Shown here: piece after piece, positions 1-64,000 of the stretch
Layout of the letters: the number at the start of each line of letters is the position of its first letter
How positions within the stretch are numbered: the stretch's first letter is position 1
Origin: an uncultured Acidobacteriota bacterium
Lineage (GTDB): Bacteria > Acidobacteriota > Terriglobia > Acidiferrales > UBA7541
Direction of reading: 5' to 3'
Assembly: GCA_963797345.1 (NCBI GenBank)
Contig: CAWCPO010000013.1
Span: forward strand, 18,830 to 82,829
DNA length: 64,000 nucleotides
The notes under the pieces: model-generated
Told to the model about the DNA's origin: nothing
Seen by the model: only the letters and a program-made list of their open reading frames with translations
Databases searched by the model: none
Program-made: the position numbers and the translations under genes

Positions 1-476
1 AGTTCGGGGTGAAACGCGACCTCGGGGCGTTCGTCGAGATATTTCTCTCGTCAGCCGATTTGCGGAATTTTCTGGCGAGCCCGGCGGCGGGGCGCGAGGC
101 AAAGCAAAAAGTGATCGAGGAGATTGCGGCGCGAATGGACCTGGCGCCGGAGGTCCGGAACTTCCTTTTTGTCCTCGTGGATAATGGCCGGACGCGCGCA
201 CTCGCGGAAATCCAGCAGGCATTCGGGGAGGAGCTGAACGCGCGGCTGGGGATCGTCGAAGCGGAGGTCACCTCAGCGCGTGGGCTGAGCGCCGCGGAGA
301 AAGAGGAATTAACCGCCGCGCTCGTACGGGAGACGGGAAAGAAGAAGATCGAAGCGCGCTACGCGGAGGACAAGACTTTGCTCGGCGGCGTGCGAGTGCG
401 CGTGGGGTCCACCGTGTACGATGGCACGGTGCGCGAGCGATTGAACCGGCTGCGGGAGCAGCTCGAAGCGGAATAG
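1..476 (+). CDS. atpH: F1Fo ATP synthase subunit delta (OSCP), 5'-truncated by the window edge
   Basis: The frame of ORF 9..476 stays open back to nt 3, and the listed Met is an internal GTG. OSCP-like C-terminus ([21 protein letters not shown]). Sits directly upstream of atpA-G-D-C. Confidence 0.85.
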
Positions 477-483
477 GAGCCCG

Positions 484-2034
484 ATGGCGAAAATCAAGGC
501 GGACGAAATCACACAGATCCTGCGCGAGCAGATCGAAAGCTACCGGCAAACGCTGGCCGTGGAGGAAACCGGCACGGTGCTGGCGGTGGGCGACGGCATC
601 GCGCGGATTTATGGGCTGGACCGGTGCATGGCGGGGGAGATGCTCGAGTTTCCGCATGGTGTTACGGGCATTGCCTTGAACCTGGAGGAAGATCAAGTGG
701 GCGCGGTGCTGCTCGGCGACTATACGGAGGTCGAGGAAGGCGACACGGTCAAGCGGACGAAGAAGATCAACTCCGTGCCGGTGGGCGGAGCGCTCGTGGG
801 GCGCGTGGTGAATCCGCTGGGGCAGCCGCTGGACGACAAGGGACCCGTGGCGAGCGAGCAGCGCAATCCGCTCGAGCGGCTGGCGCCGGGCGTGGTGGAC
901 CGCCAGCCGGTCCGCGAGCCGCTGCAGACGGGCATCAAGGCCATTGACGCGATGATCCCCATCGGCCGGGGCCAGCGGGAATTAATTATCGGCGACCGGC
1001 AGACGGGCAAGACGGCCATCATTTTGGATACGATCCTGAACCAGCGCGGCGAAAATATGATTTGCATTTATTGCGCCATTGGGCAGAAGCGCTCGACGAT
1101 CGCGCAGGTGATCAAGACGCTGACGGATTACGGCGCCATGGAATATACGATTGTGGTGGCGGCATCGGCGTCCGAGCCGGCCGCGATGCAGTACATCGCG
1201 CCCTTCGCCGCGTGCGCCATGGGCGAGTATTTCCGCGATACGAAACGCCACGCCATCTGCTTCTACGACGACCTCTCGAAGCACGCGCAATCCTACCGCG
1301 AAATTTCGCTTCTGCTGCGGCGTCCGCCGGGGCGCGAAGCGTATCCGGGCGACGTCTTCTTCTTGCACTCGCGGCTGCTGGAACGGGCGGCGAAATTGAA
1401 CGACACGCTCGGCGCCGGCTCGCTCACGGCCCTGCCGGTGATTGAAACGCAGGCCGGCGACGTGTCGGCGTACATTCCGACCAACGTCATCTCCATTACC
1501 GATGGCCAGATTTACCTGGAGGCGGACCTCTTCAATGCGGGAATACGTCCGGCTATCAACGCCGGGATTTCGGTGAGCCGCGTGGGCGGCAACGCGCAGA
1601 TCAAGGCCATGCGCCAGGTGGCCGGGACGCTCCGGCTGGACATGGCGCAGTACCGCGAGCTGGCAGCGTTCGCGCAGTTCGGCGCCGAGCAGCTCGACAA
1701 AACCACGCAGGCGCAGCTCGCGCGCGGGCAGCGGCTCGTGGAGGTCCTAAAGCAGGATCAGTATCAGCCGCTGCCGGTGGAACGCGAGGTGCTGATAATT
1801 TTCGCGGGAGCGAACCGGTACCTCGACGATCTCGAGGTGGCTGACGTCGTGCGGTACGAACGCGAGCTTTTTCCATTCCTCGAGACGAATTACGGCGGGT
1901 TGCTGAAAACGCTGCGGGAAAAGAAGGCCTTCGACGATTCCCTGCGCGCGGAAGCGGTGAAGGCGCTCGATGCGTTCAAGCAGCGGTTCCAGGCGGGCGC
2001 GAAGGCCGCGGCCCAGGCGAAAGCCGGAACATGA
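484..2034 (+). CDS. atpA: F1 ATP synthase subunit alpha
   Basis: 516 aa. Walker A GDRQTGKT and many alpha-subunit blocks ([43 protein letters not shown]-like). Operon context. Confidence 0.98.
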
Positions 2035-2090
2035 CGAAAATCGAAGAGAGGGATCGAGCCTTGCGAGGTTAGCCATCGGCTGAATTTCCC

Positions 2091-3032
2091 GTGCCCACAC
2101 TTCTCGATTACCGGCGCCGTATTCGTTCGGTGAAGAATACGCAGCAAATCACGCGGGCGATGAAGTTTATCGCCGCGGCGAAGCTGCGCCGTGCCCAGGA
2201 AGGCGTGTTTGCGGCGCGTCCGTATGCCCGTGAAATCCGGCGGGTGCTGCGGTCGGCTGCGGCCCGCGTGGAAACAACGGTGCATCCGCTGCTGGAACGG
2301 CGGCCGGAAGAGCGCCTGCTCGTGGCCGTGGTGACGGGGGACCGCGGGCTTTGCGGGGCATTCAATACCAACGTGATCCGGAGCGCGTCCGAATTCTTTC
2401 GCGGACACGCGTCGCAAAAAATCCAGGTGATCGCCGCGGGGAAAAAAGGCCGCGATACGCTTCGGAGGCGCGGGTGGAGTTTCGCGGGCGAATACATGAA
2501 TGTTTCGGGCAAGGTGGAATTCGCGACGGCCAAGGAAATCTCCGCGCGCATCGCGGAGATGTATGCGCGGCGCGAGGTGGACGGCGTATACGCCATCTAC
2601 AACGAGTTCAAGAATGTGATGGTGCAGAGGCTGCGCACGGAGAAATTGCTCCCGGTCGATCCGGCCATCTTGGTTTCGGGGGCGGAGGCTTCCGAGGAGG
2701 AGATGTCCACGGGCCAGGAGCGCGGCGAAACGCCCGCGCCCGAGAAGCCGCCGGAGAATCCGCCGCTGCTCGTGGATTACATCTATGAAGAACCCATCGA
2801 GGAAATTTTCAGCGGGCTGCTGCCGCGCTATCTGGATTCCGAAGTGTTCCGGATTCTGTTGGAATCCGCCGCAGCCGAGCACGCCGCGCGGATGACGGCG
2901 ATGGATTCCGCCACGCGGAACGCCTCCGATTTCATAGACCACCTGACGCTGGACATGAACAAGATTCGCCAGGCGAGCATCACGAAGGAGTTGATCGAGA
3001 TTGTGAGCGGCGCAGCCTCAGCAACGTCTTGA
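2091..3032 (+). CDS. atpG: F1 ATP synthase subunit gamma
   Basis: 313 aa, GTG start. N-terminus IRSVKNTQQITRAMKFIAAAKLRRAQ and C-terminus ITKELIEIVSGA are gamma signatures. Confidence 0.95.
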   Translation: MPTLLDYRRRIRSVKNTQQITRAMKFIAAAKLRRAQEGVFAARPYAREIRRVLRSAAARVETTVHPLLERRPEERLLVAVVTGDRGLCGAFNTNVIRSASEFFRGHASQKIQVIAAGKKGRDTLRRRGWSFAGEYMNVSGKVEFATAKEISARIAEMYARREVDGVYAIYNEFKNVMVQRLRTEKLLPVDPAILVSGAEASEEEMSTGQERGETPAPEKPPENPPLLVDYIYEEPIEEIFSGLLPRYLDSEVFRILLESAAAEHAARMTAMDSATRNASDFIDHLTLDMNKIRQASITKELIEIVSGAASATS

Positions 3033-3047
3033 GGCCTGACTTGCTAG

Positions 3048-4559
<1,512 letters not shown>

Positions 4560-4591
4560 GTTCCGCGCCAGCGGCCGGCCAGGACGAAAAT

Positions 4592-5029
4592 ATGCTGCCG
4601 GAAAAAATCGAACTTCAAATCGTGACGCCCGAGCGGCACGTCCTCCAGGAAACCGTGCAATCGGTGGAGCTGCCCGGGAAAGAGGGCTATATGGGAATTT
4701 TGCCCGGCCACGCGCCACTACTGACGGAGCTGGGAGCGGGCGTGCTCACGTATCGGCGCGGCGCGGAGACGCACGCGCTCGCCGTGATTCGAGGTTATGC
4801 GGAAGTGCTGCCCGAGCGCGTGATCGTGCTGGCCGAATTTTCGGAGCGTGCGGAAGAAATTGATGTCGAGCGCTGCTGTGCGGCGCGCGACCGGGCGAAA
4901 TCCGAGATGGGCAAGTCGGCGCCGGGTGGTGACGATTGGGAGCGGGCCTCCTTTGCGCTCGAGCGGGCGCTGGCTCGATTGCAGGCGTCTTCTACGGTTC
5001 GCGGCGGGTCTCCTCCGAAGTCCAGTTGA
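4592..5029 (+). CDS. atpC: F1 ATP synthase subunit epsilon
   Basis: 145 aa. N-terminal beta-sandwich motif (LQIVTPERHV...VELPGKEGYMGILPGHAPLLT). Last gene of the atp cluster. Confidence 0.9.
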   Translation: MLPEKIELQIVTPERHVLQETVQSVELPGKEGYMGILPGHAPLLTELGAGVLTYRRGAETHALAVIRGYAEVLPERVIVLAEFSERAEEIDVERCCAARDRAKSEMGKSAPGGDDWERASFALERALARLQASSTVRGGSPPKSS

Positions 5030-5176
5030 GAGTGCGGCGTTCCGGTGGGAGCACGTGAATTCGACGATTCCGCGATGTGACGTCGATCACCGTGCTTCGA
5101 TGCGCGCGGAATCCGCGCGCGCCCTGCTGCATCGAATGAAAAAGAGCGATGTTCTTTCAGAATTGGATGGTCTGAA

Positions 5177-5449
5177 GTGGGCGAAATCACAGTTTACTGC
5201 ACGACCTGGTGTTGCGATTGCCGGCGAGTGAAGCGATTCCTGCACGAGCGGTGCCTCGCCTTCCGCGAAGTGAATATAGATGATGCGCCGGATGCCGAGG
5301 AACTGGTGCTGCGCGTCAATAAGGGCCGGCGCAAGGTGCCCACTATTGAAGTCGAAGGGCGGTATATCACGTGCAGCCCGTTTGACGCGAGCCGGCTTGC
5401 CGAGGAATTGAAAATTCCGCTCAACCCGAAGAAGCCCGATTCAAACTAG
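5177..5449 (+). CDS. glutaredoxin/NrdH-like small redoxin
   Basis: 90 aa. ITVYCTTWCCDC active-site region and a VPTIEV motif, typical of the glutaredoxin fold. Confidence 0.8.
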   Translation: MGEITVYCTTWCCDCRRVKRFLHERCLAFREVNIDDAPDAEELVLRVNKGRRKVPTIEVEGRYITCSPFDASRLAEELKIPLNPKKPDSN

Positions 5450-6616
5450 ACCTGCGCCGCGCGTCATCACGCCCGCGACGCGCAGGTCCGGCGTGAGCGC
5501 GACGAGGTCGGCATCCGATCCCACGGCGAGGATGCCTTTCTTTCCCGCCAAGCCGAGGCGCCGAGCTGGCAGCACCGTGGCCATGCGCACGGCGTCCGCC
5601 AGCGGCACTCCCAAGGCCACTACATAGCGCAAGGCGCGATCTAGGGTCAGCGTGCTGCCCGCCAGCTTTCCTTCCGCGTTCCGGCAGACTCCGTCCTTAA
5701 CAGTGACTTCGAAATTCCCGAGGCGATAATTGCCATCGGGCATTCCCGTGGCTGCGATGCCGTCGGATACCAGGAGCACGGTGCCGAAACCCTTGGCGGC
5801 GAGCAGGACTTGGATCGCTGGTCCGGCAACATGGACGCCATCGGCGATGATTTCAGCGGTGACTTCCGGGTCGGTGAGGATGGCGCCGATTACTCCGGGA
5901 TCGCGGTGGGAAAAGGGGCGCATGGCGTTGAACGTGTGCACGGCGTGGCGAGCGCCGGCTTGAATGGAGGCCCTCGATTGCTCGTAGTCCGCGTCGGTGT
6001 GTCCCATGGCAACCACCAGGCCGGCGGCAACCGCAAACTCGATGAAGGGAATGGCGCCAGGGAGTTCGGGCGCGGTAGTCAAAATTTTCACCAGGCCGTC
6101 CGAGGCATCGAGAAATTTGCTCAGGATTTCGGTCGAGGGTTTCTGGAGGGCGCCCGGCGGATGCACGCCCCGGCGCACCTTGCTGATGAACGGCCCCTCG
6201 AGGTGCATCCCCAGGATCTCGGCGGCAAGGTGCGGATTCTCCACCGGCTTTTCGCGGCTGCGTATATAGCGCGTGATTCCCTGGAGGCTTCGGCAGGTCT
6301 CCTCGACCGGCGCCGTGACGGTGGTGGCGACGAGGGAGGTGGTCCCATGGCGCGCGACCGTGGACGCGATGCGGTCCAGCGCGCGCGCGTTCGCTTCCAT
6401 CACGTCGTGGCCGCCGGCGCCGTGAATGTGAACGTCCACGAAGCCCGGCACGACGGTCAAACCCGCGGCGGAGTAATCGGCCGCGCCGGGCGGCACGCGA
6501 ACCTCGTCGCGATGGCCGATCGCGGCGATCCGGCCGGCCTCCACGAGAATCACGCCGTCGCTAATTTCCTCGAGCGGCGTCAGGATGCGGCTGGCATAAA
6601 TCGCGGTTGTGGGCAT
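5441..6616 (-). CDS. nagA: N-acetylglucosamine-6-phosphate deacetylase
   Basis: 391 aa. FVDVHIHGAGGHDVM metal-binding motif, GHTDA, and HTFNAM blocks of the NagA amidohydrolase family. Confidence 0.9.
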   Translation of the reverse strand: MPTTAIYASRILTPLEEISDGVILVEAGRIAAIGHRDEVRVPPGAADYSAAGLTVVPGFVDVHIHGAGGHDVMEANARALDRIASTVARHGTTSLVATTVTAPVEETCRSLQGITRYIRSREKPVENPHLAAEILGMHLEGPFISKVRRGVHPPGALQKPSTEILSKFLDASDGLVKILTTAPELPGAIPFIEFAVAAGLVVAMGHTDADYEQSRASIQAGARHAVHTFNAMRPFSHRDPGVIGAILTDPEVTAEIIADGVHVAGPAIQVLLAAKGFGTVLLVSDGIAATGMPDGNYRLGNFEVTVKDGVCRNAEGKLAGSTLTLDRALRYVVALGVPLADAVRMATVLPARRLGLAGKKGILAVGSDADLVALTPDLRVAGVMTRGAGLV

Positions 6617-6850
6617 GGTCTGGCCGAGCTGCCTGGGAATTGTACTTGGTCATCCTACCGGAACGGAACTGTAAACAGAAATGGGTGCTGGGTTGATTTG
6701 AATTTATGTGTACCAATGCAGAAGCGTAGTGCTGCAAAACCAGGAGACCGCAAGCATCCCAAAACCAACTATAAACGCCGCCGCTTCTCCGCTACAATCG
6801 TGTGTCACTGCAAGCCATCTCATAAATGGCCTGATGGCCTGTCCTGCCGA

Positions 6851-6908
6851 CTTCAGGGGTTAAAACCCGTGAGTTGTGGGGGCTTTTCGGCACGGCTGAA
6901 GCCGTGCC
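6851..6908. repeat. bipartite REP-like intergenic element: CTTCAGGGGTTAAAACCC box plus GGCACGGC-TGAA-GCCGTGCC hairpin
   Basis: Perfect 8-bp stem with a 4-nt loop at 6889-6908. A second copy with the same architecture and spacing is at 23234-23292. Confidence 0.5.
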
Positions 6909-6958
6909 CTGACACAAAGCATTTATGAGAGGGTTATAGCGAGCCGGAGGAAAACGGA

Positions 6959-7129
6959 ATGGCCAACGAAAAGCGGTACATCGCGCAAAAGCGTCAGAGG
7001 CGGCGGCGCAAGACCGCCAAGGCGAAAATGAAACTTTACGAGCAGGGGAAAATGCCACACGACAAACTTCCCTCCCTCGCGAAAAGGTTTCTCAGCCGCA
7101 AGATGCGGGCGCTGAAAAAAGCGGAATAA
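6959..7129 (+). CDS. small highly basic hypothetical protein (56 aa)
   Basis: ATG-to-TAA ORF below the track cutoff (MANEKRYIAQKRQRRRRKTAKAK...). No recognisable family; coding status uncertain. Confidence 0.35.
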   Translation: MANEKRYIAQKRQRRRRKTAKAKMKLYEQGKMPHDKLPSLAKRFLSRKMRALKKAE

Positions 7130-7166
7130 AACAAAAAAACGGGCGCCCCGGATTCCCGGGACGCCC
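7130..7166 (-). terminator. intrinsic terminator for the 7220..8011 gene
   Basis: GGGCGCCCCGG/CCGGGACGCCC stem with one mismatch and a 4-nt loop. On the minus strand it is followed by GTTTTTTTGTT. Confidence 0.6.
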
Positions 7167-7219
7167 GCTGGCCGTCTCCTCGCGCCGGCCCCCGCCAGGG
7201 CCGCGACGGGAGGGATTGT

Positions 7220-8011
7220 TCACATGCCCGAGTTGTCAGCCGCCTGCGCCGGAGCGGACTTCGGAACGCTCAGATAGCCCGTGATCTTGTTCTTCCCGAC
7301 CTGGTTCACAGTGAACTCGTAGGGTGCCGAGTGGCCGGAATTCGTGGGGAAGAAGTAGATGGGTTCGTCCACCGACCGGTTGTTCTTATCGAACCGCTGA
7401 TCGTTGACGTATACAGCCACGGAGTAGAGGTTCCTCTTGGGGTTCACGCTGCGGAGTTCGACCATCAGGTCGCCCACCTTTGTGCGCTGGCCCTTCTGGG
7501 TGATCGTGAACTCGTAATAATCGCGCTCGCCCATGCGGCGGAGTTCTTCGATCTGGTCATGGTTCTTGGCGATGAGGGTGCCGAACTCGCCCTTGGCCAT
7601 CTCCAAGCTGCTCTTAGTCGAGTCGAGGTCCGTCTTCACGGAATCGACATCGGTGCCAAGTTTATTCACGTCGTCCGTGCTGGCTTTGGTGGCCAATTGC
7701 CCGGCAACGTTGTTCTGCAGGTCCGCGAGTTGCTTGGCGTCGTCCGCTTTGATCTGAGCGGCTGTCCGATGCAGCTCGGTCGCCGACAGCTTCATCTTGT
7801 CCGCCACCACGCTCAATTCGCCCTGGAGCTGCGCGTTGGCGTCCTCCGCCTTCGCCAGCCGCTGGCTCAGCGTGTCTTCGTCCTGCTTGAATTGCTGCGT
7901 CTGCGCCGTCAGCGTCTGCGCGAGTGAACTCGATCGGTTCGATGCCGACCAGCCAACGCCCAAAGCGATCAGCGTTACCACCGCGACCCAATTCCTGCTA
8001 CCCCTATCCAC
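7220..8011 (-). CDS. membrane-anchored coiled-coil hypothetical protein
   Basis: 263 aa. N-terminal TM (NWVAVVTLIALGVGW), a long heptad-like Q/L/A/D/K-rich region, and a beta-rich C-terminal domain. No family recognised. Confidence 0.7.
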   Translation of the reverse strand: MDRGSRNWVAVVTLIALGVGWSASNRSSSLAQTLTAQTQQFKQDEDTLSQRLAKAEDANAQLQGELSVVADKMKLSATELHRTAAQIKADDAKQLADLQNNVAGQLATKASTDDVNKLGTDVDSVKTDLDSTKSSLEMAKGEFGTLIAKNHDQIEELRRMGERDYYEFTITQKGQRTKVGDLMVELRSVNPKRNLYSVAVYVNDQRFDKNNRSVDEPIYFFPTNSGHSAPYEFTVNQVGKNKITGYLSVPKSAPAQAADNSGM

Positions 8012-8303
8012 CGAGGGGTGCCCGAATCTTGTGTTGTCGTGAAAGCCTGTCTATCGTCGCTCATGTTCGTCTCCTCCGTCGTTAAGCCCCTTGCATAGGG
8101 AGGTAGAAGCACGCGTGGAACCAATGGCGCAGGGGGCTTCCATGCCATTGAACTTACAGATATAAGGGGACTTACTGTGACCTTCCGCGGAATGTCACTT
8201 TAGGGGTGTGTCAGACACAATGCAAATTTTACGTGCCTGGAAAGATTCCTACGTGGTTCGCGTGACACATACCGATAGCGCCTTGCGGGAGCCGCCGCCC
8301 GTG

Positions 8304-9141
8304 TTACCTGGTGATCGTCATATTCTGCAGTGCGGCAATGCGCGCCGCGAGGGGTGGATGCGTGCTGAACAGCTTGGCAAAGAATGCGCGAGCGCTCATG
8401 GGCGCCACAATGCACAGGGCAGCCGTGGAAGGCGGAATGTCCGAAGGGATTCTTTGGTTGTAGGCCCCGAGCTTTTCGAGCGCGCGAATTAGGCCGTAGG
8501 GATGGCCGACCATTCTTGCGCCCGAAGCGTCCGCCTGATATTCGCGCTGGCGCGAGATGCCGAAGCTGAAGCAGCAGCGCGCCGAGGGGCGCGAAAATCA
8601 GCGTCAAGAGGGCGATCAATCCGCCGCTGTTGCGGTTGCGACCACCGCCACCGAACCAGAAGCCCATGCGTGCAACCCATGTGACCGCTCCGGCGATGGT
8701 GGCCGCGATGGAGGAGGTGAGAATGTCGTAGTTGCGTACGTGCGAAAGCTCATGGGCAATCACGCCTTCGAGTTCTTCGTCGTCCATCAACTGGATCAGT
8801 CCCTGCGTGACGGCGACCGACGCATGGCTGGGGTTGCGGCCGGTGGCGAAGGCGTTCGGCGCCGGCTGCGGGATCATGTAAAGCTTGGGCATCGGCAGAT
8901 TGGCTTTGGCGGCGAGACGCTCCATCACGGCATAGAGCCGCGGCGATTGCTCCCGGCTGATGGGCTGCGCATGGCTCGACATGAGCGCAATCTTGTCCGA
9001 GAAGAAATAGGCTGTCCCGTTCATGAGAATGGCGAAGACCAGGGCGAGAGTCATGCCGCTGCGCCCGCCGAATGCGTCGCCGATGAAGAGAAGCAACAAC
9101 GTCAAAGCTGTGAGCAAAAATGCCGTTTTGAGTGTCTTCAT
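8304..9141 (-). pseudogene. htpX: HtpX zinc metalloprotease (M48) interrupted by a 1-nt insertion near 8556-8560
   Basis: The N-terminal 194 aa, including HELSHVRNYD, are in the frame of ORF 8200..9141. The conserved C-terminus (GISRQREYQADASGARMVGHPYGLIRALEKL...HPPLAARIAAL) continues in the frame of ORF 8304..8513. Confidence 0.85.
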
Positions 9142-9163
9142 TGTCCGTGTCCCCGGCGCCTTA

Positions 9164-11776
9164 TCAGGCGGCGCCCGCCTTCATTGTATCGCGTTTGAAC
9201 TGCATCTCGCCGGTCTTTGGATCGGCGTCCACAATCACGTTGTCGCCCGGCTTTACCTCGCCATCGAGAATCTTCAGAGCCAGGGGGTCCTGAATCAGCT
9301 TTTGAATCGCCCGCTTCATCGGGCGCGCTCCATAAGCCGGATCGTACCCCTCGCGTAGGAGCAGCGTCTTGGCCGCCGGCGTCAGGCGGAGAGTGACCTG
9401 CTTTTCGGCGAGCAGTTTCATCACATGCTGCAATTGCATGTCAACAATCCGCTCGATCTGGTCCTTGCCCAGCGGTTTGAACAGCACGATATCGTCAATG
9501 CGGTTCAAGAACTCCGGGCGGAAGAGCTCCCGGAGCGCGGCCATGGCCTCGTCACGCGCCTTCTTGGGGTCTTTATCGGCAAGCTCGAAGATGGCCGAGG
9601 AGCCGGCGTTCGAGGTCATGACAATCACGGCGTTGCGGAAATCCACTGTGTGGCCCTTGCCGTCCGTCAGCCGGCCGTCTTCTAGAATCTGCAGCAACAC
9701 ATTGAATACGTCCGGATGGGCCTTCTCGATTTCATCCAGCAGGACGACGGAGTAAGGACGCCGGCGAACCTGCTCGGTCAACTGGCCGCCCTCTTCGTAA
9801 CCCACGTATCCGGGAGGCGCGCCGATCATGCGCGCCACGGAGTGCTTCTCCATGTACTCGGACATATCGAGGCGAATGATGGCGCGCTCATCGTCAAACA
9901 AAAATTCGGCGAGGGCGCGCGCAAGCTCCGTCTTGCCCACTCCCGTGGGCCCGAGGAAAAGGAATGAGCCGATGGGCCGGTTGGGATCGCTCAACCCGGA
10001 CCGGCTGCGGCGAATGGCATTGGCCACGCTGGCGAGCGCCTCGTCCTGGCCGACCACGCGCTGGCGCAGACGCTCCTCCATGTGCACGAGCTTTTCGATT
10101 TCGCCCTCGAGCAGCCGCCCCACCGGAATGCCCGTCCACTTGCTGACGATTTTCGCGATTTCTTCCTCGCCTACTTCTTCCTTCAGCATGGGGTGGTCTT
10201 TTTGGAGTTCGGCGAGCTTGTCCTGCGCCTTCTTCAATTCCTTTTCCGCGGCGGAGAGTTTTCCATAGCGGATTTCGGCCACGCGCGAAAGGTCGCCCGC
10301 GCGCTCGAAGCGCTGCTCTTCGGCCTTCAGGCGCTCGATTTCCTCTTTCTGCTTGCGGATGCGGCCGATGGCGTCCTTCTCCGTCTGCCAGTGCGCTTTC
10401 AGGCCGTTCGATTGCTCGCGCAGTGTGGCGAGTTCTTTTTCGATTTGAGAGAGTCGCGCGCGCGAGTGCTCATCCGATTCCTTGCGCAGGGCTTGCCGCT
10501 CGATTTCCAGTTGCATGATGCGGCGTTCGATTTCGTCAATTTCGGCGGGCAGGGAATCAATCTCCATGCGCAGGCCAGCGGCGGCTTCGTCCACCAAGTC
10601 GATTGCCTTGTCGGGGAGAAAGCGGTCCGTGATATAGCGCTGCGAAAGCATCGCGGCGGCCACGATGGCGGAGTCCTTGATGCGCACGCCGTGGTGCACC
10701 TCATAACGTTCCTTCAAGCCGCGCAGGATGGCGATGGTGTCCTCGATGGAGGGCTCGCCCACGAAGACGGGCTGGAAGCGCCGCTCGAGCGCCGGGTCCT
10801 TCTCGATGTACTTGCGGTATTCATTGAGCGTGGTGGCGCCGATGGCGCGCAGCTCGCCCCGCGCCAGCGCTGGCTTCAGCATGTTGGAGGCGTCCATCGC
10901 GCCTTCCGCCGCGCCCGCGCCCACGAGCGTGTGCAGCTCGTCTATGAACAGAATTACCTGGCCCTCGGATTCGGTGACTTCCTTGAGCAGGGCCTTCAGG
11001 CGATCCTCAAATTCGCCGCGATATTTTGCGCCCGCGACCATGGCTGCGAGGTCGAGCGCCACGAGGCGCTTGGGCTTGAGGACTTCCGGCACATCCCCGG
11101 AGACGATCCGCTGCGCGAGCCCTTCGACGATGGCCGTCTTGCCCACGCCCGGCTCGCCGATGAGCACGGGATTGTTCTTGGTGCGGCGCGCCAGAATCTG
11201 CATCACGCGGCGGATCTCCTCGTCGCGCCCAATGACCGGATCGAGCTTGCCGCGCCGCGCCGCTTCGGTCAGGTCGCGCGCATACTGATCGAGCGCGCGG
11301 TAGGTGGCTTCGGGATTCTGTGATGTGACGCGATGGCTTCCGCGGATGGCCGTCATGGCCTGTAGGATGGCGTCGTGCGTGGCCCCATGGCGCGCTAGGA
11401 GCTGGCCGGCCGGGTCGCGGTCCGCTGCGGCGATGGCCAGCAGAATGTGTTCCGTCGAGACGTACTCGTCCTTGAGGCGCTGCGCTTCGTCGAAGGCGCG
11501 CTCAAGCACGTCGTTCGAGGCCGGGCTCAGGTACTGTTGGGAGACGCCGGAAACCTTCGGCAGCCGCTCAATTTGCTTCTCGATCTCGCTGGCTAGTGCG
11601 GCGGGAGGAGCTCCCAGCTTTTCGAGCAGCGGCGGGACCACCCCATCTCCCTGCGAGACGAGCGCCCACAGCAGATGCAGCGGCTCGATTTGCTGCTGCC
11701 CGGAGCGCGCGCCCATATCCTGCGCCGCTTGGAGCGCTTCTTGCGCCTTTACCGTAAGCTTGTCGAATCGCAGCAC
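9164..11776 (-). CDS. clpB: ATP-dependent chaperone/disaggregase ClpB
   Basis: 870 aa. Two AAA+ modules ([15 protein letters not shown]; [15 protein letters not shown]) and a coiled-coil middle domain. GTG start. Lies 22 nt upstream of htpX. Confidence 0.98.
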
Positions 11777-11876
11777 GACGTAATTCTCTCACTTTCCCCA
11801 TTCAGATACAAAACGCCTGGAGGCAAAAGGCCGAAGCGACGCGCCAACGTCAGTTTACCTGTATCAGCGCATCGGC

Positions 11877-11905
11877 ATGATATTATATGCGCGTTATATT
11901 GTCAA
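11877..11905 (-). promoter_or_regulatory. sigma70-type promoter candidate for clpB-htpX
   Basis: Minus strand reads TTGACA, then a 17-nt spacer, then TATCAT, about 100 nt upstream of the clpB start. Confidence 0.5.
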
Positions 11906-11949
11906 GTACTTTCTAAGGACACCAAGACACGGAAAATTATGCCCCTAAT

Positions 11950-13218
11950 CTATTCTAAGACCTTAAATATCATGCATTTAAGATAGTGCGTTTCTGGCAT
12001 GGTAAGCAATATAGGATGGTCCTGCGCCTGCGTTCGGCGCTCGCATATTGCCACTGTGCGACGGGCGTCGGTAGCGGCTTCGGCAACAATCTGGAGGAAG
12101 AGCGCCTCGGTGATGTGGTAGGAGCAGGAGCAGGTGAGGAGAAAACCGCCGGGTTCGAGAATTTTCAAGGCGCGCAGGTTGATTTCCTTGTAGCCGCGGT
12201 GGGCGGCTGGAATGCTGTCGCGGTTCTTGGCGAAGGCCGGGGGATCGAGGATGATCATCTGAAAGCGCCTGCCCGCCTCGTCGTATTCCTTGAGAACGTC
12301 GAACGTATTGCCTTCGCGGAAGCTTGCATTGGCGACGGCATTCAATTCCTGATTGCGTCGCGCCGCCTCGATGGCTGCCGGGGCCATTTCGACGCCTTCG
12401 ACGTGTTTGCATGCGCCGGCAACGGTGAGGGCGAAGCCGCCGTCGTAGCTGAAGCAATCGAGCACTTCGCCTGAAGCGTAGCGCCGCGCGGCCAGATGAT
12501 TTTCGCGCTGGTCGAGGAAGGATCCCGTCTTTTGCCCTTTGGCCAGGTGGCAAGCAAACGTCACTCCATTTTCCTGCACCTGAATCTCCTCCGGGACCTC
12601 GCCATGGAGCACGCTGACGCGCTGGTCCAGGCCTTCGAGGAAGCGCACCTTGGGGTCGTTGCGCTCAAGCACGCCCCGCGGGGAGAACAGCTCGACCAGA
12701 ATCTCGACGAAGAGGTCCTTGTGCCGCTCGGTCGCCTGGTTGAGCGTCTGCACGATAAGGTATTTGCCGTATCGGTCCACGATGAGGGAGGGCAGGAGAT
12801 CGGCCTCGCTATACACTAGGCGGAACGCGTCCGTATTTTCCACCACGCGTTTGCGGTAGTCGGCCGCGCGACGGATACGCTGTGTGAAGAACGCCCGGTC
12901 GATGGGGACGTCGTCGCGCGTGAGAAGGCGGACGGCAATCTGCGATTTATCGCTATAGAAGGCGCGGCCGTGGAAGCGTCCGCGATCATCCGTGAGCCGG
13001 ACGATGGCCCCAGCCGCCGCGCGCGCCGTGCGCACGTCGCTGCGGTAGACCCACAGATGCCCGGAGCGGAGCCGCTCCACTCCGCGCGGACTGATTTCGA
13101 CCGATCCTTCCGCGAAGTCTGCCACAGTCCGTGCCTCGCATGAACCAGCCCGCGGATTCGCTACAATGGCTCCGTGGTCCGCTGCCGGCAGGGAAGATGC
13201 AGGGGACGCAAACGGCAA
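11950..13218 (-). CDS. rlmI: class I SAM-dependent rRNA methyltransferase, RlmI-like (PUA plus MTase)
   Basis: 422 aa. HLWVYRSDV PUA-like N-terminus, and DCFSYDGGFAL, ILDPPAFAKN MTase motifs. The true start may be internal. Confidence 0.8.
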   Translation of the reverse strand: MPFASPASSLPAADHGAIVANPRAGSCEARTVADFAEGSVEISPRGVERLRSGHLWVYRSDVRTARAAAGAIVRLTDDRGRFHGRAFYSDKSQIAVRLLTRDDVPIDRAFFTQRIRRAADYRKRVVENTDAFRLVYSEADLLPSLIVDRYGKYLIVQTLNQATERHKDLFVEILVELFSPRGVLERNDPKVRFLEGLDQRVSVLHGEVPEEIQVQENGVTFACHLAKGQKTGSFLDQRENHLAARRYASGEVLDCFSYDGGFALTVAGACKHVEGVEMAPAAIEAARRNQELNAVANASFREGNTFDVLKEYDEAGRRFQMIILDPPAFAKNRDSIPAAHRGYKEINLRALKILEPGGFLLTCSCSYHITEALFLQIVAEAATDARRTVAICERRTQAQDHPILLTMPETHYLKCMIFKVLE

Positions 13219-13307
13219 GCCAAGCCGGGTGGTGCTGTTCTCTTAGCATACTTGCAGGAGTTGTGCCAGTGCGCATGCGGCGGAGCCGAGGCGGGAAATA
13301 GCAACGC

Positions 13308-14399
13308 ATGAATCTGAGCGAACTCGATTACGTTTTGCCGGCGGAATGCATTGCGCAGCGCCCACTCGCCGAGCGGGACGCCTCGCGCATGCTGCTTCTC
13401 GATCGCGCCACGGGGGCGTGGGACGATCGGCAGTTCCGCGAATTGCCCGGCGTCCTTCGCGGCGATGAACTCGTGGTGCTCAACAACGTGCGTGTGCTGC
13501 CCGCGCGGCTCTTTGGCCGGCGTGCCGGGCTTCGTTCGCAGAAGCCGGGCCGCAACAATCCCGCGCGCCGGGAATTTCTCGAATCCCCCATCGAGGTTCT
13601 TCTGCTCCGGCAAATTGATTCGGACGTGTGGGAGACGCTCGTCCGCCCGGGACGAAAAATAAATATCGGCGAGCGCATCTTCTTTGGCGAAGGGGAGCTG
13701 GAAGCGCGTGTGGAGGCTCGCGGAGAATATGGCCGGCGCGTCCTGCGCTTCACTTCCGCGGGTGCCTTCGACGACGCTCTCGCGCGCCTCGGTCACATCC
13801 CGTTGCCGCTCTACATCAAGCGCGCGGACGATCCGCTCGACCGCGAGCGTTATCAGACCGTCTACGCGCGCGAGGGCAGCGCCATCGCCGCGCCCACGGC
13901 CGGACTGCACTTCACGCCCGAGATCCTGGAGCGCCTGCGCGAGCGCGGCGTCGAAATCGCAGAAGTCACGCTGGAGGTGGGCCTCGGCACATTCGAGCCT
14001 GTCCGCACCGAGCGCCTCGAGGACCACAAAATCCACGTGGAATCCTACGACATCCCCGAAGCCTCGGCCGCCGCCATCGAGCGCGCCAAACTGGAAAACC
14101 GTCCCGTGCTTGCCATCGGCACCACTGTGGCGAGGGCGCTCGAGGACGCCGCGGAAAAATGCGCCGGGGGCCGCGCGCCCGTCGCGCCGGGAAGAGCCGA
14201 GGCCGATATTTTCCTTTTTCCCGGGAAGCCCTTCCGTGTCGTGGACCAATTGCTCACCAATTTTCACCTGCCGCGTTCGACTCTGCTGGCCCTAGTAGCC
14301 GCATTCGCCGGCAGCGAACACGTGTTGCGCGCCTATCGCCACGCGGTGGACGCCGGCTATCGCTTCTATAGTTATGGCGACTGCATGCTGATTCGCTGA
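13308..14399 (+). CDS. queA: S-adenosylmethionine:tRNA ribosyltransferase-isomerase
   Basis: 363 aa. LSELDYVLPAECIAQRPL, PLPLYIKR, AAPTAGLHFT and FYSYGDCMLI are QueA signatures. Confidence 0.95.
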   Translation: MNLSELDYVLPAECIAQRPLAERDASRMLLLDRATGAWDDRQFRELPGVLRGDELVVLNNVRVLPARLFGRRAGLRSQKPGRNNPARREFLESPIEVLLLRQIDSDVWETLVRPGRKINIGERIFFGEGELEARVEARGEYGRRVLRFTSAGAFDDALARLGHIPLPLYIKRADDPLDRERYQTVYAREGSAIAAPTAGLHFTPEILERLRERGVEIAEVTLEVGLGTFEPVRTERLEDHKIHVESYDIPEASAAAIERAKLENRPVLAIGTTVARALEDAAEKCAGGRAPVAPGRAEADIFLFPGKPFRVVDQLLTNFHLPRSTLLALVAAFAGSEHVLRAYRHAVDAGYRFYSYGDCMLIR

Positions 14400-14465
14400 A
14401 ATTGCCGCGTCGAACTGACGCTCAGCGGCGACGCCATTGACGCGCCCTTGGGCCGAAGGTAAATT

Positions 14466-14882
14466 GTGCTGACACTTGAGAGGTGCTCCGTGTCTACTCG
14501 ATCGAACAGGCCTGCGCAGTCGGAGGAGCAGGCGACGCGCAAGGCCATTGATAGGTTCAACGAAGCGTTCAATCGGCGCGATGCCGATGCGTTAGCGGGG
14601 CTTTTGACCGACGATACGGTTTTCGAGGACACGTCGCCCGCGCCGGACGGGCGGCGGATCGAGGGAAAAGCCGCAGTGATCGAGCATTGGCGGGGATGGT
14701 TCGCGCGCAACGAGGACGCGAGGTTCGAGGCTGAAGAAATTATCGTGAGCGGTAGCCGGGCGGTCGTGCGCTGGGTGTATCACAAGATGCGCAACGGCCA
14801 GCCATGGCACCTGCGCGGCGTGGATGTTTTTGCCGTGCGCGATGGACGAGTGGCCGCGAAGCTCGCCTATGTGAAAGGGTGA
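14466..14882 (+). CDS. SnoaL-like / NTF2-fold protein
   Basis: 138 aa. IDRFNEAFNRRDADALAGLLTDDTVFE pattern typical of SnoaL-like domains. Start uncertain. Confidence 0.7.
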   Translation: MLTLERCSVSTRSNRPAQSEEQATRKAIDRFNEAFNRRDADALAGLLTDDTVFEDTSPAPDGRRIEGKAAVIEHWRGWFARNEDARFEAEEIIVSGSRAVVRWVYHKMRNGQPWHLRGVDVFAVRDGRVAAKLAYVKG

Positions 14883-15035
14883 ACAATAAGGTCGAAGCTA
14901 TTCTCATCGAGATGGCACTGACGGCGTTGCAGGTCCTGGTCCGTCACCGGTCAGCGAGCCTCGTGCAAGCCCGTGCGTGTTCGTCTATGATGGTCCGCGC
15001 ATTATGATCGCAATTCCTCCAGCCCGATCCGCTTC

Positions 15036-15779
15036 ATGCGCTATTTGATCTTAAGCGACATTCACGGCAACCTCACGGCGCTCGACGCCGCGCTCAAGGC
15101 GGCCAAAGGCCGCTGGCAGAAGGCCGTATGCCTGGGCGATCTGGTGGACTACGGTCCCGATCCCAACGAGGTCATCGCGCGCGTGCGATCGCTGAAAGCA
15201 TTCACGATCCGCGGAAATCACGACAAGGCGGTGGTCGGCCTGGCAGACCCCGACGAGTTCAACCCCATCGCGCGCATGAGCGTGCTATGGACGCGCGAGC
15301 AGCTGACTCCCAAAAGTCGCGCGTACCTTATAAAACTGCCGAGCGGGCCAAAGCAGTTCGAAGGCTTTTCCATCGTCCACGGTTCGCTATTTGACGAGGA
15401 TGAATACGTGTTCTCGGCGGAGCTGGCGCTCGATGGACTGCTCGAAGCTCTCACCCCGGTAACATTCTTCGGCCACACGCACGTGCAGGGCGGTTTCACC
15501 CTCCGCGACGGCCAGGCGGGAATCCTGTACCTCCCGCCTGCTGGCGGCAATCCGTTCTCGACACTCACCATCGAACCCGGCGCGCCCTTTCTGCTGAATC
15601 CTGGGTCCATCGGCCAGCCTCGCGACGGCGATCCCCGGGCGGCCTTCGCCATCGCGGACCTCGACAACCAGTCCGTTGAATTCTGGCGCGTTCCATACGA
15701 TATTGAAGCTGTGCAGGACCGCATGGCGCGGGCGGCCCTTCCCGAGCCTCTCATCCTGCGGCTTTCCTTCGGCCGCTGA
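15036..15779 (+). CDS. metallophosphoesterase (calcineurin-like, YfcE/MJ0936-like)
   Basis: 247 aa. LSDIHGN, GDLVDYGPDPN, RGNHD, GHTH motifs. Confidence 0.85.
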   Translation: MRYLILSDIHGNLTALDAALKAAKGRWQKAVCLGDLVDYGPDPNEVIARVRSLKAFTIRGNHDKAVVGLADPDEFNPIARMSVLWTREQLTPKSRAYLIKLPSGPKQFEGFSIVHGSLFDEDEYVFSAELALDGLLEALTPVTFFGHTHVQGGFTLRDGQAGILYLPPAGGNPFSTLTIEPGAPFLLNPGSIGQPRDGDPRAAFAIADLDNQSVEFWRVPYDIEAVQDRMARAALPEPLILRLSFGR

Positions 15780-15792
15780 GGGAAATAATAGA

Positions 15793-16293
15793 ATGGCAAT
15801 TGAGGATCAAGAGCAGGCTGACGGGGAACAGAGAAGCCAATTCCCGCTAGCGTTCGCCGCCGGGGCTTGCATCGTCCTTATATTGGTGGGGGGTCTCGTC
15901 CTGGCCACGCACTTCGTCCAGCGCCACGGGCCGGCCGCGCCTGGCGTTAAGCTGCCCTTCGGCCCCGCGGAGCAGGCCTATGCTGGGAGCATCCATTTCG
16001 ACGGCATCCAGATGTCGCGCTCTTCCAATTTGCTGAACGAGGAGTTCACATACGTTAACGGCACGCTATCGAATGACGGTTCGCGGACGCTGCGCGGCCT
16101 CGACGTCGCGCTCGAATTCCGCGATCCCTTCGGCCAGTTGATACTGCGCGATACGGAGCGGCTGGTCCAACCCGCCTCCCCGCCCGTGCCCGCGGGCCAG
16201 CAGCGCGACTTTCAGGTCACGCTGGAACACGTTCCTGCGGAGTGGAATCAGCAGCTTCCTTCCATTCGCGTCACAGGCCTGATTTTGGAATAG
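15793..16293 (+). CDS. single-pass membrane hypothetical protein
   Basis: ATG at 15793 inside ORF 15676..16293. One TM (LAFAAGACIVLILVGGLVLA) followed by a roughly 110-aa beta-rich domain. Confidence 0.6.
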   Translation: MAIEDQEQADGEQRSQFPLAFAAGACIVLILVGGLVLATHFVQRHGPAAPGVKLPFGPAEQAYAGSIHFDGIQMSRSSNLLNEEFTYVNGTLSNDGSRTLRGLDVALEFRDPFGQLILRDTERLVQPASPPVPAGQQRDFQVTLEHVPAEWNQQLPSIRVTGLILE

Positions 16294-16435
16294 CTTTCCA
16301 CCGGGCAGGTTTGTCGAGAGCCTTGCAAAATGCGCGCATTCTACATTAGGCTCATGGCGTCTGAAGCGGCACTCGCCGCCATGCGGCGACAGACACCGGC
16401 GGGGTCCGCAAGTCTTGGAAGGAGCGGTAGAGACG

Positions 16436-16996
16436 ATGGGAAAATTTCTGTTGGGAATCCTATTCACGATAATTGTTTTATGCGTGGCTGCGTACGTGAT
16501 TGCCTCGAAAGGTTACGTCAGCTTTCAGGCGGACCAGCAGCCCTCCGCGGTGGAAAGCAGGTTGGCGATGGCGGCGGTGGACGCTTCCACGGACCGCCGC
16601 GCGCCCGACGAGAAGAATCCGGACCCTGCAACAGACGAAAATCTAGTGGCGGGCGCCAAACTTTACCTCGACCACTGCGCAGGCTGCCATGGCGTGCCGT
16701 CAAATCCCGATAGCCGGTTCGCGGTATCGTTCTATCCACCAGTCCCCGAGTTTTTCAAGGATGCTCCGGACATGGCGGACTATCAGAATTTCTACATCAT
16801 CCAGCACGGCGTCCGCTGGACGGGCATGCCTGCATGGAAGGGGACTCTCAACGATGGACAGATCTGGCAGGTGGTGACGTTCCTGAGCAACATCGAAAAG
16901 CTCCCTCCCGCGGCACTGGCGGTCTTCGGTCCCCAGGCGGCGACCGCTCCACCGCCAACCAAGAGCATGCCCATGAATATGCACATGAACCATTGA
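16436..16996 (+). CDS. membrane-anchored c-type cytochrome
   Basis: GGAAGGAG RBS then ATG at 16436. N-terminal TM, CAGCHG heme-binding motif, WTGMPAW distal Met region. Confidence 0.8.
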   Translation: MGKFLLGILFTIIVLCVAAYVIASKGYVSFQADQQPSAVESRLAMAAVDASTDRRAPDEKNPDPATDENLVAGAKLYLDHCAGCHGVPSNPDSRFAVSFYPPVPEFFKDAPDMADYQNFYIIQHGVRWTGMPAWKGTLNDGQIWQVVTFLSNIEKLPPAALAVFGPQAATAPPPTKSMPMNMHMNH

Positions 16997-17059
16997 GGCC
17001 CGCATGGTGAAAGTCGTGCGATTGACGCCCCCAATTGACAATCCTTGAGTTCTGGGCAG

Positions 17060-17719
17060 TTAGGCGGTCAGGACCCTTCTAGGAAAGGGTCGGTGAGAGG
17101 CCTTATTGGGGATGCGAACGGAGGAATCGATCGGCGTCGGTTCGGGCTTCAGGTAATCCATTTCCTCAAAGAAGTGTTCTGGGTGCGCCTGCTTCCCGCG
17201 TTCCAGAATCTCCATCCGCAAATATCCGGATCCACGGCGGGCCAGCTCGGCGCGATTTTCCACGCCAAACTTACTCAAGAGAGCGGAGACATGAAATTTT
17301 ACGGTTCGCACCGAAATATTGAGTTGGCAGGCGATCTCTTTATTGACCCGGTTGCAAATCACAAGACGCAGCACTTCTCTTTGCCGCGCGCTTAAAAAAA
17401 TGGCATTCGCCGCTGATCGCCCTTCTTCGAGTAGTTGTTTCGCACGCGCAGCCAAACGGGCGACTATATCCATCTCCGCTGGGACGAGAACCATGAAGTC
17501 TTCGGGCTCATACCCGCGAACAAGGCATTGCATGGCAAGCATACTGGCCGTGCGCTCAATCGCAAAACTTGGATCGCCGCTCGATTCCACCCGAAATTGC
17601 GGCATTCCCCCCGATTTTTCGCAGAAGTAGAAAGCTTGGGGCTGGCTCCCTTCCTGCTTCTTTTTCCGCTCAGCCAGCCTTGGTAATGCACGCAGTTTCT
17701 TCACCCAGACTCCTGACAC
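17060..17719 (-). CDS. LuxR/FixJ-type HTH transcriptional regulator
   Basis: LSARQREVLRLVICNRVNKEIACQLNISVRTVKFHVSALLSKFGV is a canonical GerE/LuxR HTH. The N-terminal part is unrecognised and the start is uncertain. Confidence 0.75.
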   Translation of the reverse strand: MSGVWVKKLRALPRLAERKKKQEGSQPQAFYFCEKSGGMPQFRVESSGDPSFAIERTASMLAMQCLVRGYEPEDFMVLVPAEMDIVARLAARAKQLLEEGRSAANAIFLSARQREVLRLVICNRVNKEIACQLNISVRTVKFHVSALLSKFGVENRAELARRGSGYLRMEILERGKQAHPEHFFEEMDYLKPEPTPIDSSVRIPNKASHRPFPRRVLTA

Positions 17720-18099
17720 TTGCTCGCCCGTCGCTGAACGGGGAGGATATTGTTTGCATCACTGGCGTGAAAGCCTGAAAGTCGCTTTTCTGTGGAACGC
17801 GAGTTACTACGTCACCTGAAGATTACGAGCTTCCCCCCGGAGACCTGGACACACAAAGCAACTGGCAGACGTTGCAGTTGACATGCCACAATCTGCGAAA
17901 GTTTTAATGCCGTTGAATTCGAAAGATACAGAGCTTTGGAGCGCTCGAAATCCGGAGAGAACATGTAGAAAGTTCACGAACCGGGCAGATTCTTCGGCGG
18001 TAACGGTCTTCGATCCGTGTGATTAGGCGCGTTTCTCGAAAGTGCGCGTGGGGGGGCACGCGCCACCCTAGCGTAAGAAAAGGAGATGATGCCCAGCGG

Positions 18100-18534
18100 T
18101 CAGCGGTTTGCGGAGCCGGCAGCGAAAGCGCGCTCCTGCGCCATCGAATCCGCCAAAATGCGGCGCACCGGCGCGAGCATGGAAGCAGGGAGAGGCCGTT
18201 CGCGCGGAGCGGCGACCTCCGCAACTTTGCCGGGAAAATCCAGCCGGCGGTCAAGGCACAGGCCAAACTCCTGGAGAAGGTCGCCAGCCATGTTCGGATC
18301 GTCGGAACGCTCGACACCCCAGAAACGCAGCCTATCTTCGTTTTTCTGCAGGATTTGCAGCGATTCCTGGAGCTTCTTCATCGCGCCATTGAAGGAGCCA
18401 GCCAGAAAATAGACCGGTAGAATCCAGGCGCCGCGGCCATAAGCGGCGCGCACGCGGACACTGTATTTCCCGGTCTGGTTCTTTTCCATGGCGCAAAGGT
18501 ATTCGTTCCCGGCAAGCGCGTTTTTTACAGGCAT
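18100..18534 (-). CDS. hypothetical protein (start chosen at MPVKN, with a GGGGAG RBS)
   Basis: Only sizeable ORF in a 1.3-kb lower-GC gap. No family recognised. The longer version 18100..18699 is also possible. Confidence 0.3.
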   Translation of the reverse strand: MPVKNALAGNEYLCAMEKNQTGKYSVRVRAAYGRGAWILPVYFLAGSFNGAMKKLQESLQILQKNEDRLRFWGVERSDDPNMAGDLLQEFGLCLDRRLDFPGKVAEVAAPRERPLPASMLAPVRRILADSMAQERAFAAGSANR

Positions 18535-19068
18535 TGCGCTCCCCAGTCTCGTTTTCCCCGTTACCGCACCGGGCAGAGTCCCTTGGGATATATGCCTGCC
18601 GTTTCTTCGCGCGACGGGAAGAAGCTGCTTGCTGCGAGCCCTGGATCTTTTTTGCGGCATGGGATTGCTCCACGTATAATGAGATTTGTCGTTCCCCAAT
18701 GAATCTCGATGGGTTAGATGGTTCCGGTCCTTACACCGAAACCCGCTGGTTTCGTGGCAGGCAGTACGGACAAAACTATACTAGCTGAGCGGCTGTGGAG
18801 GGTGCAAGGGGAGACTGAAACTAAATATAGCTTTTAGTTTCATAGTTTTGCAGATTACCCATGCGACGAATGGAGTGTGATTTTGGCGGGTTCGATTCGG
18901 AAGCCGGGAGAATACTGCTTCTACCAATTCGCGCAAGTCACTGTAAATAATATAGTTGACGGCAAATCTCCCCCGTGCGAGGCGGATCACGACATCGGGC
19001 GGATAGAAAACGACTCCCGGGTACATAATGGATGGCGACCGAGAGAACGGCTTCGGCGAGAAACGATT

Positions 19069-19329
19069 ATGACTGAAAATCACCTAAATGCGCAGATTCG
19101 CCAGTTCATCCTGGAGAAGTTTCCGCAGGCGCGCAGGCAGGAGTTCAGTGATACGGACACGCTGGTGGAAACCGGGATTCTGGATTCTCTGGGTGTGCTG
19201 GACCTGGTGAGCTTCATCGAGCAGAAGTTTTCGGTCGGCATGACCGACGACGAGCTCGTACCCGAGAATTTTCAGACCATCGAGCGAATCGCGGCTTTTG
19301 TCGCCCGGAAGAAGAATCGCAGCGCCTGA
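19069..19329 (+). CDS. acyl carrier protein
   Basis: 86 aa from the ATG at 19069. GILDSLGVLDLVSFIE phosphopantetheine-attachment (DSL) motif. Confidence 0.85.
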   Translation: MTENHLNAQIRQFILEKFPQARRQEFSDTDTLVETGILDSLGVLDLVSFIEQKFSVGMTDDELVPENFQTIERIAAFVARKKNRSA

Positions 19330-19331
19330 CA

Positions 19332-20903
19332 ATGGATCTCCTGATTCACCACTTGTTGCGCTCGAGCGCCGAGTGCTCGCCGGAAAAGGAAGCCCTGGTT
19401 CACGGCGATCAGCGGCTAAGCTACGGCGACGTGGCCCGGCGGACGACCGGCCTTTCGAGCGGGCTCCTGCGCGCTGGACTTCGCCGGACCGACCGCGTGG
19501 GCATCTACCTCGAGCCGTCCGTGGCCCAGGTCGTCTCAATCTTCGGCATCTCCGAGGCTGGGGGAGCATTCGTCCCTATCAACGGCGCGTTATTTCCTGA
19601 ACAGGTTGCGCACATGGCCGCCGACTGCGGGATGAAAGCATTGATAACCACGCCGGCGAAGCTTTCCATGCTCGCCACAATTCTTCCCCGGATTCCTTCG
19701 CTCGAATTCGTGGTGCTTTCAGGGGAGAAACATGCGCCGCCAGTTTCGCTTCCGTGCCATCGCTTGGAAGAGCTCTCGGAGTTATCAGGTCCGCGGGACG
19801 CGCGCGATCAGGCCATCAGCAAGGACCTGGCGGCCATCCTTTACACCTCCGGTTCGACGGGCAAGCCCAAAGGAGTGATGCTGAGCCATGCCAATATTCT
19901 GGCCGGAAGCACGATCGTCTGCACGTATCTGGGAATCACGCCCGCCGAGCGGATTTTGGCGGTTCTCCCGTTCAGCTTCGACGCGGGGTTGAACCAATTG
20001 ATGACCGCCTTTCAGCAGGGCTCGACGATTGTCCTGATCAATTTCGCTTTCGCCCGTGAAGTCGTGCAGGCGCTCGTGAAAGAGCGCATCACGGGACTCG
20101 CGGGCGTGCCCACACTCTGGAGCCTGCTCGCACAGCCGAATTCTACTTTGCAGAAGCAGCCCTTACCCAATCTGCGTTACATCACCAATACGGGAGGAGC
20201 CATGCCTCAGCCCGTTCTGAAAGTGCTGCGCCAGGCACTCCCGGCGGCGAAGGTTTACCTGATGTACGGACTGACCGAAGCGTTCCGCTCCACCTATCTT
20301 CCGCCGGAAGAGCTCGACCGGCGCCCGACTTCGATCGGCAAGGCCATCCCCGACACTGAGATTCTCGTCCTCAACGAGCAAGGGCAGCTTTGCAAGCCGG
20401 GTGAAACGGGAGAACTCGTGCATCGCGGCCCTACCGTCTCGATGGGATACTGGAACCGGCCGGAGGATACCGCGCGCGTCTTGCGCCCGCATCCACTGCT
20501 GCCGCCGGAGATGGGCGATTGCGAGAAAGTGTGCTACTCGGGCGACCTGGTGAAAATGGATGAAGATGGCTTCCTCTGTTTTATGGGCCGGCGCGATGCC
20601 ATGATCAAGTCCTCCGGCTTCCGCGTCAGTTCCACGGAGATCGAGGATGTTCTCCTGGAGACCGGCAAGCTCGGTGGCGCGGCGGCGATCGGCATCCCCG
20701 ACGATGTGCTGGGCCAAGCCATCAAATGTTTTGTGGCGCCCAAGGACGGCGAGATGCTCGATTCGGAGGCGCTCCTGGCTGCTTGCGCCGAGAAGCTTCC
20801 CCGCTACATGCGGCCTAAATTTATTGAAGTGCTCAGCGAGCTGCCGAAGACTTCCAGCGGCAAAGTGGATTATCCCGCGCTGCGCCGCCGGGAAGGATTG
20901 TAG
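19332..20903 (+). CDS. AMP-forming acyl-CoA/acyl-ACP ligase (adenylate-forming enzyme)
   Basis: 523 aa. AILYTSGSTGKPKGVMLSH AMP-binding motif, YGLTEA, GDLVKMDEDGF, and a PKTSSGKVDY C-terminus. Confidence 0.92.
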   Translation: MDLLIHHLLRSSAECSPEKEALVHGDQRLSYGDVARRTTGLSSGLLRAGLRRTDRVGIYLEPSVAQVVSIFGISEAGGAFVPINGALFPEQVAHMAADCGMKALITTPAKLSMLATILPRIPSLEFVVLSGEKHAPPVSLPCHRLEELSELSGPRDARDQAISKDLAAILYTSGSTGKPKGVMLSHANILAGSTIVCTYLGITPAERILAVLPFSFDAGLNQLMTAFQQGSTIVLINFAFAREVVQALVKERITGLAGVPTLWSLLAQPNSTLQKQPLPNLRYITNTGGAMPQPVLKVLRQALPAAKVYLMYGLTEAFRSTYLPPEELDRRPTSIGKAIPDTEILVLNEQGQLCKPGETGELVHRGPTVSMGYWNRPEDTARVLRPHPLLPPEMGDCEKVCYSGDLVKMDEDGFLCFMGRRDAMIKSSGFRVSSTEIEDVLLETGKLGGAAAIGIPDDVLGQAIKCFVAPKDGEMLDSEALLAACAEKLPRYMRPKFIEVLSELPKTSSGKVDYPALRRREGL

Positions 20904-20906
20904 GAA

Positions 20907-22163
20907 ATGGATCCGCTCACTTTCCTCCTCGAGAATTATTACGCTCGATCGAATGGTGAACTATTGGTTGGCGGGGTTTCCGCGCCGGCACTGGCCGATC
21001 AATATGGGACGCCGCTGTTCGTTTACGACGCCGGCATCATGGCCACAAAATGGGCGCTTCTGCGAGAGGCCTTGCCGCCGCGATTCTCCATCTGTTATTC
21101 GGTGAAGGCCAATCCCAATCGCACAATCCTGCGGTTCTTTCTGGCCAAGGGCGCCGGCCTCGAGATCGCCTCCGCCGGGGAATTCCGCCAGGCAATAAGC
21201 GCCGGGTGCGCTGCCGAGAAAATTCTGTTTGCCGGTCCCGGGAAGACGGAGGCGGAGCTCGAGCTGGTTTTGGCCCAGGGCATCGGCGAAATTCACGTCG
21301 AATCGGCCAGCGAAGCGGAGCGCATCTCTGCGATTGCCGAGCGCCTCGGAGTCCGCGCGCGCGTCGCCTTGCGCGTGAATCCCAGCGAAGATGCCGAAGG
21401 CGGAGCGATGCGTATGGGTGGGCGCCCTGCTCCCTTTGGCGTGGACGAGGAAAGTCTGGACGACGTTCTCAGCCGCATCCTCGCGCTTCCCGCGCTCGAT
21501 TTTCGCGGCATTCATCTCTACGAAGGCACGCAGATTCTCGATTTTCAGATATTGGCCGCGCAGTACGCCAGGGGAATCGAGATTGCGCGGCGCGGCGCCA
21601 CCCGCCTGAAAAGACCGCTGCTTAGCCTTGATTTCGGCGGAGGGTTTGGCATTCCCTATTTCCCGCACGAGCAGCAACTCGACACGCGCAAATTGAGGGA
21701 ATCGCTTGATGCCCTGGTGAAAACCGTCGAGAACGATCCGCTTTTTTTAGGCACGCATTTTTTGACCGAGCCGGGCCGATACCTGGTGGCAGAAGCGGGC
21801 ATTTATATCGCTCGCGTAGTCGACGTCAAGGTTTCGCGCGGCAAAAAATTCCTCATTCTCGATGGCGGGATGAATCATCACTTGGCAGCATCGGGGAATC
21901 TCGGCCAGACCATCAAACGCAATTATCCGTTGGCACTCGTCAACAAGCTCGGCCAGCCTGCCGAAGAAACCGTGGATGTGGCGGGACCGCTCTGCACACC
22001 TCTCGATTTTTTGGCGCGCGGCGTGAGCCTACCTCGCGCGGAGGCGGGTGACCTCGTCGGTATATTCCAATCCGGCGCCTATGCACGCTCGGCGAGCCCC
22101 TCGGATTTCTTAGCCACCCCTCGCCACCAGAGGTTTGGATCGAAAGCGGGGCCCATCGCTTGA
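20907..22163 (+). CDS. PLP-dependent decarboxylase (Orn/DAP/Arg decarboxylase fold III). The C-terminus is frameshifted; the native end is probably 22228.
   Basis: YSVKANPN PLP-lysine motif, DFGGGFGIPY, ILDGGMNHHLAAS. The conserved tail HPSPPEVWIESGAHRLIRRRGDFDDY lies in the -1 frame from about 22115. Confidence 0.9.
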   Translation: MDPLTFLLENYYARSNGELLVGGVSAPALADQYGTPLFVYDAGIMATKWALLREALPPRFSICYSVKANPNRTILRFFLAKGAGLEIASAGEFRQAISAGCAAEKILFAGPGKTEAELELVLAQGIGEIHVESASEAERISAIAERLGVRARVALRVNPSEDAEGGAMRMGGRPAPFGVDEESLDDVLSRILALPALDFRGIHLYEGTQILDFQILAAQYARGIEIARRGATRLKRPLLSLDFGGGFGIPYFPHEQQLDTRKLRESLDALVKTVENDPLFLGTHFLTEPGRYLVAEAGIYIARVVDVKVSRGKKFLILDGGMNHHLAASGNLGQTIKRNYPLALVNKLGQPAEETVDVAGPLCTPLDFLARGVSLPRAEAGDLVGIFQSGAYARSASPSDFLATPRHQRFGSKAGPIA

Positions 22164-22877
22164 TTCGGCGCCGCGGAGATTTTGACGATTACTTGCGCGA
22201 CCAGTGCTTCGATTCCGGGGCAGGGTAGAGGCTCGCCTCGAATGGCCCTTCGCGCAATTCTGAGTATCGGTTGAAAGGCAGCGGCCAGTCGTTGGGTGCC
22301 GCCCTAATGTGGCGAGGCTGGCCGCTGTCCTAAGCGAAGGGAGATGCTCAGTTGGAGTAACCGGCACTCGATGAAGGCCAAAATCGAGCTTCTATAGGTA
22401 CATCGCCTTCATCGTGGCACTCCGTCAAGAGCCTCAGTCCCTTCATTAAGCGTACTCTCCTTCTTTGCGTGTCCGGACGCAGTATCGCGGGTCACGCCTC
22501 AATGTGATAGCCATCACGAAGTGCCAAGGACGCGAAGGATGCTGAACTACACGCCCTCCCCGCAGCGCGCGATGCAATCATCACGGAAACCTACACCGCT
22601 GTTTTCATTCAGGAATTCTGCGATGGTAGCCTAAACGCTCATTTTCAGGGGTTCTCCGTGCCAGCCAGGGCAGTCCTGAATCGGAGTGAGGTGGACCAGC
22701 CGGGCGAATGGCTAAAAGCGGGCAGGCGCTATAATTTGGCCGCTTGCTCGTATAACTATTCCGGCCTAGACCTACGTCCATTTACACCTCGCCGGTTTGG
22801 GCCGGCGCACAAGGAGACAACATTATGAGCGGCGAGACCAGCCCGAAGGTAAGAAGGGGTTCTTGGACCGGCGCGGG

Positions 22878-22921
22878 CTTATGAAAACCTTATCGTCTCC
22901 TTATGACTTCCTTATGACCGG
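22878..22921 (+). promoter_or_regulatory. four CTTATSR direct repeats phased at exactly 11 bp (operator-like array 1)
   Basis: Units start at 22878, 22889, 22900 and 22911 (cttatgaaaac/cttatcgtctc/cttatgacttc/cttatgaccg). The array ends 72 nt upstream of the ATG at 22994. Confidence 0.5.
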
Positions 22922-22993
22922 CGGATTAGAGTTTTTCTAGAGTTGGTGAAAGGGCGCCCGCAATCGATAGCCGCGCCGGGGAGGAGAGCACAC

Positions 22994-23191
22994 ATGGTGG
23001 CATTGATATTCAGCATCCTCGGTTTCCTGGCATGCGTATTTTTGATTTACGTGCTTGCGCAATTTCATCGAGAGCTCGCTCAGGCCAGAGGCTCGCGCCG
23101 TCTCCATACACCTCGAGCTGTGACTGTAATGATGATGCCGCTAAGGCTTCCCGCCGATATCACACGCGTATGGGACAAGCGGGCGTCCTGA
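22994..23191 (+). CDS. small single-TM hypothetical protein (65 aa)
   Basis: GGAGGAGAG RBS 5 nt before the ATG. MVALIFSILGFLACVFLIYVLAQF TM helix. Coding status unproven. Confidence 0.3.
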   Translation: MVALIFSILGFLACVFLIYVLAQFHRELAQARGSRRLHTPRAVTVMMMPLRLPADITRVWDKRAS

Positions 23192-23233
23192 CGCTCGATT
23201 TGCGCCTACAAGCCTATCTTATAAATGGCGTGG

Positions 23234-23292
23234 CTTCAGGGGCTAAAGCCCTTCTGTTTGTGCGTGACTTACGGCGGGGTTGAAACCCCGCC
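23234..23292. repeat. second copy of the bipartite REP-like element (CTTCAGGGGCTAAAGCCC plus GGCGGGGT-TGAA-ACCCCGCC hairpin)
   Basis: Same box-to-hairpin spacing (about 21-22 nt) and the same TGAA loop as 6851-6908. Confidence 0.5.
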
Positions 23293-23516
23293 CTTCCGCC
23301 GGCAAACTGGGTCACCACTACTAATCTGGCTTTGTTGACATCCTCGTTTTTCGCAAGGCTCTCGGTGACGGAGCGGCGGGGGAGGGGGAAAACAGATCCC
23401 TCTCTCCGTCCCTCGCCCCTCAAAAGGCGACGGGAAAACAAAGACGGGGGACTACGTTCGGGATGACAGAGCGATGAGGTGTAGAGAAGAGTCGCGACGC
23501 ACAAACCGGGAAAGGA

Positions 23517-23555
23517 CTCAGGTGCTCCCGGCAGAGGGCGCCGGGAGCACCTGAG
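23517..23555. other. perfect 16-bp stem / 7-nt loop hairpin
   Basis: CTCAGGTGCTCCCGGC-agagggc-GCCGGGAGCACCTGAG. No U-tract on either strand. Confidence 0.6.
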
Positions 23556-23648
23556 CTATATTGTCAAAACCACCGGGACGCAAAAGGCACGAAAGCTCCG
23601 ACCCCCTAAAAAGCAATAAGTTGGAACGGCACTAGACACTCCGCTGCA

Positions 23649-23681
23649 CTTATGAAATCTTTATGACTCCTTTATCTCGTC
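23649..23681 (+). promoter_or_regulatory. three YTTATSW direct repeats phased at 11 bp (operator-like array 2, upstream of the kdp operon)
   Basis: Units start at 23649, 23660 and 23671 (cttatgaaatc/tttatgactcc/tttatctcgtc). The array ends about 90 nt upstream of the first kdp-operon ORF. Confidence 0.5.
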
Positions 23682-23772
23682 CTGATACTGGGATGGTAAC
23701 TTGCGCCATCCATTCGGGCGTCCGGGGGCGAGCGGGACGGCCGGAAGCGAGAGTCGCGAGCGGGAGACGCGG

Positions 23773-23859
23773 ATGCTAGACATACTATTTGTGGCCTTAA
23801 CGATCGGCTTTTTCGTGGTTTCGTTGTTGTACGTTTGGGCGTGTGAAAAGCTGAAGTAG
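23773..23859 (+). CDS. 28-aa hydrophobic peptide preceding kdpF
   Basis: GGGAGA RBS then ATG. MLDILFVALTIGFFVVSLLYVWACEKLK forms a single TM. Stop lies 14 nt before kdpF. Confidence 0.45.
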   Translation: MLDILFVALTIGFFVVSLLYVWACEKLK

Positions 23860-23873
23860 AGGGGGATAAATTC

Positions 23874-23960
23874 ATGACCGGGAACATCATCCTGCTGGGA
23901 ATTTGCACTCTAACCCTTGTGTATCTGCTGGCTGCGCTGCTGTGGCCTGAAAGGTTCTGA
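23874..23960 (+). CDS. kdpF: K+-transporting ATPase subunit F
   Basis: 28 aa, MTGNIILLGICTLTLVYLLAALLWPERF. The YLxxALLxPE(R/K)F ending is the KdpF signature. Stop lies 3 nt before kdpA. Confidence 0.75.
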   Translation: MTGNIILLGICTLTLVYLLAALLWPERF

Positions 23961-23963
23961 GCG

Positions 23964-25736
23964 ATGACGTTAAACGGCTGGCTGCAAATCGCGGCCTTCT
24001 TCGTGGTTCTTTTCGTGCTGACCAAGCCGGTTGGCGTGTTCATGGCGCGCGTGTTCGAGGGCGAGAAGACCTTTCTCGATCCGCTTCTGCGGCCGATCGA
24101 GCGGCTAATCTACCGGCTGACGGGAGTGGAGGAACAGCGCGAGATGGACTGGAAGGAATACACGGTGGCGATGCTGCTCTTCAGCGCTGTGAGCATGATC
24201 GTGCTCTACGTGATCGAGCGAACGCAGCAATGGCTGCCATGGAACCCGCAGCATTTTCCCGCCGTGCCGCCTGCTCTGGCGCTCAACACGGCCGCCTCGT
24301 TCACGACGAACACGAACTGGCAGAACTACGGCGGCGAATCCACGATGAGCTATTTCACGCAGATGGCGGGGCTGGCGTACCACAACTTCGCTTCCGCCGG
24401 CGTGGGCATCGCGCTGGCGATCGCCGTGATCCGGGGGATCGCGCGGCGCGAATCGAAGACCATCGGCAACTTCTGGGTGGATTTCACGCGGTGCATGTTG
24501 TGGGTGCTGCTCCCCGCTTGCCTGGTGATCGCGCTGGTGTTCGTGTCGCAAGGGATGATCCAGAATTTGCGGCCCTATGACACGGCGAAACTTTTGAATC
24601 CGCAAACGGTGCAGATTACGGGCGCGGACGGCAAAACGACCACGCAGACCATTACCGATCAGGTGATCGCGCAAGGGCCGTTTGCCTCTCAGGAAGCGAT
24701 CAAAATTTTGGGGACGAATGGCGGCGGCCCGTTCAACGCCAATAGCTCGCATCCCTTCGAGAATCCGACTCCGCTGACCGATTTCATGCAGATTGTGATG
24801 ATGCTCACGCTCGGGTCGGCGCTTACATACACGCTGGGGCGAATGACGCGGTCGCAGCGGCACGGCTGGGCGGTGTGGGCGGCCATGGCGCTTTTGTGCC
24901 TTGCGGGCGTGACTGTGGCCTATTCGATGGAATCTCGCGGCAATCCGCTCTTCCACGGAGTTGACCAGCGCGCCACATCCATGCAGGCGGGCGGAAACAT
25001 GGAGGGCAAGGAAGTGCGGTTCGGAATTGCGGCCACGGCAAACTTTGCGACGACGACCACGGATGCGAGTTGCGGCGCGGTCAACGGCATGCACGATTCC
25101 TTCACGCCGCTCGGCGGGATGGTGCCGCTCGTGAACATCATGATCGGCGAGGTGATCTTCGGCGGGGTGGGCGCGGGGCTCTATGGAATCGTCGTTTTCA
25201 TAATCCTATCGGTGTTCATCGCGGGCCTGATGGTGGGCCGGACGCCTGAGTATCTGGGCAAAAAGATCGAAGCCTACGATGTGAAGATGGCGATGCTCAC
25301 GGTGCTGATTTTCTGCCTGATTGTTCTGGGTTTCACGGCGGTTGCGATCGTGTCGCCGTTCGGCACGTCGTCCATTTCGAATCCCGGCCCGCACGGCCTC
25401 TCGCAAGTTCTTTACGCCTACACGTCCATGGCCGGCAACAACGGCTCGGCCTTCGCGGGGCTGAACGGGAATACGCCGTGGTTCAACGTCAGCGGAGCTT
25501 TCGACATGTTGCTAGGGCGGTTCTTCATGATCATTCCGCCGCTGGCCATCGCGGGCAACCTGGCGCGGAAGAAGATCGTTCCGGAATCGGCCGGGACGTT
25601 TCCGGTGACGACGCCGCTTTTCACGTTCCTCTTGATCTCGGTGATTTTGATTGTCAGCGCGCTTACATTTTTCCCGGCGCTCAGCCTGGGTCCGATTCTC
25701 GAGCACCTGCTGATGCACGCCGGAAAGGTTTTCTGA
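23964..25736 (+). CDS. kdpA: K+-transporting ATPase subunit A
   Basis: 590 aa polytopic protein. N-terminus [34 protein letters not shown], and [12 protein letters not shown] and [19 protein letters not shown] selectivity-filter blocks. Confidence 0.97.
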
Positions 25737-25740
25737 GGCC

Positions 25741-27788
<2,048 letters not shown>

Positions 27789-27829
27789 GTTGGGCGCGGG
27801 GGATCAAAAACGAATGCAAGGGACACGAT

Positions 27830-28063
27830 ATGACGGCTCTCAATCTGTTCGGGTTGTTCGCAGTCTCCGCTATGGTGGCGTGTTATTCGCTGGAGAGCCG
27901 CCATTCCATCTTTCTTCTGGCATTCGCGGGATCCTGCGTGCTGGCATCCGTGTACGGATTTTTGCAGGGAGCGTGGCCCTTCGGCTTGCTCGAAGGAGTT
28001 TGGTCCATTGTTGCAATCCGGCGCTGGCGGATTGCCAAGCGAGATAGCACGAGGCATAAATGA
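27830..28063 (+). CDS. 77-aa three-TM membrane protein inserted between kdpB and kdpC
   Basis: AAGGGA RBS then ATG at 27830. Its stop overlaps the kdpC start (ATGA at 28060-28063). Hydrophobic MTALNLFGLFAVSAMVACYSL... sequence. Confidence 0.6.
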   Translation: MTALNLFGLFAVSAMVACYSLESRHSIFLLAFAGSCVLASVYGFLQGAWPFGLLEGVWSIVAIRRWRIAKRDSTRHK

Positions 28064-28635
28064 AGAAAAATCTTCTCGTTGCGGTTTTGTACACACTGGT
28101 GACTACGGTGCTATTCGGAATCATCTACCCGCTGATGGTTACCGGGCTGGCGCAGGTGATGTTTCCGCGGCAGGCAAATGGAGAGCTGATTCGCTCGGGC
28201 GATAAGCTGATTGGCTCGCGTCTGATGGGGCAGCCGTTCACGGCGCCCGGATACTTTTGGTCGAGGCCATCGGCGGCGGGCACGGCGGGATACGATCCGA
28301 CGGCTTCCGGAGGATCAAATCTGGGGCCTACAAACAAAGCGCTGATTGATCGCGTGGCCGCGAGCGTCCAGGCATTGCAGCCGACAAATCCGGGCGCGCC
28401 GATTCCTGCGGACCTGGTGACAACGTCCGGCTCGGGGCTCGATCCGGACATTTCGCCCGCCTCGGCTGAATTTCAGGTGCCGCGCGTGGCGCGGGAACGC
28501 GGGATGAGCGAGCAGGACGTGCGCGCGATGGTGGAAGCGCACACGAAAGGGCGCCAGCTTGGGTTTCTCGGCGAGCCGCGCGTGAACGTGCTGGAGCTGA
28601 ATATCGCGCTCGACGAGGCGCATCCACTTCGGTAA
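28060..28635 (+). CDS. kdpC: K+-transporting ATPase subunit C
   Basis: 191 aa. N-terminal TM plus IYPLMVTGLAQVMFPRQANG, SGSGLDPDISP and QVPRVA motifs of KdpC. Confidence 0.95.
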   Translation: MKKNLLVAVLYTLVTTVLFGIIYPLMVTGLAQVMFPRQANGELIRSGDKLIGSRLMGQPFTAPGYFWSRPSAAGTAGYDPTASGGSNLGPTNKALIDRVAASVQALQPTNPGAPIPADLVTTSGSGLDPDISPASAEFQVPRVARERGMSEQDVRAMVEAHTKGRQLGFLGEPRVNVLELNIALDEAHPLR

Positions 28636-28649
28636 GCTGGCTCGCGCCT

Positions 28650-28793
28650 TCATTTATCAGAGCGATTGGTGCGGGCCTTCTCCGCGGGAGGTTCAAACCG
28701 ATATCCGACCCAGGGTTCGGTGCGGATATAGCGCGGTATCTTACGGCTTTGAATCTGTCTCCGCGCCTGGCCGACTTGGCCAGCCCTCCAACA
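28650..28793 (-). pseudogene. 3' remnant (about 47 codons) of an OmpR/PhoB-family response regulator (winged-helix C-terminus)
   Basis: Minus-strand frame reads ...VGQARRQIQSRKIPRYIRTEPWVGYRFEPPAEKARTNRSDK*. The PRYIRTEPxVGYRF block is the classic wing. The frame is closed by a TGA at 28794-28796, with no N-terminal receiver domain. Confidence 0.5.
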
Positions 28794-28807
28794 TCAGACC
28801 CGGGCCC

Positions 28808-29104
28808 TCCACTGTGCCGGCGAAACTTCTGCAGCGCCAATTGCGACCTACGTGCAAGGAACTCGGTTTGCCACGAATTACGTGGCATGCCTTGCGCCAC
28901 TGCCACGCGACGTTGCTGGACGTTGTAGGAGCACCGCTGGGCACCGTGCAGGCGCTTTTAGGCCACGCATCGCCGGAAGTTACACGGCAAATTTATCTGC
29001 ACGCGATTCCGGAGGAACAGCGCAGAGCGGTTGAAAAGGTCGAGAAGCTCCTTATTGGACCCAAATGGACCCAAGTTTCGGGAGCCGAGCAAAGGCCGAA
29101 TTAG
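28808..29104 (+). pseudogene. 3' fragment of a tyrosine integrase, identical to the 3' end of the gene at 58281..59449
   Basis: Encodes ...ITWHALRHCHATLL...LLGHASPEVTRQIYLH (HxxR and catalytic Tyr) but lacks the N-terminal 290 or so codons. Part of a 368-bp exact repeat. Confidence 0.9.
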
Positions 29105-29175
29105 CAAGTGATTGAAATGCAGGGAGATGTTGGTGGACGTGGCCGGGATCGAACCGGCGACCCCCTGCTTGCAAA
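28808..29175. repeat. 368-bp direct repeat, copy 1 (integrase 3' end plus tRNA-Ala half)
   Basis: Base-for-base identical on visual alignment to 59153..59520 (offset 30,345). Confidence 0.9.
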
Positions 29176-29289
29176 CAAGGTGGGGATAAACCACTAAATG
29201 CTTTGTCTGGTGTCGCTTACACGGAAAATCAACGAGATTCTCGCTCTCTCAAACGTCCCGAAGTTGTCCCGAACATTCCCGTATTAGAT
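29131..29289 (-). repeat. att core (a) plus right arm. The core 29131-29175 is the 3' half of tRNA-Ala(TGC), anticodon loop to CCA.
   Basis: Minus strand reads TTTGCAA-GCAGG-GGGTC-GCCGG-TTCGATC-CCGGC-CACGTCC-A-CCA (U70 fits the Ala G3:U70 identity). The 5' side cannot form the anticodon or acceptor stems. The 159 bp are 97.5% identical to 31519-31677. Confidence 0.8.
29255..29273 (+). promoter_or_regulatory. tandem GTCCCGAA-gtt-GTCCCGAA (candidate arm-type recombinase site)
   Basis: Lies 80 nt from core (a). The same motif is at 31643-31661 and a variant (GTTCCCAA-gtt-GTTCCCGAA) at 59607-59626, 87 nt from core (c). Confidence 0.4.
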
Positions 29290-29604
29290 CTTCCGCGTTG
29301 CTGAGTTTCACCCGGCAGCATTACCCGCATGCCAGTTCTTCAGTTTCCCGATCGTTTCCGTGTTGCATATTCGTCCGCAACTTCTTCGATCACTTCCTGG
29401 AACCCCGTTTCCGGGACCACCCTTCCAGAATACTGGGATGGCTTCACACCGATGAACTGCAACATTCAATTTGCTTCACCATTCTCCTCCATCGATTGGC
29501 TTTGCTTGGTAAGTCTGAGCTAGCTGAAGAACCTGATTTTCTCGATCTCATCATGTAAGATCGAAAAAGCCTGCTAGAACTCTCGGGTTATCGAACCCGT
29601 CTCT

Positions 29605-30249
29605 ATGGACACTCCGCTCGAAAAGAGCAACAATCCGTGCACGATAGACTACGAATCTCTACTCAAGGAAGTGAGGGCGGATTCTTACGAGGCCGCAGTT
29701 TCATTCCTTATGGAGAACCTCCCCTTCGTTTGGCGCGACTCCTACCTCGAAATGATGCCAAGAGATACCAAGATTTTTAGATTTCAGTATGGAACATTCG
29801 AGTACATCTACGACGACTATGCCTCATTGGAAGCAACCGGAGCCGTGCCTTACGATCCCATAATCGAAGCAAGACTCGTCGGCGTTTCCGGGTGTTCGAC
29901 CCCCAAAGAAACTAAACGGGACGATTTTCGCCTCAGGGGATGGGTCGGTCCGACAGAAAAAGCCTTTGGCAGGGCCTGGGACAAAGGTCATTTCATGGCG
30001 CATTCGATTGGCGGGGCGGCTGACCAACTTGAAGTAAACGTCTTTGTCCAACGCCGCGACTTAAATCGCGGCTGGTCAGAAGCGGGTCGGCGGTATCGAG
30101 AAATGGAGAAGTACTGCAAATACCATCCGGGGACCTTCTGCTTCAGCCGCCCCTTGTATCTCGATCAAACAGCCAAGCCCGCATTCCTGGAATTTGGGAT
30201 TCTCAAGAATGTCCACGAGCTATCGGTCGAGTGCTTCGATAATCGATAG
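29605..30249 (+). CDS. DNA/RNA non-specific endonuclease (Endonuclease_NS_2-like) with an unknown 120-aa N-terminal domain
   Basis: WDKGHFMAHSIGGAADQLEVNVFVQRRDLNRGWSEAGRRYREMEKY...RPLYLDQTAKPAFLEFGI matches the D-x-GH-x-A-x-x-GG ... N ... Q ... N-R-G ... E pattern of this nuclease family. No signal peptide or delivery domain. Confidence 0.7.
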   Translation: MDTPLEKSNNPCTIDYESLLKEVRADSYEAAVSFLMENLPFVWRDSYLEMMPRDTKIFRFQYGTFEYIYDDYASLEATGAVPYDPIIEARLVGVSGCSTPKETKRDDFRLRGWVGPTEKAFGRAWDKGHFMAHSIGGAADQLEVNVFVQRRDLNRGWSEAGRRYREMEKYCKYHPGTFCFSRPLYLDQTAKPAFLEFGILKNVHELSVECFDNR

Positions 30250-30289
30250 TTGGGACACCTTCTCTGGGCACGAAGACCTAGGAGGCGCG

Positions 30290-31060
30290 TTGAGTGTAAG
30301 GGTCTATGTAGGCGGACTTCCATATTTAACTACCTCGGACGAGCTGCGGGATGCCGCCCGACAGATTAGGCCCGAGGCCACCGCAGAGATAGTCGTTGAC
30401 AAAATGACTGGCAGATCAAGAGCCTTCGGCTTTTGGACAGTGGCAGACGTATCGGCCGCAGAAGAGCTAATCGAAGCTTATAACGGCAAGGATCTTGGCG
30501 GTCGACGCTTGACGGTCGGTCACGCGAAACCATTTGAACCTCGACATCCCTTAAGGGCAGCTCTCCTAGAACCCTTGGCCGAACTCTCGGTAGAGTCTCC
30601 CATAGTTCGGGTCAGTGAGCAGGTGTGCGAAGATCTGATCGAGTTCTTCGCACGGCATCCCGACGAGATGAGGCTAATGCCACCCCGCCGATTTGAAGAG
30701 CTGATTGCGGACCTGTGGCAGAGGTTCGGCTATGAGGTCGAGCTTACGAAACAAACCCGCGACGGTGGAACGGATGTAATCGCCATCAAAAACTCAGAAG
30801 TCCATACCCGCTTCCTTATACAGTGCAAACGGCTGGCTCCGGGAAAGAAGGTCTCGGTCCAGCCAGTCAGGGAGCTCTTGGGTGTTAAGCAGGACATGGG
30901 TGGATCGAAGGCGGTGTTGGCCACAACTGTCTACTTCACACGTGACGCCCAGATGTTTATAGATCAGCATTGCTGGGAATTAGAAGGAAGAGACTACGAT
31001 GGCGTAGTTGCTTGGCTCCGGCAGGCGACCCAACCACAAAGTCAGACTGGCCTCAAGTAG
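30290..31060 (+). CDS. RRM (RNA recognition motif) fused to an Mrr_cat PD-(D/E)xK restriction-endonuclease domain
   Basis: TTG start 5 nt after AGGAGG. RNP2 VYVGGL and RNP1 RAFGFWTV. C-terminal half RRFEELIADLWQRFGYEVELTKQTRDGGTDVIAI...FLIQCKR is the Mrr_cat pattern. Confidence 0.7.
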   Translation: MSVRVYVGGLPYLTTSDELRDAARQIRPEATAEIVVDKMTGRSRAFGFWTVADVSAAEELIEAYNGKDLGGRRLTVGHAKPFEPRHPLRAALLEPLAELSVESPIVRVSEQVCEDLIEFFARHPDEMRLMPPRRFEELIADLWQRFGYEVELTKQTRDGGTDVIAIKNSEVHTRFLIQCKRLAPGKKVSVQPVRELLGVKQDMGGSKAVLATTVYFTRDAQMFIDQHCWELEGRDYDGVVAWLRQATQPQSQTGLK

Positions 31061-31420
31061 CTCGTCCTCTTGTTCTGCCTAGTGCGCATGATCGGTTTCT
31101 GGCTGTGAGTTCCGCGAAATCTGGCCCGAAGTCTGCTTGTGGGAACTTTGAATTCTGCCGAGAGCTCGCAGTCCATTGCGCGTCAATGACGGGCAATCCA
31201 TGCGTAGCAAGGCGCTACTGCTTTCTCGACGTGGCAAACCGACGCCTGAAATGCTCATGACCTCGATCCGGCCAACTCCGCCGAAAGTGGCTCCCTTTCT
31301 CGCCGTCCCTAGCATGTTGACGCTGATTCTTGCCTCTGTTGTACCGATTGTCCCGAGTTTGCACCAAAAAAATGCCGAGGAAAAAGCAGCTTACATCTAA
31401 ATAAGAGCAGGAGTTGAGTT

Positions 31421-31480
31421 CGTGGGCGTGAGGACATTCGAACTCCCGACCCCCTGTGTGAATAGCAGGTGGTTACGCGG
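31421..31480 (-). other. degenerate second tRNA-3'-half-like remnant
   Basis: Minus strand ACAGGGGGTCGGGAGTTCGAATGTCCTCACGCCCACGA aligns position-for-position with the Ala core. The T-stem is mispaired and there is no CCA. Confidence 0.3.
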
Positions 31481-31518
31481 GAAAACCTCCGACGGCATCG
31501 CATTGAAATGATAGTGGT

Positions 31519-31677
31519 TGGTGGACGTGGCCGGGATCGAACCGGCGACCCCCTGCTTGCAAACAAGGTGGGGATAAACCACTAAATGCTTTGTCTGGTG
31601 TCGCTTACACGGAAAATCAACGAGATTCTCGCTATCTCAAATGTCCCGAAGTTGTCCCGAGCATTCCGGTATTAGAT
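31519..31677 (-). repeat. att core (b) 31519-31563 plus right arm
   Basis: The core is identical to (a) and (c). The arm has 4 mismatches in 159 nt against 29131-29289. Confidence 0.8.
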
Positions 31678-32029
31678 TTCGAGCTTCCGTCCGAAAAACC
31701 ATCAATTGGACCGAATGGACCGAAACTCGAATCTGAGCCGTTGTTGGAAATAGCTGTACCTGCTTGATTCAAGATGAGCGGTCTGAGACATAGGACCAGA
31801 GATAAGTGGCGCGCCCAAGGGGACGATTTTAGAACTTTTCTCGGCGAATTGATGGCAGCCTTGCCACACATTGAATTTCCCGCTGGACTGAGCCTGTAGC
31901 CTGTTTGAGGCCCCCGAGGGCACTTTTCCCGTGATCTGACCTTCCAGGAGTCACGCAAGACCGCTGATGGGAATCACACACTTAACTTCTAATAGACGCC
32001 AAAAATGAAAAAAACCACAAGTACTAGCG

Positions 32030-32950
32030 CTATGTTTGGCTGTTGTATTCGGGCGGTCCATCCAACTGAAAGAACGGCTCTTTTTTAGTGGGTATCCACC
32101 GTCCGTATTGGCGGCAAATCTTGGTTTCGTGTTCAACTCCGGGTATAAAAATATCTTCGTATTTAAGGATGCCGCACAACCACAGAGATTTCGTTTGGTT
32201 CCGAAGAACGGCGTCCCAATCCTCGCGTCCCATAATGCCCCCGTTGTTTTTCAGTTCGGCAACTTGAGGCAGCGGGTCACCTTGCGGAATTATTTGTGGT
32301 GCGAGTATCTCAGAAATGCTGTAAACGCTGTGATCGGGCGCTTGATTCAGGCTTGTTATATAGAGTCCGAATCGAAAAGCCGTCAGCTTTCCCACGGTTT
32401 TACCGAAGTTTTTGAAGCTGAAAAAAGCAAAGATTCTTTGCGGAATCTCCGGGGAAACGCAATGTATTTCTATCGGGATCGCGTCGTCAAACAAAAACCA
32501 AGCTCGTTCGCTGTTTATTATGGCTTGAGCATTCAAGAGGGCTGCGTCTGCTGTGATCTTTTGGAGGGGCAGGCTGTCACGCATCGCCTTCGTGGCTTCG
32601 GCGGTTTTTTCAGCCTGATACCAAATAACCCCCAAAGTACAAATCAGAGCAAGAGCCTGTGCGATACCGACATAGACGAGCCACCATTCGGCCTTTACGG
32701 TTTTATTTTTATCGGCTGTTTCTTGTTGGAGATCGGCGGCGCGTTCTTGTTCGTTTTTGGTTATCGCGGCCAACATCACGTTAAGCGCCGCGTCCTCGGC
32801 GGCTTTTTGGTTGTTATCGCAATTTGTGGTGAATTGAGCGTTGGCACGGCTCTCTTTTTTGGCGACCCCTGCGCGTGGTGGCCCAGAGCTTTGAGAGACA
32901 GATACGATCCACATACCCACAGTCAGGGCTGCGAGGGCAATCTGCTTCAT
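32030..32950 (-). CDS. hypothetical membrane protein (signal/anchor, second TM, 190-aa C-terminal domain)
   Basis: 306 aa. MKQIALAALTVGMWIVSV leader and a WWLVYVGIAQALALICTLGVIWY TM. No family recognised. Confidence 0.6.
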   Translation of the reverse strand: MKQIALAALTVGMWIVSVSQSSGPPRAGVAKKESRANAQFTTNCDNNQKAAEDAALNVMLAAITKNEQERAADLQQETADKNKTVKAEWWLVYVGIAQALALICTLGVIWYQAEKTAEATKAMRDSLPLQKITADAALLNAQAIINSERAWFLFDDAIPIEIHCVSPEIPQRIFAFFSFKNFGKTVGKLTAFRFGLYITSLNQAPDHSVYSISEILAPQIIPQGDPLPQVAELKNNGGIMGREDWDAVLRNQTKSLWLCGILKYEDIFIPGVEHETKICRQYGRWIPTKKEPFFQLDGPPEYNSQT

Positions 32951-33250
32951 AGCGGTGACTATACTACCGTTACCGTACTCTTAAACGGCGCGGAAAAAGG
33001 GATGGTATATAATCCGCTAATCCTTCGCGGAGGGAGCAGATGCGGAACGTCCTGCGAGTCGTTTGGTACACCTTTTTATCACTGCTATCGCTCATCCAAT
33101 CGGTTCATTGCAGGAGATACGGGCCAAACTACATGGCAAACACAAAGCAGGGCAGAATATTTTTAGCAAGCACACGATTTCTAAGGACAAGGGCTACGCC
33201 TGGAACGATTGGCACTACACCAATGATTTCATGAAGAAGGCGAGAGAAGC

Positions 33251-33481
33251 GTGATCAAATCGGCACAAAATTATCCCATTTCCAGCGTCCTCGACACCGA
33301 GGCCAAGGTCAGGTTTGTTGTGCCCAAGTACCAGAGGGAATACATCTGGAGAAAAACGCACTGGGAGGACCTCTTTGACGACGTCCAAGCTAATCCGGAA
33401 GGACATTTCCTGGGTTCCATCATTTGCATCAATCGCGCCGAGGACGCGTACAAGGTGGTTCGAGTCCGCAGGCGGGAGTGA
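33251..33481 (+). pseudogene. N-terminal fragment of a DUF262 (GmrSD-type) protein
   Basis: FVVPKYQREYIWRKTHWEDLFDD...GHFLGSIICI is the DUF262 N-terminal signature. The ORF ends after 76 aa, whereas full-length members are several hundred aa. Confidence 0.6.
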
Positions 33482-34959
33482 TGGTTCGGGAGACGCTCAA
33501 TGCTGGCTCCACGAATGCGTATGTATTTTACGACAACAATATCCTTTTCTATGACCGTCCGAGCACGGGGGCCGGCACCTCAAACCTGGGGACTATATCC
33601 GAGACACTCCCTTACTGGGTGAAGCTGGTGCGGAGCGGGAACAGTTTCAGTGGATATACGTCTCCAGACGGGGTGAACTGGACGCAAGTTGGGTCCACAC
33701 AAACGGTCACAATGGCGCAGAACGTAAGCATCGGCTTTGCTGTGAGCAGCGCGAACAACGCGAGTATTGCCGCCGCCACTTTCGACTCCGTTTCAGTCAC
33801 GTCCACACTTGCACCGCCGGTTGTCACAAGTCTCTCTCCTATGAGTGGCATTGCGGGCATTTCCGTAACGATTGCCGGGTCCAACTTTGGGGCGATGCAA
33901 GGGAATAATGGCGTGCAATTCAACGGGGTGACGGCAGCCGTTTTGAGTTGGAGTGACACGAGCATCGTAGCGACCGTTCCCAACCCGGCCACGACTGGAC
34001 CCGTGGTGGTTATTGTGAATGGGCAAAGCAGCAACGGAGTGATATTTACCGCTCTCACGACCGGCACTCTTTCCGGGGCGATCACCGCATCTGGGTCTGG
34101 CACGGCTATCAGCGGGGCCCAGATTCAAGCCACGCAATTGGGTGAGATAAAGGCCACAACTCAGTCGGACAGTAACGGCAACTATGCGTTCTCGAACCTC
34201 AATGCCGGCACGTACGATATTCAGGTCTCGGCCGCTGGATTCGGAACTTCACTCAATAGTGCCGTCTCTGTTCCTGTGGGTATGACGACAACTCTGAATG
34301 TCAGTCTGTCCCCGCCCGGCACAATCTCCGGAACCGTGACTCGGGCGGATGGAGTAACGCCGATTCCCGGAGCAATCGTACAGGCGTTTGTCGGTGAAAT
34401 TTCGGCGGCTCCAGTCACCACGGATTCGAACGGGAACTACAGCATCGCAGGCTTGAATGCCGGGACCTATAGGGTCCAAGCCTTGGCCAACGGCTATGTG
34501 GCCTCGACTCAAACGGAGTCGGTGACCGGGAATTCCACGACGACAGCGAACTTCTCACTCCAAACGCAAGGGACAGGGACAATCAGCTACGTCTACGACG
34601 CGCTTGGGCGATTAGTGGGAGTTATCAATCCGAACGGCGACACGGTCGTATATAACTACGATGCCGTGGGAAACTTGGCATCAATCTCTCGGCAAAGTTC
34701 CGCCCAGCTTTCCATCATCACCTTTACGCCCTCCAGTGGCATTGTTGGATCTGCCGTAACAATCTACGGAACGGGCTTCAGCAGCACGACAAGTCAGAAC
34801 ACAGTGAATTTTAACGGTACTGCCGCCACTGTTCAGTCAGCGACTACAACCCAGTTAGTGGTGACGGTGCCCACGGGGGCGACAACAGGCCCCATCAGTG
34901 TTACCACTCCCGCAGGATCGGTAACTAGCAGCGCTTCATTCACCGTACAGACCCAGTGA
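33424..34959 (+). CDS. 5'-truncated surface-type protein: partial lectin/LamG-like domain, IPT/TIG, three CarboxypepD_reg-like domains, one YD repeat, IPT/TIG
   Basis: Begins mid-domain (GVMVRETLNAGSTNAYVF...NSFSGYTSPDGVNWTQVG) with no signal peptide. Repeated SDSNGNY.F.NLNAGTY modules. YVYDALGRLVGVINPNGDTVVYNYDAVGNL. Confidence 0.65.
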   Translation: MHQSRRGRVQGGSSPQAGVMVRETLNAGSTNAYVFYDNNILFYDRPSTGAGTSNLGTISETLPYWVKLVRSGNSFSGYTSPDGVNWTQVGSTQTVTMAQNVSIGFAVSSANNASIAAATFDSVSVTSTLAPPVVTSLSPMSGIAGISVTIAGSNFGAMQGNNGVQFNGVTAAVLSWSDTSIVATVPNPATTGPVVVIVNGQSSNGVIFTALTTGTLSGAITASGSGTAISGAQIQATQLGEIKATTQSDSNGNYAFSNLNAGTYDIQVSAAGFGTSLNSAVSVPVGMTTTLNVSLSPPGTISGTVTRADGVTPIPGAIVQAFVGEISAAPVTTDSNGNYSIAGLNAGTYRVQALANGYVASTQTESVTGNSTTTANFSLQTQGTGTISYVYDALGRLVGVINPNGDTVVYNYDAVGNLASISRQSSAQLSIITFTPSSGIVGSAVTIYGTGFSSTTSQNTVNFNGTAATVQSATTTQLVVTVPTGATTGPISVTTPAGSVTSSASFTVQTQ

Positions 34960-34976
34960 AAGGAACGGAGACAGCG

Positions 34977-37900
34977 ATGAAGCACCGCCGGCATTCTGAC
35001 TCACTCTTGGCTGTGGGGCTGATTTTGAGCTTGGGGATGCTCTTATGCCCGGCCTCATCCCCAGGGAAAACAAGATCGCTTCGCCCCAGAAAGGCCCAGG
35101 CCAATCTCTCTTCTCTTATTCTCGCCGGCCAAACGGCGACACTTCTTCCCAACGGCGAGTGGCTGTTGGTTGGTGGCGAAGGGCCACAGGGCCCTGTGGC
35201 AACGGCGGCGATTCGTGATCCACAGACAGGTGCGGCGACGGTACTCCCTAGTGGACTCCATCAGCCTCGCGCGTGGCATACAGCCACAGTACTACCGAAT
35301 GGGACGATTCTAATTTTCGGCGGCGTGGGCGCAAACGGCTCCGTGCAAACGATTCCTGAACTTTTTGACCCGATGACACAAAAGTTTGCAAGTCTGCCGC
35401 CCATGGGATTGACTCCACGTGCCTATCACACAGCCACGCTTCTCACGGATGGCCGGGTGCTTATTGTCGGCGGAATTTCGGACAGCGGGGAAACGCTGGG
35501 ATCAATTGAGGCGTGGAACTTTCAAACGAACACCGCCGCGAATTTGCCTCCGGGTCTCCTCGTACCTCGCAGGGGGCACACGGCAACACTGCTCGCAGAC
35601 GGGACGGTCCTCCTCTGGGGAGGATACGGTGCCACTGGTGCCGAGCTGAATTTCGGCGAAGTATTCGACCCCGTGACACAGCGCACGACAATGGAGACTG
35701 CCACTGCGTCAACACAGAACACTCAACCGCCTCAACTCGAAGCATCGTTGCCGCCAGATGGGGCAACAAATGTATCCGTAAACACGCTCATTGCGTTGCG
35801 CTTCTCGAAGCCTCTTGCCGTCGTAACCGTAAATACTCAGACCGTTGTTCTGTCTGGCCCGCAGGGACCCGTGGACGCCCAGGTGGTTCCTGCGGAAGGC
35901 GGGATGCTGGCGTTTATCACTCCCGATGCTGTCATGGTTCCCGGCACAACCTATACGATTGCGCTGTCCGGTCTCACCGATGGCGCCAATGCGCTGAATG
36001 ATGCGGCCATCTCATTTACGACGGCCGGTACGCCTCCTGCTGACACGGGAGCCGTTCCCGGAACAGCGTCAGGGGCGGACCCGGATGACACCGGGAGCCA
36101 GTCATTCAATTCTCCGTGGCGAAAGATGCCACCGCTGGAAGCCCCGCCAGGTGTGACTGCAATTTCAGGGCAAGCTCTTCGATTGAATGGTCAGCCACTC
36201 GAAAATGTGACTCTTTCAATTGGAGGCCAATCGGCAACAACGGATGATACGGGCCGATTCCTGCTTGCGAACATTGGTTCAGGCCATCAGGTGATGCTCA
36301 TTGATGGCAGCACCGCTGACAAGGGCGACAGAACCTATGGATTATTTGAAGATGGCGTGAATATCGTCGCGGGGCAAACGTACACCTTGCCCTATACGAT
36401 TTGGATGACAAGGATCGACACGCAAGATGCGGTGACGATTCCCTCGCCCACAGTGGCGCAAGACACGGTGATCACGACGCCGCGGCTGCCGGGGCTCGAA
36501 CTACACCTGGCCGCCAACACCGTGATTTACGATCACCAGTGGAACGTGGCTCGCACAATCAGCATCACGCCGGTTCCGCTCGACAAGCCCCCATTCCCAT
36601 TGCCCCAAGGCGTCCAGGTTCCGATCTATTTCACGATTCAGCCGGGCGGCGGTTACATACAGGTGGGCGGGACTGGTAATTCGTACACGGGAGCAAGGCT
36701 GTTCTACCCGAACACGTATCAAGAAAAACCGGGAACGATCTTTGATTTCTGGAATTACGACGCGAAGCAGAAAGGGTGGTACGTCTATGGCGAAGGCAAA
36801 GTCAGCCAAGACGGACTCAGCGTAGTCCCGAACCCTGGCGTCGAGATATATGAGTTCACTGGAGCAATGGTCGGGGGTCCGTCCGCTGCCAAGGCAATCG
36901 GTCCACCGGCGCCTTCGCCACCGCACGGCGGAGAACCGGTCGACTTATCATCAGGCCTCTTCACGTACAACAAGACCGATATGGTGTTGCCGGATGTTAT
37001 TCCTCTGGTGGTGCAGCGAACTTATACGACGAACGATGGGCTGTCACGGTCATTCGGCATCGGGGCGATGCAGGATTACGACATGTTTATGGTCGGAGAT
37101 ACCTTCCCGTACACCTATCAGGAATTGTGCCTTCCGGATGGATCGAGGATTCATTTTTATCGTATATCGTCGGGCACAAGTTATTCCGATGCCGTGTACG
37201 CTCATACCTCCACGAATACGAAATGGTATGGCGCCACACTGACCTATAATGCCGGCGCGGTTTTCGCCGCTACCAATTGGGTTCTTACCACGCGCGATGG
37301 GACGAGCTATTACTTCCCGGATGGGCTTGGACAAACCAACCCCGGCAAAATGGCTTTGCTCGGCATTCGCGACCGCTATGGCAATACGGTTGCGATTAAC
37401 CGCGATTCGAATGGAAACATCACCTCTCTTGTTTCGCCGAACAGACGCACGATCGCGTTCTTTCATGATTCGAGCAACCGCATCACTCAGGCGCTGGACA
37501 ATACCGGCCGTACTGTCAGTTATACCTACGATTCGAGTGGACGGCTTTCGACCGTCACGGACGCGAACGGCGGCGTCACCACCTACACGTACGATTCCAA
37601 CAACAACATGCTGACGATCAAGGACGCTCGCGGGATCACCTACCTCACGAACCAGTACGACAGCAACGGTCGAGTGATTACGCAGACGCTCGCCGACGAA
37701 AGCACGTATCAATTTGCGTGGACGCCCGCAACAAGCACGGTGCTAACCAGTTTTGTCGATGGAAATCAGCCCACGGGCGGTTCGTCGGCGGCTGTCCTGA
37801 GCTTTCGCTCCTGCGCCACTTGCTCGGAAGGATACCTGCCTCTGATTTCGCAGGTGAATGTCACCGATCCGCGCGGGATCGTCCGGCAAGTGCAGTTCGG

Positions 37901-40376
37901 GCCGGCCGGGCAGATGACGAGCGATACGTATGCGCTGGGCAAGCCCGAGCAGCAGACATTCACTTACGCCTATTACGCCGATAATCTCCTCCAATCGGTG
38001 ACGGATCAGCTCGGGCGCACCACGAACTATTCCTACGACGCAAACGGAAATGCGACGAGCATCAACCGGACGGCCGGAAGCTTGTCGGCAACCACCTCGT
38101 TCAGTTACGACCCGGCGTTCAGCCAGCTTACGAGTTTGACCGACCCCCTGAATAACACGACCTCCTTTGCAATCGACGGCAGCGGAAACACGACAGGCAT
38201 TACGGACCCGCTGGGCCATCAGACGACGTTCACTTTCGATTCCGAAGGGCGGCCCTTGACGGCCACGGACCCGCTCAGCCATTCCACCCACTTTGCTTAC
38301 GACCCAAGCAGCGATCTCGTATCCATCACCGACCCGCTCAGCCGCACCACGTCTCGTTCGTTCGATCCCGTTGGCCGGCTCATCAGTGTGGCGAATCCGC
38401 TGAGCCAGAAGACGCAGTATGCCTATGATCCCTTGAATCAGGTTACCCAGGTGACGGACGCGCTCGGGAATGCGACGTCATTCGCCTATGACCCCAACGG
38501 CAACCTCACGGGCGTGACGGATGCCAATAGCCACGCGACGAGCTATACGTACGATTCGATGGATCGGCTCGCCACCCGCGCCGACCCGCTCAGCCGCGGC
38601 GAGAGTTATCAGTACGATGGCAACGGCAATCTGACCCAATTCACGGACCGCCGTGGCGAGGCCACAACCTACACCTACGACAATCTGGACCGCCGCGCTT
38701 TCGCAGGATTCAACACGCAGGCGGGGCCGAGCTACGAAAGCACGATCAGCTACACCTACGACGTAGGCAACCGGCTGACGCAAGCCGTGGATTCGATCAC
38801 CGGGACGATCGCGCGCGTGTATGACGGCCTCGATCGGCTGACTTCGGAAACCACGCCGCAGGGCGGCGTCAGCTACGGCTACGACATTGCCAGCCGCAGA
38901 ACCAGCATGACCGTCGCGGGCCAGCCGGCCGTGAATTATTCATACGACAACGCGAGCCGGTTGACGCAGATCGCGCAGGGCGCATCGGCGGTATCCTTTG
39001 TGTACGATTCGGCCAGCCGGCGCACGTCGCTGACTCTGCCGAATGGCGTGGCCATGAGCTACAGCTACGACAACGCGTCGCAACTCACCGGCATCAATTA
39101 CACCCTCGGCCAGAACTCGCTCGGGAATTTAGCATATACCTATGATCTCGCCGGTCGGCGGACGAGTGAGGGCGGGAGCTACGCAGCGGCCAATCTGCCG
39201 CAGCCTGTCTCCCTCACGGCGTACGACGCCGCAAACGAGTTGACGGAGTGGGGCGCGGCCACACCGGTGTACGACGCGAATGGGAACACGCTCAGCGACG
39301 GAACGAATAGCTACGCCTGGAACGGGCGCAATCAGCTCGCGTCAATGAATTCGAGTGCGGAAAGCTTCCAGTACGATCCCCTCGGCCGGCGCGTGGCGAA
39401 GACTGTCCTATTTGGCACGACGAATTACCTCTACGACGGCGCAAACCCCGTCCAGGAACTCGCAGGCACGACGCCTACGGCAAACTTGCTGACTGGCCTG
39501 GGAATCGACGAACGCTTTACCAGAACAGATTCGAGCGCGACGGCGAATTTCCTCACCGATGCGCTTGGCAGCACTTTGGCGCTGACGGACCCAAGCGGCA
39601 ACACCCTCGCCTCCTACACCTACGAGCCTTTCGGCAACACGACTGTCACTGGCAGTTCTGCAAGCACCTACCAATTCACCGGACGAGAAAACGACGGCAC
39701 TGGCGTGTACTTCTACAGGGCTCGTTACTATTCGCCGACATTGCAGAGGTTCATGAGCGAAGACCCCTTAGGCATGCAGGGCAGCGGACCTAATCTTTAT
39801 GCATACGCTGGCAATAACCCTATCAATTGGACCGATCCAGGGGGCATGGTGTCGCCCTTCACCTTCTATCGCCGCCCCCCTAACCCTCTCCCCGGCAGAA
39901 AGGACAATGGGTCGCCAGGTCTGGGAAGACAGATCTTTGGGTACCTCTGGAATAACTTGACGAATGGTTGCGGCAAGAGCCTGCAGAATATCTGCCAAGG
40001 TGGTATTCCTCCCGCTCCATTCGAATTGGCCGCTGGTGCTGAGGCCGCGGCGGAAGGGCTTGCTGAAGGATCGAGCGCGGCAGCTCCTGATTTCCTTGGG
40101 CAAGAGAGCGGACCATCAATCCCAGTACCCGAGGGCGCAGCTGGGCCGTATCCTACCGATAACCTCGCCGGAATTCAATATAATGACGGGTCGGGTGGAA
40201 ATGGGCTGGCAGGCAATGTCACGGATGTGAGGGTGATGGATTCGACTGCGGACTATCCGAACGGGTACGTGAACTACGGAAGCCAACAGGCAAACGGCGG
40301 ATGGCAAAGCGTGAATCCCTATACAGGCCAGTCAGTGCCGCCGAGCAGTCCTTGGTGGCACATATCGCCTAAGTGA
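34977..40376 (+). CDS. Rhs/YD-repeat polymorphic toxin with Sec signal, Kelch repeats, an Ig-like domain, the Rhs shell, and a 175-aa C-terminal toxin (39849..40373)
   Basis: ATG at 34977 after GGAACGGAG. MKHRRHSDSLLAVGLILSLGMLLCPASS leader. At least 4 Kelch-like LxDGxVLxxGG units. GEPVDLSSGLFTY plug. Dozens of YD repeats. YRARYYSPTLQRFMSEDP...NPINWTDPGGM demarcation motif. Confidence 0.95.
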   Translation: MKHRRHSDSLLAVGLILSLGMLLCPASSPGKTRSLRPRKAQANLSSLILAGQTATLLPNGEWLLVGGEGPQGPVATAAIRDPQTGAATVLPSGLHQPRAWHTATVLPNGTILIFGGVGANGSVQTIPELFDPMTQKFASLPPMGLTPRAYHTATLLTDGRVLIVGGISDSGETLGSIEAWNFQTNTAANLPPGLLVPRRGHTATLLADGTVLLWGGYGATGAELNFGEVFDPVTQRTTMETATASTQNTQPPQLEASLPPDGATNVSVNTLIALRFSKPLAVVTVNTQTVVLSGPQGPVDAQVVPAEGGMLAFITPDAVMVPGTTYTIALSGLTDGANALNDAAISFTTAGTPPADTGAVPGTASGADPDDTGSQSFNSPWRKMPPLEAPPGVTAISGQALRLNGQPLENVTLSIGGQSATTDDTGRFLLANIGSGHQVMLIDGSTADKGDRTYGLFEDGVNIVAGQTYTLPYTIWMTRIDTQDAVTIPSPTVAQDTVITTPRLPGLELHLAANTVIYDHQWNVARTISITPVPLDKPPFPLPQGVQVPIYFTIQPGGGYIQVGGTGNSYTGARLFYPNTYQEKPGTIFDFWNYDAKQKGWYVYGEGKVSQDGLSVVPNPGVEIYEFTGAMVGGPSAAKAIGPPAPSPPHGGEPVDLSSGLFTYNKTDMVLPDVIPLVVQRTYTTNDGLSRSFGIGAMQDYDMFMVGDTFPYTYQELCLPDGSRIHFYRISSGTSYSDAVYAHTSTNTKWYGATLTYNAGAVFAATNWVLTTRDGTSYYFPDGLGQTNPGKMALLGIRDRYGNTVAINRDSNGNITSLVSPNRRTIAFFHDSSNRITQALDNTGRTVSYTYDSSGRLSTVTDANGGVTTYTYDSNNNMLTIKDARGITYLTNQYDSNGRVITQTLADESTYQFAWTPATSTVLTSFVDGNQPTGGSSAAVLSFRSCATCSEGYLPLISQVNVTDPRGIVRQVQFGPAGQMTSDTYALGKPEQQTFTYAYYADNLLQSVTDQLGRTTNYSYDANGNATSINRTAGSLSATTSFSYDPAFSQLTSLTDPLNNTTSFAIDGSGNTTGITDPLGHQTTFTFDSEGRPLTATDPLSHSTHFAYDPSSDLVSITDPLSRTTSRSFDPVGRLISVANPLSQKTQYAYDPLNQVTQVTDALGNATSFAYDPNGNLTGVTDANSHATSYTYDSMDRLATRADPLSRGESYQYDGNGNLTQFTDRRGEATTYTYDNLDRRAFAGFNTQAGPSYESTISYTYDVGNRLTQAVDSITGTIARVYDGLDRLTSETTPQGGVSYGYDIASRRTSMTVAGQPAVNYSYDNASRLTQIAQGASAVSFVYDSASRRTSLTLPNGVAMSYSYDNASQLTGINYTLGQNSLGNLAYTYDLAGRRTSEGGSYAAANLPQPVSLTAYDAANELTEWGAATPVYDANGNTLSDGTNSYAWNGRNQLASMNSSAESFQYDPLGRRVAKTVLFGTTNYLYDGANPVQELAGTTPTANLLTGLGIDERFTRTDSSATANFLTDALGSTLALTDPSGNTLASYTYEPFGNTTVTGSSASTYQFTGRENDGTGVYFYRARYYSPTLQRFMSEDPLGMQGSGPNLYAYAGNNPINWTDPGGMVSPFTFYRRPPNPLPGRKDNGSPGLGRQIFGYLWNNLTNGCGKSLQNICQGGIPPAPFELAAGAEAAAEGLAEGSSAAAPDFLGQESGPSIPVPEGAAGPYPTDNLAGIQYNDGSGGNGLAGNVTDVRVMDSTADYPNGYVNYGSQQANGGWQSVNPYTGQSVPPSSPWWHISPK

Positions 40377-40395
40377 ATCTGCTGAAGATGATAAT

Positions 40396-40770
40396 ATGAC
40401 ACCTAACGAGATGAGTGTGAACGAGGGTGAAGCACTCTTGCGAACTATCTGCGGCGCTCGCCTCACGTCGGTGCAGTTCGTGCTCGATTACTTGATCCTG
40501 GGGTTTGATGAAGCCGGGGCGCTCACGACTCTTGTTTGGCCTGAAATCCAAGATGGCGAGGGCGTATTCAAATTTGGAATGAGCGGCTACAGAGACCGTT
40601 TGTGCGGACTAATTACGGAAGTTGTCAAGACTGTGGAGCTTACGGAGGACGAGACGATTTTCATCACATTCGAGAATAGGAGCTTTATGCGAATACCGCT
40701 TCGGGATCGTAAGGTTCGCGGCGAAAGGGCAATCTTCACCGCCCCCAAGCATCATCTCTACGCCTGGTAG
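40396..40770 (+). CDS. candidate cognate immunity protein (soluble, 124 aa)
   Basis: Starts 20 nt after the Rhs stop and immediately precedes the next cassette. No family recognised. Confidence 0.55.
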   Translation: MTPNEMSVNEGEALLRTICGARLTSVQFVLDYLILGFDEAGALTTLVWPEIQDGEGVFKFGMSGYRDRLCGLITEVVKTVELTEDETIFITFENRSFMRIPLRDRKVRGERAIFTAPKHHLYAW

Positions 40771-40788
40771 AAGTTCACCCCACTCGGA

Positions 40789-42450
40789 GTGTGTTGGCGA
40801 AATCCGCTCAGCCGCGGCGAGAGCTATCAGTACGACGGCAACGGCAATCTGACCCAATTCACCGACCGCCGCGGCGAGGCCACAACCTACACCTACGACA
40901 ATCTGAACCGCCGCGCTTTCGTGGGATTCAACACGCAAGCGGGGCCAAGCTACGAAAGCACGATCAGCTACACCTACGACGCAGGCAACCGCCTGACGCA
41001 GGCCGTGGATTCGATCACCGGGACGATCGCGCGCGTGTATGACGGCCTCGATCGGCTGACTTCGGAAACCACGCCGCAGGGCGGCGTCAGCTACGGCTAC
41101 GACATTGCCAGCCGCAGAACCAGCATGACCGTCGCGGGCCAGCCGGCCGTGAATTATTCATACGACAACGCGAGCCGGTTGACGCAGATCGCGCAGGGCG
41201 CATCGGCGGTATCCTTTGTGTACGATTCGGCCAGCCGGCGCACGTCGCTGACTCTGCCGAATGGCGTGGCCATGAGCTACAGCTACGACAACGCGTCGCA
41301 ACTCACCGGCATCAATTACACCCTCGGCCAGAACTCGCTCGGGAATTTAGCATATACCTATGATCTCGCCGGTCGGCGGACGAGTGAGGGCGGGAGCTAC
41401 GCAGCGGCCAATCTGCCGCAGCCTGTCTCCCTCACGGCGTACGACGCCGCAAACGAGTTGACGGAGTGGGGCGCGGCCACACCGGTGTACGACGCGAATG
41501 GGAACACGCTCAGCGACGGAACGAATAGCTACGCCTGGAACGGGCGCAATCAGCTCGCGTCAATGAATTCGAGTGCGGAAAGCTTCCAGTACGATCCCCT
41601 CGGCCGGCGCGTGGCGAAGACTGTCCTATTTGGCACGACGAATTACCTCTACGACGGCGCAAACCCCGTCCAGGAACTCGCAGGCACGACGCCTACGGCA
41701 AACTTGCTGACTGGCCTGGGAATCGACGAACGCTTTACCAGAACAGATTCGAGCGCGACGGCGAATTTCCTCACCGATGCGCTTGGCAGCACTTTGGCGC
41801 TGACGGACCCAAGCGGCAACACGCTCGCCTCCTACACCTACGAGCCTTTCGGCAACACGACGGTCACCGGCAGTTCTGCGAGCACCTACGAATTCACCGG
41901 CCGGGAAAACGACGGCACCGGCGTGTATTACTACAGAGCGCGCTATTACTCGCCAACCATGCAGAGATTCATCAGCGAAGACCCAATTCAGTTTGATGGT
42001 GGAGTGGATTTCTACGAATATGTCGATAGCAACCCCGTTGACTTCATCGACGCTTTCGGTTTATCAAGCCTAGTATTCAACCGGGCGGCCGGAACCCTGG
42101 ACGTGTACGACGGTAAAGGAAGCTACGTGGGAACGTACGATGCCGGCAATTTTACACTGAATCCAAACGGAGATCCGAATACGATCAACAGTTTTGGACC
42201 GGCCCCGAATGGAACTTATCCTGTGCAGCCACCGATTAATACAGGCAATGATCAATTAAGGTATGGACCCTATTTCTTTCCTATTGGGGCACCGGGATCG
42301 CTCATTCGTCGCCGTGGAATCGGACTGCACGGTGGACGTAAAGGACCACACTCCCTCACAAAAGGGTGTATCCGTGTGAGTAATCAGACCGATCAACAAC
42401 TGTACAATCTGAACCAAACTGATCCCATAAGGCAGATTACAATTCAATGA
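40789..42450 (+). CDS. orphan Rhs cassette 1: start-less Rhs core fragment plus an L,D-transpeptidase(YkuD)-like toxin domain (42064..42447)
   Basis: About 1.15 kb nearly identical to 38590-39760 of the main gene (offset 2218). The CT has GIGLHGGRKGPHSLTKGCIRVSN, the YkuD H...GC(I/V)R motif. Confidence 0.85.
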   Translation: MCWRNPLSRGESYQYDGNGNLTQFTDRRGEATTYTYDNLNRRAFVGFNTQAGPSYESTISYTYDAGNRLTQAVDSITGTIARVYDGLDRLTSETTPQGGVSYGYDIASRRTSMTVAGQPAVNYSYDNASRLTQIAQGASAVSFVYDSASRRTSLTLPNGVAMSYSYDNASQLTGINYTLGQNSLGNLAYTYDLAGRRTSEGGSYAAANLPQPVSLTAYDAANELTEWGAATPVYDANGNTLSDGTNSYAWNGRNQLASMNSSAESFQYDPLGRRVAKTVLFGTTNYLYDGANPVQELAGTTPTANLLTGLGIDERFTRTDSSATANFLTDALGSTLALTDPSGNTLASYTYEPFGNTTVTGSSASTYEFTGRENDGTGVYYYRARYYSPTMQRFISEDPIQFDGGVDFYEYVDSNPVDFIDAFGLSSLVFNRAAGTLDVYDGKGSYVGTYDAGNFTLNPNGDPNTINSFGPAPNGTYPVQPPINTGNDQLRYGPYFFPIGAPGSLIRRRGIGLHGGRKGPHSLTKGCIRVSNQTDQQLYNLNQTDPIRQITIQ

Positions 42451-42457
42451 GGAAATT

Positions 42458-43006
42458 ATGAAATTCCGTCTGACTGTCGGGCACCTCATTTGGGCACTTT
42501 TGCTTTGCGGATACTCACCCGTAACGCATGCGCGGCAAACTGGACCTGTGGATGGGGCCAATCGAGTCATCGCTCGCGCCGGCGAATTTGTTTCTCCGAA
42601 TAAGAAGTGCCGAGCCACGCTCAAGACTAGCAGCCTGGGTGGATTCTTAGTCCTTACTCTAGGCAGGAAGGCTGGTAAGAGAATCGACGATGTTACGGGA
42701 ATTGCATGGGTATCTGGCGACACCCTCGTTTATACTACGAGCCCGAGTTACGGAATTCCCGGAGTGTTCGCTTATAGCTGTGATTCTAACGGCATTAAGC
42801 GGCTCGCTGCGCCAAGAACGCTCAGCAAGGCGTATCCGAATGGGGCGGACTATTTTGAGCTACAAGGAATTTCAAGCGCGAACCCTGTCACAGTCTACTT
42901 CTATTACGCGCCCGACGTGGATGCGATGGACACTAAGAATTTCAAAACCCCAGCCTACCTCTTTCAGGTTTATCTAGATGGTACCGGCTTTAAGCAGGCG
43001 GAATAA
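42458..43006 (+). CDS. candidate immunity protein 1, secreted/periplasmic
   Basis: 182 aa with signal peptide MKFRLTVGHLIWALLLCGYSPVTHA. Lies 8 nt after the cassette 1 stop. Confidence 0.6.
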   Translation: MKFRLTVGHLIWALLLCGYSPVTHARQTGPVDGANRVIARAGEFVSPNKKCRATLKTSSLGGFLVLTLGRKAGKRIDDVTGIAWVSGDTLVYTTSPSYGIPGVFAYSCDSNGIKRLAAPRTLSKAYPNGADYFELQGISSANPVTVYFYYAPDVDAMDTKNFKTPAYLFQVYLDGTGFKQAE

Positions 43007-44228
43007 CACCTACGATCTGGCGGGGCGGCGGACGAGCCTGGGCGGGAACCTTGCGTCCACGGGGCTGCCGCAGCCCGTTTCGCTCACGGCGTACGACGCT
43101 GCCAACGAGCTCACCGAGTGGGGCGCGGCCACGCCAGTGTACGACGCGAATGGAAATACGCTCAGCGACGGAACGAACAGCTATGCATGGAACGGGCGGA
43201 ATCAGCTGGCTTCGATGAACATGGGTGCCGCGAGCTTCCAGTACGATCCCTTTGGACGGCGTGTCGCGAAGACCGCCGTCTTCACCACGACGAATTATCT
43301 CTACGATGGCGCAAATCCTGTCCAGGAACTCGCAGGCACCACGCCTACGGCAAATCTACTGACAGGCGGCGTGGACGAATACTTCCAGCGCACCGATTCA
43401 AGCGGCACGGCCAATTTCCTCACGGATGCGCTTGGCAGCACGTTGGCTCTGACGGGCCCGAGCGGTAACACCCTCGCCTCCTACACCTACGAGCCTTTCG
43501 GCAACACGACCGTCACCGGCAGCTCAACGAGCACCTACCAGTACACCGGCCGAGAGAATGATGGCACTGGCGTTTACTTCTACAGGGCACGCTACTACTC
43601 GCCGACACTGCAAAGGTTCATTAGCGAGGATCCCCTTGGCATCATTGGGGGCGGGATCGATTTCTACACCTACGTGGGCAATAGTCCGATAAACTTGACG
43701 GATGCTTTTGGGTTGCAAGCGAGCACGATCGGCCCGTCGACGGCAGGCCGCGCGCAGTGCGCTTCCTGCGTTCAACCCAATTTCCTGAATAAATTGGAGA
43801 TACCTATACTCCAAAATATTGCAGAACAAAACAATGAGACCGTTGGGATCGGCCTAAGCATCTCGGGAGGGGCCGGAAACGGAATCGGGGTTGCTGGAGG
43901 GTGGTCGGGATTCCTCGTGGTTAGTCCAGACGGCGAAGCCGGGTTTGCCTTCACACATGGATTTACGCCCTTGTTCGGACCAGTTAAAGGCAAAGGCTTT
44001 TTGGGTGGCGCCGCAATACTTCAGTCGGGTGCTACTAGCCCTGGACAACTGGCAGGGTGGGGTGTTGACGCCGGAGGGAGCGCTGCCGATGCGTTAGGAA
44101 TAGGAAGTGACGCATCTATCGGCAACGGAGGCATCCTAACGACTGTAGCCACCGCCGGTTTTGGGGCGGGTGGAAATGGACACGCGGCTGTGATTCAGCA
44201 CACTGTGGTCATCCCGATCTGCCAGTGA
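42978..44228 (+). CDS. orphan Rhs cassette 2 with a glycine-rich 170-aa CT (43716..44225)
   Basis: Rhs homology starts at about 43007, right after the immunity 1 stop, with no credible start codon. DAFGL demarcation, then a G-rich CT (GIGLSISGGAGNGIGVAGGW...). Confidence 0.8.
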   Translation: MVPALSRRNNTYDLAGRRTSLGGNLASTGLPQPVSLTAYDAANELTEWGAATPVYDANGNTLSDGTNSYAWNGRNQLASMNMGAASFQYDPFGRRVAKTAVFTTTNYLYDGANPVQELAGTTPTANLLTGGVDEYFQRTDSSGTANFLTDALGSTLALTGPSGNTLASYTYEPFGNTTVTGSSTSTYQYTGRENDGTGVYFYRARYYSPTLQRFISEDPLGIIGGGIDFYTYVGNSPINLTDAFGLQASTIGPSTAGRAQCASCVQPNFLNKLEIPILQNIAEQNNETVGIGLSISGGAGNGIGVAGGWSGFLVVSPDGEAGFAFTHGFTPLFGPVKGKGFLGGAAILQSGATSPGQLAGWGVDAGGSAADALGIGSDASIGNGGILTTVATAGFGAGGNGHAAVIQHTVVIPICQ

Positions 44229-44240
44229 CCCGAGGATTAT

Positions 44241-45008
44241 ATGACGTCAATTGCTAAGACCGACCGCGAGATGTTTTTTCTGATGAAGTATTTGCTACCG
44301 CTGCTTTTGTTTGTTGGGAGCAGCGCGCTGCTATTTAGCGGTCACCCGACTTTTGCCGTCGTGGCCCATAGGGCTCCGCTGCAAATTCCTTTTATTCTGT
44401 GGGGGGTCTTCCTCATGACACTGGCCGAGGTCAAGCTAGCTGACCACCATTTAGAGTACCGACGATTTCTCAAATGGCAGCAGGTTCCTTATAGTCAAAT
44501 CCGGCGACCTACGAACTCTGTGCATCCCGGTATAGGTTGCATAGCTCTCGATCGGTTCTTGTTGCCATGGGGCAGGATATACTTCGTGGCTCTGCGCCCA
44601 GCCTTCGATCATCAGGTCGACTTGGTGACATCCATCAATGAGCGGCGCTCGACCCAACAGTTTATTCCGGCACAATCCCAAGGCAACGTGCCTCACGATA
44701 CGCAGACAGACACCAAAAAAGCTGTCCGACTTTGCCTTGTTATGGGCCTCGTTGGTGTCCTTTACTCGGTTCTTCTTACTGCTTGGTTCCCGAATTTCTT
44801 CTCCGAGTCCAATTGGGATGGGTTCCCACCGTGGCTGGCATTTGCAGTGAAGGCTCTGCTCCGTGCAAGCAGTTGGCCATGGGCGCTCGCAACCGGTGCT
44901 CTGCTGCTTGTGTGGATTATGGCAGTACGTTTTAGGAATCGTTCGTGGGTTCTGGCAATGATAGTAGGGTCCCTGCTCGGCCACGTGGCAGTCGAAGCTT
45001 TGCGCTGA
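44241..45008 (+). CDS. candidate immunity protein 2, polytopic membrane protein
   Basis: 255 aa with about 6 hydrophobic helices. GAGGA RBS. Confidence 0.6.
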   Translation: MTSIAKTDREMFFLMKYLLPLLLFVGSSALLFSGHPTFAVVAHRAPLQIPFILWGVFLMTLAEVKLADHHLEYRRFLKWQQVPYSQIRRPTNSVHPGIGCIALDRFLLPWGRIYFVALRPAFDHQVDLVTSINERRSTQQFIPAQSQGNVPHDTQTDTKKAVRLCLVMGLVGVLYSVLLTAWFPNFFSESNWDGFPPWLAFAVKALLRASSWPWALATGALLLVWIMAVRFRNRSWVLAMIVGSLLGHVAVEALR

Positions 45009-45091
45009 TGGTTCGTTAACGCCTCGCATGTGAGGACGCCCGTAAGAGCCGTCTGACGTAGATCGCGCAAGGCGCTTCGGCGGTATCCTTT

Positions 45092-46477
45092 GTGTACGAT
45101 TCGGCGAACCGGCGCACATCGCTGACTCTGCCGAATGGCGTCGTTATGAGCTACAGCTACGACAATGCGTCGCAACTCTCGGCGATTAACTATCAGCTGG
45201 GGAGCAATTCGCTCGGCAATTTGACGTACACCTACGATCTGGCGGGGCGGCGGACGAGCCTGGGCGGGAACCTTGCGTCCACGGGGCTGCCGCAGCCCGT
45301 TTCGCTCACGGCGTACGACGCCGCAAACGAGTTGACGGAGTGGGGCGCGGCCACACCGGTGTACGACGCGAATGGGAACACGCTCAGCGACGGAACGAAT
45401 AGCTACGCCTGGAACGGGCGCAATCAGCTCGCGTCAATGAATTCGAGTGCGGAAAGCTTCCAGTACGATCCCCTCGGCCGGCGCGTGGCGAAGACTGTCC
45501 TATTTGGCACGACGAATTACCTCTACGACGGCGCAAACCCCGTCCAGGAACTCGCAGGCACGACGCCTACGGCAAACTTGCTGACTGGCCTGGGAATCGA
45601 CGAACGCTTTACCAGAACAGATTCGAGCGCGACGGCGAATTTCCTCACCGATGCGCTTGGCAGCACTTTGGCGCTGACGGACCCAAGCGGCAACACGCTC
45701 GCCTCCTACACCTACGAGCCTTTCGGCAATACGACAGCGACCGGCAGTTCTGCGAGCACCTACCAATTCACCGGCCGAGAGAACGATGGGACGGGGGTGT
45801 ACTACTACAGAGCACGTTACTATTCGCCGACATTGCAGAGGTTCATGAGCGAAGACCCCTTAGGCATGCTAGGCAGTGGACCCAATCTTTATGCATACGT
45901 TAGCAATAGCCCGATTAATGGGACGGACCCAGAGGGCACCGTATCGCCTTTCGGCCCCTGGAGTCACGCCCTTAAGCCGCTCTCGGGCAGAAAAGATAAA
46001 AACTCGAATCCAAACCCACTTCAGCCGCTCTCGGGAAAGACCCCTGAGCCACAGTCGCAGTCGCCGTGCACAGCCGCTCGAGCGGCCTTGGCATCCGTGG
46101 GCAGCCAACTTTCGGCGATCGGGAATGATTTGACTTGGACTGGGATAGCCGCTGTCGGGATTTCTGGCGCCGCTGCAATTCCTGCCCCCGAGGGTGCGCC
46201 CGGCGAACTTGCCGGCGCCGAGGCGGGTGTCGGCCTAATTGAGGTCGGCGGAGCTTCATCAACATTGGGAGCCAGTCTGGAGGGAGATGCTCAGAGCGGT
46301 CTTGCCGGAGGGATTAAGAAGGCAGCGATCAATGTTGCTGTAGATCAGATCAGTTCTCGCCTGACAGGTGGCTTATTTCCTGGAATAGACAGTGCTGCGA
46401 AATCCGCCGCCGCCGCTCTCTTGGGCGAAATTCCTGACTTACTTCAAAATGAGGAGGCCGCTTGTGGAGGTGGATAG
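45092..46477 (+). CDS. orphan Rhs cassette 3 with an Ala/Gly-rich 178-aa CT (45941..46474)
   Basis: Homology to the main gene begins at about 45058. The stretch 45290-45830 is near-identical to 39190-39730. DPEGT demarcation. Confidence 0.8.
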   Translation: MYDSANRRTSLTLPNGVVMSYSYDNASQLSAINYQLGSNSLGNLTYTYDLAGRRTSLGGNLASTGLPQPVSLTAYDAANELTEWGAATPVYDANGNTLSDGTNSYAWNGRNQLASMNSSAESFQYDPLGRRVAKTVLFGTTNYLYDGANPVQELAGTTPTANLLTGLGIDERFTRTDSSATANFLTDALGSTLALTDPSGNTLASYTYEPFGNTTATGSSASTYQFTGRENDGTGVYYYRARYYSPTLQRFMSEDPLGMLGSGPNLYAYVSNSPINGTDPEGTVSPFGPWSHALKPLSGRKDKNSNPNPLQPLSGKTPEPQSQSPCTAARAALASVGSQLSAIGNDLTWTGIAAVGISGAAAIPAPEGAPGELAGAEAGVGLIEVGGASSTLGASLEGDAQSGLAGGIKKAAINVAVDQISSRLTGGLFPGIDSAAKSAAAALLGEIPDLLQNEEAACGGG

Positions 46478-46673
46478 CATTATTGGACGTGACTGGATCG
46501 TTCTGCTCGCTGCCGCAGCTCTTCTATTCAACGCGATAAGGGGCTTAGCCACCGGGAGCGCGATACTGTTCTACCGAACCGTGACGCGATCTGAAGATGG
46601 GTTCCTGTATTGGTCCGCTGTATTGGGGTCTGCGATATTGGGCGTTGCAGCTGCGCTGGTAATTGTCCTGTGA
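46464..46673 (+). CDS. candidate immunity protein 3, 2-TM small membrane protein
   Basis: GAGGAGG RBS 6 nt before the GTG at 46464 (alternative ATG at 46449). Overlaps the cassette 3 stop. Confidence 0.5.
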   Translation: MEVDSIIGRDWIVLLAAAALLFNAIRGLATGSAILFYRTVTRSEDGFLYWSAVLGSAILGVAAALVIVL

Positions 46674-46812
46674 TCGTTGACGGCGGCCAGTGGCTGTGCA
46701 GCCACTGAAATCCCAATAGGGTTCGCATCAGAATTTCAACAAATGGGACCCTGAGCGGAAACTTAAGCAGGAGTTATCCGGCACTACAACCACCGCAACC
46801 CTGCTGACGGGC

Positions 46813-47538
46813 TTGAACGTGGACGAATATTTCCAGCGCACAGATTCTACTGGCACGGCCAATTTCCTGACGGATGCGCTCGGCAGTACACTGGCACTGA
46901 CGGACCCGAGCGGCAACACCCTCGCGCAATACACCTACGAGCCCTTTGGCAACACGACGGTCACCGGCAGTTCTGCAAGCACCTACGAATTCACCGGCCG
47001 GGAAAACGACGGCACCGGCGTCTATTTCTATCGGAACCGCTACTACAATCCGACCTTTCAGCGATTTATCAGGCAAGACCCAGTAGGGTTTATAGGAGGC
47101 ATGAACAAATATGCATATGCTTTCGGGAATCCTGTGAATAACCGTGATCCATTAGGGCTGTGGACCTTCGGCGCGGGCCTTACCGTCAACGTTCAGTTCG
47201 GTATCATTAATATCGAAGGATCCTACGGAGTTGTCATCGATGGATCTGGGCACGTAGGACTCTATGGGACAACAGGAGGGGGTCTCGGAGTCGGAGCCGA
47301 CGCGTCCGCTGGTGCAAGTCTCAGTTGGTCGAACGCCCGAAAGATTTGCGACTTGGCTGGGCCGTTTCAATATGGCAGCGGAACCGCGGGCGCGGGGCTA
47401 GACGGAACCATTGATGAATTCACTGGTTTCACTGGGGATGGTAAACCTGTAGTCGGCGGTGGCCTGACGGTTGGCGCTGGCGTTGGGGGAGGAGGTTCGG
47501 TCGGCCTGAATGGAACCACCATCATCCCAGTTAATTGA
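46813..47538 (+). CDS. orphan Rhs cassette 4 (short) with a glycine-rich 125-aa CT (47161..47535)
   Basis: Only the last 115 or so core codons are retained (homology from about 46768). DPLGL, then WTFGAGLTVNVQFGIINIEGSYG... Confidence 0.75.
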   Translation: MNVDEYFQRTDSTGTANFLTDALGSTLALTDPSGNTLAQYTYEPFGNTTVTGSSASTYEFTGRENDGTGVYFYRNRYYNPTFQRFIRQDPVGFIGGMNKYAYAFGNPVNNRDPLGLWTFGAGLTVNVQFGIINIEGSYGVVIDGSGHVGLYGTTGGGLGVGADASAGASLSWSNARKICDLAGPFQYGSGTAGAGLDGTIDEFTGFTGDGKPVVGGGLTVGAGVGGGGSVGLNGTTIIPVN

Positions 47539-47545
47539 GACAGAG

Positions 47546-47839
47546 ATGAAAAAATTAAAACGCATCATTGAGGTCCTGCTGATAACTGGAGTTTTTGGAA
47601 GCATCTTGTCGTTCACATACATTCATATTTCCTATAGTGCGTCGATGCCCAGAACACCTCAGATTGAATCTGGCAGGGTGTATCCAATTACCGTAAACCA
47701 CGGCACGGTGGTTTATGTGAACCGACGGGAATTGGATCACGCACATTTCATCACTCACGGAGTTTTCACTGGAGGTCTACTGTGTGTTTTGGCGTTGGTT
47801 TTTATTAAACAATATTGGAACGATGAGCCTAGCTCCTGA
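47546..47839 (+). CDS. candidate immunity protein 4, 2-TM membrane protein
   Basis: 97 aa from the ATG at 47546, 8 nt after the cassette stop. Confidence 0.55.
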   Translation: MKKLKRIIEVLLITGVFGSILSFTYIHISYSASMPRTPQIESGRVYPITVNHGTVVYVNRRELDHAHFITHGVFTGGLLCVLALVFIKQYWNDEPSS

Positions 47840-48029
47840 GTTTTGTCTTCCGCCCGCAACAAGAATTCGTGTCGTGGTTTGGGCGATGGCCACATCAACA
47901 AAGGCGCGAGCCAGCCGGTGCGGACATGCCTCAGCCCGTCTCCGTCACGGCCTATGACGCGGCGAACGAGTTGACCGCCGCGGCGAGGCCACAACCTACA
48001 CCTACGACAATCTGAACCGCCGCGCTTTC

Positions 48030-49646
48030 GTGGGATTCAACACGCAAGCGGGGCCAAGCTACGAAAGCACGATCAGCTACACCTACGACGTAGGCAACCG
48101 GCTGACGCAAGCCGTGGATTCGGTCACGGGAACCATCACGCGCGCGTATGACGGCCTCGATCGGCTGACTTCGGAAACCACGCCGCAGGGCGGCGTCAGC
48201 TACGGCTACGACATTGCCAGCCGCAGAACCAGCATGACCGTCGCGGGCCAGCCTGCCGTGAATTATTCATACGACAACGCGAGCCGGCTCACCGGCATCG
48301 CGCAGGGCACATCGGCGGTATCCTTTGTGTACGATTCGGCGAACCGGCGCACGTCGCTGACTCTGCCGAATGGCGTGGTCATGAGCTATAGCTACGACAA
48401 TGCGTCGCAACTCTCGGCGATTAACTATCAGTTGGGGAGCAATTCGCTCGGCAATTTGACGTACAGCTACGATCTGGCGGGGCGGCGGACGAGCCTGGGC
48501 GGGAGCTACGCGTCCACGGGGCTGCCGCAGCCCGTTTCGCTCACGGCGTACGACGCTGCCAACGAGCTCACCGAGTGGGGCGCGGCCACGCCGGTGTACG
48601 ACGCGAATGGGAACACGCTCAGCGATGGAACGAACAGCTACGCCTGGAACGGGCGCAATCAGCTTGCCTCGATGAACATGGGTGGCGCGAGCTTCCAATA
48701 CGATCCCTTCGGCCGCCGCGTGGCGAAGACCGCCCTCTTCACCACGACGAACTATCTCTACGACGGCTCGAACCCCGTCCAGGAACTCGCAGGCACCACG
48801 CCCACTGCAAACTTGCTCACCGGCAGCGTGGACGAGCGTTTTCAGCGCACGGACTCCACCGGCACAGCCAATTTCCTCACGGATGCGCTCGGCAGCACCC
48901 TGGCTCTTACCGATGGCAGCGGCAACACCCTCGCCTCCTACACCTACGAGCCTTTCGGCAACACCACGACGACCGGCAGTTCCGCAAGCACTTACCAATA
49001 CACCGGGCGGGAAAATGATGGAACAGGCCTCTACTACTATAGAGCGCGTTATTACTCGCCGACGCTTCAAAGGCTCATGAGCGAAGACCCGCTTAGGCTG
49101 AATGGCGGTGATGTAAACTTTTACGCCTATGTGGGCAATAGCCCGACCAATTTTAGGGATGCGAGAGGTTTGCTGCGTGACTGTTTCACTACTGCGTGCG
49201 GGGGCGTGCCACCGGTCGTTCCACTTCCTTTACCTCCCGCATCTCTCTCAGGCAGGAAACCAAAAGATGCCGCGAAGCAATATTGCGAAGACACCGGACA
49301 GCTCTCGTTCAATATTCCATGGACCAACGTTCCCGTTACAGTTGCCGCGAGCGGCACCCTTGGTCCAGCGAACTACGGTTCCACGAACGACTTGAATACG
49401 GTGGTTCCAGTCATTCCGTGGCCCCAATGGCTAGCGTCCGGCGCAAGTGTCGATATAACTGTTAATGCCCCAGCGCAGCCGTCCAATAACTTGACTTACG
49501 GCTTTGGGAAGAATCTCAGTCTAGGATCCTTCCTCACACCCAACGGTTCGCAAGGACTCACTATAAGCTTGGGCCCCAGTGTGGGACCGCCTGTGAACCT
49601 TTCGCACCTGACCAATAACGGTTGCGCTATGATGGCGAACAACTGA
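48030..49646 (+). CDS. orphan Rhs cassette 5 with an unclassified 157-aa CT (49173..49643)
   Basis: The Rhs-homologous frame extends upstream to about 47927 without a start. DARGL demarcation. Confidence 0.8.
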   Translation: MGFNTQAGPSYESTISYTYDVGNRLTQAVDSVTGTITRAYDGLDRLTSETTPQGGVSYGYDIASRRTSMTVAGQPAVNYSYDNASRLTGIAQGTSAVSFVYDSANRRTSLTLPNGVVMSYSYDNASQLSAINYQLGSNSLGNLTYSYDLAGRRTSLGGSYASTGLPQPVSLTAYDAANELTEWGAATPVYDANGNTLSDGTNSYAWNGRNQLASMNMGGASFQYDPFGRRVAKTALFTTTNYLYDGSNPVQELAGTTPTANLLTGSVDERFQRTDSTGTANFLTDALGSTLALTDGSGNTLASYTYEPFGNTTTTGSSASTYQYTGRENDGTGLYYYRARYYSPTLQRLMSEDPLRLNGGDVNFYAYVGNSPTNFRDARGLLRDCFTTACGGVPPVVPLPLPPASLSGRKPKDAAKQYCEDTGQLSFNIPWTNVPVTVAASGTLGPANYGSTNDLNTVVPVIPWPQWLASGASVDITVNAPAQPSNNLTYGFGKNLSLGSFLTPNGSQGLTISLGPSVGPPVNLSHLTNNGCAMMANN

Positions 49647-50140
49647 TGCAGGAACTGACACCAAAGAGTGCTCCACAGCACATCTTCAAGGCGGGGCAGT
49701 TTTGGACTTCGAACGTCTTTGGAGCGGCAGTGGGAGGAGCTGGGGCTGGCATTTTGATGTCCGTTGTGATGGTTATTGTGGTCTCGGAAAACCCGACACG
49801 GAACAATATTTTGTTCGCGACTGGATTGGTTCTGATCCTTGTACTGAGCGCACTATGCCTCCTTCCAGGCAATCTAATCGCTGGATACCCGTATGCCGTC
49901 GAGCTGGAGGAAGGGACGGGATTGCTGGTCCAGGCGCCTCTGAGGAAACTCAGTATTCCGATACAGGCCGTTCAGGACGTGCGTAAAACCTTTCTTCAAC
50001 CAGGATACGTCGTGCGGCTGAACCGTCGTTACGGTTTGCTTAAATCCTTTCTGATCCCATCGTACTTTGGAGAAGAAGGCGAGGCGTTGGCCAACGCGAT
50101 TCAAAAGGAGATTTGGCAGCTGCACGATAGTGCGAAATAG
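49646..50140 (+). CDS. candidate immunity protein 5, membrane protein
   Basis: The ATG overlaps the toxin stop (TGATG). Two to three TM helices, then a soluble tail. Confidence 0.55.
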   Translation: MQELTPKSAPQHIFKAGQFWTSNVFGAAVGGAGAGILMSVVMVIVVSENPTRNNILFATGLVLILVLSALCLLPGNLIAGYPYAVELEEGTGLLVQAPLRKLSIPIQAVQDVRKTFLQPGYVVRLNRRYGLLKSFLIPSYFGEEGEALANAIQKEIWQLHDSAK

Positions 50141-52223
50141 CAGGTTGAATAACACGACCTCCTTTGCAATCGACGGCAGCGGAAACACGACAGGCATTAC
50201 GGACCCGCTGGGCCATCAGACGACGTTCACTTTCGATTCCGAAGGGCGGCCCTTGACGGCCACGGACCCGCTCAGCCATTCCACCCACTTTGCTTACGAC
50301 CCAAGCAGCGACCTCGTATCCATCACCGACCCGCTCAGCCGGACCACGTCTCGTTCGTTCGACCCTGTTGGCCGGCTCATCAGCACGGCGAACCCGCTGG
50401 GTCAGAAGACACAGTATGCCTACGACGGCTTGAATCAGGTTACGCAGGTGACAGACGCGCTGGGGAATACGACGTCGTTCGCCTATGATCCGAACGGGAA
50501 CCTCACGGGCGTGACGGATGCCAATAGCCACGCGACGAGCTATACCTACGATTCGATGGACCGGCTCGCCACCCGCACCGATCCGCTCAGCCGCGGCGAA
50601 AGTTATCAGTACGATGGCAACGGCAATCTGACCCAATTCACGGACCGCCGCGGCGAGGCCACAACCTACACCTACGACAATCTGGACCGCCGCGCTTTCG
50701 CAGGATTCAACACGCAGGCGGGGCCGAGTTACGAAAGCACGATCAGCTACACCTACGACGTAGGCAACCGGCTGACGCAAGCCGTGGATTCGGTCACGGG
50801 AACCATCACGCGCGCGTACGACGGCCTCGACCGGGTGACTTCGGAGACCACGCCGCAGGGCGGCGTCAGCTACGGCTACGACATTGCCAGCCGCAGAACC
50901 AGCATGACGGTCGCGGGCCAGCCGGCCGTGAATTATTCATACGACAACGCGAGCCGTCTGACGCAGATCGCGCAGGGCACATCGGCGGTATCCTTTGTGT
51001 ACGATTCGGCCAGCCGGCGCACGTCGCTGACTCTGCCGAATGGCGTGGCCATGAGCTACAGCTACGACAATGCGTCGCAATTGAGCGGACTTACGTACAC
51101 GCTGGGGACGAACACGTTGGGAAATCTGACGTATACCTACGATCTGGCGGGGCGGCGGACGAGCATGGGCGGGAGCTACGCGGCGGCCAATCTGCCGCAG
51201 CCCGTTTCGCTCACGGCCTATGACGCTGCCAACGAATTGACCGAGTGGGGTGCGGCCACGCCGGTGTACGACGCGAATGGAAATACGCTCAGCGACGGAA
51301 CGAACAGCTATGCATGGAACGGGCGGAATCAGCTGGCTTCGATGAACATGGGTGCCGCGAGCTTCCAGTACGATCCCTTTGGACGGCGTGTCGCGAAGAC
51401 CGCCGTCTTCACCACGACGAATTATCTCTACGATGGCGCAAATCCTGTCCAGGAACTCGCAGGCACCACGCCTACGGCAAATCTACTGACAGGCGGCGTG
51501 GACGAATACTTCCAGCGCACCGATTCAAGCGGCACGGCCAATTTCCTCACGGATGCGCTTGGCAGCACGTTGGCTCTGACGGGCCCGAGCGGTAACACCC
51601 TCGCCTCCTACACATACGAGCCTTTCGGCAATACGACAGCGACCGGCAGTTCTGCGAGCACCTACCAGTACACCGGTCGAGAGAACGATGGAACGGGAGT
51701 GTATTTCTATCGAGCCAGATACTACTCGCCGACGCTGCAACGGTTCATCGGCGAGGACCCGATCGGGTTCGCAGGTGGTTTCAACCTCTACCGCTATGTC
51801 TCAGACAATCCCGTAAACCGAGTTGATCCGCTCGGAATGTGGCAATTGACCCTCAGTGGAGGCGCGGGCTGGGGAGCTAGAATCACGATCGGGAACAATG
51901 GCGGGAGCGGCTTTTTCAATGGCCAATGGAACTTTGGTTTCTATGGAGGCGGTGGCGAGGGACTCGCCCTAGATATCGACATCTATAACAGAGGCTGTCA
52001 CCAGCAGGGACTTAACTGGGGTGTTGAGGGAAACGGCGAAATCGGTTTTGGGCCTGAGGTCGAGGCAGAGGCTCACGTGGGCACAGACCCTTGGTGGAAC
52101 ATCAATGGCAATATCCCAGGGACACCGGTTGGCGGGTCAATCGGCACTGAGGGCGTCACCGTACCAACAATTGGATTTGGTGAGTCAGTGGTCGTCGGCG
52201 TTGGCGGAACGGCCTATTTCTGA
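50067..52223 (+). CDS. orphan Rhs cassette 6 (longest, about 1.6 kb of core) with a glycine-rich 127-aa CT (51840..52220)
   Basis: Homology to main gene nt 38149 onward starts at 50147, 7 nt after the immunity 5 stop. The listed N-terminal 26 aa overlap immunity 5 and are not Rhs-like. Confidence 0.8.
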   Translation: MEKKARRWPTRFKRRFGSCTIVRNSRLNNTTSFAIDGSGNTTGITDPLGHQTTFTFDSEGRPLTATDPLSHSTHFAYDPSSDLVSITDPLSRTTSRSFDPVGRLISTANPLGQKTQYAYDGLNQVTQVTDALGNTTSFAYDPNGNLTGVTDANSHATSYTYDSMDRLATRTDPLSRGESYQYDGNGNLTQFTDRRGEATTYTYDNLDRRAFAGFNTQAGPSYESTISYTYDVGNRLTQAVDSVTGTITRAYDGLDRVTSETTPQGGVSYGYDIASRRTSMTVAGQPAVNYSYDNASRLTQIAQGTSAVSFVYDSASRRTSLTLPNGVAMSYSYDNASQLSGLTYTLGTNTLGNLTYTYDLAGRRTSMGGSYAAANLPQPVSLTAYDAANELTEWGAATPVYDANGNTLSDGTNSYAWNGRNQLASMNMGAASFQYDPFGRRVAKTAVFTTTNYLYDGANPVQELAGTTPTANLLTGGVDEYFQRTDSSGTANFLTDALGSTLALTGPSGNTLASYTYEPFGNTTATGSSASTYQYTGRENDGTGVYFYRARYYSPTLQRFIGEDPIGFAGGFNLYRYVSDNPVNRVDPLGMWQLTLSGGAGWGARITIGNNGGSGFFNGQWNFGFYGGGGEGLALDIDIYNRGCHQQGLNWGVEGNGEIGFGPEVEAEAHVGTDPWWNINGNIPGTPVGGSIGTEGVTVPTIGFGESVVVGVGGTAYF

Positions 52224-52224
52224 G

Positions 52225-52626
52225 ATGTCATCCACCGTTCAGAGCAAGTGGCTGGCTATTAGGGTGCTCTTGTTGGGCGTCAGCGCATTGGGAATCGCAA
52301 TGATCCCAGGCGAACGATCCAACTTAGATTGGCCCGCGTGCGTCTTGATCAGCACCCTGTCATCACTCGCTCTGTTCGGCTGGTTGACGGCGATTCGCTT
52401 TAGGCAGGACGCCAACTGGTCAGCCCCCTTCTCATGGCACGAGCCCTTTTGGCCAATGATGAGATATCCTTTGCGATACTGGTTTCTGGCTTCGTGTGCG
52501 CTCGCAATAGGTGGCGCTTTGGGGATAGTGGCGGATGCCATTTTGCACAGAGGGCATGAAGCCGTTAGTGGAACATTCTTCTTCACGGGGGCTCTTGATG
52601 CTTGCAGCTCTAAGAATCTGGATTAG
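52225..52626 (+). CDS. candidate immunity protein 6, 4-TM membrane protein
   Basis: ATG 2 nt after the toxin stop. 133 aa, strongly hydrophobic. Confidence 0.55.
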   Translation: MSSTVQSKWLAIRVLLLGVSALGIAMIPGERSNLDWPACVLISTLSSLALFGWLTAIRFRQDANWSAPFSWHEPFWPMMRYPLRYWFLASCALAIGGALGIVADAILHRGHEAVSGTFFFTGALDACSSKNLD

Positions 52627-52832
52627 GAAATTTAGGCCGGCGCGAGTGTGAACCATATGGAGATTTCCGTGTGGCACAGCTCGGTCGCTGTCATTCGCCA
52701 AAATTCCATCTGCCCCGAAAGTGCCGCGATTCTTTCGCGCTAAGGATCGAAAAGCGAGCCTGCACTTAGCCGAGATTTGCACTGAGCATCCTGAAAATCC
52801 CCTCGGATGCAGGAAATCATCTAACCCAGGCG

Positions 52833-54347
52833 GTGGATTCGGTTACGGGGACGATCGCGCGCGTGTACGACGGCCTCGATCGGCTGACTTCGGAAACCAC
52901 GCCGCAGGGCGGCGTCAGCTACGGCTACGATACGGACAGCCGCAGAACCAGCATGACGGTGGCGGGCCAGCCTGCCGTGAATTATTCATACGACAACGCG
53001 AGCCGGTTGACGCAGATCGCGCAGGGCGCATCGGCGGTATCCTTTGTGTACGATTCGGCCAGCTGGCGCACGTCGCTGACTCTGCCGAATGGCGTGGCCA
53101 TGAGCTACAGCTACGACAACGCGTCGCAACTCACCGGCATCAATTACACCCTCGGCCAGAACTCGCTCGGGAATTTAGCATATACCTATGATCTCGCCGG
53201 TCGGCGGACGAGTGAGGGCGGGAGCTACGCGTCCACGGGGCTGCCGCAGCCTGTCTCCCTCACGGCGTACGACGCCGCAAACGAGTTGACGGAGTGGGGC
53301 GCGGCCACACCGGTGTACGACGCGAATGGGAACACGCTCAGCGACGGAACGAATAGCTACGCCTGGAACGGGCGCAATCAGCTCGCGTCAATGAATTCGA
53401 GTGCGGAAAGCTTCCAGTACGATCCCCTCGGCCGGCGCGTGGCGAAGACTGTCCTATTTGGCACGACGAATTACCTCTACGACGGCGCAAACCCCGTCCA
53501 GGAACTCGCAGGCACGACGCCTACGGCAAACTTGCTGACTGGCCTGGGAATCGACGAACGCTTTACCAGAACAGATTCGAGCGCGACGGCGAATTTCCTC
53601 ACCGATGCGCTTGGCAGCACTTTGGCGCTGACGGACCCAAGCGGCAACACGCTCGCCTCCTACACCTACGAGCCTTTCGGCAATACGACAGCGACCGGCA
53701 GTTCTGCGAGCACCTACCAGTACACCGGCCGAGAGAACGATGGGACGGGGGTGTACTACTACAGAGCACGTTATTACTCGCCGACGCTGCAAAGATTCGT
53801 CAGCGAGGATCCGATTGGAATTGTGGGTGGAATTAACAAATATGCTTATACTCTCAGCAACCCGACAACATATCGTGATCCCTCAGGCCTAAGTTCGACA
53901 ACTGGAAGGGGACCCTGCACATGCTTGCAGGTTTTTGCAAATGCTTTTACAAATCCAGTAGAGGGGCCGCTGGGCAACGAGGTCGAAGATGCAACCCAGG
54001 CGGTGCAGGGCGGGCTTCAAGCTGCCGGTGCCGGGCTCGGCTACGCTGCTGGACAAGTCTACAACCAAGCATTGCAGTACGGCTTCGGTTTGGCGTCTTC
54101 TGCTTCCGCCGCCGGAACCATATCCTACGGGCTACGTTCTTCTATTCTGCGTGGCCTTCTGAATACGACCGAGGACTTGTCTAACCTTGCGGAGAGCGTG
54201 ACTAGCGAGGCAGTTGCGGGCGAGGCCGGAATTGCAACGGTTGATGTCCTCTTGGGCAACGCCCTAGGAGCGGAGGTCGAGGCTGTGAGAAACGGAACTT
54301 GCATTCCAGAGCAGGAAGCCCTCAGGATCATAATATTCGGGCAATGA
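52833..54347 (+). CDS. orphan Rhs cassette 7 with an Ala/Gly-rich 151-aa CT (53892..54344)
   Basis: Homology from about 52820. The stretch 53230-53760 is near-identical to the main gene and cassette 3. DPSGL demarcation. Confidence 0.8.
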   Translation: MDSVTGTIARVYDGLDRLTSETTPQGGVSYGYDTDSRRTSMTVAGQPAVNYSYDNASRLTQIAQGASAVSFVYDSASWRTSLTLPNGVAMSYSYDNASQLTGINYTLGQNSLGNLAYTYDLAGRRTSEGGSYASTGLPQPVSLTAYDAANELTEWGAATPVYDANGNTLSDGTNSYAWNGRNQLASMNSSAESFQYDPLGRRVAKTVLFGTTNYLYDGANPVQELAGTTPTANLLTGLGIDERFTRTDSSATANFLTDALGSTLALTDPSGNTLASYTYEPFGNTTATGSSASTYQYTGRENDGTGVYYYRARYYSPTLQRFVSEDPIGIVGGINKYAYTLSNPTTYRDPSGLSSTTGRGPCTCLQVFANAFTNPVEGPLGNEVEDATQAVQGGLQAAGAGLGYAAGQVYNQALQYGFGLASSASAAGTISYGLRSSILRGLLNTTEDLSNLAESVTSEAVAGEAGIATVDVLLGNALGAEVEAVRNGTCIPEQEALRIIIFGQ

Positions 54348-54712
54348 CTATGGCCAAGAATCCGGGAGAGACGAAGAGGAGTCTTGCCGACTCCGTTGTA
54401 TTGTGGGGTACGGCGTGTCTCGTAGTCGGTCTCGGGGTAGGTTTTTTCTGGGTTAGCGACGAATTGCATTTCGAGGGGAAGTGGCGCCTCTACCTGCTCC
54501 TAAACGTTGGATTCTGTGGTGTTGTAATTTGGAGATCCCGGACGTGGTTTAACCATTGGGGGTCCGGATTACTGCTGACCGCATGGCTAGCAGTGCATCT
54601 TGTGGTCTATGGATTTCTCACCCGACTCGATTTCAATTTGTTCTTCTGTATTTTCCTATTCCCGGCCCGAGGCCATGGTCCTGCTGGCTGTAGGTCAGGT
54701 AGTGAGGGCTAG
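54344..54712 (+). CDS. candidate immunity protein 7, 4-TM membrane protein
   Basis: ATGA start/stop overlap with cassette 7. 122 aa. Confidence 0.55.
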   Translation: MTMAKNPGETKRSLADSVVLWGTACLVVGLGVGFFWVSDELHFEGKWRLYLLLNVGFCGVVIWRSRTWFNHWGSGLLLTAWLAVHLVVYGFLTRLDFNLFFCIFLFPARGHGPAGCRSGSEG

Positions 54713-54760
54713 ACACCGAGAGAACGAGTTGCGCCAAGTAAAGCGCGGCTGACACGATCA

Positions 54761-55456
54761 ATGGCCCATGACGCCGCGAACGAGCTCACCGAGTGGGGCG
54801 TGGCCACGCCAGTGTACGACGCGAATGGCAATACGATCGGTTCGGGCGGAATCAACTCGGCGTACGATTTCGAGAACCGCCTGATCCAGCAGGGCGCGGG
54901 AGTCAGCATCGTGTACGACGGCGATGGGAATCGCGTGAAGAAGACGGCCGGAGGCGTCACGACGACGTACCTGGTGGACGAGATCAATCCCACCGGCTAC
55001 CCGCAGGTAATCTACGAAGGCTTCTCGGGAGGCGCTGGCGCGCGGGAACTTTATCACATGTACGTCTACGGGCTGGAGCGCATCAGCCAGAGCCGCACCT
55101 TCCTTGCCGGCAGCCAGCAGACGCAAATCAGCTACTACGTCTACGACGGCCACGGCAGCACACGAGCATTAACCGATCCCACCGGCAACGTCACCGACGC
55201 CTACGACTACGACGCCTTCGGGAACCTGATCCACTCGACCGGCACCACGCCCAACGAATTCCTCTTCGCCGGCGAGCAATTCGACTCCACCCTCAACCTC
55301 TACTACAACCGCGCCCGATACTCTCGCCCGGAAACCTTGGAACGTCTGGCCAAGGAACCCCAGAAAGTTAACTCTTCTGTGGTTCACCACGCCTTCCGTT
55401 GCTCCCCTTGCTATAAGACTTGCAGCCGGCTGCTGGCCCACATGAAGGTCGAATGA
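54761..55456 (+). pseudogene. orphan Rhs cassette 8: chimeric and 3'-truncated, with no toxin and no immunity
   Basis: The first 20 or so codons match the local family and the rest is a different Rhs lineage. Similarity stops right after LYYNRARY, before the PxxxxDPxGL motif. Confidence 0.7.
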
Positions 55457-55541
55457 ATTGCCAGAACAGCTTCCAAGGCTCACAGGGCTGATTCCAGAAG
55501 CCATAGTTGAAGAGAGTTAAATTTCTCCTGACATTTCCCCA

Positions 55542-55578
55542 TTTTTTTGCCTCTTTATAAGTGAGGGGAGTTCTCGCC
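55542..55578. repeat. T-run plus hairpin motif, copy 1 (copy 2 at 55831-55867)
   Basis: TTTTTT(G/C)CC..TCT.TATA..TGAGGGGAGTT.CT shared at about 85% over about 38 nt. Copy 2 forms a 7-bp stem (TCCCCTC/GAGGGGA). Confidence 0.45.
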
Positions 55579-55999
55579 GGACATTCCCACGAGCTTGACG
55601 GCCCCGAACCACAACGGTGAGCCGCCGGGCGTCGCGCACGGCTGCCTGTGGGGTCGCTGCCACCCCCCAGTATGGGCTGCACGCCCGGTTGTCTGTGCCG
55701 CGTACCAAGCTCCAAGAAGGGTTTTCGTAAGGCGCCCCGGCACTATATCTCGCACCTAAACGGAGCGGAGGCGATGACCCCAACCGCAAAAGATCCGCCC
55801 AAACCGAATTTTGTTGGTGCGTTTTGCCCGTTTTTTCCCCTCTGTATAGATGAGGGGAGTTTCTGCTCAATGCCCAACCAGGAGCTTGGGTTTACCGAGG
55901 AAAGCATCCGTCAGCCGTATTGCGTGAATGACCGTAGGAGAAACGTCGGCTTCGATACGTTCTTGCTGAAAAGGATTGGCATCCCCAGCGAGGAACCCA

Positions 56000-56242
56000 A
56001 TGAAAACAAGTGACGACGGTAGGAATTACACGATGCACTTTTTCATCTGCCAGCATCGTCACCGTCCCGCTTTCGAAGTCACTTACGGCAAGACACCTAC
56101 AGCCGCGCAGTCAGCGAAAGATACCGTGGAACAAACACGAAATCGGGCGGCATTCTCCCTCCACAGCCGCCCCGAAGACGCCTCCCGTCTGCGCCGCATT
56201 CTGAACGACCGGGACCTTACCGCGGGAATCCTCGCGCTATGA
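56000..56242 (+). CDS. hypothetical protein (80 aa)
   Basis: GAGGAA RBS then ATG at 56000. Its stop overlaps the next gene start (ATGA at 56239). Confidence 0.4.
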   Translation: MKTSDDGRNYTMHFFICQHRHRPAFEVTYGKTPTAAQSAKDTVEQTRNRAAFSLHSRPEDASRLRRILNDRDLTAGILAL

Positions 56243-57246
56243 ACATCTCCTCTTCCCATCTCGACGCCCTCAAAGCCTTCGGCTACACCGAGGAGGAAGC
56301 ACGGTTTCTTTACATTGTTGCGACGCATTCGGGCTACTTTGTCGCGCGCCAGTTCCTTGCATTCACTGGAGCTCATTGGGGCAACCGCACGACCACGTTT
56401 TGGGGCAAACTCCACACCCAGAAACACGCCCGCACCGAGTGCTTTCCCAAGAGCGGAGTCATCCATCATCTCTTTTCGCGGAGGCTCTACCGCCAGCTCG
56501 GACGGGAGAAACTTCGCAACCGCCGCGAACACGAAATCGAGTTCATCCGGCAACGCATCGCCATCCTCGATTTTGTCCTCGCAAACCAAGACCGAACGTA
56601 CCTTGAAACCGAGCCGGAAAAGGTCCGCTATTTCTGCGACCAACTGAAGGTGCCCAATCACTTTCTGCCCTCGAAAACCTTTCACGGACAGCGTACCTCC
56701 CAGCCCACGGTTCGCTATTTCGTGGATAAGTTCCCGATGTTCCTGGGCAATGAGGTTTCGCCCTCCCCTGTGGTGACGTTCACCTACATCCAGGGGAGCG
56801 AGGCAAACATGACCGACTTCGTTCATCACCTGGAAACATATTTGCCCCTCTTCCGCCAGCTTTCCGAGTTCCGGTTCCTGTATCTGGCTCGGGCAGATTC
56901 CCACTTTGAAAAGGCGAAGGAGATGTTCAAGTCTCTGGTCATGATCCCGCTCCAGTCGGACGCGGCAAAAGACATCATCCGGTACTTCGAGGTTCGCAAG
57001 GCTTGGGACCTCAAACAATACGCTTCTCTGACCGAAGCAGACCTCATATTCCGCAATGAAGCCAAGCGACGGTTCCCGGGAGACCGGTTCGAGCACTTGT
57101 ATCGGGGATGGAAGGCCGCGCGCGTGACCGAGGCGAACATCCGTTACGAATTCGGCGGGGATGGCCGGCCTCATACGGTCCATTTCACCGCTGAAATCCT
57201 GCGGCGCGTCGCCCCGACGAGAGCTGAATCCGGTGAGAAAGGGTGA
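56239..57246 (+). CDS. hypothetical element-backbone protein (335 aa). A replication/relaxation-type role is possible but unproven.
   Basis: Natural amino-acid composition, unlike the antisense ORF 56083..57183. Translationally coupled to the upstream ORF. Followed by a terminator-like hairpin. Confidence 0.6.
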   Translation: MNISSSHLDALKAFGYTEEEARFLYIVATHSGYFVARQFLAFTGAHWGNRTTTFWGKLHTQKHARTECFPKSGVIHHLFSRRLYRQLGREKLRNRREHEIEFIRQRIAILDFVLANQDRTYLETEPEKVRYFCDQLKVPNHFLPSKTFHGQRTSQPTVRYFVDKFPMFLGNEVSPSPVVTFTYIQGSEANMTDFVHHLETYLPLFRQLSEFRFLYLARADSHFEKAKEMFKSLVMIPLQSDAAKDIIRYFEVRKAWDLKQYASLTEADLIFRNEAKRRFPGDRFEHLYRGWKAARVTEANIRYEFGGDGRPHTVHFTAEILRRVAPTRAESGEKG

Positions 57247-57357
57247 CGAGGCCGAAAATGAACCCCTGCAAACTCGTCTTCAGCACTTTCTTCAGCCCAT
57301 TGAGCGGCGAAGTCTTTGGCCGAGAGAGGGATGGAGACACGGCGAGGGGCAAAAGCG

Positions 57358-57482
57358 CCATGGAAAAAAACACGGAAACGGGCGGGAGCGACCCCACTTT
57401 TTCGGCGTTCAGCCGCCCAAGTGGAATGTGGGGTCGCTCCCGCCTGCGCCCCGAGCAGCTCGGGGCCGTGTTTTTTCCACGG
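57358..57482. other. 125-nt composite palindrome (nested inverted repeats)
   Basis: Outer arms CCATGGAAAAAAACACGG / CCGTGTTTTTTCCACGG. Inner perfect 17-bp arms GGCGGGAGCGACCCCAC (57381-57397) / GTGGGGTCGCTCCCGCC (57428-57444). Confidence 0.7.
57448..57476 (+). terminator. candidate intrinsic terminator after 56239..57246
   Basis: GCCCCGAG-cag-CTCGGGGC followed by CGTGTTTTTT. Confidence 0.45.
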
Positions 57483-57548
57483 GGACAGAAAACAAGAATT
57501 CCGTCAGACACCGAGTCTGACGATTTGTAAGCCGAAAGGAGAAAACAA

Positions 57549-57797
57549 TTGCCAATCCTGAAAGCACCCCCAAAGCAGCCCAAGAACGCAATGATCCAGG
57601 TCCGCGTCGAGGAGAACATCAAACTCAATGTGGATAAATACGCTCAGTTCATCGGCGGCAACCAAGCCTACGTCGTGAGCGAAGCCCTCAAGCTTCTGTT
57701 CAAGAAAGACGAGGAGTTCAAGCGTTGGCTAGACCAACGAGGCTGTGAGGACGACCATCAGCCGACCGAAGGAGGAGTCCTCACTAAGACGCCTTAA
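57549..57797 (+). CDS. ribbon-helix-helix-like small DNA-binding protein
   Basis: AAGGAG 7 nt before the TTG start. The IQVRVEENIKLNVDKYA...YVVSEALKLLF pattern (beta strand then two helices) is RHH-like. Confidence 0.5.
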   Translation: MPILKAPPKQPKNAMIQVRVEENIKLNVDKYAQFIGGNQAYVVSEALKLLFKKDEEFKRWLDQRGCEDDHQPTEGGVLTKTP

Positions 57798-57802
57798 CGC
57801 CC

Positions 57803-58219
57803 ATGAAGTCTCGTCCAACCCAACTCGGTGTGCGCAAGAATACAGCGTCCTCAAGACAGCATGCCCCGCGCCTTTCAACAGGTACCGACTCGAATGCGCC
57901 TTGCATTGATGAAGGCGTCTCGGAAACAGAACGCTCTTCGATCCGCAACGATGGTCAAGCAGCAGAGTTTCAAGACGAACTGCATGCCGCGTCACAACAC
58001 GCGGCCACAGTGGGAAAAGAACGACACGAAGACCACCTTCTGACAGTTCACGAAGTAGCCGAGTTGTTGCGGGTGCCCGTGTCCTGGGTCTATGGACGCA
58101 TGCGTAGACGATCCACAGAGCGATTGCCCGCTTACCGTCTCGGGAAGTACTGGCGTTTCAGTGAGAGCGAAATACGTGCATGGGTTAAACGTCAGCATGG
58201 AGGCCAGCATGCTGCTTGA
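57803..58219 (+). CDS. xis: excisionase-family (MerR-like HTH_17) DNA-binding protein; start uncertain (58010 GTG possible)
   Basis: LLTVHEVAELLRVPVSWVYGRMRRR...LPAYRLGKYWRFSESEIRAWV is the classic excisionase/AlpA-type motif. Confidence 0.7.
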   Translation: MKSRPTQLGVRKNTASSRQHAPRLSTGTDSNAPCIDEGVSETERSSIRNDGQAAEFQDELHAASQHAATVGKERHEDHLLTVHEVAELLRVPVSWVYGRMRRRSTERLPAYRLGKYWRFSESEIRAWVKRQHGGQHAA

Positions 58220-58280
58220 TAGCAGAGCTACACTCATAGCTGACACAGGACAAGCCAAGCGGGCCATCGAAGGAGGAACG

Positions 58281-59449
58281 ATGGTTCGCAGGCGGTATCA
58301 ACGAGGTTCGCTTTTCAAGCGCGGCAAACGTGAAAGGGTCTGGGTTGCCCGCTGGTGGGAGGATGTGATCAACGCGGACGGAACAATGGGAAGGATGCGC
58401 CGTTCAATGGTAATCGGTACGGTTGCAGAACTAACCACGCGCCGTCTCGCCATGCATGCTCTCTCGCAGCGGCTCCTGCTTTTGAACAATGGGAGCCAAC
58501 ATCCACAAGCCATGCGCACGTTGAAGGACTTTGTGCGAATGGATTGGGAACCAGTAGTGCTTCCGACCCTTAAGTACGCAACACAAATGCATTACAAGTA
58601 CATGCTCCGCGTTCATCTGATTCCAGCATTTGGTGAACGACGGCTCCCTGATATTTCGCGCGCGGCGATTCAAGTATTGTTGGCCGCAAAGCTTCGCGAC
58701 GGGCTTTCTTGGGAGACCGTACATCACATCCGATGTGCGCTGAGCAAAGTGCTGGGTACTGCGGAGGAGTGGGGCTATATCTCCGACAATCCAGTACGCA
58801 AGACGCGACTCCCGAGAAGGGATTGCACTTCAGAACGGCCCATCGTTACGCCACAGCAAGTGAAGCGTCTGACAACCGCTCTTCCAGAGCCCGCCAAATC
58901 CATCGCGCTGCTTTTAGTGCTGACGGGATTACGAATTGGCGAGCTTCTCGCGCTTCGATGGAAGAACGCGGACCTGGACGACCAAATGCTGCGCGTAACC
59001 GAAACCGTTTACGAGGGGCACTTCGACAAGCCAAAGACAAAGCGAAGTGTCCGTGCAATTCCATTGTGTCGAGAAGCTGTGTCGATACTCTCCTCTTTGC
59101 GCCAAGATGCATGTGAACCTGAGCAATTAGTCTTCGCGACTTGCTCAGGCCGTCCACTGTGCCGGCGAAACTTCTGCAGCGCCAATTGCGACCTACGTGC
59201 AAGGAACTCGGTTTGCCACGAATTACGTGGCATGCCTTGCGCCACTGCCACGCGACGTTGCTGGACGTTGTAGGAGCACCGCTGGGCACCGTGCAGGCGC
59301 TTTTAGGCCACGCATCGCCGGAAGTTACACGGCAAATTTATCTGCACGCGATTCCGGAGGAACAGCGCAGAGCGGTTGAAAAGGTCGAGAAGCTCCTTAT
59401 TGGACCCAAATGGACCCAAGTTTCGGGAGCCGAGCAAAGGCCGAATTAG
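58281..59449 (+). pseudogene. int: tyrosine recombinase/integrase with a -1 frame break at about 59159-59162
   Basis: GAAGGAGGAACG-ATG start. MVRRRYQRGSLFKRGKRERVWVARWWEDV N-terminus and LTGLRIGELLALRW (Arg I) in frame A. HALRHCHATLL and RQIYLH (Tyr) in the frame of ORF 59141..59449. Confidence 0.9.
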
Positions 59450-59520
59450 CAAGTGATTGAAATGCAGGGAGATGTTGGTGGACGTGGCCGGGATCGAACC
59501 GGCGACCCCCTGCTTGCAAA
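59153..59520. repeat. 368-bp direct repeat, copy 2, including att core (c) at 59476-59520
   Basis: Identical to 28808-29175. The core is followed by unrelated sequence, not by a tRNA 5' half. Confidence 0.9.
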
Positions 59521-59697
59521 TGAGATTTAAGAATGCTATGTGGTTTTCGTTTCTTGCCTTTACCTATGTCGTGGTACACGGTTTTTGACGGTATTTGGCA
59601 GCATTTGTTCCCAAGTTGTTCCCGAATTTTTTTCGTGCCTGACCCCCTGCTTGCGCGTAGTTTACTGTGACAAGCTGCGACAGGTTACCGTGACGGC

Positions 59698-60540
59698 CTA
59701 ACCTCCGCTTTCGGGAGGCAGAGGCTTGTCCGGCGTGATGGCCGAGATGATTTCGGAAGCGGTGCGCTGGACGAGTTCGAGGCTCTCAAGCAGCACAACG
59801 GCGTCGCCATACCACAACGAGATGTAATCCGCGCTCGACGTTCCGGTCTCCAGGCCGATTGCTTGGCAAACCACAAACGCGACGGCCTCGGCTTCCGTTT
59901 CACGGATGCGCTTCGTCGTGCTTGCGCGGCGCTCGGTCCGGTGAAGTCGCTCGTGGGCTATTTCGTGTACCAGCGTTGCCACGGTTTCAGCCGGAGACTG
60001 GCCGGGTAACAGCTTAATCTTCCCGCCTTCTGAGATGCCCTTCGCGGGCGCGATGTCCTCCGAATATTCAAGCGCAATGCCTTGGTCCTGAATGAATTGT
60101 TCGAGCTGCTCGCGATGCACACCTGGATCGCCGTTGACGCTGCCGATTTGGGGCAACGGATTTCCTGCGGTCATACTCTCGTCGAAAACATAAACGGCAC
60201 GGAAGCCCGTCAGTGCGCGGGAGTCTTTGGAATCCAGCTTGGCATTTTCCCCTTCGTTGCTTTCGTCCCTGCGGCGACGAAACACGGGGGCAAGGATCAT
60301 GATTCCCTTCTCGCCTTTCTTGACGTATCGTCCCAACGATTTCCAGGTCTGATACCCGGCCACGCGCGTTGCTTGCGGGCAGGTTCGCGCGATAAGCATC
60401 ACGTTGAAAAAACTGTAACGGTGGAATCTGCCCATTGCTGCGAGATAATTCGTCAACGCTTCGCTGTGACCGGCATTGAGCGCCGTGACTAGCTCCTCGA
60501 TTGCCTTGCTTGTGATTTGTTTGATTTGTTCTGATTTCAT
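59698..60540 (-). CDS. ardC: ArdC-like antirestriction protein (ssDNA-binding N-domain plus zincin-like metallopeptidase)
   Basis: 280 aa. FHRYSFFNVMLI and GYQTWKSLGRYVKKGEKGI N-domain blocks. HEIAHERLH metallopeptidase motif. Confidence 0.85.
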   Translation of the reverse strand: MKSEQIKQITSKAIEELVTALNAGHSEALTNYLAAMGRFHRYSFFNVMLIARTCPQATRVAGYQTWKSLGRYVKKGEKGIMILAPVFRRRRDESNEGENAKLDSKDSRALTGFRAVYVFDESMTAGNPLPQIGSVNGDPGVHREQLEQFIQDQGIALEYSEDIAPAKGISEGGKIKLLPGQSPAETVATLVHEIAHERLHRTERRASTTKRIRETEAEAVAFVVCQAIGLETGTSSADYISLWYGDAVVLLESLELVQRTASEIISAITPDKPLPPESGG

Positions 60541-60554
60541 TTTTCTTTTCCTTT

Positions 60555-60616
60555 CGGTGAGTTTCGCTTCGGTCCCTTCAACCAGGCACAGGGACCGAAG
60601 CGAAACGCACTCACCG
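60555..60616 (-). promoter_or_regulatory. 62-nt bulged hairpin immediately 5' of the ardC RBS
   Basis: 7-bp plus 16-bp stems (CGGTGAG/CTCACCG; TTTCGCTTCGGTCCCT/AGGGACCGAAGCGAAA), a 4-nt bulge and a 12-nt loop. Ends 15 nt before the start codon. Confidence 0.5.
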
Positions 60617-60975
60617 GAAGGACAAGGCGGAAGTGGCTCACTGTTTGCGGCTGGAGCGGGTTGCAGCGGGCGTGACAGATCGCCATTTACCTGGCGCGAC
60701 CGTTGCTAGCGGAAGCCAGATGGGGCAAGCTTGGAAAGTCAATCTTAAATCGCTACCGAATTACCGACAATCCTCCACAAATCTGGTGAGCGTTAACTTA
60801 GAAGGTGTGACGGATCATTACATGATACGTGGCCTGCTTTGTTCTTCTGCAACTTACGTGTTCGGTGTTGTACGGTGTGTGGCATGATTGCGGCACGTTC
60901 TGCTCCCAAACTTGCTCCTATATTTGTGCTCTGACTAGCTGCCAGAATTTTAGAGGGTCAGCTACAGGGTGTTTT

Positions 60976-61209
60976 CTACGCCAGTTCAATCGTTACTCGC
61001 CGTCCGACCATCGCGGCCGCTCGTTGCAGGCTAGAAAGCGTGATGTCGCTCTTCGGATCAAGGAGTCGGTCAACCTGGGTGGGGCTTGTCTTGAGCAGAG
61101 CAGCACCAAGCGCTACGCCGAAAAGGTCCCGCCCACACTTGATGCTGGTCAGAATTGGTTGTTGACCATTTTCTCGCGGACTTCTTGAATCCAAGCACGA
61201 CGGCGTCAA
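60976..61209 (-). CDS. XRE-family HTH protein (antitoxin-like)
   Basis: 77 aa. The C-terminal TSPTQVDRLLDPKSDITLSSLQRAAAMVGRRVTIEL matches the HTH_3/XRE helix-3-onward pattern. 4-nt overlap with the upstream gene. Confidence 0.55.
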   Translation of the reverse strand: MTPSCLDSRSPRENGQQPILTSIKCGRDLFGVALGAALLKTSPTQVDRLLDPKSDITLSSLQRAAAMVGRRVTIELA

Positions 61210-61877
61210 GGTGGTTGAGCATTTCTCTGATCGAGGCTTTTGTCAAAGCGCATATACCTTTCCTTGTCGATCTCGCCGATGATCTGAAGTAGGCTCATTG
61301 CCATTCTCACGCACCCTTCTGCCTCAGGTTTGCCAAATTGTGCCTGGCCGAAATGCAATATCTTGTTCCGCTTGCGAAATAACTCTTCGGCGAAATACGA
61401 TTTCGGCGACCTGGCTCCTATATTCTGGTGAATCTGTTGGAGGACTGTTGCTAAATCCGTTCGACGGACCAGGAAAGCGTCGAAGTTTTCACCAACGAGT
61501 AGTTGAGTGATACAGTCGAGCTTGCCCGTAATACCGCCTTGGACTCTCCGGAACTCCTCTTCCCACGCGTCAGTGTGGGTTTGCGTTACTTCACATGGGA
61601 TCAGGCCAGCATCGAGCATTTTCCACTTGGAGTGCAAAAATGCCAGTTCGCATTCGACACACATCGCACTCAGGATGATTGCAAGTGAAAAGTCTTCGCC
61701 TAGCAATTCAGCTTCGGCCCGGCAAAGCACTCTGCGGCTAACGGGTATGCTGGATTGCACGACATAGATGGTAGCGCCGCACTCGCACTGTAAGTCCGGG
61801 TACGGCTCATTTCCCTTCGTCTCAACGGTGAGACGTTTTCCACATGTCGGGCAAGGTACCAACATCGGGAACTTCAT
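61206..61877 (-). CDS. zinc-ribbon protein with a HEPN-like (Rx4-6H) helical domain
   Basis: 223 aa. CPTCGKRL...CECG ribbon. ELFRKRNKILHFGQ contains the R-N-x-x-x-H motif typical of HEPN/DUF4145 RNases. Confidence 0.5.
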   Translation of the reverse strand: MKFPMLVPCPTCGKRLTVETKGNEPYPDLQCECGATIYVVQSSIPVSRRVLCRAEAELLGEDFSLAIILSAMCVECELAFLHSKWKMLDAGLIPCEVTQTHTDAWEEEFRRVQGGITGKLDCITQLLVGENFDAFLVRRTDLATVLQQIHQNIGARSPKSYFAEELFRKRNKILHFGQAQFGKPEAEGCVRMAMSLLQIIGEIDKERYMRFDKSLDQRNAQPP

Positions 61878-62003
61878 GACCGGAAGTGTAGACCGAGTGA
61901 GCGTTTGTAGCTATGTTTCTCGAAGGTCTCCTGAGGCAGTGCAGACCGGCAATGACCGACCGGACGCCAACTCGCCGCAGATGTTGAGAACGGAGAATGA
62001 ACC

Positions 62004-62228
62004 ATGAAGCGAGAACCGATGTGGGCGCATTGGGACGGCTCGGGCTACTCGAAACTCTACCAACTATACCGAAGAGTTCAAATAGTGGCTGTCAAATTAA
62101 ACAGACGCAGGAAACTTAGATGGGTGCCAATCAAAAGGTACAACAGTGAGCTTTACGCCATTTCGGACCAACTGAAGGTGCTCGATGGAGAGTACGATCG
62201 GCAAAGAAGGAAAGCCCCGAGGCGCTGA
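62004..62228 (+). CDS. hypothetical basic protein (74 aa)
   Basis: ORF only. Partly overlapped by an antisense ORF (62153..62578). Coding strand unresolved. Confidence 0.25.
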   Translation: MKREPMWAHWDGSGYSKLYQLYRRVQIVAVKLNRRRKLRWVPIKRYNSELYAISDQLKVLDGEYDRQRRKAPRR

Positions 62229-62527
62229 ACGAACGGCACGTCGTCTCCTTTACGCACCAAGCGCACCTTGCTGCGATGCATGTTCATTATCTGAAGGAAG
62301 CACAGCGCTCTGTTTTGCGAGGTGGCGAGCCCAGAAGGAAGGCTGGCCGAGAGAGTAACGGAAAGTTCTGAGTTGCTGATCTTGTACATCTGCACGACTG
62401 TTCCATTGTGGGCTAGCTGTTCGCCAACTAAGCTACCCGACATAGAGGGAACGCTGATGAAAATCATGCGCATGGTTATTGGGTTCTTCTGCTGGCTGTT
62501 GCAGGAGGCACGGCTCACGGGCAAATT

Positions 62528-63532
62528 GTGAATCGAGTAGCCGAAGTTTCGAATTCTGTGCGCGCACGAGACCGCCAATCGCCAGCCACACGGAGGAGCA
62601 TACCAGCGATAGCCAAAGCCGCAGATGGGGCTATCGTATCAATCGTCCTGTCGGACAAAGATGGTCACGCTATCGCCCAAGGCAGCGGCTTCGTTGTAAG
62701 CAGCGATGGCATCATCATGACAAATTATCACGTCATTGAGGAAGGTAGTTCCGCCATCGTTAAGCTCCCTGACGGCGCATTCTTTGTTGTCGATGGATTG
62801 CTCGCATCCGACAAAGCCCGCGATATGGCCATCATCAAGGCACACGGCAAAAACTTTCGGACGCTCACTCTCGGAAATTCGGATCGACTTCAAGTAGGAG
62901 AGGAAGTCGTTGCTATTGGTAATCCGCTTTCTCTCGAATCGACCGTCTCAAATGGCATAGTCAGTGGGATCCGTACAGTCGAGGAGAAGGGCGGCAAGTA
63001 CTTGCAAATCACCGCGCCCATCTCCCCCGGTAGCAGCGGCGGGCCACTTTTCAATATGGCGGGACAGGTAATTGGGATCACAACTATGTACATCCAAGGA
63101 GGCGAAAACTTAAATTTCGCAATCCCCATAAATGACGCCAAACCTCTGCTGGCGGAATCCGAAGGGCCAGAGGCGGCAGCCGATCTATCGGGCGATTACG
63201 CCTGCGATGTTGATGTCATTCCGATGCATTTAACTCTCAACGTGTCGGGACAGGTCCTCGTTCTAACTATTCATTCTAGTAACGGGGCAGAGGGGGAGAC
63301 GCGTTTCCACCGGGATGGCCATACATGGATCGAAGAAGGTGCGGGGGATTATCTTTACAAGCTCGGAGAACCCACCCCTACTTTTTCCGTTACGAATACA
63401 ATGCGCTTTTTTCTCCGCAATACGTTCGTGTATGACAAATCTCGAGGAGAAATGTACGCCGGCGCCGAGACAGTAGGCTATCCTCCGTACCTAACTCTTT
63501 CCGGAACCTGCAAGCGGGTGCCAGCAAAATAA
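62528..63532 (+). CDS. trypsin-like (S1C/HtrA-type) serine protease without PDZ or signal peptide, plus an unknown 130-aa C-terminal domain
   Basis: GSGFVVSSDGIIMTNYHV (His), DMAIIK (Asp), and TAPISPGSSGGPLFN (Ser) catalytic blocks. GTG start. Confidence 0.8.
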   Translation: MNRVAEVSNSVRARDRQSPATRRSIPAIAKAADGAIVSIVLSDKDGHAIAQGSGFVVSSDGIIMTNYHVIEEGSSAIVKLPDGAFFVVDGLLASDKARDMAIIKAHGKNFRTLTLGNSDRLQVGEEVVAIGNPLSLESTVSNGIVSGIRTVEEKGGKYLQITAPISPGSSGGPLFNMAGQVIGITTMYIQGGENLNFAIPINDAKPLLAESEGPEAAADLSGDYACDVDVIPMHLTLNVSGQVLVLTIHSSNGAEGETRFHRDGHTWIEEGAGDYLYKLGEPTPTFSVTNTMRFFLRNTFVYDKSRGEMYAGAETVGYPPYLTLSGTCKRVPAK

Positions 63533-63841
63533 CCACGCGACCATCGCTGTTCGATCTCGTCCATACTCGGCGTTCAGGGGGAGGCCAGGGCCATGACGGC
63601 CTTTGCCTAACCATTTCAAGTGATTCGAATTCGCTAAGGACGTGGTCATTCCGGGATTTCAGGTAGGCCAAGCGTGATGACCGGCCAGCGCCGGGCCGCC
63701 ATGTTTTCATGCTTGACGGGGAAGAGCATTTTGGCGCTTGTCTTTCGTTAGCAGACTTAGAACGATTGACGGAGTCCTTGCAGCGTAGCAACGCCTGCCC
63801 TGTTCATCGCTTACCGCCTTTCGGGCTGCTCAGCGTTTGAT

Positions 63842-64000
63842 ATTACTTAACCTCGATCCAAAAATCATGGGGAGGTTCACTACCATCTTCCGTAATTACT
63901 CCGGACAATGATACTCGGCCCATTCATGCTCGCCTTGGTCTGTGTATCGCGTATGCCCAGTAAAAGTGGCCTCAATATGATGCATCGGGCATTCGACTTG
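63842..64000 (-). CDS. 3' end of an unidentified ORF entering from the right window edge
   Basis: Open minus-strand frame over 52 codons (...QVECPMHHIEATFTGHTRYTDQGEHEWAEYHCPGVITEDG...EVK*), with Cys/His spacing. Not in the track because it has no start. Confidence 0.25.

Follow-up and report, generated by a model that had tools for sequence, protein, structure and literature searches.

Three tRNA-Ala 3' tails mark the seams of a stack of mobile islands in an uncultured acidobacterium

Introduction

Genomic islands that target tRNA genes (tDNAs) have been catalogued, together with their tandem arrays, in Islander (Hudson, Lau and Williams 2015, PMC4383910). Its sublocation classes stem from Williams 2002 (NAR 30:866), as cited in PMC4383910, and the class with an anticodon-centred att site comprises 2083 of the 3919 islands. 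Tandem arrays, in which each member must have its own integrase and tRNA fragment, amount to 125 with at least two members and 4 with at least three in 2168 genomes (PMC4383910). Accretion of the ICESt1/ICESt3 type and cis-mobilizable elements (CIMEs) in streptococci (Pavlovic 2004; Bellanger 2011) are covered by a review (PMC5704250), and tycheposons have been described in Prochlorococcus (bioRxiv 10.1101/2020.12.28.424599).

The DNA analyzed here, a stretch of 64,000 nt that is called the window throughout, comes from an uncultured member of the Acidobacteriota, a soil acidobacterium. Three 45-nt tRNA-Ala 3' tails in this window are the seams between at least four mobile islands (E_0, E_a, E_b and E_c) that are stacked at one hotspot. 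The architecture of the stack is genuine, yet of an already well-known kind, namely tandem site-specific accretion.

tRNA-Ala fragments in the window

The 45-mer TTTGCAAGCAGGGGGTCGCCGGTTCGATCCCGGCCACGTCCACCA occurs three times with 0 mismatches, always on the minus strand, and a search of the window at up to 3 mismatches found no further match. The expectation from 100 shuffles is 0.00, which substantiates the three identical cores proposed by an earlier sequence-only reading.

29131..29175, minus strand: core 1, displaced tRNA-Ala(UGC) 3' fragment; with its flanks an attP-like junction between a distal arm and an integrase arm
31519..31563, minus strand: core 2, displaced 45-nt tRNA-Ala 3' fragment separating E_b and E_a
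59476..59520, minus strand: core 3, displaced 45-nt tRNA-Ala 3' fragment separating E_c and E_b

The same reading had noted that the window lacks an intact tRNA, and ARAGORN indeed finds neither a tRNA nor a tmRNA in it. An Rfam scan of the window yielded nothing that reaches the gathering score; at a relaxed threshold, the three cores give only 14-bit tmRNA-like matches to the T arm and acceptor. The 31-nt 5' half of the tRNA, known from relatives, is absent from the window at up to 3 mismatches and no acceptor stem folds from the 76 nt ending at each core, in agreement with the claim that no pairing 5' strand precedes the cores and that they are att remnants. Since tRNA calls on 70 related copies give a 76-nt tRNA-Ala(tgc) with G3:U70 that ends in exactly this 45-mer, the proposed parse (anticodon loop, stem, variable region, T arm, acceptor strand, ACCA) is correct.

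In the terms of Islander, the three exact fragments on one strand are direct repeats of a tRNA fragment in the orientation of the gene. The block of identity measures 45 nt, or 47 with two bases past the CCA, and its first base is the first of the loop TTTGCAA. This corresponds to an anticodon-centred att site (class A, with a block from the anticodon loop to the 3' end) with presumed positions of strand exchange.

The tRNA-Ala(UGC) locus in related genomes

Uncultured Acidobacteriota (Acidiferrales/Terriglobia) possess a genuine tRNA-Ala(UGC) of 76 nt, and the 45-mer constitutes its 3' part. Among the matches listed (at least 118 related acidobacterial loci with at least 121 occurrences), 70 copies reside within an intact gene and 51 are displaced fragments, a ratio that, in a survey of exact 45-mers among the matches listed, is not an unbiased estimate of occupancy. 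In 45 of the 51 fragment copies listed, the match to the tRNA continues for only 0-3 nt beyond the 5' end of the 45-mer and breaks off at the 5' border of the anticodon loop. On every contig among the matches listed that has both a tRNA and a same-strand fragment (10/10), the fragment is located downstream of the tRNA, at a distance of 4.2-29 kb, and two more of the contigs listed bear three fragments each. Likewise, a tyrosine integrase gene that follows a listed copy by 28-170 nt is aimed at that copy in 24 of 24 cases; these copies comprise 17 intact tRNAs and 7 fragments, and their integrases belong to at least three sequence lineages. In the closest relative among the matches listed, a fragment adjoins genes syntenic with window positions 9557-17030, and an intact minus-strand tRNA-Ala follows 4.8 kb further right, on the side that the earlier reading predicts for the window.

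It is thus very probable that the 45-mers are att cores that represent the displaced 3' portion, from anticodon loop through CCA, of a tRNA-Ala(UGC) gene, and that in Acidiferrales-type Acidobacteriota several tyrosine integrase lineages use this gene as an integration hotspot. Because the cores are tRNA-Ala fragments and fragments and integrases have a consistent polarity in relatives, the window is read as a stack of elements. Its geometry matches that of the relatives in the distance between the integrase stop codon and core 3, in the same spacing between the integrase remnant int' and core 1 and in the excisionase gene upstream. The W, Y and integrase arms described below are conserved and adjoin the core at the predicted positions in other genomes, too.

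Architecture of the stack

On the tRNA strand, which runs leftward through the window, the order is an intact tRNA (presumably beyond the right end), then E_c, core 3, E_b, core 2, E_a, core 1, the int' stub of E_0 and kdpC. The repeat map, Pfam hits and blastx frame mapping agree with the layout proposed earlier: int', core, E_a, core, E_b with its integrase, core, E_c. Every part of the earlier reading that could be checked holds true. GC content and tetranucleotide composition shift at about 28.8 kb, where the correlation to the core genome changes from 0.87-0.94 to the foreign values of 0.45-0.82 found in E_a, E_b and E_c.

The remnant int' is the sole residue of the outermost element, E_0.

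28803..29104, plus strand: int', 3' remnant of a tyrosine integrase gene, about 100 codons (Pfam Phage_integrase positions 110-169 of 172, E 1.4e-10)
29057..29074, plus strand: integrase-proximal arm with GGACCCAA in tandem, at 29057 and 29067; on the tRNA strand the motif reads TTGGGTCC
17031..28802: region of LuxR, ACP, AMP-ligase, PLP decarboxylase and kdpFABC genes (Pfam), of uncertain status

The pair of GGACCCAA motifs recurs at 59402 and 59412 and may represent arm-type binding sites of the integrase. The remnant is identical to the 3' end of the E_b integrase gene down to the same frameshift, which lies inside a repeat that extends past the cores (28803-29175 = 59148-59520; 373 nt, 99.7% identity). 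A second extended repeat links 29129-29293 to 31517-31680 (165 nt, 97%). These longer repeats, the missing terminal attR and a degenerate fourth tRNA-like site had been absent from the earlier note.

Repeats of this kind raise the question of an assembly artefact, in which a chimeric or mis-resolved join via the 45-nt core and the 373-nt repeat would render the order or co-linearity of the segments unreal. We regard this as very unlikely. A near-perfect repeat of 373 nt is able to mislead assemblers, but an alternative path through it would still require two copies, the cores each have flanks of their own, and past the 373 nt there is no long exact duplication. The relatives found are metagenome-assembled genomes, hence the source is probably one as well, and frameshifts that interrupt at least two genes (kdpB and int) hint at an error-prone consensus; the same architecture, with three same-strand fragments 5.9-30 kb apart, is nevertheless present on independently assembled contigs.

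No terminal attR core was found in the window at the chromosomal end of the stack, and its left boundary differs by criterion: 28803 by composition and about 17030 by synteny. The intervening region (17031-28802) has a host-like tetranucleotide signature (r = 0.87-0.94) and is absent from the closest relative among the matches listed, where synteny stops at about 17030 and the tRNA-Ala fragment is found ~50 nt from a cytochrome c gene (window 16415-16996). It may be either island material that is older and host-like, or native DNA missing from the relative through loss. The kdp module occupies other contexts elsewhere.

Between cores 1 and 2 lies E_a, a small cassette with nuclease cargo.

29176..31518: E_a, 2.3-kb att-flanked cassette without integrase, GC 0.527 (Pfam, PADLOC, composition)
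29176..29293, minus strand: Y' arm, integrase-distal end of E_a, 96-97% identical to the Y arm of E_b
29605-30249, plus strand: hypothetical protein (cargo)
30194-31060, plus strand: RRM_1 plus Mrr_cat nuclease (cargo; Pfam)
31335..31400, plus strand: int_Z stub, last ~20 codons of a second integrase family (...SVVPIVPSLHQKNAEEKAAYI, then stop), from its translation compared with the C-terminus of a 459-aa integrase adjoining a core in a relative (L033)
31418..31469, minus strand: pseudo-core, repeat family D17, with 66% identity to the core; its anticodon stem-loop, T arm and acceptor strand resemble tRNA-Ala but are degenerate

On the tRNA strand, E_a begins with a relic spacer, followed by the pseudo-core, the int_Z stub, the Mrr-like nuclease gene and the Y' arm. 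Its tetranucleotide correlation to the core genome is 0.45, and PADLOC matches in it are mREase_IV and PDC-S02. The Y' arm contains tandem GTCCCGA at 29255 and 29266, and Y-type arms adjoin core fragments at six related loci (L048, L105, L059, L066, L071 and L072). No integrase domain was found in the E_a ORFs. Since both att sites are retained as exact cores and the integrase is gone except for the stub, E_a is CIME-like, a CIME having attL and attR without recombination or transfer genes. Complete int_Z genes adjoin an intact tRNA-Ala at three other loci (L069, L060 and L003), and an intact 4.2-kb element running from int_Z to a Y arm, of the type ancestral to E_a, is present on JBAWEZ010000077. 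The pseudo-core occupies the position that the real core usually has in int_Z elements, and alignment revealed the arrangement of core, spacer and pseudo-core at seven further loci (L036, L104, L105, L114, L048, L109 and L040). It looks like a fossil, a putative fourth and degenerate att site.

The decay of this older copy, as expected of non-functional scars, also bears on the idea that the 45-mers are tRNA-like modules carried by the elements for a function of their own, be it as a tRNA-derived regulatory RNA or as a repeat family. Three copies are perfectly conserved though unable to form a tRNA. However, their sequence is exactly that of a bona fide host tRNA from the anticodon loop to the 3' end, they occur only at element boundaries and on one strand, the adjoining integrase genes have a fixed orientation and no Rfam family matches, so that such a function is extremely improbable compared with their interpretation as att scars.

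The next element, E_b, combines Rhs toxin cargo with the recombination module.

31564..59475: E_b, 27.9-kb island with a distal Y arm, Rhs toxin array cargo and, nearest the tRNA, the excisionase-integrase module
31564..31680, minus strand: Y arm, with tandem GTCCCGA at 31643 and 31654
33424..55456, plus strand: cargo region (repeat families D1-D15; Pfam RHS_repeat)
33424-34959, plus strand: CarboxypepD_reg/TIG/RHS protein
34956-40376, plus strand: 1806-aa Rhs protein
57803..58219, plus strand: excisionase-family HTH protein (HTH_17; PF12728 at 3.9e-13), directly upstream of the integrase gene
58281..59449, plus strand: int_b, tyrosine integrase, reading toward core 3, stop codon 27 nt from the core

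On the tRNA strand, the order is int, xis, the Rhs array and, last, the Y arm. E_b also includes about eight orphan Rhs C-terminal cassettes with small ORFs between them. The excisionase scores 35.6 bits against TIGR01764 'excise' (cutoff 28.8) and matches phrog_66. The frame of int_b breaks at about 59168-59174, which fits a change from AAAA to AAA (Pfam hits in two frames; blastx against homologues); the frame-corrected product of 388 aa matches the phrog_1 integrase at 7.6e-69 as well as PF00589 and PF14659. As in Islander islands, a tyrosine integrase gene, although frameshifted as sequenced, is thus part of the island and adjoins the att site. It is the only full-length integrase in the window and, because it is out of frame as sequenced, any present-day mobility is hypothetical. 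E_b and E_c were considered as integrative and conjugative elements (ICEs); no relaxase, coupling protein or type IV secretion gene was found among the E_b ORFs scanned, several of which lack any family match. E_b was also considered as a prophage and rejected: no capsid, terminase or tail gene was found, PHROGs reports only integrase, excisionase and anti-restriction proteins, blastn against 50,697 phage records gave no match and the 45-nt core is absent from IMG/VR contigs.

The window ends within E_c, which as an ICE candidate shows only an ArdC-like gene up to that point.

59521..64000: E_c, distal part of a further element, GC 0.53, continuing past the window end (Pfam, PHROGs, PADLOC, composition)
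59521-59650: W arm, adjoining core fragments at five related loci (L063, L115, L103, L080 and L018) at 83-92% identity
59698-60540, minus strand: ArdC-like anti-restriction protein
60548-60619: hairpin
62528-63532, plus strand: trypsin-like peptidase

At one of these loci (L103), an ArdC homologue with 86% identity is likewise found beside the W arm.

The stack is in decay, as E_0 is reduced to an integrase remnant of ~300 nt without attR, E_a lacks an integrase and the integrase gene of E_b is frameshifted.

Formation and history of the stack

Integrases that target anticodon loops follow an established model. Applied to this locus, it would have the integrase recombine the attP of the element with the tRNA gene through a crossover within the 7-nt anticodon loop or next to it. 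Since the element would bring a 3' half as a replacement, the tRNA gene would be restored on the integrase side (attL), and the original 3' half would end up at the opposite end (attR). A head-to-tail stack, with a presumed order of arrival, would arise as further elements integrated into the restored gene or into internal cores. Recombination between cores 1 and 3, or between the 373-nt repeats, would free a circle of 30,345 bp that consists of E_a and E_b.

Real elements need not have arrived here one by one. E_a and E_b, for example, might have been acquired en bloc as a composite, or int' and core 1 might have arisen from int_b and core 3 by local duplication or by gene conversion, with a later deletion. 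The repeat of integrase 3' end and core, with its common frameshift, is closer (99.7%) than the Y and Y' arms, which diverge by 3-4%, and this is unexpected under strictly independent serial arrivals. The segments nonetheless differ in distal arms, proximal arms and composition, and elements resembling E_c, int_B and int_Z occur singly in other genomes, which fits separate arrivals. Another metagenome-assembled genome has the Y-core-Z junction of core 2 on two of its contigs (L048 and L105), indicating that such composites circulate, and co-transfer of accreted tandems is documented for streptococci (PMC5704250). We consider a history other than independent serial integration unlikely; it would alter only the history and not the nature of the feature. 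Serial arrival, en-bloc acquisition and internal duplication are each compatible with the data, which do not distinguish them.

Comparison with known systems

The stack shares with Islander islands a tyrosine integrase beside the target, a replacement 3' half, a displaced 3' fragment at the far end and a head-to-tail arrangement at one tDNA. Unlike in Islander tandems, the window holds one full but frameshifted integrase, two members are stubs and the terminal attR is missing. The array is therefore not a strict tandem with integrase and fragment in each member, since E_a has only a stub of ~20 codons, E_0 a stub of ~100 codons without an outer fragment, and any integrase of E_c would lie beyond the window end. 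The intact tDNA outside the window and the uncultured acidobacterial order of the host also differ from the catalogued case.

With the ICESt1/ICESt3-related CIMEs (PMC5704250), the locus has in common integration, subsequent decay to an att-flanked element without integrase and arrival of a newcomer at the same site. Judged from its sequence, E_a fits the CIME definition, and the cores flanking E_a and E_b would permit composite excision. The streptococcal elements, in contrast, belong to Firmicutes, use the 3' end of tRNA-Lys or protein-coding genes as their target and are associated with conjugation modules, whereas relaxase and type IV secretion genes are not visible here.

Tycheposons, too, are small cargo-bearing tyrosine-recombinase elements at tRNA genes with only a partial tRNA copy between neighbours. 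Newcomers push older ones deeper into the island, and fragmented integrases and extra partial tRNAs record older events. Host phylum and integrase lineages are different, the replication modules of tycheposons (primase/helicase) were not identified here, and an Rhs toxin array and nuclease-type genes take the place of nutrient-acquisition genes as cargo. Finally, whereas several tDNA copies are used at the asparagine tDNA hotspots of Klebsiella pneumoniae and one tRNA-Ala locus was used repeatedly here, both combine one tRNA species with different islands that bring different integrases (PMC4891358).

Remnants of a tRNA-Ala gene

The best-supported account of this region is tandem site-specific accretion of elements at a tDNA hotspot, followed by decay. 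The stack consists, from left to right, of the elements E_0, E_a, E_b and E_c, which are separated by copies of the 45-mer TTTGCAAGCAGGGGGTCGCCGGTTCGATCCCGGCCACGTCCACCA. Three exact copies were found in the window by an exact-match search, at the very positions assigned to them by the sequence-only reading.

Exact copies of the 45-mer in the window
29131-29175, minus strand: core 1, exact 45-mer
31519-31563, minus strand: core 2, exact 45-mer
59476-59520, minus strand: core 3, exact 45-mer

No further match with three or fewer mismatches occurs in the window, and none is expected in shuffled sequence. The earlier claim that the window contains no intact tRNA was borne out: ARAGORN detected neither tRNA nor tmRNA in the 64 kb, Rfam gave no match in the window at gathering thresholds, no sequence within three mismatches of the cognate tRNA's 31-nt 5' half occurs in the window, and an acceptor stem cannot form in the 76 nt ending at each core. 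At relaxed thresholds, Rfam returned only 14-bit tmRNA-like matches, which cover the T arm and acceptor portion of the three cores; it reported no other tRNA-like remnants. An interpretation of the cores as tmRNA ends was rejected, because the anticodon stem-loop is present and relatives carry an intact tRNA-Ala.

An exact 45-mer scan of one genome per species yielded at least 118 loci, and nearly all of the matches listed derive from uncultured Acidobacteriota (Acidiferrales, Acidoferrales or Terriglobia). Among these listed matches, 70 of 121 occurrences have GGGCGTGTAGCTCAGCTGGGAGAGCACCTGC, or a close variant of it, in front of them and were recognized by ARAGORN as 76-nt tRNA-Ala(tgc), whose acceptor strands imply the G3:U70 pair; the remaining 51 are fragments. 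The 45-mer starts at the first anticodon-loop base of the tRNA and extends to its CCA end, and tRNA identity ends 0-3 nt upstream of it in 45 of the 51 listed fragments. This pattern is characteristic of anticodon-centred tDNA attachment sites, the most frequent class in Islander (PMC4383910).

The exact 45-mer was also encountered on contigs binned as Dormibacterota, Limnocylindria, Baltobacteraceae, Aquilonibacter or Spartobacteria (loci L005, L025, L028, L035, L047, L071, L076, L082, L083 and L112), and some of these ten loci have an intact tRNA-Ala too. They represent either mis-binned island-bearing contigs or cross-phylum transfer.

Integration at tRNA-Ala in related genomes

Among the matches listed, 10 contigs carry an intact tRNA together with a same-strand fragment, and in 10 of 10 the fragment lies downstream of the tRNA 3' end, at a distance of 4.2-29 kb. 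An eleventh contig, with tRNA and fragment on opposite strands and 249 kb apart, was not counted as a pair. Stacks recur in the clade, since each of two more contigs bears three fragments on one strand (spaced 20.9/19.3 kb on the first and 5.9/30.4 kb on the second). The likeness between a spacing of 30,345 bp in the window and one of 30,352 bp in DATHIB010000195 was put down to coincidence, as small and large elements are arranged in a different order.

A tyrosine integrase gene follows 24 of the listed copies (17 intact tRNAs and 7 fragments) at 28-170 nt, and all 24 are directed at the copy. These integrases fall into at least three groups, namely an int_B-like group with 44-63% identity to the window integrase, a second, int_Z-like group and a distant group with 22-27% identity. 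Most small islands at the tRNA-Ala site in relatives are without a recognisable integrase. Core-flanked examples of 4.4-5.9 kb (L094+L042, L023, L038, L062+L012 and L071) differ in cargo, with no relation between them: a large membrane protein and a transposase-like ORF, dehydrogenase- and hydrolase-like ORFs, repeat proteins, or a Ser/Thr-kinase-like protein, as labelled from reading the translations and not from profile searches. Such islands fit frequent decay or, less probably, a cassette family mobilised in trans.

Architecture of the stacked elements

Features of E_c, E_b and E_a
Right of core 3 to the window end: E_c, distal end of a further element
31564-59475, between core 3 and core 2: E_b, with a distal Y arm at its end
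58281-59449, directed toward core 3: int_b, the E_b tyrosine integrase, stop 27 nt from core 3
57803-58219: excisionase-family HTH gene of E_b
33424-55456: Rhs toxin locus, cargo of E_b, about eight orphan C-terminal cassettes
29176-31518, between core 2 and core 1: E_a, cassette without integrase
30194-31060: RRM-Mrr nuclease gene of E_a
31418-31469: pseudo-core, 66% identical to the core, a tRNA-Ala-like remnant with degenerate anticodon stem-loop, T arm and acceptor strand

The conserved end of E_c beside core 3, a W arm of 130 nt, adjoins core fragments in five other genomes with 83-92% identity. It is followed by an ArdC-like anti-restriction gene, a long hairpin and a trypsin-like peptidase, and an ArdC-like homologue with 86% identity stands beside the W arm in L103. 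Directly upstream of this gene in E_c lies the inverted repeat at 60548-60619 (30-nt arms, 83% complementary, and a 12-nt loop), which could act as an operator or terminator or represent an origin-of-transfer-like hairpin.

In E_b, int_b is split over two frames, and blastx against homologues places the shift at 59168-59174, where it fits an AAAA to AAA change; the frame-corrected protein matches the phrog_1 integrase at 7.6e-69. The Rhs locus includes a CarboxypepD_reg/TIG/RHS protein and an 1806-aa Kelch/Big_5/RHS protein. Conserved Rhs core ends of about 0.3-1.2 kb recur every 1.2-3.2 kb, each cassette with a different tip and with small ORFs downstream that presumably are immunity genes; one tip shows a weak likeness to YkuD/Tlde1. 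For a 335-aa protein near the integrase end (56239-57246), searches of Pfam, NCBIfam, PHROGs, PADLOC and PDB sequences gave no match. Homologues with 37-45% identity are found beside integrases in L033, L074 and L018, and the protein belongs to the conserved backbone of E_b. No DNA relatives of the E_b integrase end or of E_c were matched among phages or plasmids, and IMG/VR viral contigs contained no core that could represent a free attP form.

The structure around core 1, the composite proximal end of E_a and the repeats in the arms go beyond what had been read from the sequence at first. In the E_a nuclease, an RNA recognition motif of eukaryote type (RRM_1) is fused, unusually, to an Mrr-type restriction endonuclease domain, which has PDC-S02 and type IV methyl-directed restriction enzymes as its PADLOC candidates. 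The distal Y' arm of E_a is 96-97% identical to the Y arm of E_b. Its proximal end is a composite of core 2, a spacer, the pseudo-core (about 48-55 nt from core 2) and, about 17 nt past the pseudo-core, the last ~20 codons of an int_Z-type integrase, which end in VPIVPSLHQKNAEEKAAYI before the stop and resemble the C-terminus of a 459-aa integrase adjoining the core in L033. Eight other loci show the same arrangement, which in one case (L109) lies behind an intact tRNA; full int_Z genes adjoin intact tRNA-Ala in L069, L060 and L003, and JBAWEZ010000077 contains a complete 4.2-kb element reaching from int_Z to a Y arm. Because the stub arrangement recurs and full int_Z elements exist, E_a is regarded as a decayed member of this element family. 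The pseudo-core is best read as a probable fossil of an att site, travelling with or fixed beside the real core.

No role for the 45-mers beyond that of att scars finds support, as copies are confined to element boundaries and to a single strand, integrases are directed at them and the older copy has decayed. Core 1 with its flanks (Y' arm, core and int arm) is structured as the attP or a tandem junction of an int_B...Y element. Each Y arm has two GTCCCGA motifs and the Z arm one, and each int arm has two copies of GGACCCAA; both are putative arm-type integrase sites.

The left boundary

To the left of core 1, a stretch of 328 nt is identical to the int_b 3' end, frameshift included. It contains int', the E_0 stub, which comprises the last ~100 integrase codons (Pfam positions 110-169 of 172); homology to int_b ends abruptly at 28803, 167 nt past kdpC. 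The stack has no terminal attR, and the rest of E_0 together with its outer core was removed by deletion. In keeping with the layout read at first, which opens with int', foreign DNA begins at the int' stub by composition, since GC drops at ~28.8 kb from 0.61-0.62 to 0.53-0.58 and the tetranucleotide correlation to the first 17 kb, 0.87-0.94 for 17031-28802, shifts to 0.45 in E_a, 0.64-0.82 in E_b and 0.68 in E_c.

Both copies of a 373-nt repeat carry the integrase frameshift (at ~59170 and ~28825). A tie to the repeat edge was rejected, as the shift lies ~20-26 nt inside the repeat. kdpB (25741-27757) reads as two ORFs that overlap but differ in frame, and this split and the int_b frameshift could be consensus indel errors or real pseudogenes. 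That the stack as a whole arose by mis-assembly is unlikely: the flanks are distinct for each core, exact duplication never exceeds 373 nt and the same architecture is seen in independent assemblies.

The closest relative found, CAWGKL010000009 (L094/L042), is 84-90% identical over window positions 9557-17030. Synteny ends at ~17030, ~50 nt from a tRNA-Ala fragment on that contig, to the right of which follow a 4.7-kb island and an intact minus-strand tRNA-Ala; no core lies near 17030 in the window. The next 11.8 kb (17031-28802) are host-like DNA encoding LuxR, ACP, AMP-ligase, decarboxylase and kdpFABC, with kdpDE absent, and are either native DNA that CAWGKL010000009 has lost or island material of greater age that has ameliorated. 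The kdpFABC module (23648-28682) is 88% identical to metagenome contig L119, in which it adjoins tRNA-Lys(CTT) and rpsL-rpsG-fusA, where other loci have kdpDE; a tRNA-Lys fragment flanks the module neither in L119 nor in the window. Metagenome loci give no support to kdpC as the native tRNA-Ala neighbour, with a core within 10 kb in 0 of 80 loci whose KdpC is 75-89% identical; in the closest of them tRNA-Lys(CTT) and rpsL-rpsG-fusA take that place.

History of the stack and comparison with known systems

If each newcomer used the regenerated tRNA, the elements would have arrived in the order E_0, E_a, E_b, E_c. An intact minus-strand tRNA-Ala(UGC) with the 45-mer at its end is predicted beyond position 64,000; a 40-mer from the right end had no exact match among metagenome contigs, and four proteins of the window had no exact match in protein look-ups. 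The exact history is tentative, because the repeat of int' with core 1 and that of int_b with core 3 share 99.7% identity and a frameshift while Y and Y' differ by 3-4%. From these divergences, some duplication, gene conversion or en-bloc import is suggested.

It is conceivable, if improbable, that the tRNA-Ala(UGC) locus serves in Acidiferrales as an integron-like platform with an actively shuffled array and is not a graveyard of decayed islands. Small integrase-less cassettes, bounded by exact cores with conserved ends, would then be moved in trans by resident int_B or int_Z integrases; the shared ends would be a Y arm on one side and core, spacer, pseudo-core and int_Z stub on the other, and the stack would consist of shuffled defence and toxin cassettes.

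Read as accretion followed by decay, the stack is a well-delimited example of tandem island formation in a poorly studied, largely uncultured soil phylum, and across many acidobacterial genomes a single tRNA-Ala gene emerges as the common target of integrases from at least three lineages. It precisely delimits a cargo of an Rhs polymorphic-toxin arsenal, an Mrr-type nuclease and an anti-restriction gene. In metagenome-assembled genomes, short tRNA fragments are overlooked and islands are often taken for core genome; stacks of this kind help to annotate their mobile DNA.

Under the strict definition of Islander, arrays of three or more are rare (4 cases among 2168 genomes), and the array of the window would not satisfy that definition. 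Tandem accretion at tDNA is a textbook phenomenon and no new mechanism is shown here; what is new is the host clade, the particular tRNA-Ala that several lineages of integrases have in common as a target, and the stack itself in its depth and state, with at least four elements plus a fossil site.

Follow-up and report, generated by a model that had tools for sequence, protein, structure and literature searches.

Within the window, the whole 64,000-nt stretch of Acidobacteriota DNA analysed here, we found a small islet, E_a (~2.3 kb), whose sole real cargo is two co-directional nuclease genes, gene1 and gene2. Our leading interpretation, held with about even confidence, is that E_a is a passive islet at ssrA and that its cargo comprises two separable candidate defence nucleases in an optional operon, the gene2 product, a fusion of an RNA-recognition motif to an Mrr-type nuclease domain (RRM-Mrr), acting in a restriction-like or abortive-infection manner. 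E_a would belong to a tandem array of elements on copies of the ssrA 3' end, and gene1 and gene2 would form an operon whose two nucleases are each capable of existing without the other. RRM-Mrr would most likely work as a single protein in which the RRM takes the place of the usual Mrr modified-DNA reader, such that the PD-(D/E)xK domain is recruited or licensed for nucleic-acid cleavage once invader single-stranded RNA (or single-stranded DNA) is bound. Gene1 would represent a separate, widespread and uncharacterised family of predicted cytoplasmic, Mg-dependent, non-specific nucleases, usually found alone and often in defence-rich neighbourhoods, which in the cassette probably adds a second degradative activity. 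In our view the cassette could plausibly be a new variety of defence by nucleases; it is not a demonstrated new two-gene system.

E_a is bounded by ssrA-like repeats

Three exact 47-nt direct repeats, resembling the ssrA 3' end (T-arm, acceptor 3' strand and CCA), lie on the minus strand of the window. Copy 1 (29129–29175) forms the left boundary of E_a, copy 2 (31517–31563) its right boundary and the left boundary of the neighbouring element E_b, and copy 3 (59474–59520) the right boundary of E_b; a 22-nt sub-pattern occurs three times against zero expected in shuffled sequence. No integrase ORF was found in E_a (29176–31516), in agreement with the initial annotation, which had described an att-bounded island without an integrase. 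Next to the repeat lies a 114-nt minus-strand arm common to E_a (copy 1, 29176–29289) and E_b (copy 2, 31564–31677), with 110 of 114 positions identical, or 157 of 161 (97.5%) when the core is included. The previously reported 97.5% identity was thereby reproduced, whereas what had been called the right arm lies, on the plus strand, at the left end of E_a and of E_b alike. GC content is 52.7% in E_a versus 60–61% in the kdp backbone, and no tandem repeats, RNA elements, promoters or terminators above background were found in E_a.

Core and arm of copy 2 together align to the Rfam tmRNA model in its 3' portion (positions 217–374, E = 3e-4, 15 bits against a gathering score of 47), a match that includes the GACAAAGCAUUUAG motif and the T-arm/acceptor; copy 1 receives its tmRNA assignment via identity to copies 2 and 3. 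This alignment makes the ssrA (tmRNA) 3' end the most likely identity of the att core, and the shared arm is probably further ssrA 3'-end sequence. The sequence to the right of copy 3 is not tmRNA body, and matches to a tmRNA 5' end in the window were only at chance level. A tRNA had also been considered as the att site, the core looking by eye like the 3' half of tRNA-Ala, and was rejected when a permissive Rfam search returned tmRNA and no tRNA family. Genomic islands at ssrA are documented (PMC3146451); as in tandem arrays of such islands, direct repeats, here of probable ssrA 3'-end sequence, delimit successive elements, whereas the window holds no intact ssrA, neither ARAGORN nor Rfam at gathering scores having found an intact tmRNA or tRNA in it. 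A decayed T-arm-like fragment (31418–31464, minus strand), 66% identical to the core and 52 nt left of copy 2, probably represents what is left of an earlier att site.

E_b carries an HTH_17 (excisionase/AlpA-type) gene (57803–58219, plus strand) and a tyrosine integrase gene (58092–59449, plus strand) that is split between two frames, with 58092–59273 covering Pfam positions 3–118 and 59141–59449 covering positions 110–169. The earlier portrayal of E_b as integrase-bearing therefore stands as regards the presence of the gene, whereas its reading frame is broken near 59160. This frameshift, which could be an assembly error because kdpB is frameshifted too, falls no more than 10 nt from 59153, where a perfect 368-nt duplicate has its left edge: 59153–59520 is 100% identical to 28808–29175, which includes a 3' fragment of a tyrosine integrase gene (28808–29104, plus strand, last ~96 codons; Phage_integrase profile positions 110–169, E = 1e-10). 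As in a satellite, E_a has the same att repeats as E_b and no integrase of its own; the sole cognate integrase in the window, which a mobilisable satellite would need in functional form, is the one split by the frameshift. E_a may be mobilised in trans by the E_b integrase, as the initial annotation proposed, an idea that the frameshift weakens. Integrase-less cis-mobilisable elements (CIMEs) accrete beside a related integrative element, as described for the ICESt elements of Streptococcus thermophilus. E_a is like them in having end sequences in common with an integrase-bearing neighbour, and differs in that the neighbour's integrase is frameshifted and that the cassette of E_a has a counterpart, with 81% nucleotide identity, in another context that lacks these repeats (L132–L134).

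An error in assembling the islet is conceivable because the contig is of metagenome type, holds perfect repeats of >300 nt and carries frameshifts in both kdpB and the integrase gene. The 368-nt perfect and 161-nt repeats exceed usual k-mers, and a Logan contig that covers this locus independently is broken within the arm and a second time at 31281, in the right-hand, non-coding portion of E_a. We nevertheless consider it improbable that E_a as a discrete, repeat-bounded unit beside E_b is an artefact of repeats in a metagenome bin: its internal 2,066 nt are reproduced at 100% identity in that independent assembly, the fall in GC begins exactly at repeat copy 1, and the arm copies differ at 4 positions and thus represent distinct loci.

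Gene1 encodes a His-Me-finger nuclease family protein

Gene1 (29605–30249, plus strand) encodes a predicted cytoplasmic protein of 214 aa in the His-Me-finger (beta-beta-alpha-Me) DNA/RNA non-specific endonuclease superfamily. Its Pfam match to Endonuclea_NS_2 is sub-threshold (E = 0.007, 16.9 bits versus a cut-off of 27), the gathering score being reached for neither PF13930 nor PF01223, and a precomputed PF13930 match is present in 2 of the 120 best homologues. Foldseek comparison of an AF2 model (pLDDT 80, pTM 0.80) with the PDB identified Serratia nuclease (4e3y, E = 4.5e-5, probability 1.0, 194 columns) as well as EXOG, EsaD and EndA (alignments of 194–214 columns), and comparison with BFVD identified a viral EndoG-like protein (E = 8e-6, TM 0.53), with TM-scores of only 0.44–0.53 for these fold matches. 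K127-G128-H129, N145 and E168 do not vary among 27 family members, in which D126 and N154 are at least 90% conserved (N145/N154: DLNRGW); the DKGH motif aligns to DKG(H) of EndA, and we take the motif residues to correspond to Serratia H89/N119/E127. The model confirms a beta-beta-alpha-Me fold with a Serratia-nuclease-like sheet. Fold and residues thus uphold the annotation of gene1 as an NS_2-type nuclease, whereas the unknown N-terminal domain assigned to it is largely part of the nuclease fold, leaving as extra only a helical stretch of some 50 residues at the start of the protein. Gene1 shares this fold with His-Me finger group 5 (Serratia nuclease, EndoG/EXOG, NucA, EndA and EsaD/YxiD; PMC5714182), together with a DxGH general-base motif, an Asn metal ligand and a downstream Glu, and differs from that group in its small size, in having neither signal peptide nor toxin-delivery domain nor linked inhibitor or immunity gene, and in forming a family of its own below the Pfam threshold.

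The family is sizeable (~780 clusters at 50% identity) and tightly conserved, with a mean column identity of 66% across phyla that is unusually high for a defence gene. Longer relatives carry a ~140-aa N-terminal extension, HEAT repeats or a helicase fragment, and never an RRM or Mrr fusion. Gene1 had no match in PADLOC (E ≤ 1), PHROG or NCBIfam and was absent from IMG/VR and PLSDB. The possibility that it is an RHS toxin tip was checked within the window and set aside, gene1 showing no similarity to anything else there.

Homologues of gene1 were found in 50 of 185,579 species genomes. Neither all-versus-all ORF clustering of these 50 loci nor Pfam annotation of 150 neighbours identified a conserved neighbour, partner or immunity gene. 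Approximately 10% of neighbours give strong matches to PADLOC defence models, those within two genes on either side matching MADS, PARIS AriA, Shango SngC, BrxH, PifA, PD-T7-4, Dsr2, Shedu and dCTPase, and about half are of housekeeping type (for example, citrate synthase, NADH dehydrogenase and MeaB). At one locus (L029), a stand-alone RRM protein is encoded divergently, directly adjoining a gene1 homologue.

Gene2 joins an RRM to an Mrr-type nuclease domain

Gene2 (30290–31060, plus strand) encodes a 256-aa protein with a TTG start at 30290, a choice matched by its homologues, which begin at the same residue. The proposed fusion of an RRM to an Mrr-type nuclease was borne out, both domains exceeding the Pfam threshold: RRM_1 spans aa 5–74 (nt 30302–30511, E = 3e-13) and the PD-(D/E)xK domain Mrr_cat spans aa 130–226 (nt 30677–30967, E = 2.7e-23), with a linker of ~50 aa between them. 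RNP2 (VYVGGL) and RNP1 (RAFGF) are intact, and 16 homologues all retain E136, D162 and K180, with Q or E at position 178. PDB profile matches of the RRM include PABP and hnRNP A1, and NCBIfam gives an Rbp_regulator match; no winged-helix/Mrr_N match was found at the N-terminus, where the RRM stands instead. In a structure model of gene2, the Mrr half (pLDDT <50) was too poor for a fold search.

The pairing had not been recognised as a described defence system, and a run of PADLOC-DB v2.0.0 (2023) likewise returned no named system, only partial, domain-level matches of gene2 to the Mrr-containing models PDC-S02 (positions 178–290 of 334), mREase_IV and ZorD, with about one third of the profiles matched. 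Our literature search found no description of an RRM-Mrr fusion and nothing specific on NA-iREase1 or Endonuclea_NS_2 in defence. The Mrr domain itself occurs with various partners: among its best 120 matches (50–60% identical), 29 are fused to TIR, 16 to RRM, 13 to sigma70_r4, 3 to MerR and 1 to dUTPase, the others having Mrr with no partner domain. RRM plus linker alone as a query retrieved only three short RRM proteins.

RRM-Mrr genes occur as a prophage moron between the tail tube and tape-measure genes, as integrase-proximal island cargo, beside Mrr-TIR or TIR proteins, and in a region with Tn3, a toxin–antitoxin pair and a methyltransferase. One viral contig carries the fusion, and plasmids gave Mrr-domain matches only. 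No third gene is common to the RRM-Mrr loci, TIR proteins being present in two loci only.

The two genes are paired recurrently and optionally

The conserved cassette (29425–31070, plus strand, 1.65 kb) comprises ~180 nt of upstream sequence, gene1, a 40-nt spacer and gene2, so that the coordinates confirm two co-oriented genes 40 nt apart as the only substantial cargo of E_a. An AGGAGG ribosome-binding site, as read from the sequence (30280–30285, plus strand), lies 4 nt upstream of the gene2 TTG, and no plus-strand terminator is predicted between the genes; together with the short spacer, these features are signs of an operon. The pair is not peculiar to this islet. Among 12 judgeable RRM-Mrr loci, five have gene1 directly alongside, and one further locus retains an RRM-Mrr remnant, so the initial proposal does not fall for want of co-occurrence elsewhere. 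The genes are co-directional in the window, in L132–L134 (gene1 85% and gene2 76% identical) and in L140 (46% and 57%), and convergent in L147, where gene1 is of another lineage (62%) and gene2 is 75% identical. Adjacency in two orientations and three gene1 lineages (85%, 62% and ~50% identity) suggests more than one juxtaposition and hints at more functional coupling than the word 'optional' conveys.

These observations are what a cooperative two-gene defence would lead one to expect, in which invader RNA or ssDNA is sensed by the RRM and the Mrr and His-Me nucleases then work as a unit, for instance nicking first and degrading in bulk afterwards. Such a system is unlikely on balance. In its favour, the pairing recurs even though gene1 is so rare among species genomes, the 40-nt spacing is kept, the block shared with L132–L134 extends into the upstream region, and an RRM protein adjoins gene1 in L029. 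Against it, at none of the 50 gene1 genome loci does an Mrr gene, with or without an RRM, lie within 6 kb, none of 80 metagenome Mrr-family loci has gene1, fewer than ~2% of gene1 loci are paired, and close gene1 relatives (80% and 75% identity) have no intact RRM-Mrr nearby. Gene1 is likewise missing from 7 of the 12 RRM-Mrr loci, phage and island copies among these, and there is no third conserved component. These counts speak against the pair as a conserved two-gene system; each gene evidently persists, and presumably functions, by itself. The pairing is recurrent and optional, neither an obligate two-component system nor a toxin–antitoxin pair. Also unlikely is the stronger proposition that RRM-Mrr, with or without gene1, constitutes a new, restriction-like kind of immunity that reads RNA or ssDNA, with the pair a bona fide anti-phage system of two nucleases and the gene1 family a hitherto unrecognised stand-alone defence nuclease; the RRM would then read invader transcripts or single-stranded replication intermediates before licensing DNA cleavage.

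We give a rather small chance to a cargo without any role in defence, that is, to unrelated selfish or accessory nuclease genes gathering in the same integration hot spots and serving DNA uptake or scavenging, repair, RNA processing or homing-type functions. Gene1 is highly conserved, partnerless and often beside housekeeping genes, no matches were counted in any defence or phage library, and bacterial RRM proteins are usually RNA chaperones or regulators, as the Rbp_regulator match recalls. However, RRM-Mrr contexts are almost all of mobile-element or defence type, a share of gene1 neighbours strongly match defence models, and co-accumulation in hot spots leaves direct adjacency in several diverged lineages unexplained; extracellular scavenging in particular is unlikely because neither protein has a secretion signal. 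A toxin–antitoxin or immunity module, with gene1 as the toxin, perhaps an orphan RHS-related polymorphic-toxin tip, and gene2 as its neutraliser, or the reverse, is very improbable, the co-occurrence data having largely refuted it already. In its favour, Endonuclea_NS_2 domains typically form the tips of polymorphic toxins (Jablonska 2017, PMC5714182), EsaD is among the gene1 fold matches and there is a large RHS array at a distance of 4 kb. Gene1, however, lacks any delivery domain, RHS or other, and stands alone, with no conserved small neighbour, at all 50 genome loci; it remains intact in L144/L145, where RRM-Mrr has been deleted to a remnant, which contradicts the toxin–antitoxin reading; RRM-Mrr in turn occurs alone; and gene2 is itself a predicted nuclease with intact catalytic residues. 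No obligate linkage of a toxin to a neutraliser was found.

Relation to known systems and implications

Gene2 resembles the Mrr-type restriction endonucleases (type IV, modification-dependent) and candidate defence proteins with a stand-alone Mrr domain (PADLOC mREase_IV and PDC-S02), with which it shares a C-terminal Mrr_cat domain, the D...(Q/E)xK signature, the union of reader and nuclease in a single polypeptide, and mobile or defence contexts; it differs in that a canonical RRM, a binder of single-stranded RNA or DNA, replaces the winged-helix modified-DNA reader. A constant nuclease core with interchangeable sensor or partner domains is a concept described in bioRxiv 10.1101/2023.08.10.552793 and PMC12205087. 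It links gene2 to Shedu, whose single-protein immune nucleases swap sensors, and to the SPARDA short-Argonaute systems, whose Mrr/PD-(D/E)xK-type effectors respond to nucleic-acid sensing, in that one Mrr core here occurs with RRM, TIR, HTH, MerR or dUTPase; the nuclease family of Shedu is instead DUF4263, and gene2, unlike SPARDA, has no Argonaute/APAZ partner. CoCoNuTs (PMC10542128), which are akin to type IV restriction and have RNA as their predicted target, likewise combine restriction-type nucleases with RNA-binding domains and place tandem nucleases in one locus. They are McrBC-based, with a GTPase, coiled coils and CSD, YTH and SmpB-like domains, whereas the cassette has neither McrB nor McrC; that paper makes no mention of an RRM.

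If the cargo is not defensive, what is left of the finding is a pair of orphan nucleases carried by a decayed ssrA island. If RRM-Mrr does defend cells, an RRM, a domain best known from eukaryotic RNA biology, would serve as the sensor of a restriction-type nuclease, extending a notion already put forward for CoCoNuTs, namely that RNA, and not modified DNA, is what certain type IV-like systems read; at 1.65 kb, the cassette is compact and easy to clone and test. Gene1, for its part, represents a strongly conserved family of predicted intracellular non-specific nucleases with no visible inhibitor, and how cells tolerate and use such enzymes would be informative whatever the role of gene1 proves to be.

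Boundaries of the E_a islet and the surrounding array

As the initial annotation proposed, the cargo of the integrase-less islet E_a consists of two genes 40 nt apart, a His-Me-finger nuclease gene (gene1, 29605-30249, + strand, 214 aa) and an RRM-Mrr fusion gene (gene2, 30290-31060, + strand, 256 aa), with no + strand terminator predicted between them. The proposed att boundaries were likewise confirmed: exact 47-nt direct repeats lie at both ends of E_a in the same orientation (core 1, 29129-29175; core 2, 31517-31563) and recur once more as core 3 (59474-59520), and a 22-nt sub-pattern of the core matched three times in the window versus zero expected from shuffles. The 114-nt 'arm' to the right of cores 1 and 2 is identical at 110/114 positions between copies (157/161, or 97.5%, with the core). 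An ORF scan found no integrase in E_a (29176-31516), which has a GC content of 52.7% versus 60-61% for the kdp-operon backbone on its left, and an independent Logan assembly recovered 29216-31281 at 100% identity. Inside E_a, 52 nt left of core 2, lies a diverged T-arm-like fragment (31418-31464; 66% identity to the core) that may have been left by an earlier att site.

When Rfam was run with permissive thresholds, positions 217-374 of the tmRNA model, in its 3' portion, aligned to core and arm on the minus strand (31519-31700; E=3e-4, 15 bits, under the gathering score). The T-arm, the 3' strand of the acceptor and CCA fall within this alignment, as does the motif GACAAAGCAUUUAG, for which the consensus is GACUAAGCAUGUAG. 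Cores 2 and 3, run separately against this model, gave E~1e-3 over the core region alone, and no tRNA-family match appeared at the same thresholds. It is therefore most likely the 3' end of ssrA, the tmRNA gene, that is copied in the repeats; this is a classical integration site of islands (PMC3146451). The common arm is probably ssrA-derived too, carried along by the elements. Neither ARAGORN nor Rfam at gathering scores detected an intact tRNA or tmRNA in the whole window, and the intact ssrA expected at the array end is absent from it.

The arm that E_a was said to have in common with its integrase-bearing neighbour E_b (cores 2 to 3) was reproduced, but the E_b integrase proved to be split across two frames (58092-59273, Pfam integrase positions 3-118; 59141-59449, positions 110-169). 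The frameshift falls near 59160, at most 10 nt from the left edge of a 368-nt duplicate (59153-59520) whose left copy, at 28808-29175 beside kdpC, is 100% identical. This duplicate holds the last ~96 codons of the integrase, a 24-nt spacer and the core. Core 1 is thus not flanked by chromosome on its left, and 28808-29289 has the appearance of a junction where the two ends of an E_b-type element meet. On the backbone, kdpB is also broken, across three reading frames (ORFs 25741-26661, 26537-27757 and 27600-27788; span 25741-27788). Either kdpB is a pseudogene or indel errors have entered the assembly, and the second possibility bears on the reality of the integrase frameshift.

Most of E_b is a polymorphic-toxin array, in which a large RHS/YD-repeat gene (1806 aa) is followed by 7-8 repeated RHS C-terminal cassettes (34956-55500) belonging to repeat families D1-D12 (70-100% identity). 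A type IV restriction enzyme of the GmrSD_N/DUF262 kind is represented close to the left boundary of E_b by a 76-aa fragment (33251-33478, +; Pfam E=4e-13), which is cut off just ahead of the RHS-related gene. The right flank of core 3 (59521-64000), probably another mobile element, contains no tmRNA body. It carries a trypsin-like peptidase gene and, on the minus strand, a gene for an ArdC-like anti-restriction protein (59698-60540) and a Lar-like match (61206-61877) that is weak and stays below the Pfam cut-off (19.8 bits versus 28.6; E~1e-3). We picture the locus as the decayed remains of a tandem array at an ssrA-type site, in which E_a is an integrase-less unit. Trans-mobilization of E_a is conceivable by analogy with cis-mobilizable elements; no intact integrase to support it lies within the window.

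Two divergent nucleases encoded by E_a

Pfam matched gene1 to Endonuclea_NS_2 at a sub-threshold level (E=0.007), and PADLOC, PHROGs and NCBIfam returned no match. An AlphaFold2 model built with 27 homologues as input (pLDDT 80, pTM 0.80) matched the Serratia nuclease (E=4.5e-5), EXOG, the EsaD toxin nuclease and EndA over 194-214 columns, and also resembled a viral EndoG-like protein (E=8e-6, TM 0.53). Given the length of these matches, nearly all of the protein is predicted to be nuclease fold; the nuclease assignment of the initial annotation thus stands, but its unknown N-domain shrinks in the model to about the first 50 residues, predicted to be helical. The conserved active-site signature (D126-K127-G128-H129, N145, 'DLN154RGW' and E168) lines up with the EndA active site. 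By structure gene1 clearly belongs to His-Me finger group 5 (PMC5714182), with a divergent sequence. The protein lacks a signal peptide and any delivery domain. Its family comprises ~780 clusters at 50% identity, mostly of 200-250 aa, and conservation is striking, with a mean column identity of 66% across Acidobacteriota, Verrucomicrobiota, Bacteroidota, Desulfobacterota and one Heliomicrobium; no member was found in IMG/VR or PLSDB. In 50 species-representative genomes gene1 had no conserved neighbour and no linked inhibitor, and strong defence-model matches accounted for ~10-20 of 150 proteins within two genes on either side (MADS, PARIS AriA, Shango SngC, BrxH, PifA, PD-T7-4, Dsr2, Shedu and dCTPase), the rest including ordinary housekeeping genes.

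Some gene1 relatives have additional domains or distinctive neighbours. A common unannotated N-terminal extension of ~140 aa with the motif RQKYYFxDY occurs in P0301, P0331, P0342, P0366, P0370, P0384 and P0387 (337-367 aa), and P0329 is a HEAT-repeat fusion. Other homologues lie beside Prok_Ub and Prok-E2_D (prokaryotic ubiquitin-like/E2) genes, components of conjugation-type conflict systems (L144:746-3012; L002:4402-5154).

For gene2, translation starts at a TTG four bases past AGGAGG, the same residue at which homologues begin. Its RRM is canonical (RNP2 VYVGGL, RNP1 RAFGF; Pfam E=3e-13), retrieving PABP, hnRNP A1 and others in a PDB profile search, and its C-terminal domain is Mrr_cat (E=3e-23), in agreement with the earlier description of an RNA-recognition motif fused to an Mrr-type PD-(D/E)xK nuclease. 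Homologues all share E136, D162 and K180, and have either Q or E at position 178. Full-length RRM-Mrr proteins numbered 16 among the best 120 hits from 5.8 billion proteins searched; related Mrr domains (50-60% identity) among these hits were fused to TIR (29), sigma70_r4 HTH (13), MerR (3) or dUTPase (1), or stood alone. PHROG connects this type of Mrr domain with a 'cold shock protein' family.

RRM-Mrr homologues were found in varied settings: as a 56%-identical moron between the tail-tube and tape-measure genes of a siphovirus-like phage (L135, 6001-6798, and L148; IMG/VR UViG 3300010051_000523), in integrative elements, adjoining the integrase (L139, L142), convergent to an Mrr_cat-TIR fusion (L132, 6898-7806, -), flanked by a TIR protein and a CAP12-PCTIR TIR protein (L141:3-794, -), and in a region with Tn3, Gp49/HTH and methyltransferase (L137). 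Judged by gene neighbourhood, RRM-Mrr bears the hallmarks of a mobile, modular gene whose single protein would serve in defence or exclusion.

Recurrent but optional pairing of gene1 and RRM-Mrr

We weighed whether the two genes form a system against their distribution across loci. Beyond the window, the pair recurs at L132-134 (gene1 85%, gene2 76% identity), likewise with a 40-nt spacer, within a DNA block matching window positions 29425-31070 at 81% but with different flanks and without the repeats. It also recurs at L140 (gene1 46%, gene2 57%; 89-nt spacer), on a common 3,138-nt contig encoding P0002 and P0125, and convergently at L147, where 3 nt separate the stop codons and a gene2 of 75% identity is paired with a gene1 (62%) from another lineage. 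With gene1 present in only 50 of 185,579 species, such adjacency is far above chance. Paired and unpaired members are interleaved in the RRM-Mrr tree, and the adjacency probably arose or was rebuilt more than once.

Against a system stand seven RRM-Mrr loci lacking gene1 (L135, L137, L139, L141, L142, L052 and L053) and, conversely, L146 (gene1 75% identity) and 50/50 genome loci carrying gene1 without RRM-Mrr, where no Mrr homologue lay within 6 kb. Pairing is thus optional for both genes and strongly asymmetric, involving ~40% of RRM-Mrr genes versus <2% of gene1 genes, which weakens a cooperative two-gene system and excludes an obligate toxin-antitoxin or immunity pair, each gene occurring without the other across the loci examined. 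The loci bear out the idea of a two-gene system in part only. The toxin-antitoxin reading is further contradicted at L144/145, where gene1 is intact (80% identity) and, 41 nt on, RRM-Mrr is reduced to its first 38 codons. Separately, a divergent stand-alone 140-aa RRM protein lies 130 nt from a gene1 homologue in a Pyrinomonadaceae locus (L029:5457-5879, -), a single case that may be chance.

A candidate RNA-recognition nuclease

PADLOC matched no named system to gene1 or gene2, consistent with the initial view that the pairing is not a described one, and we found no description of an RRM-Mrr fusion in the literature searched. Mrr-type, type IV and Shedu enzymes are, like gene2, modular nucleases, but gene2 lacks the wH reader that marks Mrr-type membership. 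CoCoNuTs, which are RNA-directed type IV-like systems (PMC10542128), are conceptually near gene2 but have no components in common with it.

In what we consider the most likely reading, RRM-Mrr would be a sensor-effector nuclease: where Mrr enzymes have a reader of modified DNA it has the RRM, which would bind invader-made single-stranded RNA or DNA, after which the PD-(D/E)xK domain would cut. Gene1, a predicted Mg-dependent, sugar-non-specific nuclease, would contribute bulk degradation when co-transcribed with gene2. We lean towards a defence or exclusion role for RRM-Mrr, regard such a role for gene1 as possible at slightly under even odds, and think it unlikely that the two cooperate. The locus is a compact candidate amenable to testing, in which the RRM on a restriction-type nuclease is the unusual feature and the gene1 family the puzzling one.

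Follow-up and report, generated by a model that had tools for sequence, protein, structure and literature searches.

A gene encoding an RRM joined to an Mrr-type nuclease

The 64,000-nucleotide stretch of DNA analysed here (the window) contains a gene whose 256-aa product combines an N-terminal RNA recognition motif (RRM) with a C-terminal Mrr-type nuclease module, separated by a flexible linker (Table 1). KdpA, at least 90% identical to proteins of Candidatus Acidiferrales MAGs, indicates the probable host. The initial annotation had placed this open reading frame at exactly these coordinates, with a TTG start behind a perfect AGGAGG, and both placements are borne out by the sequence. A longer ORF in the same frame, starting at 30194, would run into the upstream gene and lacks orthologue support; this start was rejected because homologues begin at the same MSVKVYVGGL position, and the N-terminus we assign agrees with that of two orthologues (P0002 and P0003).

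The frame is not a chance ORF, because it has orthologues at 45–78% identity and because dN/dS, computed against a 76%-identical orthologue, is 0.29 in the RRM and 0.14 in the Mrr module, with the highest value (0.56) in the linker. The ranges obtained were 0.15–0.4 for the RRM and 0.07–0.14 for the Mrr module, values which indicate that both domains are under purifying selection, and the dN of the RRM was approximately twice that of the nuclease, as would be expected of a recognition module. Promoter and terminator scans returned nothing helpful above shuffled expectation.

Table 1 Features of the RRM-Mrr locus, in window coordinates.
Feature	Position	Strand	Basis or remarks
Tyrosine integrase C-terminal fragment	28814..29104	+	Island edge; Pfam Phage_integrase E = 1.4e-10, profile 110–169 of 172 only
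Left 161-nt direct repeat	29129..29289		Flanks two-gene cassette; starts at tRNA/tmRNA-like 3' end, minus strand
Upstream EndoG/Serratia-nuclease-like gene, 214 aa	29605..30249	+	Co-oriented, 40 nt before RRM-Mrr gene
Shine-Dalgarno AGGAGG	30280..30285	+	4-nt spacer to TTG start; read from sequence
RRM-Mrr_cat gene	30290..31060	+	256 aa, TTG start, TAG stop; protein identical to database P0001
Start codon TTG	30290..30292		Read from sequence
RRM domain, residues 1–85	30290..30544	+	Pfam RRM_1, predicted model, Foldseek
RNP2, V5-Y-V-G-G-L10	30302..30319		
RNP1, R44-A-F-G-F-W-T-V51	30419..30442		
Flexible linker, residues 86–103	30545..30598	+	pLDDT <50 at residues 85–95 and 98–102
Mrr-type nuclease module, residues 104–247	30599..31030	+	Three-helix N-terminal extension and PD-(D/E)xK core
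E136 codon	30695..30697	+	Helix alpha-1 acidic residue of PD-(D/E)xK site; 223/223 modules
D158-G-G-T-D162, Mrr 'DGGxD' motif	30761..30775	+	D158 and D162 each in 223/223 modules
Q178-C-K180, (Q/E)xK catalytic motif	30821..30829	+	K180 in 221/223 modules
Stop codon TAG	31058..31060		Read from sequence
Right 161-nt direct repeat	31517..31677		98% identical to left copy
Truncated GmrSD_N (type IV restriction) fragment	33251..33481	+	Same island; Pfam E = 3.8e-13, profile 4–60 of 199

The N-terminal half is a canonical RRM

Residues 5–74 matched Pfam RRM_1 (PF00076) at 49.8 bits against a cut-off of 20.7 (E = 3e-13), and the match spans profile positions 1–69 of 70, that is, the whole domain. The canonical RNP2 (VYVGGL) and RNP1 (RAFGFWTV) motifs named in the initial annotation are both present, with Y6, F46 and F48 as the RNP aromatics, and an aromatic residue is kept at these positions in 25, 24 and 22 of 27 fusion proteins, respectively. 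A profile of the RRM-Mrr family matched hundreds of solved RRM structures (best E = 1e-37). In the AlphaFold model of the full protein (overall pLDDT 87), the RRM reaches a pLDDT of 94–97 with the topology E3-8, H16-24, E31-36, E43-51, H54-64, E75-78; Foldseek placed residues 1–80 on the RRMs of RBM39, HuR and GR-RBP1 with an rmsd of 1.0–1.5 Å, and TM scores for this half were 0.85–0.92 against RBM39, HuR and TIA-1. Profile matches and model together point to a canonical RNP-type RRM with a eukaryote-type fold.

The closest non-fused relative is a 95-aa protein with 56% identity, which has the '...GRRLTVNEARP' tail in common with the window protein. This agrees with the earlier remark that bacterial RRMs usually occur as stand-alone proteins of about 90 aa, as do RbpB, AB-Elavl and RtmR (PMC12265689). 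The window RRM also gave a partial match to NCBIfam NF058537, and a word-index homologue search with the RRM and linker alone as query returned only 3 proteins. Across the family, the RRM and Mrr HMM matches are spaced 16 to 76 residues apart. AlphaFold predicts no confident inter-domain contact (pTM 0.59, with the linker disordered), and allosteric coupling of the two domains is therefore without structural support.

The C-terminal half carries an apparently active Mrr-type nuclease site

Pfam Mrr_cat (PF04471) matched residues 130–226 at 82.7 bits against a cut-off of 21 (E = 2.7e-23), and the three elements from which the initial annotation had recognised this domain, FEELIADLWQRFGYEV, DGGTDVIAI and IQCKR, were all found as quoted. 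The proposed fusion of RRM and Mrr_cat thus stands, as both HMMs score well above their curated cut-offs and both folds are matched in the predicted structure, the check suggested at the outset: the RRM half superposes on canonical RRMs, and the best Foldseek matches of the C-terminal half are MspJI (4f0q, 4f0p) and AspBHI (4oc8). The link to MspJI and AspBHI comes from the fold search only, a PDB sequence search with the nuclease half alone having returned no match, and the BFVD viral structure library contained no two-domain match.

The acidic, DGGxD and lysine positions are essentially invariant among 223 Mrr modules (Table 1), D162 being the PD aspartate of the nuclease site. Position 178 is E in 199 of these modules and Q in 22; the QxK variant carried by the window protein is also that of E. 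coli Mrr and MspJI. The site is intact, and the module would appear to be an active Mrr-type nuclease.

Two further sets of profiles matched over the nuclease core. Pfam NA-iREase1 (PF22722), named for NACHT-associated 'inactive' REases, matched marginally, scoring 30.1 bits where 27 is required; we rejected the label, since, unlike NA-iREase1, the window protein keeps its catalytic residues, and no NACHT domain is present in the protein or its neighbours. PADLOC profiles matched over the nuclease region only, with no full-length match to a defence system: PDC-S02 in its C-terminal third (178–290 of 334), mREase_IV at 410–509 of 544, and the tail of ZorD.

A decayed low-GC island surrounds the gene

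GC content drops from 0.60–0.64 to 0.49–0.55 at about 28.8 to 33.6 kb, and the low-GC island so defined, which holds the RRM-Mrr gene together with integrase and GmrSD_N fragments, is horizontally acquired and decayed. Within it, two direct repeats of 161 nt flank a cassette of two genes. Permissive Rfam searches of these repeats gave weak tmRNA 3'-end matches only (left copy, E = 0.0067, below gathering), ARAGORN and Rfam at gathering thresholds detected no tRNA or tmRNA within the window, and the repeat sequence was not found in any related locus; an att-like character and a tRNA or tmRNA origin are tentative assignments. The cassette sits amid gene fragments and its expression here is only presumed, which counts against the explanation favoured below.

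The other gene of the cassette encodes a 214-aa protein with a weak match to Pfam Endonuclea_NS_2 (for the L029 homologue the score, 29.5 bits, exceeds the cut-off), and its AF2 model (pLDDT 81) matches EXOG, EndoG, NucA and EsaD, which makes it a predicted EndoG-like His-Me finger protein. The same gene precedes the RRM-Mrr gene at the P0003 locus (85% identity, same 40-nt gap) and, more distantly, at the P0008 locus, where the EndoG-like protein is 46% and the RRM-Mrr protein 60% identical to those of the window; judging only from matching contig sizes, it probably also lies beside P0002 and P0004. It is absent beside six other RRM-Mrr genes (P0006, P0007, P0010, P0011 and P0013 among the loci scored as lacking it); for P0009, upstream sequence is lacking. 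Most genes of the 214-aa family have no RRM-Mrr gene beside them, and this includes the closest relatives (64–80% identity). We accordingly rejected an obligatory operon: the partner is not kept across the family and is a facultative neighbour.

RRM-Mrr fusions are rare, and the Mrr module is shared with other N-terminal domains

Among 1.8 billion representatives, clustering at 90% identity gives about 16 groups of the fusion and clustering at 50% at least 12, with a patchy distribution in metagenomes. Three collections, of 185,579 species-representative genomes, 50,697 phage records and 72,556 plasmid records, contained no full-length copy; nor was a published description of the architecture found in the literature. 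The fusion is rare but real, and undescribed; the initial annotation, for which a common and characterised architecture would have been a refutation, holds on this point as well.

The Mrr module itself recurs at 50–60% identity in hundreds of proteins with other N-terminal domains or none, the stand-alone form being about 180 aa long. The best 120 clusters of this module (90% identity) comprise about 16 with an RRM, 29 with a TIR domain, 13 with sigma-70 r4, 3 with MerR, 1 with a dUTPase, and 58 in which no N-terminal domain was detected; such swapping is typical of the domain shuffling in conflict systems. In a neighbour-joining tree of 223 Mrr modules, calculated without support values, 16 RRM fusions including the window protein form one pure clade, and the other 13 are scattered over six places, an arrangement that would fit either a single old fusion or several independent ones.

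Related loci are mobile or defence-like

All RRM-Mrr contexts that we inspected are mobile or defence-like, most of the contigs behind them being short. One gene is inserted as a moron into the tail module of an IMG/VR viral contig, with the tail-tube gene on one side and the tape-measure gene on the other. A second sits in a PrimPol/DUF3987 element, flanked by replication genes and by the integrase. At three loci (L002–L004), the gene immediately beside RRM-Mrr encodes an Mrr_cat-TIR protein, and another copy adjoins a CAP12-PCTIR TIR gene. Further neighbours include Tn3, Gp49/HTH, methylase and SLFN_AlbA_2 genes at one locus, ImmA/IrrE and RadC at another, and toxin-antitoxin genes. Across 10 distinct contexts, no adjoining methylase is conserved (an N6_N4_Mtase gene found at one locus is distant, at 3 kb), and none of the RRM-Mrr loci examined revealed a conserved antitoxin-like partner. 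Because the loci have no methyltransferase or other partner in common, RRM-Mrr appears to act alone.

Relation to known nucleases and RRM proteins

Mrr-type nucleases choose their targets via readers of modified duplex DNA, the reader being a winged helix in Mrr and SRA-like in MspJI. Like E. coli Mrr, MspJI and AspBHI, the window protein is a single polypeptide with no cognate methylase, in which a reader is followed by a linker and a C-terminal Mrr-type PD-(D/E)xK domain, and it carries the D...QxK variant of Mrr and MspJI. Unlike these enzymes, it is much shorter, and its reader is a canonical RRM, a domain for single strands; no Mrr_N or SRA match was found in it. Residues of about 100–250 are 50–60% identical to those of the TIR-, sigma-70 r4-, MerR- and dUTPase-fused or stand-alone members of the Mrr_cat family, with the same catalytic residues, and the RRM is what sets the window protein apart from them.

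The window protein has RNP1, RNP2 and fold in common with stand-alone bacterial RRMs (cyanobacterial Rbp type, Bacteroides RbpB, Acinetobacter AB-Elavl; NF058537). These are non-enzymatic RNA binders or regulators of about 90–100 aa (PMC12265689), whereas the window RRM makes up the N-terminal part of a nuclease. RRM-like folds also occur inside other defence proteins, namely Cas7/RAMP proteins and the DUF499 ATPases of BREX-related systems, for whose C-terminal RRM/ferredoxin domain a role in the recognition of invader nucleic acid has been proposed (PMC12839542). Those domains are divergent and ferredoxin-like, are recognised by structure, lack RNP motifs and belong to multi-gene systems; the window RRM, in contrast, is of the RNP type by sequence and is fused directly to an effector.

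A candidate defence nuclease, proposed to be steered or switched by single-stranded nucleic acid

We propose that the window protein is a mobile-element-borne, stand-alone defence nuclease of the Mrr kind with an RRM in the place usually taken by a reader of modified duplex DNA, its activity being steered or switched by single-stranded nucleic acid, a reading to which we give an even chance of being correct. The C-terminal module would be a catalytically competent PD-(D/E)xK DNase acting through E136, D162 and Q178-x-K180, and the RRM, on its flexible tether of 16–76 residues, would bind single-stranded nucleic acid, most likely RNA and possibly ssDNA. Binding could bring the nuclease to a single strand beside duplex, such as nascent transcripts and R-loops or the replication and rolling-circle intermediates of an invader; alternatively, it could act as a switch, the nuclease being either RNA-bound or free. 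The mobile-element and defence-island contexts suggest that a single gene most likely protects the host, or a mobile element residing in it, from incoming phages or other elements.

The initial annotation had suggested nucleic-acid-triggered or R-loop/transcript-guided cleavage, which the domain content might permit. An RRM reads a single-stranded stretch of a few nucleotides and carries no guide, and 'guided' overstates its capability. We consider it rather unlikely that the protein is a protein-only immune sensor-effector, whose RRM would read RNA, be it the transcripts of an invader or a loss of host RNA, and thereby license the attached restriction-type DNase. Against the main proposal, a route by which a general bacterial Rbp-type RRM would discriminate self from non-self is not obvious, and a DNase that is active while attached to cellular RNA would be expected to endanger its host unless regulated.

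Such regulation is what a guard or abortive-infection switch would provide: host RNA on the RRM would keep the nuclease sequestered or monomeric until RNA shut-off or degradation by a phage frees it to oligomerise, degrade DNA indiscriminately and kill the infected cell. This would explain how a low-specificity RRM is regulated safely with no partner gene conserved, and it fits the presence of TIR domains, typical abortive-infection effectors, in sister proteins, as well as the regulation of Mrr and MspJI relatives by their oligomeric state (dissociation of the Mrr tetramer is the subject of PMC5435990). The switch is nevertheless purely speculative, no inter-domain contact is predicted, and we judge it unlikely. 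The RNA-binding type of the RRM would also suit an RNase, to which the RRM delivers RNA such as phage transcripts so that the PD-(D/E)xK site cuts RNA or the RNA strand of a hybrid, and a minority of PD-(D/E)xK enzymes do cleave RNA; yet the closest relatives of the catalytic module by sequence and structure are all DNA restriction enzymes, and sister proteins have duplex-DNA-binding HTH domains fused to the same module, which leaves RNA cleavage improbable.

Given that one copy lies within a phage structural operon and others adjoin integrases or Tn3, a copy carried by a phage could benefit that phage and not the host, and the protein might more generally serve its mobile element through takeover degradation of host or competitor DNA, superinfection exclusion, action as an addiction-type toxin, or pairing with the EndoG-like gene that precedes it in the window, at P0003 and, in more distant form, at P0008. 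Morons at the tail-tube/tape-measure position, however, commonly protect the lysogen, an addiction-type toxin is at odds with the lack of a conserved antitoxin-like partner, and six other RRM-Mrr loci lack the EndoG-like gene, whose own closest relatives stand without RRM-Mrr; service to the element in any of these forms has, in our estimate, a low probability. Least probable by far is a housekeeping enzyme for R-loops, transcription-replication conflicts or DNA repair: single-strand or RNA binding joined to a structure-tolerant nuclease fits the domain logic of such an enzyme, but the absence from all 185,579 species-representative genomes, the patchy metagenomic distribution, the low-GC island and mobile-element contexts and the fast-evolving RRM all argue against it, and stable vertical inheritance with conserved chromosomal synteny was not seen in any clade.

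To our knowledge, canonical bacterial RRM proteins are few, small and poorly understood, and we know of none wired to an enzyme. If the proposed defence nuclease is real, the reading of modifications in a restriction-like enzyme can give way to recognition of single strands or RNA. An RNA-licensed DNase would moreover be the first immunity function of a canonical bacterial RRM and would give a restriction-fold nuclease a new logic of self and non-self, based on RNA state instead of DNA modification or sequence; the RRM would then be one plug-in among several, such as TIR and HTH, on a common Mrr chassis. At 256 aa, the protein offers a tractable model for an RNA-binding module controlling a DNase, and it might yield a compact RNA- or ssDNA-dependent nuclease for biotechnology. 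The Mrr modules with swappable RRM, TIR, HTH and dUTPase domains constitute an uncharacterised family, apparently a large one, whose members are candidates for single-gene defence.

An RRM joined to an Mrr nuclease module

The RRM-Mrr gene starts, as the initial annotation had it, at a TTG codon preceded by a Shine-Dalgarno AGGAGG (see table). A longer version from 30194, taken from a mechanical ORF list, was rejected, and TTG is the supported start, because the longer version would overlap the gene upstream of it, and the orthologues all start later, with a common M/V-S-V-K-V-Y-V-G-G-L. Pfam matched RRM_1 at residues 5–74 (49.8 bits, E=3e-13) and Mrr_cat at residues 130–226 (82.7 bits, E=2.7e-23), both far over the curated cut-offs, and the family profile matched hundreds of solved RRM structures; NCBIfam RRM matches were sub-threshold only, the bacterial 'Rbp_regulator' domain being the best. 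The structure prediction proposed in the initial annotation, computed with AlphaFold2 from an alignment of 68 sequences (mean pLDDT 87.2, pTM 0.59), placed the RRM ahead of a disordered stretch (residues 85–102), three helices (residues 104–145) and an alpha/beta core extending to residue 247. With pTM low and the linker disordered, the model predicts no fixed contact between RRM and nuclease. In Foldseek searches against the PDB, the N-terminal domain superposed at 1.0–1.5 Å on RRMs of RBM39, HuR, TIA-1 and plant GR-RBP1, confirming the canonical RRM read from the sequence, and the modification-dependent restriction enzymes MspJI and AspBHI were the matches reaching into the C-terminal half, where Mrr_cat had been claimed and was recovered.

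The initial annotation had allowed that this architecture might be common or already characterised; we found a family that is rare, diversified and so far undescribed. Of 481 matches in a word-indexed search of 5.8 billion clusters, the best 17 were RRM-Mrr proteins (45–100% identity, two truncated N-terminally), all from metagenomes or MAGs and mostly in single-member clusters. Scanning all 1.84 billion representatives (50% identity) exhaustively with HMMER yielded at least 12 covering the whole RRM-Mrr profile, and nine of ten newly found representatives tested had RRM_1 and Mrr_cat by Pfam, the exception being P0290, which had no RRM_1 match. Full-length RRM-Mrr proteins were absent from 185,579 GTDB species-representative genomes, 50,697 GenBank phage records and 72,556 plasmid records, in each of which the nuclease module alone matched, and full-text literature searches returned no paper describing such a fusion of an RRM with an Mrr or REase domain. 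The RRM is degenerate in two relatives, P0290 and P0298, with RNP aromatic residues lost, and the metagenomic P0321 (335 aa) carries two tandem RRMs ahead of the Mrr module.

Module shuffling and conservation

Residues ~100–250 of the window protein recur in many other proteins at 50–60% identity. Among the best 120 clusters of the word-indexed search, the N-terminal partner was TIR in 29, RRM in 16, a sigma-70 region 4 HTH in 13, a MerR HTH in three and dUTPase in one, with no other domain detected in the remaining 58, many of ~180 aa; the nuclease module is a shuffled cassette. PADLOC matched the RRM-Mrr protein in its nuclease region only, via type IV mREase, ZorD nuclease and candidate PDC-S02 models, and in sister proteins matched the TIR or HTH parts as well. 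In a neighbour-joining tree of Mrr modules without support values, the window protein and 15 other RRM fusions formed one pure clade, and 13 more divergent RRM fusions were scattered elsewhere, a topology compatible with either a single old fusion or repeated fusions.

In 27 RRM-Mrr proteins, the aromatic positions are conserved: RNP2 position 6 in 25 (Y or F), and RNP1 positions 46 and 48 in 24 (F, W or Y) and 22 (F or Y), respectively. Across 223 Mrr modules of the wider family, E136, D158 and D162 never vary, K180 is kept in 221, and residue 178 is mostly E (199 modules), with Q in 22; the window protein has the QxK form, which is that of E. coli Mrr and MspJI. Since the E...D...(E/Q)xK site is intact, 'NACHT-associated inactive REase', to which the window protein has a marginal Pfam match (30.1 bits), is a misnomer here. 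Compared at the codon level with a 76%-identical orthologue, the window protein had dN/dS values of 0.29 (RRM), 0.56 (linker) and 0.14 (Mrr module), and in deeper pairs RRM dN was ~2x nuclease dN; selection maintains both halves, the RRM being the faster-evolving one. The tether between them varies from 16 to 76 residues.

A decayed low-GC island

The contig is from an uncultured acidobacterium, and its KdpA shares 90% identity or more with proteins of Candidatus Acidiferrales MAGs. Past the kdpA, kdpB and kdpC genes, on their downstream side, GC content drops from 0.60–0.64 to 0.49–0.55 at ~28.8–33.6 kb, where an integrase fragment directly precedes the left of two repeats and is followed by the features listed after it in the table, as far as the GmrSD_N fragment. 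With only its C-terminal ~60 residues left, the island's own integrase is dead. Each repeat starts exactly at a ...GGTTCGATCCCGGCCACGTCCACCA 3' end on the minus strand, comprising a tRNA/tmRNA-like T-arm, acceptor and CCA; matches to the Rfam tmRNA 3' end were weak (E 0.001–0.007, 12–14 bits, gathering score 47), and no intact tRNA or tmRNA gene was found anywhere in the 64-kb window. The repeats resemble remnants of att sites, as if an element had integrated into a tRNA or tmRNA gene, and, with the degenerate piece, are probably left from successive integrations. The two-gene cassette would thus be cargo that has outlasted an integrative element now decayed, in a small graveyard of defence genes. 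The GmrSD_N fragment is a decayed defence gene of the same island.

The 306-aa ORF has an N-terminus resembling a signal or transmembrane segment. Before the island, kdpB is apparently split: its two ORFs overlap and do not share a frame, owing either to a frameshift or pseudogene or to misassembly; right after the island, the 511-aa and 1806-aa genes form a polymorphic-toxin-type locus.

Coordinates of features in the window and at two loci of relatives
Feature	Position	Strand	Remarks
kdpB, first ORF	25741-26661	+	
kdpB, second ORF	26537-27757	+	P-type ATPase motifs, DKTGTIT among them
Tyrosine integrase C-terminal fragment	28814-29104	+	~60 residues; Pfam positions 110-169 of 172
161-nt direct repeat, left copy	29129-29289		
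214-aa 'hypothetical' (EndoG-like) gene	29605-30249	+	40 nt upstream of RRM-Mrr gene
Shine-Dalgarno AGGAGG	30280-30285	+	sequence reading
RRM-Mrr ORF	30290-31060	+	TTG at 30290, 256 codons, stop codon ends at 31060
Degenerate T-arm-like piece	31438-31472		between RRM-Mrr gene and right repeat
161-nt direct repeat, right copy	31517-31677		98% identical to left copy
306-aa ORF	32030-32950	-	no Pfam or PADLOC match
GmrSD_N (DUF262) type IV restriction gene fragment	33251-33481	+	76 aa; E=3.8e-13, profile positions 4-60 of 199
511-aa protein gene	33424-34959	+	TIG, CarboxypepD_reg, RHS-repeat domains
1806-aa RHS/YD-repeat protein gene	34956-40376	+	start overlaps 511-aa gene by 4 nt
P0007 gene (L001)	6513-7310		same contig as IMG/VR L018
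Mrr_cat-TIR gene beside P0003 (L002)	8898-9806	-	

Neighbours of RRM-Mrr genes

The AlphaFold2 model of the 214-aa protein (pLDDT 81) has a fold like EndoG, EXOG, Serratia nuclease and EsaD, and a D-K-G-H...N His-Me finger motif is invariant in its family; it is an EndoG/EXOG/Serratia-nuclease-like His-Me finger protein. Homologues lie upstream of P0003 (85% identity, same 40-nt spacing) and of the more distant P0008 (46% identity), and matching contig sizes suggest the same for P0002 and P0004. The highly conserved, unannotated family comprises more than 580 clusters. We rejected the gene as an obligatory partner and regard it as a frequent neighbour, because its family usually occurs without an adjoining RRM-Mrr gene, 64–80%-identical members included, and six RRM-Mrr loci lack it. 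The protein is cytoplasmic and has no obvious inhibitor gene; family contexts are variable and mobile-looking, next to Prok-E2/Prok_Ub genes, SLFN_AlbA_2 and Gp49/HTH.

RRM-Mrr genes are carried by mobile elements and lie in surroundings that look defence-like. P0007 sits by itself as an insert between the tail-tube gene and the tail-chaperone/tape-measure genes of a lambda-like viral contig, with ~730 nt lacking a convincing gene after it, and P0013 (L022) is flanked by PrimPol/DUF3987/HTH_17 replication genes and a tyrosine integrase. On three contigs (L002, L003, L004), P0003 is convergent with a downstream gene encoding an N-terminal Mrr_cat, 44% identical to its own Mrr module, and a C-terminal TIR; here two differently equipped copies of one nuclease chassis lie side by side. 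P0010 lies near a CAP12-PCTIR TIR gene, P0011 among a methylase, SLFN_AlbA_2, a Gp49/HTH toxin-antitoxin pair and a Tn3 transposase, and P0009 adjoins an HTH/ImmA-IrrE pair and RadC.

Proposed function

We read RRM-Mrr as a solitary nuclease of the Mrr type whose putative reader domain has no precedent. The reader is a winged helix in Mrr and SRA in MspJI, whereas in the window protein an RRM would stand in that place, binding single-stranded RNA or possibly ssDNA. It would either recruit the nuclease to invader DNA exposing transcripts or single strands, or gate it by RNA occupancy. As a general model, we give about an even chance to a DNase of defence type that is encoded by a single gene and has the RRM as its reader. 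From the initial annotation, the RRM and Mrr_cat architecture stands on Pfam and Foldseek evidence, and the nucleic-acid-triggered or R-loop/transcript-guided cleavage it proposed is plausible.

DNA would be the substrate, given that every relative of the nuclease is a DNA restriction enzyme and that HTH domains binding duplex DNA occur in sister proteins; an RNase, which a predicted RNA-binding half might bring to mind, is improbable. A guard or abortive-infection variant is rather unlikely. No neighbour gene was kept at every compared RRM-Mrr locus, and an element-serving or paired role seems as doubtful as the RNase. A housekeeping role for genes found on mobile elements is very improbable indeed.

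Those bacterial RRM proteins that have been characterised are small and bind RNA without being enzymes (PMC12265689), and the nearest published concept is the divergent RRM-fold sensor domain of DUF499 ATPases in BREX-related systems (PMC12839542).

Follow-up and report, generated by a model that had tools for sequence, protein, structure and literature searches.

Orphan rhs-CT/rhsI modules formed by C-terminal displacement have been described in enterobacteria (Jackson et al. 2009, as cited in PMC5727410), and Poole et al. 2011 (PMC3150448) discussed orphan modules together with a duplication model. Arrays of such modules can be deep: E. coli EC869 has eleven cdiA-CT orphans (PMC3150448), and Snodgrassella alvi has 18 Rhs genes distributed over three loci, its arrays also carrying CT-less terminal fragments (Steele et al. 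2017, PMC5727410); loci with 5-7 cassettes turned up in Lachnospiraceae in our own scan. In Salmonella, a stretch of 522 bp with 95% identity served for recombination following a duplication (Koskiniemi et al. 2014, PMC3967940).

The window examined here (i.e. the whole stretch of DNA analysed, 64,000 nt) spans forward-strand positions 18,830-82,829 of contig CAWCPO010000013.1 (GCA_963797345.1) from an uncultured, soil-type member of the Acidobacteriota (Acidiferrales, UBA7541). Most probably it contains a polymorphic-toxin locus of the Rhs type that has an orphan rhs-CT/rhsI store on its downstream side and belongs to a tRNA-targeting integrative element of ~30 kb. An earlier note on this DNA had taken the principle to be that known from enterobacterial orphan modules, and the architecture is indeed that of a classic orphan rhs-CT/rhsI locus. 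Its view that the depth of the array is unusual was overstated, given the E. coli, S. alvi and Lachnospiraceae arrays.

Organisation of the Rhs locus

The main rhs gene (Table 1) encodes, in order, a hydrophobic signal-like N-terminus (hydrophobic segment at residue 9), Kelch repeats, Big_5, DUF6531, RHS repeats (PF05593, E 1.8e-90, 11 stretches), a boundary and the tip CT0, as assigned with Pfam. The boundary consists of DPLG and DPGG spaced by 20 aa, with PINWTDPGGM at 39819-39848, and is a putative aspartyl autoproteolysis boundary. The C-terminal ~95 aa of CT0 form a conserved toxin domain for which Pfam has no model; in a JGI contig, a CT0-like orphan adjacent to an integrase is likewise trailed by a 124-aa ORF. 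Neither the main protein nor the scanned flanking ORFs gave a match to PAAR or VgrG, the mark of a T6SS-delivered Rhs effector.

Downstream of this gene and its putative immunity gene, blastn detected eight plus-strand segments between 40804 and 54835 that are homologous to the main core in its 3' portion (E 0 to 9e-15). All eight entry points into the core differ, confirming that the cassettes begin abruptly inside Rhs sequence, and the proposal that two of them abut the preceding immunity stop was also correct: homology of c2 starts from the I1 stop codon (43006) and c6 begins 5 nt past the I5 stop (50146). Eight cassettes had been proposed, each with its own boundary motif and a unique CT. 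This holds for c1-c7, which share a P....D(P/A).G(L/M/T) boundary, have unique CTs of 125-178 aa and are each trailed, as claimed, by a coupled small ORF (gaps of 7, 12 or 1 nt, or overlaps), but not for c8. The latter has no PxxxxDPxG boundary motif, CT or immunity gene, has only 66 nt in common with the main gene and runs on as a distantly related RHS core that breaks off after YYNRARYS; the array thus comprises seven complete orphan modules, one CT-less remnant and a 46-nt relic. The relic is visible in the spacer before c5 and matches the main gene at 85% over 46 nt (E 9e-6, blastn-short). Together with the all-different junctions, it points to what may be a history of nested illegitimate joins.

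Table 1. Features of the Rhs locus and its integrative element (entry, position in the main rhs gene at which core homology begins; percentages, nucleotide identity to the main core unless stated)
Feature	Position	Strand	Description	Evidence
Left direct repeat	28803-29175		373 nt; integrase 3' fragment and tRNA-Ala-like 3' half (29131-29175, minus strand)	
Upstream surface-protein gene	33424-34959	+	IPT/TIG-CarboxypepD_reg-RHS-repeat protein; 3' remnant, ~510 codons	Pfam TIG, CarboxypepD_reg, RHS_repeat
Main rhs	34977-40376	+	Full-length, 1,799 codons	Pfam, motif, SD (GGAG, 7 nt 5' of ATG)
CT0	39849-40373	+	Tip of main gene	
I0	40396-40770	+	Putative CT0 immunity gene, 124 aa, no TM segment	19 nt after rhs stop
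c1	40804-42450	+	Entry 38586; CT1 42064-42447	97.3% over 1181 nt
I1	42458-43006	+	182 aa, hydrophobic N-terminus	GAGG SD; 7 nt after c1
c2	43006-44228	+	Entry 39138; CT2 43716-44225	82.6% over 644 nt; PINLTDAFGL
I2	44241-45008	+	255 aa, 5 TM-like segments	GAGG SD; 12 nt after c2
c3	45046-46477	+	Entry 38954; CT3 45941-46474	90.7% over 913 nt; PINGTDPEGT
I3	46464-46673	+	69 aa, 2 TM, GTG start	GAGGAGG SD; overlaps c3 stop
c4	46720-47538	+	Short core, entry ~39525; CT4 47161-47535	85% over 192 nt
I4	47510-47839	+	109 aa, 2 TM	Start overlaps c4 3' end
Relic	47927-47972	+	5' start of an earlier orphan, fused to c5 start	Matches main 39196-39241
c5	47973-49646	+	Entry 38646; CT5 49173-49643	85.2% over 1192 nt; PTNFRDARGL
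I5	49646-50140	+	164 aa, 2 TM	ATG overlaps c5 stop by 1 nt
c6	50146-52223	+	Longest core, entry 38149; CT6 51840-52220	89.1% over 1620 nt
I6	52225-52626	+	133 aa, 3 TM	ATG 1 nt after c6 stop
c7	52806-54347	+	Entry 38775; CT7 53892-54344	94.9% over 986 nt
I7	54344-54712	+	122 aa, 2 TM	ATGA start/stop overlap with c7
c8 remnant	54713-55456	+	Entry 39225; junction and 66 nt resembling the other cores, followed by divergent RHS core	
Excisionase-like gene	57803-58219	+	HTH_17	Pfam
Tyrosine integrase	58092-59273, catalytic C-terminus in ORF 59141-59449	+	Two ORFs, to 59449	PF00589, PF14659
Right direct repeat	59148-59520		373 nt	99.7% identical to left copy

Near-identity of the orphan cores to the main gene, as earlier claimed, applies to c1 (97.3% over 1181 nt) and c7 (94.9%) but not to the others (83-91%). 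The longest exact tracts shared with the main gene are 821 nt in c1, 410 nt in c7, 392 nt in c3, 166 nt in c6 and 108 nt in c5. These fall to 44, 21 and 17 nt in c2, c4 and c8, which are probably poor recombination substrates; a 350-nt exact tract is common to c2 and c6. From one end of the array to the other, identity to the main gene shows no monotonic fall, so that serial displacement by itself would not account for the full history. The spacing of the two boundary motifs is 19-20 in the main gene and c2-c7, and the first motif of c1 is DPIQ.

Among the tips, CT1 matched YkuD in Pfam (24.3 bits, cutoff 23.4) and Tlde1_dom below its cutoff (22 bits, cutoff 30.1). It contains a HGG...TKGCIRV stretch of the H...GC(I/V)R catalytic type and is a putative cell-wall toxin with a YkuD/Tlde1-like L,D-transpeptidase fold; no sequence match to CT1 was obtained in the PDB. 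Glycine-rich tips occur in CT2, CT4 and CT6, and CT2-CT7 as a group are Gly/Ala-rich. Six of the seven orphan immunity proteins (i.e. I2-I7) have 2-5 predicted TM segments, and this combination of Gly/Ala-rich tips and membrane immunity partners suggests membrane-targeting toxins.

The earlier assignment of the array to an integrative element was supported by the excisionase and integrase genes, a drop in GC and tRNA-derived 373-nt direct repeats, which bracket a ~30.3-kb element holding the whole Rhs locus. The last ~45 nt of the repeats correspond to the half of a tRNA-Ala(UGC)-like gene that runs from the anticodon loop to CCA, with a partial Rfam match to a tRNA-like T-arm, acceptor and CCA at 59476-59520 in the right copy. 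No intact target tRNA was found at the element boundary, nor any tRNA in the 64-kb window; the intact target presumably lies beyond position 64000, behind a second element. A syntenic flank in a related locus (L001) ends at an intact tRNA-Lys.

Shared modules in related loci

Locus L001, from a related Acidobacteriota MAG, carries CT7 and I7 on a full-length Rhs frame of 1788 codons (match of 97.3% over 2032 nt). CT7 of the window and the L001 main tip are identical at 453 of 453 nt, and I7 exhibits 98.5% nucleotide identity, whilst the Rhs backbone and island flanks of the two loci are only 85-91% identical. The identity of CT7 implies that reloading, or the reverse displacement, was very recent. 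Direct comparative support was thereby obtained for the proposal that orphan cores act as substrates for swapping the tip of the main gene.

Downstream of this gene in L001, the c8 junction of the window is joined to a c6-like core with CT6 and I6 (1653 nt at 96.4%), followed by the c7 junction and then the right flank shared with the window. The c8 junction (54713-54835) is retained but runs on there as c6-like core. CT6 is an orphan in L001 as well (380/381 nt identical, 99.7%; I6, 98.7%). The shared right flank comprises 55452-55902 and 56213-58159, from the array end into the start of the integrase gene, and the array sits between flanks collinear with L001. Module order is circularly permuted between the two loci, and we infer that one deletion could not turn a window-like array into the L001 arrangement, for which a duplication or an independent insertion would be required. 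The 3' cores are mosaic, with blocks of 99-100% identity common to the L001 main gene and to the main gene, c1 and c7 of the window.

The L001 homologue of the upstream surface-protein gene is an open frame of 1540 codons, and homology in the window begins only at 33455. The window copy lacks the 5' part present in L001; the locus may thus have lost its native promoter or a required partner, which could leave it inactive as a whole. That the main gene is expressed, as the earlier note had it, is an assumption.

Other Rhs loci of Terriglobia contain pairs resembling CT4/I4 (L006, L007 and L050), and a CT4-like tip occurs in L030. CT1-like tips were found in many short RHS ORFs, and one CT1-like orphan (L078) is trailed by a 182-aa ORF. 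Given the identity or near-identity of CT7 and CT6 between otherwise more divergent loci and the permuted module order, a tentative reading, to which we give somewhat under even chances, is that co-occurring Acidobacteriota species exchange modules as discrete units; the array might then be a snapshot of an actively shared, community-level pool of toxin and immunity genes, which duplication and recombination would reshuffle and mobile islands with different integrases would carry.

Origin and use of the orphan modules

In the history that we propose, modules would pile up by C-terminal displacement: tips, arriving from outside or already resident, would recombine with the main gene via the conserved core, and the displaced tips would land downstream. 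Unequal crossing-over between cores may later have reshuffled them. The orphan toxin pieces, which have no SD and lack the N-terminal export and shell parts, would normally stay untranslated. An orphan tip and its immunity gene would be loaded onto the export-competent gene when the orphan core undergoes RecA-type recombination with that of the main gene. Loading would work best for c1, c7, c3, c6 and c5 (exact tracts of 108-821 nt) and would either delete the intervening modules or follow a tandem duplication that keeps them. The seven orphan immunity genes, which have their own ATG or GTG starts and in several cases an SD, may protect against neighbours deploying the corresponding toxins.

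The visible decay in c8 and the 46-nt relic would also be expected if the orphans were fossil debris of displacement and a bank of immunity, with selection on the immunity genes only and toxin pieces never reloaded in this lineage. This possibility was discussed by Poole et al. (PMC3150448) and fits the independent starts and SD motifs of the immunity genes and the scarcity of exact homology for efficient recombination in c2, c4 and c8. We consider it rather unlikely, as all seven orphan toxin frames are intact over 272-722 codons, CT7 sits on the L001 main gene at 100% nucleotide identity, and the exact tracts of 392-821 nt in c1, c7 and c3 offer more than the homology that was enough in Salmonella (522 bp at 95% identity, PMC3967940). 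A quite improbable reading is that the orphans are independently expressed small toxins, acting inside the producer or delivered without the Rhs shell. An orphan Rhs in Salmonella is reported to behave like a toxin-antitoxin module, and S. alvi orphans are reported to be transcribed (PMC7043789, PMC5727410). In this locus, in-frame GTG or ATG codons occur in every orphan, and the immunity genes are translationally coupled to the orphan frame before them (I5 and I7 by overlap, I6 across a 1-nt gap), which could imply upstream translation; the coupling is equally explained as inherited from a formerly full-length gene. The orphans had been described as start-less, without a credible start codon or RBS. 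In two cases (c2 and c8) the frame does open with an ATG (at 42978, inside the I1 3' end, and at 54761, respectively), but both lack an SD, and no SD-like motif was found 3-12 nt 5' of any in-frame ATG, GTG or TTG in any orphan. Nearby genes (i.e. the main gene, I1, I2 and I3) served as positive controls and do have one (GGAG, GAGG or GAGGAGG). Sigma-70-like promoters were not in excess (5 found, 7.4 expected), and neither a signal peptide nor a secretion domain is present in the orphans.

Exact repeats of up to 821 nt raise the question of whether the array was stitched together during assembly or binning from several Rhs loci or co-occurring strains. The earlier note had warned of an assembly risk from the repeats, and this caveat still holds. 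Frame breaks in kdpB and in the integrase (near 59160) hint at indel-type sequence errors, and strain mixture is conceivable as CT6 and CT7 are identical or nearly so to those of another MAG. Such an artefact is very improbable: every module is unique in its CT, immunity gene and junction, reading frames run unbroken across all core/CT joins, the flanks around the array are collinear with L001, and two junctions (I6-c7 and I7-c8 only) recur in that independent assembly.

Comparison with described systems

The locus favours the displacement-and-reloading history and provides a clean natural example of the orphan-cassette model of Rhs diversification outside Proteobacteria and Firmicutes. One tip sits at a presumably silent position in one genome and on the export-competent gene of a relative, and the junction scars fit the published model of duplication followed by recombination. 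Interbacterial antagonism in soil Acidobacteriota is barely studied, and the locus supplies eight candidate toxin/immunity pairs, including six membrane-type immunity proteins, one Tlde1-like cell-wall toxin and one small all-beta domain without a solved homologue, as well as a testable recombination system.

CT1 resembles the Tlde1/Tldi1 T6SS effectors (PF10908, PF03734) in its domain, its catalytic-type stretch and the hydrophobic N-terminus of I1, but is an Rhs tip whereas Tlde1 is a stand-alone T6SS cargo effector. Orphan cdiA-CT/cdiI arrays of CDI systems likewise consist of tandem start-less tips with expressible immunity genes, and their proposed reloading by recombination at a conserved pre-toxin motif, possibly after duplication, follows the same logic; the delivery protein there is CdiA/TPS with a VENN motif rather than an RHS shell. 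In S. alvi wkB2, too, a single complete Rhs gene is followed by several cassettes in each array, cores share blocks of >90-95% identity and terminal fragments have, like c8, truncated N-termini and no toxin domain. The wkB2 main genes carry PAAR and encode T6SS effectors; transcription and apparent activity extend to many of the orphans there.

Enterobacterial orphan loci have the same layout of a full-length rhs gene followed, in the same orientation, by 5'-truncated cores, each of which carries a boundary of the PxxxxDPxGL type and a CT of its own and lies next to an immunity gene. Initiation signals are absent in both, homology tracts are of a size shown to recombine, and an orphan tip can be found on the full-length gene of another genome. 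The present locus differs in its Acidobacteriota host, in a main Rhs with a signal-like N-terminus, Kelch and Big_5 and no association with PAAR or VgrG, in its seven complete orphans as compared to one or two in Salmonella or Dickeya, and in having membrane proteins as most of its immunity proteins. It reveals no new principle and is a known kind of swappable toxin store.

Composition of the Rhs locus

Genes between 33.4 and 55.5 kb form a single long block in the same orientation (+ strand). The full-length rhs gene (i.e. the main gene) encodes a protein with a signal-like hydrophobic N-terminus, Kelch repeats, Big_5 and DUF6531 domains and 11 RHS-repeat stretches, and ends in a C-terminal boundary of the form RYYSPTLQRFMSE-DPLG-20 aa-DPGG-M followed by a C-terminal toxin tip (CT0) of 175 aa. 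The last ~95 aa of CT0 (40059-40373) correspond to a conserved domain (GGSGGNGL...VR.MDP...YPNGY...VNPYTG...WWHI) found in 53 protein clusters, in some of which it lies behind PT-HINT domains. This domain has no Pfam model, and its predicted structure, a small all-beta fold (pLDDT 91), gave no match at E <= 0.001 in a Foldseek search of the PDB. Of the gene upstream (33424-34959), just the final ~510 codons are present. Its counterpart in L001, the Rhs locus of a related Acidobacteriota MAG (2199-6818), is intact at 1540 codons; the L001 product has an IPT/TIG-DUF1349-CarboxypepD_reg-RHS-repeat architecture, and homology in the window begins abruptly at 33455.

The array was mapped using blastn with 40377-57000 as query against the main gene. 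Eight collinear matches were observed downstream of the main gene (c1-c8; Table), for which chance would not be an issue given the E-values. Each of c1-c7 is one unbroken frame of 272-722 codons, running from its junction (i.e. the start of the orphan core piece) through a boundary motif, and carries a unique tip (CT1-CT7) of 125-178 aa. Beyond its short match, c8 continues as a distant RHS core (long alignments with other Rhs cores show 29-47% aa identity) that breaks off after YYNRARYS; boundary motif, tip and partner ORF are all absent. A 46-nt scar at 47927-47972 (PQPVSVTAYDAANEL), matching main-gene positions 39196-39241, is joined directly to the start of c5. As c8 lacks a tip and this scar is present, the array as assembled comprises seven complete modules, one remnant (c8) and one relic (the 46 nt). 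The earlier note, which had described eight start-less cassettes with cores near-identical to the main gene, was thus essentially right about the array except for c8; near-identity holds for c1 and c7 only. An ATG does open c2 (42978) and c8 (54761), but in none of the orphans was a Shine-Dalgarno (SD)-like motif found at an in-frame start. SD motifs are present for the main gene, I1 (GAGG), I2 (GAGG) and I3 (GAGGAGG before GTG 46464). The orphan toxin frames are putatively silent. The main gene is only putatively expressed, as its upstream partner is 5'-truncated in the window. A scan of 39500-56500 for sigma-70 promoters and terminators was uninformative, yielding no more than expected from shuffled sequence. 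No plasmid match was obtained by megablast with 38000-46000, and Tandem Repeats Finder and Rfam at gathering thresholds returned nothing.

Features of the Rhs locus and its bracketing repeats (identity, aligned length and exact tracts are relative to the main gene; I0-I7, putative immunity genes)
Feature	Position	Match start in main gene	Identity / length	Longest exact tract (nt)	Boundary motif	Partner or remark
Main rhs	ATG 34977, stop 40374-40376 (+)					~1,800 aa; GGAG 7 nt 5' of ATG; I0, 124-aa ORF (+), starts 19 nt past stop
c1	40804	38586	97.3% / 1181 nt	821	PVDFIDAFGL	I1, 7-nt gap past c1 stop
c2	43008	39138	82.6% / 644 nt	44	PINLTDAFGL	I2, 12-nt gap past c2 stop
c3	45046	38954	90.7% / 913 nt	392	PINGTDPEGT	I3, starts within 3' end of toxin ORF (overlap)
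c4	46840	39525	85.4% / 192 nt	21	PVNNRDPLGL	I4, starts within 3' end of toxin ORF (overlap)
c5	47973	38646	85.2% / 1192 nt	108	PTNFRDARGL	I5, ATG and c5 stop overlap by 1 nt
c6	50146	38149	89.1% / 1620 nt	166	PVNRVDPLGM	I6, ATG 1 nt past c6 stop
c7	52821	38775	94.9% / 986 nt	410	PTTYRDPSGL	I7, ATGA start/stop overlap with c7
c8	54770	39225	86.4% / 66 nt	17
Direct repeat (373 nt)	28803-29175 and 59148-59520					One mismatch; brackets ~30.3 kb

The tips and their partners were compared with known families. CT1 scored just above the Pfam threshold for YkuD, gave a weak match to Tlde1_dom, and contains HGG...GCIRV; comparison with the PDB by sequence yielded only noise. No Pfam family match was obtained for CT2-CT7 or for most of the immunity proteins. 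I2-I7 each contain 2-5 transmembrane (TM)-like hydrophobic segments; TM-like segments are absent from I0 and I1, the N-terminus of I1 being hydrophobic. The Gly/Ala-rich composition of CT2-CT7, together with the membrane-protein character of their partners, suggests that these tips may be membrane-targeting toxins. The GC content of the toxin-tip and immunity genes (0.43-0.59) is lower than that of the left-hand chromosome (~0.61).

Probable recombination of toxin tips

Exact tracts are shared not only with the main gene but also between orphans (c2/c6, 350 nt; c3/c7, 461 nt), showing that the cores are mosaics. In Salmonella, exchange between main and orphan genes ran over 522 bp at 95% identity (PMC3967940). 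The eight junctions all differ in sequence, with spacers of 0-179 nt, and no motif or inverted repeat common to them was found; integron- or shufflon-like site-specific recombination was therefore rejected. The junction pattern is instead what would be expected if the core side arose by homologous exchange and the downstream side by illegitimate joining.

A scan with the 3' core, using one genome per species, yielded 77 loci. The closest, L001 (MAG MFD02248.bin.1.112), is collinear with the window: its upstream gene and main Rhs are 84.5% identical to 33455-39760, and its right flank is 89-91% identical to 55452-58159. In the L001 full-length Rhs gene, the 3' end matches the window from the c7 core through CT7 and I7 to the c8 junction (52806-54835; 97.3%). 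The next L001 ORF begins with the c8 junction of the window and continues with a c6-like core, CT6, I6 and ~60 nt from the start of c7 (96.4% to 51215-52867), beyond which the DNA is unrelated. CT7 (453/453 nt) and CT6 (380/381 nt) are identical or nearly so, and I6 and I7 are 98.5-98.7% identical, so the modules are far more alike than their backbones. Sliding identity of the L001 main core to the window main gene, c1 and c7 is 99-100% over the last ~600 nt and 80-94% further upstream. One and the same tip, CT7, thus appears to occupy a silent position in the window and an export-competent gene in L001, a natural recombinant that supports the earlier proposal of the orphans as substrates for tip-swapping.

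The tips in L001 (CT7 then CT6) are circularly permuted relative to those in the window (CT6 then CT7), and a window-like array could give rise to the L001 order through three events: unequal crossing-over of the c8 core with the c6 core, in a stretch of 10 residues that they share, then exchange between the main gene and c7, and later a truncation. Such a route would match the published model of duplication followed by recombination (PMC3150448, PMC3967940). The comparative case is further supported by additional loci. Pairs resembling CT4/I4 are present in three further Rhs loci of Terriglobia/Acidobacteriota, and on a JGI contig a CT0-like orphan, with a partner of 124 aa, is situated upstream of an integrase. 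Tips of the CT1 type are carried by many short RHS ORFs and are also present, with a 182-aa partner, in locus L078. For CT0 and CT1, identity to the best public homologues reaches only 72-74%.

Several features of these relatives were also observed. The final ~12 residues of I7 (54660-54712) are read in a frame other than that of the L001 copy (12435-12558), whose ORF is ~45 codons longer and overlaps the start of the next orphan. Downstream of the truncated c7 start, L001 carries a gene (14598-15440) for a membrane protease of the Rce1/CPBP family, which is often linked to bacteriocin immunity. In L078, the CT1-like YkuD tip and its partner lie in a cluster of short RHS fragments (7031-11570) with an IS66 element just upstream and no full-length Rhs gene within 10 kb.

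Integrative element and flanks

That the array is carried on an integrative element was supported by the bracketing direct repeats, an excisionase-like gene, a tyrosine integrase and a drop in GC at ~29 kb, directly past kdpC. The bracketed segment contains nuclease genes, the truncated upstream gene, the whole Rhs locus, the HTH_17 excisionase-like gene and the integrase. Each repeat consists of an integrase 3' fragment and the 3' half of a tRNA-Ala(UGC)-like gene (minus strand), the last ~45 nt being the anticodon-loop-to-CCA half. A tRNA-Cys reading was rejected on loop/stem layout, which fits tRNA-Ala(UGC); Rfam gave a single weak match here, to the tRNA-like end of tmRNA. No intact tRNA occurs within the 64-kb window, and one may lie beyond its end. 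Both the repeats and the ArdC-like and other mobile-element genes to the right of the element suggest a tandem arrangement of islands. The flank shared with L001 ends there at a different integrase (40% aa identity) adjoining an intact tRNA-Lys.

The integrase gene (58092-59449) is interrupted by a frame break near 59160, a short way into the right repeat, so that ORF 59141-59449, in another frame, encodes the catalytic C-terminus with its HxxR...Y region; either a pseudogene or an indel error could account for this. Similarly, a frameshift near 26585-26600, just upstream of the DKTGT motif, splits kdpB (25714-27754) into two overlapping ORFs. Pseudogene and sequence error are both candidate explanations, and the split bears on single-base trust in the assembly. 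An ORF at 30194-31060 encodes both an RRM_1 RNA-recognition motif and an Mrr_cat restriction-endonuclease domain, which are not commonly found together in bacteria.

Array depth and known systems

Depth was scored by counting the 3'-core ends in loci of up to ~22 kb. One, two and three ends were observed in 51, 14 and five loci, respectively, and five and six ends in one locus each, as compared to nine ends in 16 kb for the window. The window is the deepest of the sampled Acidobacteriota; the other loci extended no further than 10 kb downstream, and over that distance the window itself would show six core ends. Both the five- and six-end loci are from Lachnospiraceae, the latter reaching seven on one contig with an overlapping locus. 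These arrays (L059/L077 on contig CAJTCV010000006.1, ~126.8-150.7 kb, and L058) hold 5-7 cassettes with a PVVYYDPSGY-type boundary, demonstrating that Firmicutes, too, have deep orphan arrays.

Polymorphic toxins of Acidobacteria have been catalogued previously (PMC3482391), and the locus is a textbook case of an orphan rhs-CT/rhsI store, from a phylum that has received little study. The suggestion that an eight-deep array on an integrative element is unusual was overstated, given the Lachnospiraceae arrays and published examples of comparable depth, namely the eleven orphan cdiA-CT modules of E. coli EC869 (PMC3150448) and the 18 Rhs genes in three loci of S. alvi, which include CT-less terminal fragments (PMC5727410).
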